DNA of 32,677 bases from Candidatus Methylomirabilota bacterium (lineage in GTDB: Bacteria; Methylomirabilota; Methylomirabilia; Rokubacteriales; CSP1-6). Below the pieces are notes generated by a model that worked only from the letters and a program-made list of their open reading frames with translations, was not told where the DNA came from and searched no databases. Where the stretch lies: assembly GCA_046726415.1 (NCBI GenBank), contig JBKPAK010000240.1, forward strand, positions 1 to 32,677. The letters are read 5' to 3'. Shown here in pieces: positions 1 to 32,677 of this stretch. Both the position numbers and the translations under genes were made by a program. The number at the start of each line of letters is the position of its first letter. Within the stretch, counting starts at the first letter, position 1.

Positions 1-861
1 GGTGTCCATGGCGTGGCGCTCGAGATACGGCCGGTACTGGCGCACGGTGAGGAGCTGCTCGCCGCCGCAGATCGGCGTGCGCGTGCCCGCGCGCAGCTCG
101 ACCAGGGCGTCGGCGTCCTGGTTGTCGATCTCGAGCCAGAAGAGCTTGAACGGCTCCAGCTCGCGCGCGAGGAGGAGCGCCTCGCTGGGCTTGAAGTTGA
201 CGTTTACGTCGAGGCAAATATCGATGGCCGGCCCCACCGCCTCCCGCATGGCGCCGATCTGCGCCACGGCCTGGTCGATGATCTCGCGCGGCGCGAGCTG
301 GTCGTGCGGGCCGACGCGGCCCTGGCTGATGCGGCGGGCGGGATTGCCGGGCCAGATGATATTGGTCTTAAACGCGGTGTAGCCCTTGGCCACCGCCTCC
401 CGCGCGCAGTCGGCGACATCAGCCATCGTTCGGAGGGGCTTGGCGCGGAAGAGCTCCCAGTTCTCGACGCGGTACGTCGCGCAGTGAGACCAGTACACGC
501 GCTGCCGCTCGCGGTGCGGGCCGCCCATGAGTCGCCAGACCGGGACGCCGAGCGCCTTGCCGGCCAGGTCCCACAGCGCGAGCTCGATCCCCGCGATGGC
601 CATCTGCGTCGCGCCGTACGCCGCTTGCCGCGTCCCGCGGTACATGTCGACGTAGTGCTTCTCGACGGCGGTCGGGTCCTTGCCCACGAGCCGTGCGCCG
701 AGGTCCTGCACGAGCCCGACCAGTCCACGGGTGATCCCGTCGCTGCCAAACTCGCTATAGCCCGTCAGACCCTCGTCGGTGCGGACCGCGCAGAACAGCC
801 ACGGCCGCGGCGGATTGAACCCGGTGTTCACGACAAATGTCTCGATCGCAGTGATTTTCAT
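1..861 (-). CDS. Mandelate racemase/muconate lactonizing enzyme (enolase superfamily, sugar-acid dehydratase-like), 3'-truncated by window edge
   Basis: Manual translation from ATG at 861 (GGAGG RBS): MKITAIETFVVNTGFNPPRPWLFCAVRTDEGLTGYSE...AIAGIELALWDLAGKALGVPVWRLMGG...GYTAFKT...LDVN...WLE...PICGGE. Not in the ORF track because there is no stop inside the window. Confidence 0.9.
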   Translation of the reverse strand, partial: MKITAIETFVVNTGFNPPRPWLFCAVRTDEGLTGYSEFGSDGITRGLVGLVQDLGARLVGKDPTAVEKHYVDMYRGTRQAAYGATQMAIAGIELALWDLAGKALGVPVWRLMGGPHRERQRVYWSHCATYRVENWELFRAKPLRTMADVADCAREAVAKGYTAFKTNIIWPGNPARRISQGRVGPHDQLAPREIIDQAVAQIGAMREAVGPAIDICLDVNVNFKPSEALLLARELEPFKLFWLEIDNQDADALVELRAGTRTPICGGEQLLTVRQYRPYLERHAMDT

Positions 862-1078
862 GGCGCCTCCCCGGCGGCATTACACCACATGACGAACGCG
901 GTCGGGCTCGGGAGCGGCGCCACGCGAAAGGACTCAGTCGGCGGCTCGCCTTCATGTCCGGGGGATGACGTGCGGGAGTCTTCAGAGTCCTCCGGCCATC
1001 GATATACTCACTGCGTCCGCGGACGCCTCCGTCCGCCGCCGGTCATCGCAGAAGCCGGTGACTCAGAAAGGAGTCGCG

Positions 1079-1480
1079 ATGGCGAAGTATCTCGAGGGGA
1101 CCGACACCCAGAAGAGCCGGGCGTACTCGCCGGCCGTCATCACCGAGGGCGGGCGCATCGTGTGGATGGCCGGCCAGACCGCGACGGTCGACGGCGACGG
1201 CAAGGACATCTCCGGCAACTTCGAGGCCCAGACGCATCGCGTTTTCGCGCTGATGGCAGAGACCTTACACCGCGCCGGCGGCACACTGGCCAACCTCGTC
1301 ACCATGACGGTCTTCGTCAAGGAGCCGCGCTACGGGGACCGCTTCGTCGAGCTGCGCAAACAGAAGTTCCCCGACGGCCACTACCCGGGCAGCGCGCTGA
1401 TCACGGTTGCGAACTTCGCGCGTCCCGGCATGGAGATCGAGATCCAGGCGATCGCCGTGATCGGCGACCGCGCGACCTAG
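1079..1480 (+). CDS. RidA/YjgF/YER057c/UK114 family protein
   Basis: YSPAV...IVWMAGQ...GNFEAQTHRVF...AGGTLANLVTMTVFV...YPGSALITV...IEIQAIAV; AAAGGAG RBS before ATG 1079. Confidence 0.9.
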   Translation: MAKYLEGTDTQKSRAYSPAVITEGGRIVWMAGQTATVDGDGKDISGNFEAQTHRVFALMAETLHRAGGTLANLVTMTVFVKEPRYGDRFVELRKQKFPDGHYPGSALITVANFARPGMEIEIQAIAVIGDRAT

Positions 1481-1525
1481 ACCATCGCGGCGGCCGCGAT
1501 CTCCGCGAGCAGCTCGGGCCGGTAC

Positions 1526-1560
1526 CAGATACACCTGGTCAGGAAGATCAGGTGTATCTG
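1526..1560. terminator. Perfect 12-bp inverted repeat between convergent ridA and groEL, probable bidirectional terminator
   Basis: CAGATACACCTG (1526-1537) / CAGGTGTATCTG (1549-1560); no U-tract. Confidence 0.55.
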
Positions 1561-1575
1561 ATCGAGGAGGCCAGG

Positions 1576-3559
<1,984 letters not shown>

Positions 3560-3621
3560 TGTGGAGGTACCTCCCTCTTCCCGGTGGTGTGAGCGCGGCT
3601 GGTGAAATTGTCCAGCGGGTG

Positions 3622-3647
3622 CAGTGTACCACCAAAATAGTACACTG
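3622..3647. promoter_or_regulatory. Inverted repeat CAGTGTAC-N10-GTACACTG, putative GntR operator overlapping a candidate extended -10 (TGgTACACT) of groES
   Basis: Perfect 8-bp arms seen directly; resembles the YtrA-type AGTGTA-Nx-TACACT operator. Confidence 0.6.
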
Positions 3648-3680
3648 AGACAATTATTCAAAACCCTCGACGACCGAGGC

Positions 3681-3726
3681 TTGACGATATTGATCTAGTG
3701 TACTATGATTGTCATACAGTATGACA
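3681..3726 (+). promoter_or_regulatory. Sigma70-type promoter of gntR (TTGACG-N17-TATGAT) overlapped by AGTGTA-N12-TACAGT and the palindrome TGTCATACAGTATGACA
   Basis: TTGACG 3681-3686, TATGAT 3704-3709, box 3697-3720, palindrome 3710-3726. Confidence 0.65.
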
Positions 3727-4797
3727 GTTGCCATGAACCTGCAGGTGGATGCGCACAGCCCGATCCCCATCCGGCGACAGCTGACGGAGCAGCTCAAGCA
3801 CGTCATCGAGTCCGGCGGCGTCCCGCGGGACCAAGCGCTGCCCAGCATCCGGGAGCTGGCCGGCTTTCTCAGCGTCAACCCGAATACCATCGCGCGCGTC
3901 ATCGAGGATCTCAAGCTGAGCGGACACGTGCAGGCTCGGCGGGGAAAGGGTGTGTTCGTGGCCCCGGCGCCGCCCGCCCGTCCCGCCATGCACCTCCGTG
4001 CAGGCTTCTTACAAGATACGGTGATCCGGGCGGCGGCCCTCGGGATGACCGCCGACGACGTGGCGGTGGGCGTGCTGAGCTTGGCCGGGGTCCGGCCCGT
4101 GGCCCTCCAGGGGGCTGTCGAGGTCCTCCTCGTGGAGTGCAGCCCGCCGGAGCTCGACTTCTTTGCCCGCCAACTCGAGGCCAACCTCCCGGTCCGCGTC
4201 GACCAGGTACTCCTCGGCGAGCTGGCGACGACCGTGCAGCGCCAGAAGCGACCCGGCCGCTGGGGCGCGGCGGTCACGAGCTTCTGCCATCTCCCGGAGG
4301 TGGAGCGGCTCCTCAGCGGCCGGGGGGTCCCGGTGATCGCGCTCCTCGCCGAGGCGCATCTCGAGACCCTCCACCGATTGGCCCAGCTCCCGTCGGGGAC
4401 GCGGGTGGGCGTGGCCTCCGCCGCCGTCGAGACCGCTCACAACCTGGAGCACTCGATCGCCAACGCCCGCCTGCCGAACATCGCGCTCGTCGGGGCGTGC
4501 CCCGCCGAGGGGGCCGCGCTGGCTCGCCTGCTGCGGCGAGTGGACGTCATCGTCTGTTCCACCGCGGCGGCCGAGCGGGTCCGGGGGCTCGCAGGCCCCG
4601 CGGTGCAGGTGATCATCGACGACCGAGCCCTCGACCCACGGGCGATCGAAATGCTCGCGACCCTTCTGGTGCGACAAAACGGTGACCGGGCGGCAGCCGC
4701 GCGGCCCGCCGCCCGGAGGCGCCTGCTCCCTCGTCCATCTAACGAGCGCACGGGGGCGCAGGGCGCGATGCGGGCACGTGATGCGGGTAAGCCATAA
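3721..4797 (+). CDS. GntR-family transcriptional regulator (YtrA-like wHTH plus a long C-terminal alpha/beta effector region); start at 3721 or 3733
   Basis: PIPIRRQLTEQLKHVIESG...LPSIRELAGFLSVNPNTIARVIEDLKLSGHVQARRGKGVFV is a GntR wHTH. Confidence 0.9.
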   Translation: MTVAMNLQVDAHSPIPIRRQLTEQLKHVIESGGVPRDQALPSIRELAGFLSVNPNTIARVIEDLKLSGHVQARRGKGVFVAPAPPARPAMHLRAGFLQDTVIRAAALGMTADDVAVGVLSLAGVRPVALQGAVEVLLVECSPPELDFFARQLEANLPVRVDQVLLGELATTVQRQKRPGRWGAAVTSFCHLPEVERLLSGRGVPVIALLAEAHLETLHRLAQLPSGTRVGVASAAVETAHNLEHSIANARLPNIALVGACPAEGAALARLLRRVDVIVCSTAAAERVRGLAGPAVQVIIDDRALDPRAIEMLATLLVRQNGDRAAAARPAARRRLLPRPSNERTGAQGAMRARDAGKP

Positions 4798-4818
4798 CGG
4801 GGTGAAGGAGGAAGAGTC

Positions 4819-5652
4819 ATGAGTTTCACTATGTTCGTGACGTGGGTTCTCGTGGGAGTGCTGGCCGGCGTGCTGGCCGGATTGGTCATGAAACGCGGAG
4901 GCTATGGCTTGAAGACTGACGTCGTCCTCGGTCTAGTCGGAAGCATCGGGGGATGCTGGATCTTCCGGGCCCTCGGGGTGTTCCCGGGAGCCGGGATCAT
5001 CGCCATGGCCGTCGTCGCGTGCATCGGAGCGGCCATCCCGATCGTCGCTCAACGCATGCTTCGGCCCACCGAGAGTGTTGGCGAAGAGAAGGCTGACATG
5101 TGGTGGAGGTGGGGGCTGGGCGCAGCGATCGTGGCTGTGGTGGCGTGGATGACCCTCGGCCCCGCGCCGCAGCCGGCAGCAACAGCCGCGGCGATCGAGG
5201 ACAAAACGTACACGGTGACGCCAGCCGCGATGAAGGTCAAGGCCGGGATGGTCACGGGCGAGGTCACGGAGATGAAGGTGACGGAGCGAGTCGAGCAGGG
5301 CTCGGGCCGTGTCGTCTCCGCGGCGAAGCTCACGGCGAAGGTCGTGCTGAAGAATAGCTCAGCGAACGAGACCGTCCGCCTCGTCGCAGGGACGATCCAG
5401 TACTTCGACGCCCAGGGGCAGCCGATCAAGCTCGAGGAGACCCGGACCGAGCCGACCCTCAAGTTCAACACGTACGGCGGCAGTGACCGGCTCGACCCCG
5501 GGCAGGAGGCCACCCAGTCGCTGGACGTGGACTTCCCCGCCGAGGCGCTGAAGGCCAAGAAGTTGAAGGAGATCCGCCTCGAGCTCGCCTACATCCCGTC
5601 ACCGTACCGCGAGGAGACCGTCCGCTTCATCGTGTCCATCGGCGGCCAGTGA
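4819..5652 (+). CDS. GlsB/YeaQ/YmgE (transglycosylase-associated) membrane domain fused to an extracytoplasmic Ig-like (FxLYD-like) domain
   Basis: N-term VLVGVLAGVLAGLVMKRGGYGLKTDVVLGLVGSIGG; C-term VVLKNSS...IQYFDAQGQPI...RLDPGQEATQSLDVDFP; GAAGGAGG RBS. Confidence 0.8.
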   Translation: MSFTMFVTWVLVGVLAGVLAGLVMKRGGYGLKTDVVLGLVGSIGGCWIFRALGVFPGAGIIAMAVVACIGAAIPIVAQRMLRPTESVGEEKADMWWRWGLGAAIVAVVAWMTLGPAPQPAATAAAIEDKTYTVTPAAMKVKAGMVTGEVTEMKVTERVEQGSGRVVSAAKLTAKVVLKNSSANETVRLVAGTIQYFDAQGQPIKLEETRTEPTLKFNTYGGSDRLDPGQEATQSLDVDFPAEALKAKKLKEIRLELAYIPSPYREETVRFIVSIGGQ

Positions 5653-5654
5653 AA

Positions 5655-5852
5655 ATGGATACGGGCGTGCTCGCTCGGATGGCGACCACAGGCATCTACC
5701 TGGTGAGCGGCGTCTCGCGCGACCTGCAGCGGGCCGCGCGCGTCCGCGCCGTACGTGAGGAGACGACCCTCCGCGCGGTGCTCGTGAAAGCCCTGGCGGA
5801 GTATGCGGCGGGAAACTGGACACCTGGCGAATCGCGCGAGTCGGCCCGTTGA
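5655..5852 (+). CDS. Small ribbon-helix-helix-like protein
   Basis: GIYLVSGV (strand), SRDLQRAARVRAVREE (helix), TTLRAVLVKALAEYAAG (helix); directly follows the upstream gene. Confidence 0.6.
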   Translation: MDTGVLARMATTGIYLVSGVSRDLQRAARVRAVREETTLRAVLVKALAEYAAGNWTPGESRESAR

Positions 5853-6025
5853 CCAGACCGGCTCGCGTGGCCTGGCTCGCGGGCTTCGCGCACCCGCGTG
5901 ACGTCCGTGCGGAGCCCGTGCTGGGTCTCGGCACCGGAAGCCCTCTAGTCTTTCCCTAGCGCCTGAGGATCATGCCGCTGTGACCAGATGGTCCCCGCTC
6001 GGCGACACGGCCCCGGGCCAGCAAC

Positions 6026-6196
6026 GTGCCGCTGCTGGGACTCGCGGGGGCCGCCCTGACCGGCTTAGTCCATCGAGACGTCGAGCTGGACAAGTGCTCG
6101 GGCTGCCAGGGGGTGTGGCTGGACTTCGGCGAGCTCGATCAGGTGGTGGCGGAGGACACCGGCTTCCTCGGCGCCGTGCGGAAGATCTTCACGTGA
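6026..6196 (+). pseudogene. zf-TFIIB zinc-ribbon protein with a damaged 5' end
   Basis: Manual translation GAALTGLVHRDVELDKCSGCQGVWLDFGELDQVVAEDTGFLGAVRKIFT*; the first CxxC is visible only across small indels (tgctgggactcgcggg). Confidence 0.7.
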
Positions 6197-6220
6197 ACGA
6201 CAGAAAGGCAGGCACTCTTC

Positions 6221-6496
6221 ATGTCTGAACACATCGCGCAGATGGGTCCGATGCTGATCCTCGCCGGGCTCATGGCCGGGTGGGTGGCCGAGGCGGTCTC
6301 ACGAGCGGACGGCTATGGGCTTATCCTCGATATGGTTCTCGGGCTCATCGGGAGTGTGGTCGTGGGCGCGACCGTCTGGGCCGTGATCTCCAGCGACGCA
6401 GGGATGCCGGCGACGTTCCTGATCGGGTGCGGAGGCGCGGCGCTCGCGATCGTCGCTCAGCGCAGGTGCTGGCGCTCCGCCCGACCCGGAACATGA
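6221..6496 (+). CDS. GlsB/YeaQ/YmgE family stress-response membrane protein
   Basis: LILAGLMAGWVAEAVSRADGYGLILDMVLGLIGSVVVG...GAALAIVAQR. Confidence 0.8.
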   Translation: MSEHIAQMGPMLILAGLMAGWVAEAVSRADGYGLILDMVLGLIGSVVVGATVWAVISSDAGMPATFLIGCGGAALAIVAQRRCWRSARPGT

Positions 6497-6579
6497 GCAT
6501 CATCGCGGCACTGTCGGGACACCTCCGCGCCCTGACTCCGGCCGGGCGGATCCCTCATCCGAACGCAGAGGAGACAACC

Positions 6580-7290
6580 ATGGACGATTTCCCGACGACA
6601 CGGGTTTCCCCGGTCACCATCGACGCGGCGGCCGAACGGGTGTCGGCCTTCCTCCGGACGGTGTACGGTTGGATGTTCGTGGGCCTGGGCGTCACGGCGG
6701 CCGTGGCGTATGCGGTTGCCAGTTCACCCGCCATCATGCAGACCCTGGCGTCGAATCACCCCCTCTTCGTCGGCACCCTCATCGCTGAGCTGGGGCTAGT
6801 GTTCTACCTGTCCGCGCGCGTGCAGCATCTGATGCCGAATGCCGCCATGGTGCTCTTTCTGCTCTACTCGGCGTTGAATGGGGTGACGCTGTCGGTCCTG
6901 TTACTGGCCTATACCGGGGGCTCCATCGCCACCACGTTCGTGGCCACGGCCGGGATGTTCGGGGCGCTGGCGGTGTTCGGCTCGACGACGAAGCGGAGTC
7001 TGGCCGGCGTCGGGCAGTTCCTCCACATGGGGCTCATCGGCCTGGTGCTCGCGTCGATCCTCGGCCTCTTCTGGCACAACGATGCGCTTCAGTTTCTCAT
7101 CTCCGTGGTCGGCGTCATTGTCTTCACGGGCTTGACGGCCTGGGACGCCCAGCGGCTGAAGCAGATGGCGGCACGACTGCCCCAGGGGCAGCACGGCTCG
7201 TACGCGATCGTGGGCGCGCTCTCCCTCTACCTGAACTTCGTCAACTTGTTCCTCATGCTGCTCCGCCTCCAGGGCGGGCGGAGGACGTGA
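6580..7290 (+). CDS. Bax inhibitor-1/YccA (YbhL/YetJ-like) membrane protein
   Basis: FLRTVYGWMFVGLGVTA, FLLYSALNGVTLS, GVIVFTGLTAWDAQRLK, GALSLYLNFVNLFL; 7 TM; GAGGAG RBS. Confidence 0.93.
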   Translation: MDDFPTTRVSPVTIDAAAERVSAFLRTVYGWMFVGLGVTAAVAYAVASSPAIMQTLASNHPLFVGTLIAELGLVFYLSARVQHLMPNAAMVLFLLYSALNGVTLSVLLLAYTGGSIATTFVATAGMFGALAVFGSTTKRSLAGVGQFLHMGLIGLVLASILGLFWHNDALQFLISVVGVIVFTGLTAWDAQRLKQMAARLPQGQHGSYAIVGALSLYLNFVNLFLMLLRLQGGRRT

Positions 7291-7327
7291 GCCGCGAGGC
7301 GCAGGAGAGTTCACCACGAGGTGCGGG

Positions 7328-7600
7328 ATGAGATGGCACATGGAGTTCTACCACGAGAGGCGAGGGATCCTGGCGCACTATGACATTGAAGCACCGTCGC
7401 CCGCCGCGGCGGTCCTGGTAGGTCGAAAGGCAGTTCTCGCCGAGCATCCATCGACTCCAGCGCGCGGGAGGCTGAGTCTATTCGAGCGGGCCGAGCGCAC
7501 CGGAGGGCATGACGGCAGCGGGTGGATCCTCTACCGAATCGTGAAGGACAACGGTAAAGGATCAGCCGACACGGCACCGGCTGACGTCCTCGCTGTGTAG
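7328..7600 (+). CDS. Hypothetical protein, 90 aa
   Basis: GAGGTG RBS, co-oriented with the operon, protein-like composition. Confidence 0.6.
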   Translation: MRWHMEFYHERRGILAHYDIEAPSPAAAVLVGRKAVLAEHPSTPARGRLSLFERAERTGGHDGSGWILYRIVKDNGKGSADTAPADVLAV

Positions 7601-7681
7601 AGGGCGCTCTGGGGTCAGCCACCCTGGTCTCGATTCCCATGGACGGGCCGGCGCCTTCCTGGCTGTGAAAGGAGAAACAAC

Positions 7682-8020
7682 ATGATCACGCGGTACAACA
7701 CGGTACTTGCTCTTGCCCTGATGGTCCTCGTCGCGCTCGCCGCCCCGCGGACGGCCGACGGCCAGGTCCCCACCGCCGCCGATTTCGCCGGCTGCAATGC
7801 CGAAGCGCTCGAAGCGGTCAAGGCTGGGACTTCCTCGCCGACCAAGGGCGACCACGTCCGAGCCGATCGCGCCCGCGCCGTGACCACGAAGTCCGTCGAC
7901 TTCACGAGCACAGTCGTCCAGTCGTCCGATCCGCAAATCCACGGTATGGAGGCGGAGGGCGCCAAGGAGGCCACGTATCAGGCCGCCTATCGCAGTTGCA
8001 TGAGACGGAAGGGCTTTTGA
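7682..8020 (+). CDS. Secreted hypothetical protein with two cysteines
   Basis: AAAGGAG RBS; signal peptide LALALMVLVALAAPRTADG; ADFAGCNAEA...YQAAYRSCMRRKGF. Confidence 0.75.
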   Translation: MITRYNTVLALALMVLVALAAPRTADGQVPTAADFAGCNAEALEAVKAGTSSPTKGDHVRADRARAVTTKSVDFTSTVVQSSDPQIHGMEAEGAKEATYQAAYRSCMRRKGF

Positions 8021-8074
8021 GGGGCGCGGAACCGGCGGCCTGCCCGGTGAAGGAGAGCGGGGCCGCCACGGGAA

Positions 8075-8860
8075 TCAGCCGGTTGTCCGCGTCGGCACCC
8101 GCCTGAGCGGAAGGCCGCGCGCCGCCGATTCGCGCGCCCACGCCACCGGCGGTCCAACGATGACGAGCAGGCGCAGGGCGGCGAGCGCGCGGATGACCGG
8201 CCACGACGGATCGAATTCCGCGCCGCGGACACTGAACTTTGCCGAGCGCGGATGGGCGTGGTGGTTGTTGTGCAGGCTCTCGCCGCCGCTGACCCATGCG
8301 AAGAAGCGCGAGTTGTACGCCGTGTTCTCGAAGTTCTGACGACCGTGCCAGTGGCCGAGCCCATTGATCAGGGGCGCGAGCACGAAGACGTAGAGAACGG
8401 CGTGGGTGAGGCCAGCGATGAGGCCAGGCCCGAACCCGATGACGACACACAGCAGGGTCAGGCCGACGCCGACGCCCAGGAGGCCGCAGGAGAACACGGC
8501 CCGATCGAGACGATCCTCGGGCAGATCCGGGGCGAACGTGGCGATGGTGTGCGCGTTCCGGCACTCCCGCACGTAGTAGTAGACGTTGAAGAGCTGGACG
8601 CGCCAGAAGCCGAGCAGCCGCGGGCTGTGCGGGTCCCCTGCGCGGTCGGTGAAGGCGTGATGCTTGCGGTGAACGGCGACCCAGTGTTGTCGACGTTGGC
8701 CGGTGGTCAGCCACAGAATGACGCGAAAGACGACGTCGGCCGCCGGGTGCAGGCGCAGGGACCGGTGCGCCAACGCCCGATGCAGGTAGATCGATGTCGC
8801 GATGACGGCGATCTGAGTCAGCGCCACCGCGACAATCGGTATCGCCCACGCTCGGTTCAT
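8075..8860 (-). CDS. Membrane fatty acid (delta-9 acyl-CoA type) desaturase
   Basis: His boxes YLHRALAH, VHRKHH and LHNNHH; GDPHSP; INGLGHW. Confidence 0.93.
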   Translation of the reverse strand: MNRAWAIPIVAVALTQIAVIATSIYLHRALAHRSLRLHPAADVVFRVILWLTTGQRRQHWVAVHRKHHAFTDRAGDPHSPRLLGFWRVQLFNVYYYVRECRNAHTIATFAPDLPEDRLDRAVFSCGLLGVGVGLTLLCVVIGFGPGLIAGLTHAVLYVFVLAPLINGLGHWHGRQNFENTAYNSRFFAWVSGGESLHNNHHAHPRSAKFSVRGAEFDPSWPVIRALAALRLLVIVGPPVAWARESAARGLPLRRVPTRTTG

Positions 8861-9015
8861 GCGGATACCTCCCTCAAGGAGATCGGCGGGCCGCCGCGCG
8901 GGGGTTCCCGTGAACCGATATCCAGATCAGACAATGGGAAACGATACCACAATACTATATAAGAGCTAGATGGAATATAATTTACGCAGTGGTCGCCCCC
9001 CTGGCGATGCTTGGT

Positions 9016-12000
9016 TCAGCCGAGGACGACTCGGACGCGATGTGTGTTCCGGTCATCGGCGAGCGCAATGCTGCGCTCGCCGTTGAGGGAGGCGCCGTCG
9101 ACCTCCACTGACGCCACCCCCCGCGACACACCCCGCGGGTTCTCCACGGCGATGTCATAGCGCGCCGAGCGATAGCGGAACGCCATGTTGAATCCGGGCC
9201 ACGCACGCGGGATACACGGGTCGACCACCAGCTGCGCGCCCCGCAGCCGGAACCCGAGAATCGACTCCAGGCCGGCCCGATACATCCACCCCGCTGATCC
9301 CGTGTACCACGTCCAGCCCCCGCGGCCGACGTGCGGCGGCTCGGCGTAGACGTCGGCCGCGACGACGTACGGCTCGACCTTGTAGCGCTGGATGCCCCCG
9401 TCGGTGCTGGCGTGATTGATCGGATTCAACATCGCGAAGAGCTCGGCGGCTTTGTCCCCATCGCCGAGGGCCGCGAAGGCGATCGCCGACCAGACCGCCG
9501 CGTGCGTGTACTGCCCGCCGTTCTCCCGGACACCCGGCACATACCCCTTGATGTAGCCGGGCTCCAGGGACGTGTCGCCGAACGGCGGCGTGAAGAGCAA
9601 CACGACCCCGTCGGCGCGATGCACCAGGTGTTCGTCGACGGCCGCCATGGCCCGCGCTCGCCGGGCCGGGTCGGCGGCCCCCGAGATCACGCTCCAGGAC
9701 TGCGCGATCGAATCGATGCGGCAGGCGTCGTTGACGGCGGCGCCGAGCGGCGTCCCGTCGTCGAAATACGCGCGCCGATACCAGTGGCCGTCCCAGGCCT
9801 CGCGTTCGAGCGACTCCTTCAGCGCGCCCACGTACCCACGCCATCGCGCCGCGCGCTGGCCCTCCCCGCGCGCGTCGGCCAGCGTCGCCCACTCGGAAAG
9901 AACGGCGTGAAGGAACCACCCGAGCCAGACGCTCTCACCCTTCCCTTGGGCGCCCACCTCGTTCATCCCATCGTTCCAATCCCCCGTGCCCATCAGGGGC
10001 AGGCCGTGCGCTCCGGCCGTCAGGCTGTGGTCGAGCGCGCGCGCGCAGTGCTCGAAGAGCGTGCCCCACTCGTCGGAGGCGCGGGGCTCGAAGTACGACT
10101 CGCGCTGTTCCACGGCGAGCTTCGGCCCTTCGAGGAAGGGAATGACCTCGTCGAGGACGGCGCCATCGCCAGCGACCTCGACATACTGGGCGACCACGTA
10201 CGGAAGCCAGAGCAGGTCATCGGAGATCCGCGTCCGGACGCCGCGACCGCTGGGTGGATGCCACCAGTGCTGGACGTCGCCCTCGGCGAATTGCCGTGCC
10301 GCGGCGCGTAGCACATGCTCCCGCGCCAGCCCGGGCTCGGTCACCGCGAGGGCCATCACGTCTTGAAGCTGATCGCGAAACCCGTACGCGCCGCCCGCCT
10401 GATAGAACGCCGACCGCGCCCAGACCCGACACGCGAGCGTCTGGTACAGCAGCCAGCGGTTGAGCAAGATGTCCATGGAGCGGTCCGGCGTCGTGACTTG
10501 CACCGTGCCGAGCACCTCGTCCCAGCGGTCGCCGACCGCCCGCAAGACCGCCCCCACGTCACGCGTGCGATAGCGGACGATCAGCTCTCTCGCCCGCTCG
10601 GGGTTCTCCGCCTCGCCGAGGAAGAACACGACCTGCGCGCGGCCTCCAGCGGGCAGCGCGATCGCCGTCTGGAGCGCGCTGCACGGATCGAGACCGGCCC
10701 CGACCCGTCCCGAGAGCCGGTGTCCCGGCGCGAGGGCCGCCGGGTGATCCGGCGCGCCGTTGCGGCCGAGAAATTCCGTCCGGTCGGCGGTCCACGCCGT
10801 GTGCGTCCCGCTGAGGTCGGCAAAGGCGATGCGCGCACCGAACTCGCGCCTGCACGCGTTGCGCGCGAACATCGCGCCCGTCGACTCGTCGATCTCGGTG
10901 ACGACGAATGGCGCAGCGCCGCCCCGCGACACGCCCAGGACCCACTCGACGTAGGCGGTCACGGACAGCCGCCGCGGCCGTCCGGACTCGTTGGTCAGCG
11001 TGAGGCGCGAGATCTTGATGGAGTCGTCCAGCGGCACCAGCTGCAGCAGCTCGAGCGAGACGCCGTGCGAGACGTGCTCAAAGCGCGTGTAGCCCTGCCC
11101 ATGACGGATGACGTAGGGCGAGGTCGCCTCGTGGATCGGGAGCGCCGTCGGCCCCCACAGCTCTCCCGTCTCTTCGTCCCGGACGTAGATGGTCTCGCCC
11201 GGGGGATCGCTGACCGGATCGTTCGACCACGGGGTGAGCTGGTTCTCGCGACTATTGACCGACCACGTGTGGCCCGAACCCGACTCGGAGACCTGGAAGC
11301 CGAACCTCGGATTGGCGATCACGTTGATCCACGGCGCCGGCGTCCACCGCCCCTCACCGAGGACCGTCACATACTCGCGTCCGTCCTCCGCGAAGCCACC
11401 CAGGCCGTTGAAGAGCTCGAGATCCGACCGCCGGGTTGCCACGGCCGGCGGCACCGGAGCCGCCGCCGATCGCCGGAGCTGAGCGAGCGGAGTCGCGTCG
11501 GCTCGCGGCGCGCGCGCCATCTGCTCGGCCAGTGTTCCGCGCCGGCTCGACAGCACCGCGCGCGCCATGGACTGGAGCACGTCACGCTGCGGCGCCGTGA
11601 CGCGGTCTCCCCGCACGATGTACACGTTGCCGTGTGGCGCATGTCCATCGTGGGGTCCCGCCGACTGGCTCGTGCGAAGGAGCGTCTCCAGCAAGCCCTG
11701 CAGATCCTGAACGTAGGACGCCGCCCGCTCGTTCAGGATGACCAGATCGACCGCGAGCTGCTTCATCCGCCAGTACTCGTGCGCGCGGAGGAGCTGCCGC
11801 ACGATGCCCACGTCCTCGGGCTCGTCGATATGAACCAGCACGATCGGGAGGTCACCCGATATCCCGTGCGCCCACAACGCGTCGGCGGCCCCCGTCTGGC
11901 GCGTAAGGACATCCGCGGAAGGCCGGAGCGCCCGGTCCGAGTAGAGAACGCGGCTCGCCAGGCTCTGGAAGAGGTGGGCCTCGTCGGGCCCGATGCCGAG

Positions 12001-15000
12001 GTGGTGCTGTTGAACCTGCGCCTGCGTCCACGCCAAGGTCGCGGCGCGGTCGAACGTCGCCGCGTCGCGATACTTCTCGGCGAGGTCGACGGCCTCCGCG
12101 CGCGACGGGGCCACGAGCGTGGAGAAGGTGACGCGCACGGTGTGGCCTGGCGGCAGCCGCACGCGGCGGCGCAGGCTCACGATTGGATCGAGCACCGCGC
12201 CCACGGTGTTGGAGAGAGGCCGTCCGTCGACCACCGCCGCTGGTGTCCGGATCCCGCGGCCGCGGCCCAGGAACCGGGCGCGATCAGTCTCCCACTGCAG
12301 TTCGCCGACCGTCTCGCCGTCGACGACCGCCACGTGGGCCAGCCAGGCATGGGTCTCGCCGCGTGACCGAGCCCGGCGGGTCGCCAGCAGCGTGTCGAGT
12401 TCGGGGACGCACTCCGTCTCCACGCTCAGGTTGGAAAATGCCGGATGGGCGGCGTCCGCCGCCGGGGGCGCCAGCACCACCTCGGCGTACGACGTCAGCT
12501 CGACCTCCCGGCTCCACGCCCCGAGATTCGTGAGCGAGACGCGACGCACCTCGGCATCGTCCTCCGGCGACACGATCACCTGGAGCGTGGTGCTCAGGGG
12601 GCCGTCTCGACGGACGATCTCCACCCGATCCTCGGAGAACGTGACCTCGTAACTGTCCGGCTCGCCTCCGCGCGGCTGGTAACCGGCCGACCAGGTCTCG
12701 CCGCTTTCGACATCGCGAACGAACACGTACGTTCCCCACGCATCGCGGGTGACGTCTTCCTGCCATCGCGTGATCGCGAGATCGCGCCAGCGGCTGTATC
12801 CCGAGCCCGCCGTCGTCAGCATCACCGCATAGCGTCCGTTCGACAGCAGCTGGGTGCGCGGCCTCGACCCGTGCGGCGAGGTGAAGTGCCTCTCGACCGG
12901 CGGAACGAACGCGCGCACGTCGCCGACGGCCTGCACCTCGTCCGCGCGGGGCCGGGCGACCGCCACATCACGCGGCGTCCGCTCTTGCAGGAGCAGCTCG
13001 GTGGCCCGGACGCTGGGCTCAGAATGGAACCGCGCGCGCATGGTGCCGGCGTGGACGGCGTTCGCAATCGCCACGACCACCATGCCCTGGTGGTGCGCCA
13101 TGTAGGCGCGCACCACCGCGACCTCGACCCCATCCGGAAGCCGGGGCGCGGTGTAGTCGAGCGCCTCGTAGAAGCCGTAGGCGCCGCGGGCCCCGGCGGC
13201 TGCCAGGCGCCGGAAGTTTTGCACCGCCGCGGTCGGATCGATCATCGCCGCCAGGCCCGTCGCATAGGGCGCGATCACGACGTCTTCGCTGAGTCCGCGC
13301 CGCAGTCCGAGCCCCGGCACTCCGAAGTTCGAATACTGGTAGGTCATCTCCAGATCCCGCACGTTGTAGCCCGACTCCGACACCCCCCACGGCACGCCGC
13401 GCTCGGCGCCGTATGCGATCTGCCGGCCCACGACGAGCCGGGAGGTCTGGGCGAGCAGGCTTCCCGCCGGCGCGCGCATGACGAGCCCCGGCATCAGGTA
13501 TTCGAACATCGATCCCGACCAGGACACGAGCACCGAGTCCAGTTGCACCGGGGTGAGGGCCCGGCCCAGCCGGAACCAGTGCGAGACGGGGACGTCGCCC
13601 TTGGCGATCGCCACGAAGCTCGCCAGACGGGCCTCCGATGCGAGGAGGTCATACCGACCGGGGTCGAGACTGCCGTCCGCGACGCGGTACCCGATGGCAA
13701 ACAGCTTGCGCACGGGATCGAAGAGAAAGCCGAAGTCCATGGCGCCGACCAGCGCCTGCGCGCTCCCGGCGAGGCTCGTGAGGCGACGTTCGAGCGTGTC
13801 GGGCATGTCGAGGTCGCGCGCGTGGCTGTCCACGGTGGCGCAGAGCGCCTCCGCCCAGACGAGGACGTCTGGCTGCGCGCCCTGAGAATCGTCGGCAACC
13901 AGCGCTCGTGCAACGTCCAGCACCGTGCGAGCGTGGGCGTTCAGCGTCGTGAGCCGCGAGCCCCACGCCGACGAATCGCGCGGGAGTTCCCCAACCGCTG
14001 CCGTGACGGCGTCGAGCGCCTCGTCCAGGCGCTTGCGGATGACGGTGCGCGGGCGGGTCTCACCGCCCGCCGCCACGGTCGAGAGGCGGACGAGCTGCGC
14101 AGTGTCTTCGATTCCGGCGAGCGCCACGCGGTCGAGGCGCGGGCGGTCGATCATCTCCCGACAGGCGTGCCCGAGCGCGATGAGATGACCGGCGAGATTT
14201 CCGCTGTCGACCGATGACACGTACTTCGGGTCGAGAGGATGACCGTCTTTCGTGTCGTACCAGTTGTAGAAGTGACCGCGGAAGCGCTCGAGGGTGTTCA
14301 CCGTCGCCAGCGTGGCTTCGAGACGCTCGACGGTGTCGAGTGTGCCGAGCCACCCGAAATCGCGCGCGGCCACCGTGGACAGCAGATACAGTCCGATGTT
14401 CGTGGGCGACGTGCGATGCGCCACCACCGGGTTCGGCGTTTCCTGGAAGTTGTCGGGCGGCAACGCGTGGTCTTCGGGGCCGACAAACGTCGCGAAGAAC
14501 CGCCACGTCCGACGCGCGACCACCCGGAGGGCTCGCGCGTCCGCTGCCGAGAGCGGCTGGGTGGGCGCCGTGCTCCGCGGCACGCTGATCCAGCGCGCCA
14601 CCGCGGGCGACGCGACCCATAGCATCAGAAAGGGCAGCGCGGCGGGCCAGGCCTCTGGTCGCCCCAACGCGATAGCCACCGCCGCCGCGGCGGCGAGGGC
14701 GACCCCGCCGCCCATTCGGCGGCAGAAGCCACGGAGATCGAGACGGAGACCGGCCTTCGCCTGCGCCGCGGTCACCCATTCCAGCAGCCGGCGATGCGTG
14801 ACGTACACGCGGACCAGCGTCCGCACGATCGCATCACTCATCAGCCAGGCCTGGTACGTCAGCATCGCAATCGTGAGCCCGATCTGGGCGGCGGCCTGGA
14901 CGACATCGCGGCCGACCGCGCGGACATGGCTGCGCTTCGAGATGCCGCGCCGGTGCGGCATCAATCCGTCCAGCACGGCCAAGAGCGCAGGCCCGGCGAC

Positions 15001-17472
15001 GGTGGCGAGGATGAAAGTGCTCCACATCGCGGGCGACGTGCCTGGCGTCATCCACGCGACGACGAGGGTCAGAAAAGCGGCCGGCGCCGATACCGTGCGA
15101 CGGAGGTTGTCCAGCATCTTCCAGCGCCCGATCACCGGGATCCGGCTGCCCAGAATCCACGGAAGTAGCTGCCAGTCGCCGCGCGCCCATCGGTGCTGGC
15201 GCGCCGCCGCCACCCCGTAGTGCGATGGCGCGCTCTCGAACAACTCGACATCGGTCACGAGCCCGGCGCGCGCAAAGACGCCCTCGAAGAGGTCGTGGCT
15301 CAGCAGCGCGTTCTCGGGCACCCGTCCGGCCAGTGCCGCTTCGAACGCGTCCACGTCGTAGATTCCTTTGCCGGTGTATGAGCCCTCCCCCCAGAGGTCC
15401 TGGTACACGTCGGACACCGCCGCCGCGTAGGGGTCGATGCCGGCCGGGCCGGACGACAGACGCTGGAAGAACGAGCCCTCGCGCCCGGGGAGCGGCGGCG
15501 TCACGCGCGGCTGAAGCACCGCGTATCCTTCGACGACGCGCCGCCCTCCGGGATCGAACCGCGGTCGATTGAGGGGATGCGCCATCGTGCCGACCAGCCG
15601 CTCGACCGCGCCTCTGGGCAGCCGCGTGTCAGCGTCGAGGGTGATGACGTAGCAGACGCCAGCGGGCGCGACGGCGCCCGTGGGCACGAAGCTGGTGTCC
15701 GTCGCCCCACGCAGGAGGCGATTCAGCTCGTGGAGCTTGCCCCGCTTGCGCTCCCACCCCATCCACACGCCCTCGCGCTCGTTCCAGAGCCGCCGGCGGT
15801 GAAAGAGGAAAAACCGCTCGCCGCCATCCGGCGCGGGGCCGTGACGCCGGTTCAGACGCGCGACCCCCTCGCGTGCCGCCCCCAGCGTTCCGTCGTCACC
15901 TGGCACGCTGTCCGTGGGCGCGTCCGTCCAGTCGGAGAGGAGGGCGAAGCGAAGATCGCCGTCCGGATTGGCCAGGTAATGCACTTCGAGCCGCTCGATC
16001 TGCTCCTCGACTTCGACGACGTCGGTCAGCAGCATGGGCACGACGACCATGGTTCGCAGATGCGGCGGCACGCCGTCGCGCAACTCGAGCCGCGGCAGCA
16101 CACTCGGCGTGACGAATGCGGTGACGCTTCGATTCAGCAGCGCGATGGCCAGGTCCGAGGCCGGCACGACAGCCAGCAGTGCGAGCACGAGCAGGCCCAC
16201 CGGTCCAACGCCGGATGCCCCGGCCGCGAGGAGGGGCAGGGTGAACATGAAGCCACTGAGGACAGCGATCGTTGCCAGATACCCGGGCGTCGCCGCCGCG
16301 AGGTAGGCGCGAAGCAGCCGGCGCATTGGCGGCGCTCGGTGGTCAAGCGTCAGCTCGAGGGCCCGGCGTCCGTTGCCAATGAGATAGAAGCCGGGATCGT
16401 TCCGCCGGTCGTCGTGCCCGTCCGCGCGGAGCGTGTGAGCCATGGCCTCGCGCGCGACCTCCAGCTCGGACCGGCCCGAACCCCGCGCGAGCTCTTCGAC
16501 CGCGTGCCGGTAGCCGTTGCGCGTGGGGAAGTCCAGCGCGGCGTAGTTCGGGCCGGCGTGCAGCACCTCGTCGACGAGGCTGACGGTCTCGAAGAACTCC
16601 GTCCAGTCCAGCGCCGACATCAGGCTCATGCTCATGATCACGTTGCGGACGGTCACGTTCATGGCGGCCTGCCGCTGATGCTCGACGCGGACGATGTCCT
16701 CGGAAGTCGTTCCCTGCGCCTGCAGTCGTTGGTCGAGCCAGTGAAGCGCCGGCGTCACTGCGCGATCTTGCTCCCGCAGCCGCTGGACGAGCTGCACCGC
16801 GAAGGCGGTCACCAGCGGGCCGCCCTCGAATTGTGCGAGGCCCCGCGCCGTGGGTGCGACGGCACCGTCGCCCACGCCGAGCAGCTCATCGGCCAGGGCG
16901 TCGGCCTCCTGGCGTGCCGCGCGCCCGCGCACGATGCTCTCCGCCAAGCGCCGAAGATTCTCGACGAGCACGATCCGCAGGGTGATGGCCACCGCCCACA
17001 GCTCGCCAATCGTCAGCGGCTGCACGCGCTGGTACGCGTGCAGGAACCGTCGGAACCACTCGGGATTGAACCGGCTATCAGTGTGGGCCACGAACGCCCA
17101 GGCGATTCCATAGACACGCGGATAGCCCGCAAGCGGTCCCTCGGCCAGCTTGGGCAGCTCCCGATAAAACCCCGGCGGCAGGTCGGCGCGGATCTCGCGC
17201 AGCTGTTCGTCCACGATGTGGAAGTTGTCGACGAGCCATTCCGCCGCCGGCGTGATCGCGCGCTCCTCACGGATGGCGTTGGCGATCACGCGGTACGCCT
17301 GGCGGAGCACGCGACCGTTGTCCCCGACGCGCGGCAACAATCGCCGGCCCCGGCCCGACCGCCGGGTGACGCGCTGGGCGATCGCCAGGCTCTCGGCGTG
17401 CTGCTCGAGGCGCTCGATGCCGAAGAGCTCGGCGCGGATCGGGTCTTCGAAAGATTTTCGGGCGATCGGCAG
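9016..17472 (-). CDS. ndvB: Cyclic beta-1,2-glucan synthase/phosphorylase (NdvB/ChvB/Cgs; GT84 plus GH94); start uncertain, proposed CTG at 17472
   Basis: PIRAELFGIERLEQHAESLA, AAEWLVDNF, WMGWERKRGKLHELNRLLRG, LLSHDLFEG, RQHRWARGDWQLL, RTSPTNIGLY, SWSGSMFEY, FYQAGGAYGFRDQLQD, GDWNDGMN, RENGGQYTHAA, GRGGWTWYTGSAGW. Confidence 0.95.
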   Translation of the reverse strand: MPIARKSFEDPIRAELFGIERLEQHAESLAIAQRVTRRSGRGRRLLPRVGDNGRVLRQAYRVIANAIREERAITPAAEWLVDNFHIVDEQLREIRADLPPGFYRELPKLAEGPLAGYPRVYGIAWAFVAHTDSRFNPEWFRRFLHAYQRVQPLTIGELWAVAITLRIVLVENLRRLAESIVRGRAARQEADALADELLGVGDGAVAPTARGLAQFEGGPLVTAFAVQLVQRLREQDRAVTPALHWLDQRLQAQGTTSEDIVRVEHQRQAAMNVTVRNVIMSMSLMSALDWTEFFETVSLVDEVLHAGPNYAALDFPTRNGYRHAVEELARGSGRSELEVAREAMAHTLRADGHDDRRNDPGFYLIGNGRRALELTLDHRAPPMRRLLRAYLAAATPGYLATIAVLSGFMFTLPLLAAGASGVGPVGLLVLALLAVVPASDLAIALLNRSVTAFVTPSVLPRLELRDGVPPHLRTMVVVPMLLTDVVEVEEQIERLEVHYLANPDGDLRFALLSDWTDAPTDSVPGDDGTLGAAREGVARLNRRHGPAPDGGERFFLFHRRRLWNEREGVWMGWERKRGKLHELNRLLRGATDTSFVPTGAVAPAGVCYVITLDADTRLPRGAVERLVGTMAHPLNRPRFDPGGRRVVEGYAVLQPRVTPPLPGREGSFFQRLSSGPAGIDPYAAAVSDVYQDLWGEGSYTGKGIYDVDAFEAALAGRVPENALLSHDLFEGVFARAGLVTDVELFESAPSHYGVAAARQHRWARGDWQLLPWILGSRIPVIGRWKMLDNLRRTVSAPAAFLTLVVAWMTPGTSPAMWSTFILATVAGPALLAVLDGLMPHRRGISKRSHVRAVGRDVVQAAAQIGLTIAMLTYQAWLMSDAIVRTLVRVYVTHRRLLEWVTAAQAKAGLRLDLRGFCRRMGGGVALAAAAAVAIALGRPEAWPAALPFLMLWVASPAVARWISVPRSTAPTQPLSAADARALRVVARRTWRFFATFVGPEDHALPPDNFQETPNPVVAHRTSPTNIGLYLLSTVAARDFGWLGTLDTVERLEATLATVNTLERFRGHFYNWYDTKDGHPLDPKYVSSVDSGNLAGHLIALGHACREMIDRPRLDRVALAGIEDTAQLVRLSTVAAGGETRPRTVIRKRLDEALDAVTAAVGELPRDSSAWGSRLTTLNAHARTVLDVARALVADDSQGAQPDVLVWAEALCATVDSHARDLDMPDTLERRLTSLAGSAQALVGAMDFGFLFDPVRKLFAIGYRVADGSLDPGRYDLLASEARLASFVAIAKGDVPVSHWFRLGRALTPVQLDSVLVSWSGSMFEYLMPGLVMRAPAGSLLAQTSRLVVGRQIAYGAERGVPWGVSESGYNVRDLEMTYQYSNFGVPGLGLRRGLSEDVVIAPYATGLAAMIDPTAAVQNFRRLAAAGARGAYGFYEALDYTAPRLPDGVEVAVVRAYMAHHQGMVVVAIANAVHAGTMRARFHSEPSVRATELLLQERTPRDVAVARPRADEVQAVGDVRAFVPPVERHFTSPHGSRPRTQLLSNGRYAVMLTTAGSGYSRWRDLAITRWQEDVTRDAWGTYVFVRDVESGETWSAGYQPRGGEPDSYEVTFSEDRVEIVRRDGPLSTTLQVIVSPEDDAEVRRVSLTNLGAWSREVELTSYAEVVLAPPAADAAHPAFSNLSVETECVPELDTLLATRRARSRGETHAWLAHVAVVDGETVGELQWETDRARFLGRGRGIRTPAAVVDGRPLSNTVGAVLDPIVSLRRRVRLPPGHTVRVTFSTLVAPSRAEAVDLAEKYRDAATFDRAATLAWTQAQVQQHHLGIGPDEAHLFQSLASRVLYSDRALRPSADVLTRQTGAADALWAHGISGDLPIVLVHIDEPEDVGIVRQLLRAHEYWRMKQLAVDLVILNERAASYVQDLQGLLETLLRTSQSAGPHDGHAPHGNVYIVRGDRVTAPQRDVLQSMARAVLSSRRGTLAEQMARAPRADATPLAQLRRSAAAPVPPAVATRRSDLELFNGLGGFAEDGREYVTVLGEGRWTPAPWINVIANPRFGFQVSESGSGHTWSVNSRENQLTPWSNDPVSDPPGETIYVRDEETGELWGPTALPIHEATSPYVIRHGQGYTRFEHVSHGVSLELLQLVPLDDSIKISRLTLTNESGRPRRLSVTAYVEWVLGVSRGGAAPFVVTEIDESTGAMFARNACRREFGARIAFADLSGTHTAWTADRTEFLGRNGAPDHPAALAPGHRLSGRVGAGLDPCSALQTAIALPAGGRAQVVFFLGEAENPERARELIVRYRTRDVGAVLRAVGDRWDEVLGTVQVTTPDRSMDILLNRWLLYQTLACRVWARSAFYQAGGAYGFRDQLQDVMALAVTEPGLAREHVLRAAARQFAEGDVQHWWHPPSGRGVRTRISDDLLWLPYVVAQYVEVAGDGAVLDEVIPFLEGPKLAVEQRESYFEPRASDEWGTLFEHCARALDHSLTAGAHGLPLMGTGDWNDGMNEVGAQGKGESVWLGWFLHAVLSEWATLADARGEGQRAARWRGYVGALKESLEREAWDGHWYRRAYFDDGTPLGAAVNDACRIDSIAQSWSVISGAADPARRARAMAAVDEHLVHRADGVVLLFTPPFGDTSLEPGYIKGYVPGVRENGGQYTHAAVWSAIAFAALGDGDKAAELFAMLNPINHASTDGGIQRYKVEPYVVAADVYAEPPHVGRGGWTWYTGSAGWMYRAGLESILGFRLRGAQLVVDPCIPRAWPGFNMAFRYRSARYDIAVENPRGVSRGVASVEVDGASLNGERSIALADDRNTHRVRVVLG

Positions 17473-17621
17473 GCCGCCTTTCTGCAGGAGTGAGAGGGAG
17501 GGTGCGCTCAGGGTAGCACTGGCGCTCGGCCCGGCGAGGGGAAAGCGGGTGCCATCAAAGAGGCGGTGGTCTCCGCACGGAGGCCCGCCCCCGGGCTCCG
17601 CATTGACCGCAGGGAACGGCC

Positions 17622-17867
17622 GCGACCGGCTACCTGGGCGACATCGGCGTGCCGGCGACCGTCGCGCCGATGGACTTCGCCGCCTGGCTCGAGGCCTACG
17701 TGGGCGACACCTGGCATACCCTCGACGCCCGCCACAATCAGCCCCGGATCGGGCGCCAGCTCATCGCGCGCGGCCGCGACGCCGTAGATGTCGCGCTCAC
17801 GACCGCCTTCGGCCCGGCGAACCTCACGCGGTTCACCGTCTGGACCGACGAGGCCCCAGGTCCCTGA
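17622..17867 (+). pseudogene. C-terminal remnant of a transglutaminase-like protein
   Basis: ATGYLGDIGVP...PMDFAAWLEAYVGDTWHTLDARHNQPRIGRQLIARGRDAVDVALTTAFG; the N-terminal part with the catalytic Cys is absent. Confidence 0.8.
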
Positions 17868-17974
17868 CCTCGATCAATCGAGGGCGCTGATCGGCTCGGC
17901 CTCTCTCGGGGCACGCGGGAGGCCCGCGCTGGAAGAACAAGGGCTGAACCCTGATCGGTATGCCTCCCGCCTCT

Positions 17975-18019
17975 TCAGGGCCCGGCCCGTCGGGCCGGCC
18001 CGACCATGGCGAAATCCAT
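17975..18019 (-). pseudogene. Remnant start of a GlsB/YeaQ/YmgE gene (MDFAMV..., early stop)
   Basis: Start and leader (gaaatccatgattcttttcctt) nearly match those of the intact copy at 24420 (gagatccatgattcttctcctt; MDLAMV). Confidence 0.6.
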
Positions 18020-18058
18020 GATTCTTTTCCTTCTCCGAGGGCACCCTTCAGGTTTCCC

Positions 18059-18110
18059 TTGACAGACTATATAGCACGTAATAAATTATATAAGAGCAAT
18101 AAATTATATG
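18059..18110 (+). promoter_or_regulatory. Sigma70-type promoter TTGACA-N17-TAAATT overlapped by a TATATA-N13-TATATA-N12-TATATG array
   Basis: TTGACA 18059-64, TAAATT 18082-87; TATATA 18068-73 and 18087-92, TATATG 18105-10; the same layout occurs at 24476-24527. Confidence 0.7.
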
Positions 18111-18145
18111 AAGGTGGAAAGAGCAATAAATTATATGAAGGTGGA
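18092..18145 (+). repeat. Perfect 27-bp tandem duplication AAGAGCAATAAATTATATGAAGGTGGA x2
   Basis: Copies at 18092-18118 and 18119-18145. Confidence 0.95.
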
Positions 18146-18203
18146 TCCGAGCGCCCACCGTCTGACGGACGGGCAGGCGGCTCGACACGGAACGGGAGGG
18201 GTG

Positions 18204-18521
18204 ATGCTCGCGAACAAGACCAGAGTCCTTCTCATTCTCCCCCGCGACCTTCTGGATCGGGCCCGGGTCCTGGCGGGAAAGGCGACCGTGGCGTTGAGGC
18301 TCCCCGTGAGCCTGCAGATTGTCCTCCGGGCCCTGATCGGGGAGGGGCTGAAGCGCACCGACGACCCCGCCCTCCTCGCCAACGTGGAGGGGCAGGCCAA
18401 CGCGGTCCGCCAGATTCGGAGCGCGGGGCGTCAAGGCGTGGGGGCCCAGGAGAAAGACGGAAATCGAGCTCCGGAATCCGGCGATGGGCGAGCGGTCGTG
18501 CGCCAGAGGCGCCGGACGTGA
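18204..18521 (+). CDS. RHH-like putative regulator (cassette copy 1)
   Basis: MLANKTRVLLILPRDLLDRARVLAGKAT...LPVSLQIVLRALIGEGL; GGGAGG RBS; 56 of the first 69 residues identical to 30977..31297 by manual alignment. Confidence 0.8.
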   Translation: MLANKTRVLLILPRDLLDRARVLAGKATVALRLPVSLQIVLRALIGEGLKRTDDPALLANVEGQANAVRQIRSAGRQGVGAQEKDGNRAPESGDGRAVVRQRRRT

Positions 18522-18634
18522 GGAGGGGTGCGCCGCGATCCAGCGAAAGAGGAGTCGGCGCGCAGGGGGCTCGACGCCCATCACACGTGACGACGACGAA
18601 CGCTGAGGACGAGCGGCTGAGCAGGGAGACGACG

Positions 18635-18910
18635 ATGTCGAAATGGATCGGTTTGACCGTCTTGGTCGCGGCGCTAGCCATGATGGCTCTCGGGTGCGCC
18701 CAGCAGCCGTAGACGACGGCAGCGGAAACTGACTAGATCTAACACGGTGACGCCAGCGTCGGTGCAGGTGAAGGCCGCAATCGTGACGGGCGAAGTCACG
18801 GAGATGAAGGTCACGGAGCGGGTCGAGAAACGCTCCATCCGTGTCGTCGCCAAGTTCTCCCCGTGCGGTAGCCGCGAGCGGATCGACCCCGCGGGCCGCG
18901 CCAAGACGCT
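18635..18910 (+). pseudogene. Lipoprotein pseudogene paralogous to the C-terminal domain of 4819..5652
   Basis: MSKWIGLTVLVAALAMMALGCAQQP*, then a frameshift, then VTPASVQVKAAIVTGEVTEMKVTERVE..RVVAK joined by deletion to FS..GSRERIDP. Confidence 0.85.
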
Positions 18911-18949
18911 ATCGCGCTTGGGTCTTCGGCGCCTGCCCGCAACGCGGGC

Positions 18950-20842
18950 TCACAACTCGATCTGGCCGCCGACCTCGAGCACCTGGGCGGTCGGGATTCG
19001 ATAGAATCCCGTCGCCCGGGCGGCATTCATGGCCATGAATGCGAACAGTTTCTCCCGCCACAACGCCATACCCGGACGCGGCGAGGCGATGAGCGTCTCG
19101 GGGCTGAGGACGTAGATGGCGACGCTCGGGTCGATCACCAGCCCCTGCCCCCGACACTGACTCACCGCCCGCGGAACGTTCGGCTGCTCGAGAAAGCCAT
19201 AGCGCGCGGTCACCCTGAAGAAGCCCAGCCCCAGGGGCTGGACCTTCAGGCGATTGCCGGCCTCGACTCGCGGCACACGCTCCGCGAGGACCGTCAAGAA
19301 CACCACATGCTCGTGCAGCGCGTTGAACACGCGCAGCAGGCGGCGGAGGGCCGCCGGGATCAGCTCGGGATGGCCGGTCATGTAGATCACGGTTCCCGGC
19401 ACGCGGGCGGGCCGGGCCGCCTCGACGTGCTGCTTCAGCTCCCCGAGGCTCATGGACTGCTCCCGGAGCCGCTCGATCAACATGCGCCGACCGGTGCGCC
19501 AGGTCGTCATAAGGAGCACGGCCCCCACGCCGACCAGGAGAGGGAACCACCCGCCATCGGCCACCTTGACGAGGTTCGCGGCGAGGAACGCCGCGTCAAT
19601 GGCCAGGAAGAAGCCCGTGAGCGCGGCCGCCAGGGGTAGGCTCCACCCCCAGAGTCGGCGCATGACCGTGAACGCGAGGATCGTGGTGATCACCATGGTC
19701 CCGGTGACGGCGACTCCATACGCGGCCGCCAGGTTGCTCGACGTCCTGAACCCGAGGACCAGCGCGACCGTCGCCACCAGCAGCCCCTGATTGACCAGCG
19801 GGATGTAGATCTGCCCGATCTCATCCTCAGAAGTGTGGATCACGCGGACGCGCGGCAGGAGCCCGAGCTGGACCGCCTGCCACGTCAGTGAGAACGCCCC
19901 GCTGATCACGGCCTGTGACGCGATGACCGTCGCCGCCGTCGCCAGCGCGACCAGCGGATACAAGGCCCACGACGGCGCCAGATGATAGAAGGGGTTCGCC
20001 GCCAGGGCGGGGTCGCGGAGCAGCAGGGCGCCCTGGCCGAAGTAGTTGAGGAGCAGCGCGGGCAGGACCACCGTGAACCAGGCGAGCCGGATGGGCCGGC
20101 GGCCGAAGTGTCCCATGTCCGCGTACAGCGCCTCGCCGCCGGTGACCACCAAGAACACCGATCCCAGCACGAGGAACCCCCGGCCTCCGTTCTCGGAGAA
20201 AAAGCGCCCCGCATGTCCCGGGTTCACCGCGGCCAGCACTTCCGGAGCTCGGGTGAGCGCGGCCAGGCCGAGGACGGCGAGGCAACAGAACCACGCGACG
20301 GTGATGGGCCCGAACAGCGCCCCTATGGCACCCGTACCCCGGCGCTGCAATGCGAAGATACCGACGAGAACGGCAACGGTCAGAGGGATCACGTACGGCC
20401 CGAAGACCGGCGTGGCCACGGTGAGGCCCTCGATGGCGCTGAGCACGGAGATGGCGGGGGTGATCATCCCGTCTCCGTAGAGGAGCGCGGCGCCGAAGAG
20501 CCCGAGGAGGAGGAGGCTGTAGGAGCCCCTGCCCTCCGTGGCCGGGGGCACCGCCAGTGCCATGAGCGCGAGGATGCCCCCCTCACCCCGGTTGTCCGCG
20601 CGCAGGATGAGCACGAGGTACTTGACCGAGACGACGAGAATGAGCGACCACATGGTGAGGGAGAGGACGCCGAGGACGTTCGCCGCGGTCGGCTCGACCG
20701 CGTGAGGGCCTCTGAAACACTCCCGGAGTGCGTACAGCGGGCTCGTCCCGATGTCCCCGTAGACAACCCCCAGCGCGGCGAGCACCAGTGTGGGCAGTGG
20801 CGATGGGCCGGGCGCGCCGCCACGGGCGCATGATGTCGTCAT
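18950..20842 (-). CDS. kup: KUP/HAK/KT potassium transporter
   Basis: LAALGVVYGDIGTSPLYA, LRADNRGEGGILAL, YGDGMITPAISVLSAIEGL, TGGEALYADMGHFG, GQIYIP, LAAAYG. Confidence 0.97.
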   Translation of the reverse strand: MTTSCARGGAPGPSPLPTLVLAALGVVYGDIGTSPLYALRECFRGPHAVEPTAANVLGVLSLTMWSLILVVSVKYLVLILRADNRGEGGILALMALAVPPATEGRGSYSLLLLGLFGAALLYGDGMITPAISVLSAIEGLTVATPVFGPYVIPLTVAVLVGIFALQRRGTGAIGALFGPITVAWFCCLAVLGLAALTRAPEVLAAVNPGHAGRFFSENGGRGFLVLGSVFLVVTGGEALYADMGHFGRRPIRLAWFTVVLPALLLNYFGQGALLLRDPALAANPFYHLAPSWALYPLVALATAATVIASQAVISGAFSLTWQAVQLGLLPRVRVIHTSEDEIGQIYIPLVNQGLLVATVALVLGFRTSSNLAAAYGVAVTGTMVITTILAFTVMRRLWGWSLPLAAALTGFFLAIDAAFLAANLVKVADGGWFPLLVGVGAVLLMTTWRTGRRMLIERLREQSMSLGELKQHVEAARPARVPGTVIYMTGHPELIPAALRRLLRVFNALHEHVVFLTVLAERVPRVEAGNRLKVQPLGLGFFRVTARYGFLEQPNVPRAVSQCRGQGLVIDPSVAIYVLSPETLIASPRPGMALWREKLFAFMAMNAARATGFYRIPTAQVLEVGGQIEL

Positions 20843-20993
20843 GTGTCGGAGGTCCTGCGGGCTACGACGGGGATGCTCGGCACGGTCGGCCTGCGCGCGC
20901 GCCGGCGGGCGGGATCGCGCTTCGGGGGGGAGCGGCGCCCTTCAGCGGCCGCCGCGGGGAGCTGCGGGCTCCCGCGCCCCCCTCGGGTGTTCG

Positions 20994-21180
20994 CTAGGTG
21001 GTGAGACCGTACGACCGGCCCGCGCTCTCACAGACGCTCTTGCGGGTGGTCTCCGGCGGCAGGTGGCTGCACTGATCGACGATGTACTTCGACGATTCAG
21101 GCCAGACACCGTCGCCGTGCGAGTAGTCGGAGCCCCACATAAGCGTATGTGCCCTCGTTATCTCGAGGTGATTCACGCCC
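20994..21180 (-). pseudogene. C-terminal remnant of an amidohydrolase_2 family protein
   Basis: LMWGSDYSHGDGVWPESSKYIVDQCSHLPPETTRKSVCESAGRSYGL matches the typical (MW)GSDYPH...ENA..YGL C-terminus; no N-terminal part. Confidence 0.75.
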
Positions 21181-21272
21181 GGCGTTGTGCCGAGGGCACC
21201 GGGTCGCCAAGACCGCTCGGTGGATCCCCTCGACCCCGACGTGCGGTACGCGCACCACCTCATCGTCGGGTT

Positions 21273-22160
21273 TCAGCACCGGGCGGGAATATTCCCTAAG
21301 TGCAATGACCTCAGATACTGCCGAAATGGCTCGCCAAGGTCTGGGCGCGACAGTGCAAACTCCACCGTAGCTTTCAGGAAACCTAGTTTGTCACCCGTAT
21401 CGTAGCGCTTACCGCAAAACTCCACGGCGAAAATGGGCCTTCGTCTTCGCAGAGCGACCAGCGCGTTCGTGAGCTGAATTTCCCCGCCAGCGTCGGGGGG
21501 CGTCTCGACCAAGATTGGAAAGATGTCAGGCGTCAGCACGTAGCGGCCGACGATCGCCATATCCGACGGAGCGGCGCTGGCGGTAGGCCTCTCGATCAGG
21601 TCAAGCACTTCATACACGTTAGCTCCGAGCGGCCTCGACCTGATCACTCCATATTGCCCGATTTCGTTGCGCCCGACTCGCATAACTGCCAAGACGGGCC
21701 CTCCCGCTTGCTCGAATACGTCCAGAAGTTGGCGCATACACGGCACAGGAGCAACGATGAGGTCATCGGCCAGGAAGACTCCAAACGGTTCTTGGCCGAC
21801 CACGGGCCCGGCACACAGGATGGCGTGCCCAAGCCCGAGCGGTTCCTTCTGGCGAACATACGCCAGCGAAGCCAGCTCGGAAATTGCCTCAATCTGGGCG
21901 AGCTCTTCGGTTTTTCCGCGTTTGTGCAGATAGTACTCGAGCTCAAAGGCGGCATCGAAATGGTCCTCGACGGCACGCTTGCTTCGGCCGGTGACGAGGG
22001 TGATGTGGTCGAGCCCCGATGCAACTGCTTCCTGCACGACGTACTGGATGATGGGGGTGTCGACGAGCGGTAGCATCTCCTTAGGCTGCGCCTTGGTGGC
22101 CGGCAAAAAGCGCGTGCCCAACCCCGCGGCCGGGAAGACGGCTCTACGAACTTGCATCAC
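21273..22160 (-). CDS. galU: UTP--glucose-1-phosphate uridylyltransferase
   Basis: RAVFPAAGLGTRFLPATKAQPKEMLPLVD, RQKEPLGLGHAILCA, GGEIQLT, YDTGDKLGFLKAT. Confidence 0.97.
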   Translation of the reverse strand: MMQVRRAVFPAAGLGTRFLPATKAQPKEMLPLVDTPIIQYVVQEAVASGLDHITLVTGRSKRAVEDHFDAAFELEYYLHKRGKTEELAQIEAISELASLAYVRQKEPLGLGHAILCAGPVVGQEPFGVFLADDLIVAPVPCMRQLLDVFEQAGGPVLAVMRVGRNEIGQYGVIRSRPLGANVYEVLDLIERPTASAAPSDMAIVGRYVLTPDIFPILVETPPDAGGEIQLTNALVALRRRRPIFAVEFCGKRYDTGDKLGFLKATVEFALSRPDLGEPFRQYLRSLHLGNIPARC

Positions 22161-22423
22161 TTCATGATAGCAGCTTACCCGCCTGCCGCCGACTTCGAGC
22201 CAAGCAACAGCGCGGACATTCGACGAGGGATCGATTGATGTGTGTCTTACTGCCGTTCCCTCGCTAAACGAGGGCCGCCGGCGAGAGCTCCTTAAGGATG
22301 TGGAGCGGAAAGACCTTCGGGCACCGATTGACCTCAGCGCGATTGGGGGGTGCCGGGAGCGCCTCGCGGGCGGGGCGCGTGTCGGTCGGCAGCCGGCACG
22401 GCCCCGGTCGCAGCCGCCCTCGA

Positions 22424-22870
22424 TCAGGCGGCCTTAACTTCGATCGTCCTCGGAGTCGCGGCGCGCGGCGCGGGGACCCTCACCACGAGCATGCCATTCG
22501 CATACTTCGCCTCCACTTGGGCGGCGTCGACGCCCTCGGGAAGGGTGACACTCCGCTGGAACGCGCCATACGGGACCTCGCGGACGAAATAGTCCTGGCC
22601 CGAGGTGTCGTGGTCGGCCTTACGCTCGCCCTTGACGGTGAGCACATTGTCCATCAAAGACACCTCGACGTCCTTCGGGTCCACGCCCGGCAACGCGAGC
22701 TGGATGATGTAGCTCCCGTCGTCGATCCGCCCCTCCGCGGCGGGGAGCCACGGCGCGGCACGCTGAACGGCCTCGTCGGCGGCGCCGTCGAAGGCCCTTC
22801 CGAGAAGGGTGTTGACGCCGTGGTGGAAATGGAACTGCCGGGTCGGGGACCAGCGAAGCATGGTGGTCAT
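22424..22870 (-). CDS. Small heat shock protein Hsp20/alpha-crystallin
   Basis: ALPGVDPKDVEVSLMDNVLTVKGERK...REVPYGAFQRSVTLPEGVD...AKYANGMLVVRVP...IEV; GAGGAG RBS. Confidence 0.95.
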   Translation of the reverse strand: MTTMLRWSPTRQFHFHHGVNTLLGRAFDGAADEAVQRAAPWLPAAEGRIDDGSYIIQLALPGVDPKDVEVSLMDNVLTVKGERKADHDTSGQDYFVREVPYGAFQRSVTLPEGVDAAQVEAKYANGMLVVRVPAPRAATPRTIEVKAA

Positions 22871-23035
22871 GATGTTCTCCTCTCTCAATAACCTCGTGTT
22901 TCACAGTCAGTCATACCAAACGATCTATATATACTCATATCACCTATTGTGGATCGTGTCAATGGCCCTTGCTGGTTACTGTTCCTCGGTGGCGGGCGTG
23001 CACTCGCTCGGCGACACGACGAGCGCGGTCCCCAT

Positions 23036-23232
23036 ATTCCGGACGACACTGGCGACCGTCGTCTCCGGCATCCCATACCAGCGAAAGATACTCGGGACTT
23101 CGTCCATCTTCGACCTGTAGGACGGCGACGGTTTCCCTTCTCTCGCGCGTACTCCGAGACGTAATGCTCTGCATCCGTGCACGCCGCCAGATAGCCCCCG
23201 AAACCCATAGCAATCGCCCCGGCCGCCACCAC
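23036..23232 (-). pseudogene. Internal frameshifted fragment of a VIT1/CCC1 (Fe/Mn transporter) family gene
   Basis: VAAGAIAMGFGGYLAACTDAEHYVSEYAREK, then in another frame DEVPSIFRWYGMPETTVASVV. Confidence 0.65.
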
Positions 23233-23377
23233 CCTGCGGGCAAGCACACGACTCGACATGAGGACGGTCCTCCCTCGAGGCTCGTCGCTCGCGCTCCTGC
23301 TACCCGCAGCCGAGCCGATGGACGTGGCGAGTATGGGTCCTGGATAATCTCGTCGCCACTGGGAGCCCCGGCTCCGG

Positions 23378-23863
23378 TCAGTTCAGCCGAGCGCGTAGGC
23401 GATGAAGCATCTTGGCTGCCCGGACATCGCCAGGCGCAAGCCGCACTGCCCCTTCCAACTCACGGAGCGCCTCCCACCAGCGCCTCTGCTGAAGATAAAT
23501 CCGCCCGAGGTTCATGAAGGGGAACTGCCGCGGCTCGTAGCGGGTGGCCTGCTTGGCCTGTTCGAGCCACGGAATCGCCTCGTCCAGCTTGTCCTGTTGC
23601 ATCAGGTAGACCCCGATGTCGTTATATGGATTGCCGAACTCGGGATCGATTTCGATCGCGCGGAGGCACTCCCGGGTGGCCTCCTCGAGTCGACCCTGGA
23701 AGCTCATGGTCCACCCCAGGAAGGTGTGCCCCTCCGCCGTCGGGTACACCTCGATGGAGCGCTGGTAGAGCTCGATCGCGCGGTCCAGCTCTCCCTTCAT
23801 CTGGTAGCCGTAGGCCTCCTGCCAGAGCTTCGTCGCCTCCTCGTGGGTCTGTCGTTCTTCCAT
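23378..23863 (-). CDS. Tetratricopeptide repeat protein
   Basis: AYGYQMKGELDRAIELYQRSIEVYPTAEGHTFLGW...AIEIDPEFGNPYNDIGVYL...FMNLGRIY; GGAG RBS before ATG 23863. Confidence 0.9.
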   Translation of the reverse strand: MEERQTHEEATKLWQEAYGYQMKGELDRAIELYQRSIEVYPTAEGHTFLGWTMSFQGRLEEATRECLRAIEIDPEFGNPYNDIGVYLMQQDKLDEAIPWLEQAKQATRYEPRQFPFMNLGRIYLQQRRWWEALRELEGAVRLAPGDVRAAKMLHRLRARLN

Positions 23864-23925
23864 GTGCCGTCTCCCCGTCAACGCGAGAGAGCTCCATCGC
23901 GATGCGCCCGCGCGTCCTGGACCAG

Positions 23926-24070
23926 TGGGCACGTCGACCAGATCGATCCGAACCTTCCCCTCCCCGACCAGCACGGACAGGAGCGATGTCGTCGCCCTCT
24001 CGGAGATGCCGAGCCGAAGCCCAATTTCAGCGGGCGCCAATGCTCCCTTGCCCGTCAGGCAGCCCAGGAT
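23926..24070 (-). pseudogene. 5'-truncated small winged-helix protein
   Basis: ILGCLTGKGALAPAEIGLRLGISERATTSLLSVLVGEGKVRIDLVDV has an HTH pattern and reads through in frame into the TPR gene. Confidence 0.6.
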
Positions 24071-24072
24071 GT

Positions 24073-24150
24073 TCCGTCATCGGTCATCGTGCCGGTCTCG
24101 ACCACAACCACCGTGCCCTCCTGGGGCTTCTCCTTCTCCGTGTCCGGGAT
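24073..24150 (-). pseudogene. groES: groES internal fragment
   Basis: IPDTEKEKPQEGTVVVVETGTMTDDG vs [26 protein letters not shown] in the intact GroES: 20/26 identical. Confidence 0.85.
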
Positions 24151-24156
24151 GCGGTC

Positions 24157-24420
24157 CTAGGCGTGAGCGGGCCAGATCTTGTGCAGGGCGACTATCACGA
24201 GAGCCGCTCCGACGAACGCGACGACGGCCGTCGCGAGCGTCGCCGTTCCTGGAGACCCGCCGCCCAGGACCGAAAAGATCACGCTCGCCGCGCTGCTCCC
24301 GGCGAGTCCGAGGATGAGGTTCCAGACCAGCCCATACCCTCCGTCCTTGATCACGAATCCGGCCAGCCAGCCGGCCAGAAGCCCAACGAGAACTGCCGTC
24401 GCGACCATCGCGAGATCCAT
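24157..24420 (-). CDS. GlsB/YeaQ/YmgE family membrane protein (cassette copy 2)
   Basis: VLVGLLAGWLAGFVIKDGGYGLVWNLILGLAGS...VVAFVGAALVIV...WPAHA; AAGGAG RBS. Confidence 0.88.
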   Translation of the reverse strand: MDLAMVATAVLVGLLAGWLAGFVIKDGGYGLVWNLILGLAGSSAASVIFSVLGGGSPGTATLATAVVAFVGAALVIVALHKIWPAHA

Positions 24421-24475
24421 GATTCTTCTCCTTTTCTGAGCGCCCTGAACTCCCGACCGCTCCTCCAGGTTTCGC

Positions 24476-24527
24476 TTGACACAGTATATATTATGTAATA
24501 AATTATACAAGACATTAAAATTATATG
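24476..24527 (+). promoter_or_regulatory. Promoter TTGACA-N17-TAAATT with a TATATA-N13-TATACA-N12-TATATG array
   Basis: TTGACA 24476-81, TAAATT 24499-504; homologous to 18059-18110. Confidence 0.7.
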
Positions 24528-24597
24528 ATGAATAGTTGATCTGCGCGCCTGGCCGTCAACCCGACGGGAGAGCTGGCCGACACGGAACGGGAGGGTG

Positions 24598-24745
24598 ATG
24601 TTCGCGCATAGGACGAGTCCTCTCATTCTCCCCCGGGACCTCCTGGACCGGGCCCGAGTCCTGGCGGGGAAGGCGACGGCCAGGTTCAAGCTCCCGGTGA
24701 GCCTGCCGAGTGTCCTCCGCCCTGCTCGCCAACGTGGAGGGCGGG
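24598..24745 (+). pseudogene. RHH-like regulator pseudogene (cassette copy 2)
   Basis: MFAHRTSPLILPRDLLDRARVLAGKATARFKLPVSL, then a ~40 bp frameshifting deletion and loss of the 3' end relative to 18204..18521. Confidence 0.85.
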
Positions 24746-24768
24746 CCGGCTTGAGCAGGCAAAAGACG

Positions 24769-25107
24769 ATGTCGAAATGGACCGGGTTGACGATCCTGGC
24801 AGGGGCGGTGGCGGTGATGGTCCCCGGCTGCTCCCAGCAGCTGTCAGGGGCGTTGATTGAGGACAAGACGACCGCGGTGATGCCAGCCTCGGTACCGGTG
24901 AAGGCCGGAATCGTCCCCCGAGAACAGCCCATCAACCTGGAGGAGTCACGGACCGAACCGAGCCTCAAGTTCTCCGGGCACGGCGCCAGCGAGGGGTTCG
25001 ACCCCGGGCAGGAGGCGAACCAGTCCCTTGAGATGGGAGTTCCCCGATGCAGCCCTGAAGGGGAAGAAGCTCAAGGAGATCCGCTTGGAGGTATTCCCCT
25101 TGGGTGA
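24769..25107 (+). pseudogene. Lipoprotein pseudogene (cassette copy 2)
   Basis: MSKWTGLTILAGAVAVMVPGCSQQ...IEDKT.AVMPASVPVKAGIV, internal deletion, QPINLEESRTEPSLKF...FDPGQEANQSL, frameshift, FPDAALKGKKLKEIRLE. Confidence 0.85.
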
Positions 25108-25154
25108 TCTTCCACTTCGCACAGAGTGCCTCGACGGGTGATCGGGAGAACACG

Positions 25155-25508
25155 ATGCAACTCATGGATGGCCTCGCGGAGCTTCGCGGGCAGGGCAGGA
25201 TGACCTGGATCGACGAGGAGCACGGATGGGTCGCTGCGCCCGAGGACATCATGAATGCTCTGTCGAGTGAGGGCTTCGAAGAATGCAAGCGCGAGATGAC
25301 CACGAGCCGGCGGGACAGCCGTCCGGCGGGCGGCGTGTGGCAGGGCATCGACCCCCGGACGGGATGCGTGGCCTCAATGATCTGGGTGAATCGTCCGACG
25401 TCTCCGGATGCCATCGTGTTCATGGCGATCAATGGCGAGTCACTCACGGGCGCCGGCGCCCCGAGCACAGACCGGGATCCATACAGGGAGGACGGAGGGG
25501 AGGCCTGA
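25155..25508 (+). CDS. Hypothetical protein, 117 aa
   Basis: GGGAG RBS; MQLMDGLAELRGQGRMTWIDEEHGWVAAPEDI...GGVWQG; GC3-rich frame. Confidence 0.7.
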   Translation: MQLMDGLAELRGQGRMTWIDEEHGWVAAPEDIMNALSSEGFEECKREMTTSRRDSRPAGGVWQGIDPRTGCVASMIWVNRPTSPDAIVFMAINGESLTGAGAPSTDRDPYREDGGEA

Positions 25509-25572
25509 TGCCGTTGGCCTCGTCCGACGGCGCGCCAACGGCAGCCGACGTAGCGACAGGTCGGGCAGCCCG

Positions 25573-26019
25573 ATGACGCGTGAACAAGGCCGCCGGCGTG
25601 CTGCGGTGCTCCTGATCCTCGCGGTGGTGCTCTGGTTTCATGCTTGGTTTCCAGCCCTCCTCGTGGTCGCGTTCGTGGTCTGGGTTCTCCTCCACAAGCG
25701 GCTGGAGGGCGATCTCGGACAAGACCTCCTTCCTCTGTGGCGGCGCGCCTGGCCGCCAGCACCCCTTGTGCTCGTTCCTCTCCTCATCGCCGCCACCACG
25801 GCGTGCTGGGTTTCAGACCAGCCGGTGTTGAGAAAGGTCATGCCGCTCACGCTCAACCTGTTCGCGCTGTCGATGATCGTGTTTGGGCACTGGTGGAAGC
25901 CCGTCCCGCACGACAGGCGGCGCGACTCAGTCCATATCGGAAATCCCGGCTACGCGCCGAGCATGAGGCCGCGTGCTCACCTATCGGATGATAGACGGCC
26001 AGGAGGTGTCCCCTCATGA
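25573..26019 (+). CDS. Hypothetical membrane protein (about 4 TM)
   Basis: Hydrophobic segments AAVLLILAVVLWFHAWFPALLVVAFVVWVLL, PLVLVPLLIAATTACWV, LTLNLFALSMIVFG. Confidence 0.6.
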   Translation: MTREQGRRRAAVLLILAVVLWFHAWFPALLVVAFVVWVLLHKRLEGDLGQDLLPLWRRAWPPAPLVLVPLLIAATTACWVSDQPVLRKVMPLTLNLFALSMIVFGHWWKPVPHDRRRDSVHIGNPGYAPSMRPRAHLSDDRRPGGVPS

Positions 26020-26435
26020 TGACGATCGTGACCCGTGTCACGTTGAAGGAAGCCAGCGCGCCCGAGTGGGATGCCGCCATGCGCGAGCGGCTCGACGCCG
26101 CTCAGCATCAGCCGGGCTGGATCGGCGCCCAGCTCCTCATTCCGCTAGAAAGCCTCAGTAAGCGCGTCCTCATTGGCACCTGGCAGACACGCGCCGACTG
26201 GGAGGCCTGGCACAAGGACCTCGCCTTCGCCGAAACGCGCAAACGGCTGGAGGGATTGGAGGCGACACCGGGGGAGGAGTGGTGGCACGAAGTTGTCTTG
26301 GACATGGGGAAAGGCGTTCGAGCACCGGGAGAGCTCAAGGGGATCACGAGGCGATTGGGGGATGCCCGGGAGCGGCTCGCCACGGCACTGATCGCCACAG
26401 GGAACCGGCTCCGTCCGGGAGCACGGCGAGCCTGA
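26016..26435 (+). CDS. Antibiotic biosynthesis monooxygenase (ABM/dimeric alpha-beta barrel) family protein
   Basis: IVTRVTLKE...QPGWIGAQLL...VLIGTWQTRADWEAWHKDLAF; GGAGG RBS. Confidence 0.85.
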   Translation: MMTIVTRVTLKEASAPEWDAAMRERLDAAQHQPGWIGAQLLIPLESLSKRVLIGTWQTRADWEAWHKDLAFAETRKRLEGLEATPGEEWWHEVVLDMGKGVRAPGELKGITRRLGDARERLATALIATGNRLRPGARRA

Positions 26436-26472
26436 CGACGTGCGGTCGACGGGGGCCAAGCGGGTGTCTCCG

Positions 26473-26600
26473 TTGCGCGACTACCTCGACGCGCTCGTGG
26501 CCCGCGGCCTCAAGGCGCCGGTGCCGTGCATCATCGACGGGCATGCCGGCCTGAGGCGCGCTGGGGAGCTGATGGGGCCGGCCGCCGCGGTGCAACGGGT
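26473..26600 (+). mobile_element. IS256-family (mutator) transposase remnant
   Basis: LRDYLDALVARGLKAPVPCIIDGHAGLRRAGELMGPAAAVQR resembles the IS256 L..RGL..P.L.I.DG..GL..A....WP.A.VQRC region. Confidence 0.75.
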
Positions 26601-26630
26601 GCCGCAACCTGGAGCGAGCAACGGCTCCTC

Positions 26631-26750
26631 GCTCCCCGCGCACCAGGGCAGACCCCTTCGGGGAGCAGGTGATCGGCTCAATCCGCCGCGAGTACCTGGC
26701 CCCACGGAACCGCCCGCGCCCGAGCAGCAACTCGTCGGCGTTCACCAACT
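26631..26750 (+). mobile_element. Integrase-core (rve_3; IS3/IS481-like) transposase remnant
   Basis: APRAPGQTP, frameshift, EQVIGSIRREYL; compare APR.PWQN..AERVIGSIRRECL. Confidence 0.65.
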
Positions 26751-26769
26751 CGGCCGGGTCGTCGATCGC

Positions 26770-28170
26770 ATGGACTGGTTCTATTCGGCCGTGTGGCTCG
26801 TCGTGCGATTCTGGCTTTGGTTCTTCTTCAAGCCCGTCGACGTCCGGCACCCCGAGCGCGTCCCGGCCGGCGGCCCGGTGCTCCTCTGCATCAACCACCC
26901 GAACAACCTGATCGATTCGCTGGTCGTGGGGGCAGCGCTCCGGAGGAAGGTCCACTACCTCGCCGCAGCGGCGCTCTTCCGCAAACCCCTGGCCGCCCGT
27001 TTCTTGCGTGCGTGCGGGGCGATCCCCGTCTACCGGAAGGGGGACGACCCGGACAAGATGGACCCGAATGGGAAAGCCTTTGCCGCCTGCTTCGAGGCGC
27101 TCAAGGGCGGCCGCCTCATTGCGATCTATCCTGAGGGCACGACGCATGCCGACGCGGGCGTCCAGCGCATCAAGAGCGGCGCGGCCCGCATCGCCCTGGG
27201 CCACGAGGCGGCCCGACCGGGCGAGCTGTCGCTCGTTGCCGTGGGGCTCACGTTCGAGGCGCGCAAATCCTTCCTCGGGCGAGTGCTCGTCTCCTTCGGG
27301 GAGCCGATCCCAGTGGCGCCGTACTTCGAGGCCTATCGGGGGGACTCGCACAAGGCGGTCGCTGCCCTGACCCTAGCGATCCAGCGGGCGATGGAGGCCG
27401 AGCTCGTCCACCTCGAGCGCATCGAGGCGACCGAACTGGTCCGCGCGGTCGAGGAGCTTTACCGGGGCGAGCTGATCAGTGAGCTGTTGGCCACGCGAGG
27501 CCTCGGTGCCTGGCAGATCGATCCCTGCCGGTTGTCCCGCGCGATCGTCGACGCCGTGAACTACTTCAAGGCGCGCGACCCCGAGCGGGTGGAGCGGCTC
27601 TGGCAACGAATCCAGAGCTACCGCGCCCTTCTGGATGAGTACCACGTGAAGGACGAAGCGGTGCAAGCGCGGCGGCGGCGGCCACTGCGCCGGGAGCGTG
27701 TTCGCCATTCGTGGGAAGCGATCCTGGGCTTCCCCTTCTTCGTCTACGGCGCCGTCGTCAACGGCCTCCCGTACCTGATCCCCCGCTGGCTGGCCCGCCG
27801 GCTGGCCAGGAAGGAAACCGATTACGCTACCGTGCGCTTCCTGACGAGTGTCGTCGCGTTCCCGCTGTTCTGGATGCTTGAGACGTGGGTGGTCGGACGG
27901 CTGACTGGGGCGGCGGGAGCCGCGATCTTCGCGCTGTCGCTGCCGCTGAGCGGTCTGATCGCGTATCGCTACCTGGTGGGTGCCAGCCGCCTGCGCAGTC
28001 GGCTCCGCCTCAGCGTCCTCGCCTTCACGCGCGAGCAGGCGGCCCGATGCCTCGTGGCCGAACGCGAGGCGATCATCGCCGAGCTCGAGCGCGCCAAGGC
28101 GGACTACCTCGCCCCGAACGTAAGCAGCCTTGACGATGCGCGCCGCCTGGCAGAGATGTCGACCCTATAG
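26770..28170 (+). CDS. Lysophospholipid/glycerol-3-phosphate acyltransferase (PlsC-like) with C-terminal TM helices
   Basis: NHPNNLID (HX4D), GAIPVYR and IYPEGT motifs. Confidence 0.9.
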   Translation: MDWFYSAVWLVVRFWLWFFFKPVDVRHPERVPAGGPVLLCINHPNNLIDSLVVGAALRRKVHYLAAAALFRKPLAARFLRACGAIPVYRKGDDPDKMDPNGKAFAACFEALKGGRLIAIYPEGTTHADAGVQRIKSGAARIALGHEAARPGELSLVAVGLTFEARKSFLGRVLVSFGEPIPVAPYFEAYRGDSHKAVAALTLAIQRAMEAELVHLERIEATELVRAVEELYRGELISELLATRGLGAWQIDPCRLSRAIVDAVNYFKARDPERVERLWQRIQSYRALLDEYHVKDEAVQARRRRPLRRERVRHSWEAILGFPFFVYGAVVNGLPYLIPRWLARRLARKETDYATVRFLTSVVAFPLFWMLETWVVGRLTGAAGAAIFALSLPLSGLIAYRYLVGASRLRSRLRLSVLAFTREQAARCLVAEREAIIAELERAKADYLAPNVSSLDDARRLAEMSTL

Positions 28171-28271
28171 GGTCGAAGTGGAGAGCCGCACCGGCAACAC
28201 TCGCAAAGGCCGATGCCCGTACTCGGGCCACCAACCGCGTGGTGCAGCGTCGCTACGAGGAGGGACCGCCG

Positions 28272-28682
28272 ATGGAGACGATCAAGGAATACGGAATCTC
28301 GCTGGGCTGGGTCGTGTGCTTCCTCCTCCTCGCGATGGTCGCGCGCTACGTGTTCGACTGGATCACGCCGTTCAGCCTCCGCGACGCCTCGGCGCAGAAG
28401 AATGTCGCGGTCGGGCGCGTTCTCCGCGGGCTCTACCTCGGGCTCGCCATCATCCTCGTCCCGGCCATGTATGCGACCCACAGCCTCCTCATCGCGCTCC
28501 GGGACGGCGCCGTCGGCATCGTGCTGATGCTCCTCCTCTTCAAGATCTACGACCTCATCGACCGGCGGGACTTCGCCGGGGAGCTGGCCGCTGGCAACGC
28601 GATGCTCGGCATGGAGCTCGAGGGCCTGTTCATCCTGCTCTCCGCCGTGATCGTCGGCGCGATGAACTACGTCGGCGGGTGA
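28272..28682 (+). CDS. DUF350-like membrane protein (two repeats)
   Basis: FDWITPFSL...KNVAVG and YDLIDRRDFAGELAAGNAMLG..L.GLFILLSAVI; GAGGAGG RBS. Confidence 0.75.
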   Translation: METIKEYGISLGWVVCFLLLAMVARYVFDWITPFSLRDASAQKNVAVGRVLRGLYLGLAIILVPAMYATHSLLIALRDGAVGIVLMLLLFKIYDLIDRRDFAGELAAGNAMLGMELEGLFILLSAVIVGAMNYVGG

Positions 28683-28752
28683 GAGCGCGTTAGGAGAACC
28701 TCTGGCCGCCCTTCAGGAAGTGCGCGGCCAAGGCTCATACCATGCACCAGTC

Positions 28753-29103
28753 TCATTTCTTCACAAGAAGATCGAGCCCATCGGCGCACGCTCGGGCTAC
28801 AGACCAGCCAGCCTTTTCTTGCCCGGGCATCTTGTCCCAGCCACCCTTTTCAATGATTTCAGCTCTCTGATAGCTACTGACTTCCGCGAGTGCTTTCAGT
28901 TTCTCTTCGGGGTTCGGTTGTTTCATAAACTGGGCGACGCAGATCGCCGCCTGACTCGCCACGACCGCCTCTCGGGTCATGGTTTGGGTAGTACCGGCGG
29001 TCGTCCAGCCACCCCACGCAAAGCCCACGGTCGTAGCGATGATTGCCCCACAAATAAGGCCCCAACTCCCATACTTAACCTTCGCGGCAGTCGCTGGCTT
29101 CAT
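28753..29103 (-). CDS. Conserved hypothetical single-TM protein, paralog of 29272..29628
   Basis: WGLICGAII..VGFAWGGW...ICVAQFMKQP...EKGGW..MPG...VARACADGL; AGGAGG RBS. Confidence 0.85.
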   Translation of the reverse strand: MKPATAAKVKYGSWGLICGAIIATTVGFAWGGWTTAGTTQTMTREAVVASQAAICVAQFMKQPNPEEKLKALAEVSSYQRAEIIEKGGWDKMPGQEKAGWSVARACADGLDLLVKK

Positions 29104-29271
29104 GACAAAACCTCCTGAAGGGGGATTCCCGATATGGAGCCATCCCGCTTCTCATGGCGCCGCCCACCGGGCGGACCGTCCAGTCAGTCAACTCGTTAAC
29201 TCGTTCACGTTTCCCGGCGCGTTGACGGCGGTGCTTCTGCCAACCCACCGCCGCCAAGTCGCCTCCTGCTG

Positions 29272-29628
29272 CTACACCTTGGCCTTCACGAGCGCGTCGG
29301 CGCAGGCACTGGCAAGTCCGGAGTTGGGCGTCTTGTCTCCTTGCGGAGTTGCCCAGCCGCCTTCTTCAACAGCCTGCCGCTGTTTCCACGAATCGATCTT
29401 CTGGAACTCTGCGAGCTTCGCCGCGGCATTGGGCTGCTGCATGAAGCTCGCGACGCAGGTCGGAGTGAGCGCGACGACCACAGCGGCGTTGGCGCGTTCA
29501 AGCGCCACCCGCTCGGCGGTGCCTCCGAGGGTCCAGCCGAGCCATGAAAAGCCGATGATCATGGTTCCTGCGGCGCCGACGATCGCGCCCCAGACCGCCG
29601 GTTTGAGCCAGGGGAGTTGCATTGCCAT
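29272..29628 (-). CDS. Conserved hypothetical single-TM protein, paralog of 28753..29103
   Basis: WLKPAVWGAIVGA..IIGFSWLGW...TCVASFMQQP...EEGGWAT...LASACADAL; GGAGG RBS. Confidence 0.85.
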   Translation of the reverse strand: MAMQLPWLKPAVWGAIVGAAGTMIIGFSWLGWTLGGTAERVALERANAAVVVALTPTCVASFMQQPNAAAKLAEFQKIDSWKQRQAVEEGGWATPQGDKTPNSGLASACADALVKAKV

Positions 29629-29837
29629 GGGACACCTCCGTGACAGCGGAACGGTACGACACGGTTAACTGCAAGGGTGGATGGGAGCGGCCGACGATCC
29701 CGCCCGATGCTCTGTGGCGGCTCGGGGCGCGGACTCCCCATCCGGTTGTCGGCACGGTCCGGCAAGCCGTCGCGGAGAGCCCACACCTTGGCCTGCTGCT
29801 CCCGTGTCTGAGCGTCCGTATCGAGCGATCCCATCGC

Positions 29838-30053
29838 TCAGCGGCGCCGACGCTGGGCATTCCATCGATACGTGCGGTCGAGCTCCGCCCGATTGTCGAC
29901 GTTCATCTCGATGAGGTGCTGGGTGCCGCTGGCCACTGCGGCAGCAATGGTCGGGAAGGTCTGATGCGACTCAGCGACCATTTCGCCATCGTAGCTGACG
30001 ATGCGCCAGCGCCAGTCAGGGCTCCGCGGAGAGCAGAAGGCGGCCACGTGCAT
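29838..30053 (-). CDS. Small protein with YegP/DUF1508-like pattern
   Basis: WRWRIVSYDGEMVAESHQTFPTIAAAV; starts 10 bp after the RRM stop. Confidence 0.65.
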   Translation of the reverse strand: MHVAAFCSPRSPDWRWRIVSYDGEMVAESHQTFPTIAAAVASGTQHLIEMNVDNRAELDRTYRWNAQRRRR

Positions 30054-30063
30054 GGCGAGCCGG

Positions 30064-30342
30064 CTACCAACGCTTTCCCGCGCGTCCACTCGAGCTGGGG
30101 GGATTGGCCCGCTCGACCTTCAGGATTCGGCCATCCACGTCCTGACCGTTGAACTTTGCCACCGCGGCCTCCGCGTCGGGGGCCGTCGCCATTTCGACGA
30201 AGCCGAAGCCGCGCGAGCGTCCGGTGTCGCGGTCCGTCACGACGGCGGCCGATTCGACGGTGCCGGCCTGGGTGAACAGCTCCCGCAGACGTTCGCTCGA
30301 CGTGGAAAAGGACAGGCCGCCGATGAAGAGTTTATGCGCCAT
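30064..30342 (-). CDS. RNA recognition motif (RRM/RNP-1) RNA-binding protein
   Basis: RNP2 KLFIGGLSF, RNP1 RGFGFVEM, TDRDTGRS, GRILKVERA. Confidence 0.96.
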   Translation of the reverse strand: MAHKLFIGGLSFSTSSERLRELFTQAGTVESAAVVTDRDTGRSRGFGFVEMATAPDAEAAVAKFNGQDVDGRILKVERANPPSSSGRAGKRW

Positions 30343-30466
30343 CTCGCACCCCCGAACAGGTCTCCCGCGTTGGGGACACGCCCTGGAGGGCGGAAGAGGG
30401 CGCCCAGGGCGGTGGTCTGGGGAGGGAGGGGGTTCACGATGAACCGCGACCGGACCAGACACGGCT

Positions 30467-30495
30467 AGCATGGCATCGTCCGCGTAGTAAGTCAA
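30467..30495 (-). promoter_or_regulatory. Putative promoter of the RRM operon (TTGACT-N17-CATGCT, extended TG)
   Basis: -35 at 30495-30490, -10 at 30472-30467; AT-rich TATATA-cga-TATATA tract just upstream. Confidence 0.45.
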
Positions 30496-30558
30496 ATAAA
30501 ATATATACGATATATAAAACGTGATACGGGACCCTGCCGAGCGGATGAGGTCACGTGC

Positions 30559-30819
30559 CTAGGCGTGCGCGTGCCAAACCTGACGCTGGGCGATGATCAC
30601 GACGGCCGCCCCGGCGAACGCCACCACCGCCGCCACGAAGATCCCCGCGTCCGCCGCGAGACCCAGGAGCGCGAAGATCTCACCGGCCACGGTGCTCCCG
30701 ATCAGGCCGAGGGTGAGGTCCCAGAGCCGCCCATGACCTCCGTCCTTCATCGCGAACCCGGCGAGCCAGCCGGTCAGCAGCCCCACGAGCACCAACGTCG
30801 CGAACATCGCGAAATTCAT
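30559..30819 (-). CDS. GlsB/YeaQ/YmgE family membrane protein (cassette copy 3)
   Basis: VLVGLLTGWLAGFAMKDGGHGRLWDLTLGLIGS...VVAFAGAAVVIIAQRQVWHAHA; GGAGG RBS. Confidence 0.88.
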   Translation of the reverse strand: MNFAMFATLVLVGLLTGWLAGFAMKDGGHGRLWDLTLGLIGSTVAGEIFALLGLAADAGIFVAAVVAFAGAAVVIIAQRQVWHAHA

Positions 30820-30883
30820 GGCCTTGCCTCCGCCGCGCGGACCCGGCTTTCCGCCGGGCCCGTCCGCGGTTTTCTTCGTATAA

Positions 30884-30908
30884 TATATATCACATATCGT
30901 AGTATATA
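30884..30908. promoter_or_regulatory. TATATA-N13-TATATA motif in the divergent glsB/RHH intergenic region
   Basis: TATATA at 30884-89 and 30903-08; same spacing as at 18068 and 24485. Confidence 0.55.
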
Positions 30909-30976
30909 GAATATGTCACTTGTAGCGAGTGAACCCGCGGTTGCGGCCGAGTGGGCGGGCCGAGACAGGAGGTGTC

Positions 30977-31297
30977 ATGTTCGCGAACAAGACGCGCGTC
31001 CTTCTCATCCTTCCCCAGGACGTCCTGGATCGGGCCAGGGTCTTGGCCGGGAAGGCGACGACCACGTTCAAGCTCCCCGTCAGCCTTCAGATCGTCCTCC
31101 GAGCTCTGGTCGAGGAGGGCTTGAGGCGCGACAACGATCCGGCCCTCCTCGCCAACGTCGAGGGGCAAGCCAAGGCAGTCCGCCTATTGCGCACGGTCGC
31201 GCGCCAAGGCCGGCTGAGCGAGGAGAAACGCGAGAATCCATCGTTGGGAACGAGGCGGCGACCGAGCGGTCGCGAGCGGCGGAGGCGCCGGACGTGA
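30977..31297 (+). CDS. RHH-like putative regulator (cassette copy 3)
   Basis: MFANKTRVLLILPQDVLDRARVLAGKAT...VSLQIVLRALVEEGL...RRRRT; AGGAGG RBS. Confidence 0.82.
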   Translation: MFANKTRVLLILPQDVLDRARVLAGKATTTFKLPVSLQIVLRALVEEGLRRDNDPALLANVEGQAKAVRLLRTVARQGRLSEEKRENPSLGTRRRPSGRERRRRRT

Positions 31298-31411
31298 TGA
31301 GGGCGTCGGAGTGAACGGGGTCTCCGCGGGGAGGCGGTCCGCCCCGACGACCTCCGCCCACGGCCCTGCCGTCAGGGTCCGGTGGTGACTAAGGACAGGG
31401 GCGATCGGAAG

Positions 31412-31660
31412 ATGTTCGCCCCGCTCCGGCACGGCGAGCCCATCACGCCGCACGCCAAGGTGGTCGCCGTCCTAAAGACACACGCTGTCGGAGTCACTGC
31501 GGCCGCGCTCGCCGACGAGCTGCTGCAGACCGGATGGGTCGTCGGCATGAGGGCACCCGTGACGAAGCGGATCGGAGAGTTGCTCGACGAGCTCGAACCG
31601 GCAACACGCGTCGAGCGAATCCCCGACGGTCGTTACCGCGTGGTCAGGACCCGGGGGTAA
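31412..31660 (+). CDS. Small winged-helix-like hypothetical protein
   Basis: VVAVLK...GVTAAALADEL...IGELLDELE...VERIPDGRYRV. Confidence 0.6.
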   Translation: MFAPLRHGEPITPHAKVVAVLKTHAVGVTAAALADELLQTGWVVGMRAPVTKRIGELLDELEPATRVERIPDGRYRVVRTRG

Positions 31661-31663
31661 CCC

Positions 31664-31921
31664 ATGAAGCTCAGCGAACGGCAACACGAGGTCCTCAAGC
31701 GGATGGCCCAGGGGGGCGTGCTCTTCGTCCGGCTCGAGCCGAGCGAGGCGGGTATGCAGGAGACGTGCTGGATCGGCACCGCCGAGCTGCTCCCGATGAC
31801 GATCAACGCCCTCATCACCGCCCGTCTCATCGAGCGGGATAAGGTCTTCAGAAGCAGCGGCGGGCTGACCGCTTCGTACGTGATGAGTTTCGCCGGGCAG
31901 GCGGCCCTGCACGTACCGTGA
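31664..31921 (+). CDS. Small winged-helix-like hypothetical protein
   Basis: [14 protein letters not shown]...[13 protein letters not shown]...[11 protein letters not shown]; starts 3 bp after the upstream stop. Confidence 0.65.
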
Positions 31922-32006
31922 GGTGCCTCATCGGCGTCTCTCCCTGCGCGCGCACAGCGCATCGACGCGCACCCGAAGAGAGGTCGGATTAGTAGGCAGA
32001 CGTCCC

Positions 32007-32489
32007 ATGCAGATCTGGGTCGACGCCGACGCCTGCCCGAAGGCCATCAAGGAGATCCTGTTCCGCGCCGCCGAACGCATGCAGGTTTCCGTGATCCTGG
32101 TTGCCAACAAACTGCTCTGGACGCCGCGGTCGCCCTTCGTTCGGGCCCTGCGAGTGCCGCATGGCTTCGATGTCGCCGATCGGGAGATCGTGGAAACGGT
32201 TCAGGCGGGGGATCTCGTGGTGACGGCCGACATTCCGCTGGCGTCGGCCGTGATTGGGCGCGGGGCCCAGGCGCTCGACCCGCGTGGCGTGCTCTATACG
32301 ACGGACAACATCCACGAACGCCTGGCGGTGCGCAACCTCATGGACCAGCTGCGGGCCAGCGGCGTCGAGACCGGTGGCCCGGCGCCCTGGAGCCAGAGCG
32401 ACAGCCACGCCTTTGCGAACCAGCTTGACCGGCTGCTGTCGACGCGCGGGAAGCGATCTCCGCACGCGAACGCCGCAGGGGCCGATTGA
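32007..32489 (+). CDS. yaiI: YaiI/YqxD (DUF188, PIN-like) family protein
   Basis: [55 protein letters not shown]. Confidence 0.93.
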
Positions 32490-32626
32490 TCACGCGCCAG
32501 TCGTCGGATGACGACCCCGTGCCGACCATAGACGGGACTTGAGCGCGCTCGCGCTCGTCCGCCGGACCGGCGGGAGTGGAGAGCTCGCGCAGAGGCCGGG
32601 GTACAATTGCGCGGCGGGAGGAGGCC

Positions 32627-32677
32627 GTGGCCCTGCACGACGCGCGGCTGGTGGTGGCGCTGGGCGGCAACGCCATT
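32627..32677 (+). CDS. Carbamate kinase N-terminus (partial, runs off the window)
   Basis: GGAGGAGG RBS, GTG start, MALHDARLVVALGGNAI; VVALGGNA is the carbamate kinase signature. Confidence 0.7.
   Translation, partial: MALHDARLVVALGGNAI

Follow-up and report, generated by a model that had tools for sequence, protein, structure and literature searches.

Small autorepressors of the ribbon-helix-helix (RHH) type, such as CopG, Arc, MetJ and omega, are the described regulators that most resemble the locus reported here. As in those systems, the gene for the small protein opens its operon, the predicted structure is an intertwined homodimer whose axis is formed by the N-terminal segment and the second helix, and the protein is accompanied by short repeated or palindromic candidate boxes that overlap promoters. 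Unlike them, it has no sequence or profile similarity to RHH proteins, a longer inter-helix loop, a third helix and a long basic tail, and its cargo consists of stress genes, not replication, partition or toxin genes.

The membrane protein encoded on the divergent arm resembles the GlsB/YeaQ/YmgE family (PF04226) in its length (~86 aa), three predicted transmembrane (TM) helices and stress-linked context. It departs from the usual members in that the GlsB proteins of the window (the whole stretch of DNA analyzed, 32,677 nucleotides) fall below the Pfam cut-off, and in the pairing or fusion of GlsB with a periplasmic Ig-like domain and its dedicated AT-rich control region. The family is widespread and stress-linked, we know of no mechanism for it, and a literature search for GlsB gave mostly annotation-level mentions. 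In PMC12731931, overexpression of a PF04226 member in Bifidobacterium animalis increased acid survival 22-fold. The Ig-like domain shares a beta-sandwich and a lipobox Cys with the DUF4352-like and ApaG-like Ig-fold proteins (YcdA, YjhA, 4les, 4eae, ApaG), but lacks a Pfam match and occurs in three anchoring forms.

Two further systems invite comparison. HrcA-CIRCE control of groESL also places a dedicated DNA element ahead of chaperone genes, but the element, the protein family and the layout are all different; a separate groES-groEL pair on contig C17 has its own inverted repeat, which may be CIRCE-like. Among the cold-inducible genes of cyanobacteria are desaturases and S21, and both kinds adjoin the small gene. 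So do genes for a DEAD-box helicase and an RRM protein, the counterparts of crhR and rbp. In PMC3264485, the induction of crhR and of rbpA1 is dependent on DNA supercoiling. Cyanobacterial cold control works through Hik33 and supercoiling, not through a small dimeric protein, and the module also has chaperones and envelope proteins among its neighbors.

Rokubacteria are abundant, uncultivated soil bacteria, and to our knowledge nothing is known of their stress-gene control. Our literature searches found no paper pairing "Rokubacteria" with "ribbon-helix-helix", and nothing on the phylum was among the matches listed for Rokubacteria with stress, GroEL or Hsp20. For this group the module offers a concrete candidate regulator-operator pair, made up of a small protein and a DNA site of ~60-80 bp, a size that lends itself to tests in E. 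coli or in vitro.

Paralogous units in a Rokubacteria genome

The genome (Methylomirabilota; 7.6 Mb, 67% GC, with a 98% complete assembly) carries three paralogous units on the contig examined and a fourth on contig C77, where the order is groEL-groES-glsB and then, divergently, the RHH-like gene. A sequence-only reading had described the three units on this contig, and every feature that it gave for them was recovered at its position. In copy 1 the intact RHH-like gene (18204..18521, plus strand, 105 aa) lies next to an island at 18059..18145 and a glsB stub (17994..18020, minus strand) that retains just the first codons, with its start at 18020; homology of this region to copy 2 and C77 begins at 17994. 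Downstream is a lipoprotein remnant (18635..18932, plus strand) in two pieces, 18635-18712 and 18735-18932. After its signal peptide, which contains the Cys, comes a stop at 18710-18712, and the body is frame-shifted, has an internal deletion and reads into the 3' end of kup.

Copy 2 has an intact glsB (24157..24420, minus strand, 87 aa), an island at 24467..24544, and an RHH-like remnant (24598..24744, plus strand) that keeps residues 1 to ~50, its C-terminal half having been deleted. Within ORF 24595-25107 this remnant passes in frame into the signal peptide, with Cys, of a lipoprotein remnant (24769..25107, plus strand) that has an internal deletion and a frame change near its end. Copy 3 comprises an intact glsB (30559..30819, minus strand, 86 aa), an island at 30868..30924 and an intact RHH-like gene (30977..31297, plus strand, 106 aa). 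Over their first 69 residues the RHH-like proteins of copies 1 and 3 agree at 56, and each finishes with RRRT, as that reading had noted, and the shared W-x-AHA ending that it gave for the two intact glsB genes reads WPAHA in copy 2 and WHAHA in copy 3.

Among the stress genes that it had placed beside the units, hsp20 (22424-22888, minus strand) is real, and the "groES" of copy 2 is a remnant of 33 codons directly after glsB (24055..24156, minus strand), in which 15 of 20 residues agree with a Cpn10 confirmed by Pfam. Downstream of the copy 3 glsB is a gene for an RRM-type RNA-binding protein (30064..30342, minus strand; PF00076, E 9.6e-21). Elsewhere in the window are a fatty-acid desaturase gene (8075..8860, minus strand; PF00487, E 2.4e-14) and a further glsB paralog (6221..6496, plus strand; 38% identity over 81 aa to the copy 3 protein by tblastn), which lies upstream of a Bax1-I/YccA-like gene (PF01027 within 6280-7290).

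The small protein and its AT-rich island

The copy 3 protein served as the query for all family searches and had 1302 homologs (E <= 0.01), nearly all of them ~106 aa long and unnamed; the family makes up no more than 142 clusters at 50% identity in a set of 1.84 billion representatives. Of 151 genomes from the same GTDB family, 89 carried the gene, as did 96 of 200 genomes of the phylum; matches were confined to families f1, f5 and f7. Codon positions 1, 2 and 3 carried 3125, 2363 and 6182 differences, respectively, across 231 pairs, a substitution pattern from which we conclude that the small protein is coding. In its conserved core of 75 aa, an apparently strand-like N-terminus precedes two helices and then a third; behind the core lies a disordered, arginine-rich C-terminal tail, and basic residues (25 K+R) outnumber acidic ones (11 D+E).

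Membership of the RHH family, which the sequence-only reading had suggested, failed by both sequence and profile. The small protein had no match in Pfam or NCBIfam and none relevant among PDB sequences; neither the copy 1 nor the copy 3 protein was assigned a Pfam family, and RHH_5 matched weakly (E 0.068) in one of 28 family representatives. A profile-profile comparison (hhalign) against nine aligned RHH_1 proteins from this genome returned a probability of 0.6%, and hence no similarity. One Atlas cluster with RHH_1 on 11% of its members (score 0.92, 149 shared features) serves as a lead only. The AF2 model of the monomer was of low confidence (pLDDT 56.5), with coil at residues 1-13 and helices at 14-30, 35-52 and 55-86; it gave 0 matches in Foldseek and helical hairpins only in VIA (Z up to 7.3). 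PcfF, an RHH protein at VIA rank 43 (Z 5.3), was dismissed as noise.

Predicted as a homodimer, the protein scored 0.72, compared with 0.02 for the best of three controls. Of 30 proteins solved as one-chain pairs, 20 scored that high, as against 1 of 23 whose structures are single chains, counts that give only a rough benchmark here because a custom alignment was used. At least 98% of contacts agreed between runs, partner pLDDT was 82-84, and the interface took in residues 3-17 and 33-50, with self-contacts at 44-44, 45-45 and 48-48. These models predict an intertwined homodimer.

The islands have 24-32% GC in a genome of 67% GC. By the criterion of at least 30 A/T in 40 nucleotides, the 7.6-Mb genome contains only 13 such stretches, five of them on this contig and one at the C77 unit, so that their presence at the units is not due to chance. 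In other genomes, an island lay at most 200 bp upstream of the gene in 36 of 39 distinct copies; at one locus (L003) the gene was present without an island. The invariant unit is the small protein (~106 aa) together with the AT-rich island, and the best reading of the pair is a lineage-restricted new family of a familiar kind.

Overlapping, divergent sigma-70-like promoter sites occur on the two strands of the islands. Copy 1 has TTGACA-17-TAAATT on the plus strand and TTCATA-16-TATAAT on the minus strand, plus a perfect 27-bp tandem duplication at 18092-18145; copy 2 has TTGACA-17-TAAATT at 24476-24504. A strict sigma-70 scan found no promoter-like site in the copy 3 island, which is 26% GC. 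The islands also share conserved boxes, some palindromic (TGAYATATATCA, TTATATWWCAAGTA and TTATATAA). With up to two mismatches, TTATATWWCAAGTA was found in 32 of 41 islands versus 0 of 2000 random genome windows, the motif having been derived from the same islands; since promoter hexamers and boxes overlap, promoter function by itself may account for the conservation of the boxes. The idea that one palindrome is the universal operator was rejected: TGWTATATAWCA, matched at 30881 in copy 3 with one mismatch, occurs three times genome-wide (<= 1 mismatch) and is absent from copies 1 and 2. No Rfam family was found in the window, and a known RNA element in the leaders is therefore not supported.

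We lean slightly towards reading the unit as an autoregulated repressor-operator pair that heads temperature and envelope stress genes. A dimer of the small basic protein would bind the AT-rich island that lies just ahead of its own gene and thereby repress both its own operon, with an Ig-like lipoprotein, desaturase, CspA or Hsp20 as cargo, and the divergent arm, made up of glsB, in some cases with groES-groEL or an RRM protein gene behind it. That both arms would be repressed is suggested by the two overlapping divergent promoters of the island and its conserved boxes. Temperature or envelope stress would then release the protein and turn both arms on. Conservation, linkage, coding status and the predicted dimer are what the analysis demonstrates, and DNA binding, repression and the stimulus are the parts of this scheme that we infer.

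A less likely alternative makes the small protein a stress effector in its own right, such as a nucleic-acid-binding or chaperone-like basic protein, and the island simply a strong temperature- or supercoiling-sensitive promoter that is read by RNA polymerase or another factor and not regulated by the protein. The protein has no detectable kinship to any DNA-binding family, its tail is arginine-rich and disordered, the boxes of the islands fall on -35- and -10-like hexamers, and the neighbors are of kinds that are cold-inducible in cyanobacteria, where supercoiling dependence is described for crhR and rbpA1 (PMC3264485). Orphan islands point the same way. One at 8944..8984 (24% GC), with no RHH-like gene beside it, lies ~85 bp upstream of the desaturase start, and another at 30479..30531 (32% GC), between the copy 3 glsB and the RRM gene, contains words common to the islands of RHH-like genes, e.g., TATCAC and TTGACTTAC. 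Both have the same word content as the islands of the units, and a congener locus (L002) has an equivalent of the second.

Against the effector explanation, every island examined in relatives adjoined the gene: among desaturase and RRM loci, islands were present at 4 of 18 (three distinct places) in five gene-bearing genomes and at 0 of 17 in five genomes without the gene, a comparison that cannot separate an operator from the gene's own promoter because the islands lie only beside the gene itself. A small, dimeric protein encoded first in its operon is also the usual layout of an autoregulator.

The repressor-operator reading has a bolder form, which we hold unlikely. Protein and island would be a self-contained, duplicating temperature switch, combining a new fold variant with melting- or supercoiling-sensitive DNA, and would govern a Rokubacteria-specific cold- and heat-shock regulon beside HrcA-CIRCE, with GlsB and its Ig-like partner as the main envelope output. 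If true, it would provide a first mechanistic handle on the widespread GlsB/YeaQ/YmgE family. As a side observation, a further orphan island with no gene adjacent was found on C61.

Gene neighborhoods and the GlsB-Ig pair

Neighbors were surveyed for 42 distinct copies in other genomes, with flanks taken from the best 30 of ~150 matches by score and denominators counting the copies whose relevant flank was readable. A divergent glsB stood beside 15 of 39 copies, and an Ig-like lipoprotein gene followed on the same strand in 14 of 36. The linkage of glsB, island, RHH-like gene and lipoprotein proposed from the window therefore does recur, whole in 5 of the 33 copies with both flanks readable and with one of the two partners in 15 more. 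The proposal that these parts form a three-part envelope module did not survive as stated: 13 of the 33 copies had neither partner and adjoined genes of other kinds.

The neighbors of these partnerless copies were desaturase, CspA/CSD, Hsp20, RRM, DEAD-box helicase, S1, S21, MscL or GroES/EL genes, intact according to Pfam. Across the survey the small gene came first, with a desaturase, CSD or Hsp20 gene elsewhere taking the downstream place on the same strand; the desaturase, the same gene kind as in the window, followed it at L012, L015, L021 and L023. At C77 and L039, glsB-groES-groEL was attached to the island. No toxin-like partner came after the small gene, the position being held by a lipoprotein, desaturase, CSD, Hsp20 or unrelated ORFs. 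The module marks genes for GlsB, the Ig-like lipoprotein, desaturase, CspA, Hsp20, RRM protein and GroES/EL, which probably respond jointly.

These counts bear on the idea that GlsB, lipoprotein and regulator are an obligate envelope-stress machine, always together, of which all other arrangements are decay products. We regard it as improbable. The two partners are by far the commonest neighbors, GlsB-Ig fusions occur in many genomes, and glsB stubs and lipoprotein remnants show that decay happens; however, full triads are rare (5/33), copies without either partner adjoin intact genes of other kinds, and the fusion gene of the window has no island or RHH-like gene adjacent.

That fusion (4819..5652, plus strand, 277 aa) consists of GlsB, a fourth TM helix and an Ig-like beta-sandwich. 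Its AF2 model has helices at 3-24, 31-51, 60-81 and 91-112, the first three forming the GlsB part, over which the copy 2 and copy 3 proteins align, and then strands at 126-269 (pLDDT ~70-82) that build a sandwich of ~145 residues. Against a PF04226 cut-off of 25.3 bits, the fusion scored 23.6 and copy 2 19.0; copy 3 had no PF04226 match at E <= 0.01, and the NCBIfam PRK10457 match was far below cut-off. Precomputed annotation nevertheless puts PF04226 and the family name on several homologs that are 85-92% identical.

For the Ig-like domain, VIA returned ApaG 1xvs (Z 8.6, rmsd 3.1, 109 aligned) and 4eae, 4r4g, 3cfu and 4les (Z 7.2-7.8), all within an overall range of Z 7.2-8.9 that the tool rates as common. 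Pfam found no family in the fusion beyond PF04226, hence no DUF4352, and none in the copy 2 remnant, and NCBIfam found nothing for the intact lipoprotein of L024. The Atlas auto-name of the domain's own cluster is "putative DUF4352", and DUF4352 clusters scored only 0.80. A lipobox Cys and signal peptide were present in nine relatives, and the domain is anchored in three ways, by lipid, by a single TM helix or by fusion to GlsB.

The sequence-only reading had held that the one intact copy of this domain is the fused one, and tblastn of the assembly located no other. GlsB-Ig fusions are also widespread and dominate the best 120 of 2485 homologs. Because fusion is so frequent, GlsB and the periplasmic Ig-like domain probably act together as one membrane device, and the fusion gives a Rosetta-stone hint at what GlsB/YeaQ/YmgE proteins do.

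Duplication and decay of the units

The module was duplicated in the contig, where copies 1 and 2 have lost cargo genes to decay and copies 1 to 3 stand in different states of decay. The C77 unit is 85-91% identical to copy 2 (97.7% for glsB), and two congeners have loci orthologous to the units of the window. In one of them (G001), the locus orthologous to copy 2 retains an 81-aa RHH-like core. This uneven loss of cargo around a stable core, even between congeners, shows turnover of the module.

The units are not obviously an assembly artefact, the possibility that the earlier reading had flagged. Short contigs of other soil runs match the junctions at stub, island and remnants with 0-1 differences, and this reproduction of several junctions disfavors the artefact reading, with the qualification that one of these runs may be the source sample of the assembly. 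An antitoxin-like or mobile-element RHH identity for the small protein is highly improbable, and so is an origin of the units by misassembly of a mixed population. Although toxin-antitoxin and plasmid loci typically begin with a small RHH-like gene, bin contamination is 4.66% and C77 so closely resembles copy 2, no toxin-like gene follows, searches of 72,556 plasmids and 50,697 phage records gave no match to the protein, the junctions recur across soil runs and two congeners carry the orthologous loci.

Three minor observations concern coverage of the stretch. The joint 17947>24459 was seen in a single contig (side 22), which cannot show rearrangement. RNA-library contigs lie over 18371-19174, 24240-24330 and 24866-25161; being short, they cannot show transcription. 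All runs compared consist of short contigs, so that uncovered parts of the stretch say nothing of absence, and where copy 2 is covered, in runs X1 and X2, contigs span 24405-24590 and 24405-24572 with 0 differences.

Divergent units in the window and in congeners

The three paralogous units proposed by a sequence-only reading are all present at their positions in the window, a complete contig (C240, 32,677 bp) that has a GC content of 67% and belongs to an assembly (G000) of 7.6 Mb in 352 contigs (98% complete, 4.66% contamination). Copy 1 comprises a stub of the GlsB/YeaQ/YmgE-like membrane gene glsB, whose start at 18020 was read from the sequence, an AT-rich island (18059-18145), an intact small gene for a predicted regulator of 105 aa (18204-18521) and a broken lipoprotein gene (18635-18932). 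In copy 2, glsB is intact (24157-24420, minus strand), the island spans 24467-24544, and the small gene is truncated after about 50 codons (24598-24744), its reading frame continuing into the decayed lipoprotein gene (24769-25107). Copy 3 carries an intact glsB (30559-30819, minus strand), an island (30868-30924) and an intact small gene of 106 aa (30977-31297), without a lipoprotein gene. As that reading also held, the intact small proteins of copies 1 and 3 are alike (56 of the first 69 residues identical, both C-termini RRRT), and the sole intact lipoprotein-type domain of the assembly is fused to GlsB (4819-5652). A fourth unit, ordered groEL-groES-glsB and then, divergently, the small gene, lies on contig C77 and shares 85-91% DNA identity with copy 2. 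Among the stress neighbours claimed for copy 2, hsp20 (22424-22888, minus strand) and the TPR gene are real, but of groES only 33 codons remain.

Many further genes of the contig are linked to stress or osmotic functions. It encodes GroEL (Cpn60; 1576-3195, minus strand), a GntR-type regulator immediately ahead of the GlsB-Ig fusion (3709-4797, plus strand), a Bax1-I/YccA-like protein (6280-7290, plus strand), a 2774-aa ORF called ndvB by the earlier label alone (9016-17340, minus strand) and a Kup potassium transporter (18950-20842, minus strand). After the copy-3 small gene comes a 92-aa ORF with no Pfam family (31382-31660, plus strand); a similar ORF follows the small gene in a congener locus (L006).

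The clustering of units and islands is not chance: the whole genome holds 13 A/T-rich stretches (at least 30 of 40 positions A/T), 5 of them in the window contig and 1 at the C77 unit. In copy 1, short contigs from other soil metagenomes matched the stub, the island and the gene start (17900-18275) with 1 difference. In copy 2, such contigs matched the island (24405-24590, two runs) and the junction of the groES remnant with glsB (24016-24185), each with 0 differences. The units are probably no assembly artefact, although these matches give partial support, since the best-matching run may be the source sample.

Orthologous loci were found in two genomes of the same genus, with differing content. 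In G001, the small gene at the locus corresponding to copy 2 encodes 81 aa, and neither glsB nor a lipoprotein remnant is present; in G002, a whole C77-like unit adjoins an ndvB-like segment in the orientation opposite to copy 1. The cargo around the core thus has a fast turnover. Compared with the window, L095 (G002, contig C6) and L096 (G001, contig C23) show that the counterparts of copy 1/C77 and of copy 2 vary among the three congeneric genomes by inversion relative to an ndvB-like segment and by the presence or absence of glsB and of lipoprotein remnants.

The small protein and its AT-rich island

Searches returned 1,302 homologs of the small protein (E ≤ 0.01), nearly all about 106 aa and without a name, and only 142 clusters among 1.84 billion representatives at 50% identity, many of them fragments. 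Within the GTDB family of G000, 89 of 151 genomes encode the protein (47 of the 67 of high quality; 28 of 48 genera), each in one to four gene copies. A sample of 200 genomes from the phylum had it in 96, restricted to families f1 (82/126), f7 (12/16) and f5 (1/1), and it was not found in f4 (0/16), f8 (0/12), f13 (0/19) or six smaller families; both tallies include the unpublished genomes G011 and G041. Across 231 gene pairs, codon positions 1, 2 and 3 take 3,125, 2,363 and 6,182 differences, a bias indicating that the gene is genuinely coding. Residues 1-75 are conserved, with 24 invariant columns in a 29-sequence alignment, the tail is variable and arginine-rich, and 25 K+R stand against 11 D+E.

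By sequence, the proposed ribbon-helix-helix (RHH) assignment did not hold: the protein had no match in Pfam, NCBIfam or PDB, and its profile reached a probability of 0.6% against that of nine RHH_1 proteins from the same genome. The monomer model was poor (pLDDT 56.5; coil 1-13, helices 14-30, 35-52 and 55-86). Two chains of residues 1-80 scored 0.72 versus a best of 0.02 among 3 controls, a level reached by 20 of 30 same-chain-pair and 1 of 23 single-chain structures (rough counts, own alignment used). Runs agreed in at least 98% of contacts (pLDDT 82-84), with an interface of residues 3-17 and 33-50 and self-contacts at 44, 45 and 48. The modelling supports a homodimer, and the predicted layout matches that of an RHH dimer, but the ribbon itself was not seen in the model; by fold, the protein may belong to that superfamily.

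Outside G000 we compared 42 distinct copies (one from G011), drawn from 44 loci once seven duplicated rows and the locus of the window itself had been dropped; they are best-scoring matches and no random sample. Of the 39 with enough upstream sequence, 36 had an island, defined as at least 28 A/T in 40 positions and lying no more than 200 bp upstream of the small gene. Aligned on the TTGAC word, islands share the order TTGAC(A/T), a TATATCA box that often completes a palindrome (e.g., TTGATATATATCAA), a ATAAATTATAT(A/G)(T/A)CAAGTA box and TTATATAA. With up to 2 mismatches, TTATATWWCAAGTA occurred in 32/41 islands versus 0/2,000 random genome windows, and box counts far exceeded those windows; because the motifs were read from the same islands, these counts measure conservation and are no independent test. 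In copies 1 and 2, a promoter scan found TTGACA-17-TAAATT directed at the small gene, and at L024 the near-identical TTGACT-17-TAAATT. It placed a second site on the opposite strand of that island in both copy 1 and L024, and no site in the copy 3 island. The island thus resembles a pair of divergent promoters that overlap and have their hexamers inside the conserved boxes.

The copy-1 island contains a perfect 27-bp tandem duplication (18092-18145) doubling the ATAAATTATATGAAGGTGGA stretch. Elsewhere in G000, an island on contig C61 (630-701) shares these words, TGATATATATTA among them, and precedes an arginine-rich ORF of 29 codons; about 1.2 kb away lies a paralog of the small membrane protein that the window encodes at 29272-29628. 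Islands at C283:1137-1183 and C95:5618-5661 open with TTGACTTAT ahead of ORFs starting VIRKLREAEGLTQ and VIRDLREQAQMT, which by eye look like XRE-type HTH genes; these islands are probably an element of another kind.

Stress genes and GlsB partners

Among copies outside G000, a divergent glsB was present at 15/39 (12 full length) and an Ig-like lipoprotein downstream at 14/36; stubs resembling copy 1 also occur in L004, L008 and L021. Where both flanks were readable (n = 33), the linkage expected from the proposed envelope-stress cassette held in part: 20 copies had glsB or the lipoprotein (7 glsB only, 8 lipoprotein only and just 5 full triads), but 13 had neither. Pfam-confirmed neighbours, listed for loci with neither gene plus a few others, were a fatty-acid desaturase directly downstream (L012, L015, L021, L023), a cold-shock domain protein (L057), Hsp20 (L019), RRM proteins (L011), DEAD-box helicases (L012, L053), ribosomal proteins S1 (L007) and S21 (L048), MscL (L008) and a divergent Cpn10-Cpn60 pair (L039). 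The window fits this picture, its desaturase (8075-8860, minus strand) and RRM (30064-30342, minus strand) genes having islands of the same word content upstream. The desaturase island (8944-8984, 24% GC) lies about 85 bp upstream of its gene with no adjacent small gene. At desaturase-type loci (L015:2127-2435, plus strand; L021; L023), a conserved 51-103-aa ORF with no Pfam family diverges from the small gene, in the place that glsB occupies at other loci.

Several neighbours are of the same kinds as cyanobacterial cold-inducible genes, which include desaturases and S21. We name the set temperature and envelope stress rather than cold shock, because chaperones and envelope proteins are also among the neighbours. 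Induction of crhR and rbpA1 in cyanobacteria depends on supercoiling (PMC3264485).

The Ig-like domain has 2,485 homologs and three anchoring forms. In most of the best 120 of 2,485 it follows GlsB and a fourth TM helix within one protein (about 276 aa); the other forms carry one N-terminal TM helix (about 187 aa) or are lipoproteins of about 182 aa with a lipobox Cys. The fusion model (pLDDT 64.6) has three helices, a fourth helix and a beta-sandwich over 126-269; the sandwich is similar to ApaG, TRAP-beta and DUF4352-type lipoproteins at Z of 7.2-8.9, a common range for such fold comparisons, and the domain's own Atlas cluster is automatically named "putative DUF4352". Their fusion suggests that GlsB and the domain work jointly, the latter probably being periplasmic. 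The window's glsB copies score under the Pfam cut-off for PF04226; close homologs bear the family name. Overexpression of a GlsB-family member in Bifidobacterium animalis gave a 22-fold gain in acid survival (PMC12731931).

Regulatory readings

We lean slightly towards the small protein and island being an autoregulated repressor-operator unit, in which the dimer would bind the boxes, shut both divergent promoters and be released under stress. The main rival, which we regard as rather unlikely, makes the small protein an effector and the island merely a stress-sensitive promoter. Islands were found at 0/17 desaturase and RRM loci in five genomes without the small gene and at 4/18 (3 distinct places) in five with it, only where the small gene adjoins; this comparison did not discriminate between the repressor and effector readings. 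A toxin-antitoxin or mobile-element reading found no support, with no toxin-like partner and no plasmid or phage matches.

A small dimeric regulator ahead of a divergent promoter pair, as in the repressor reading, is a familiar kind of system. Neither the small protein nor the Ig-like domain is covered by a Pfam or NCBIfam model, and none of the papers searched joins "Rokubacteria" and "ribbon-helix-helix". What is new is the small-protein family and its AT-rich site, their portable, multi-copy use ahead of varied stress genes, and the pairing of GlsB with the Ig domain.

On contig C17 of G000 (about 790-866), a second groES-groEL has its own upstream inverted repeat (TTAGCACT...AGTGCTAA), which we take to resemble CIRCE, and an AT-rich palindrome, so the two chaperonin operons seem to be differently controlled.
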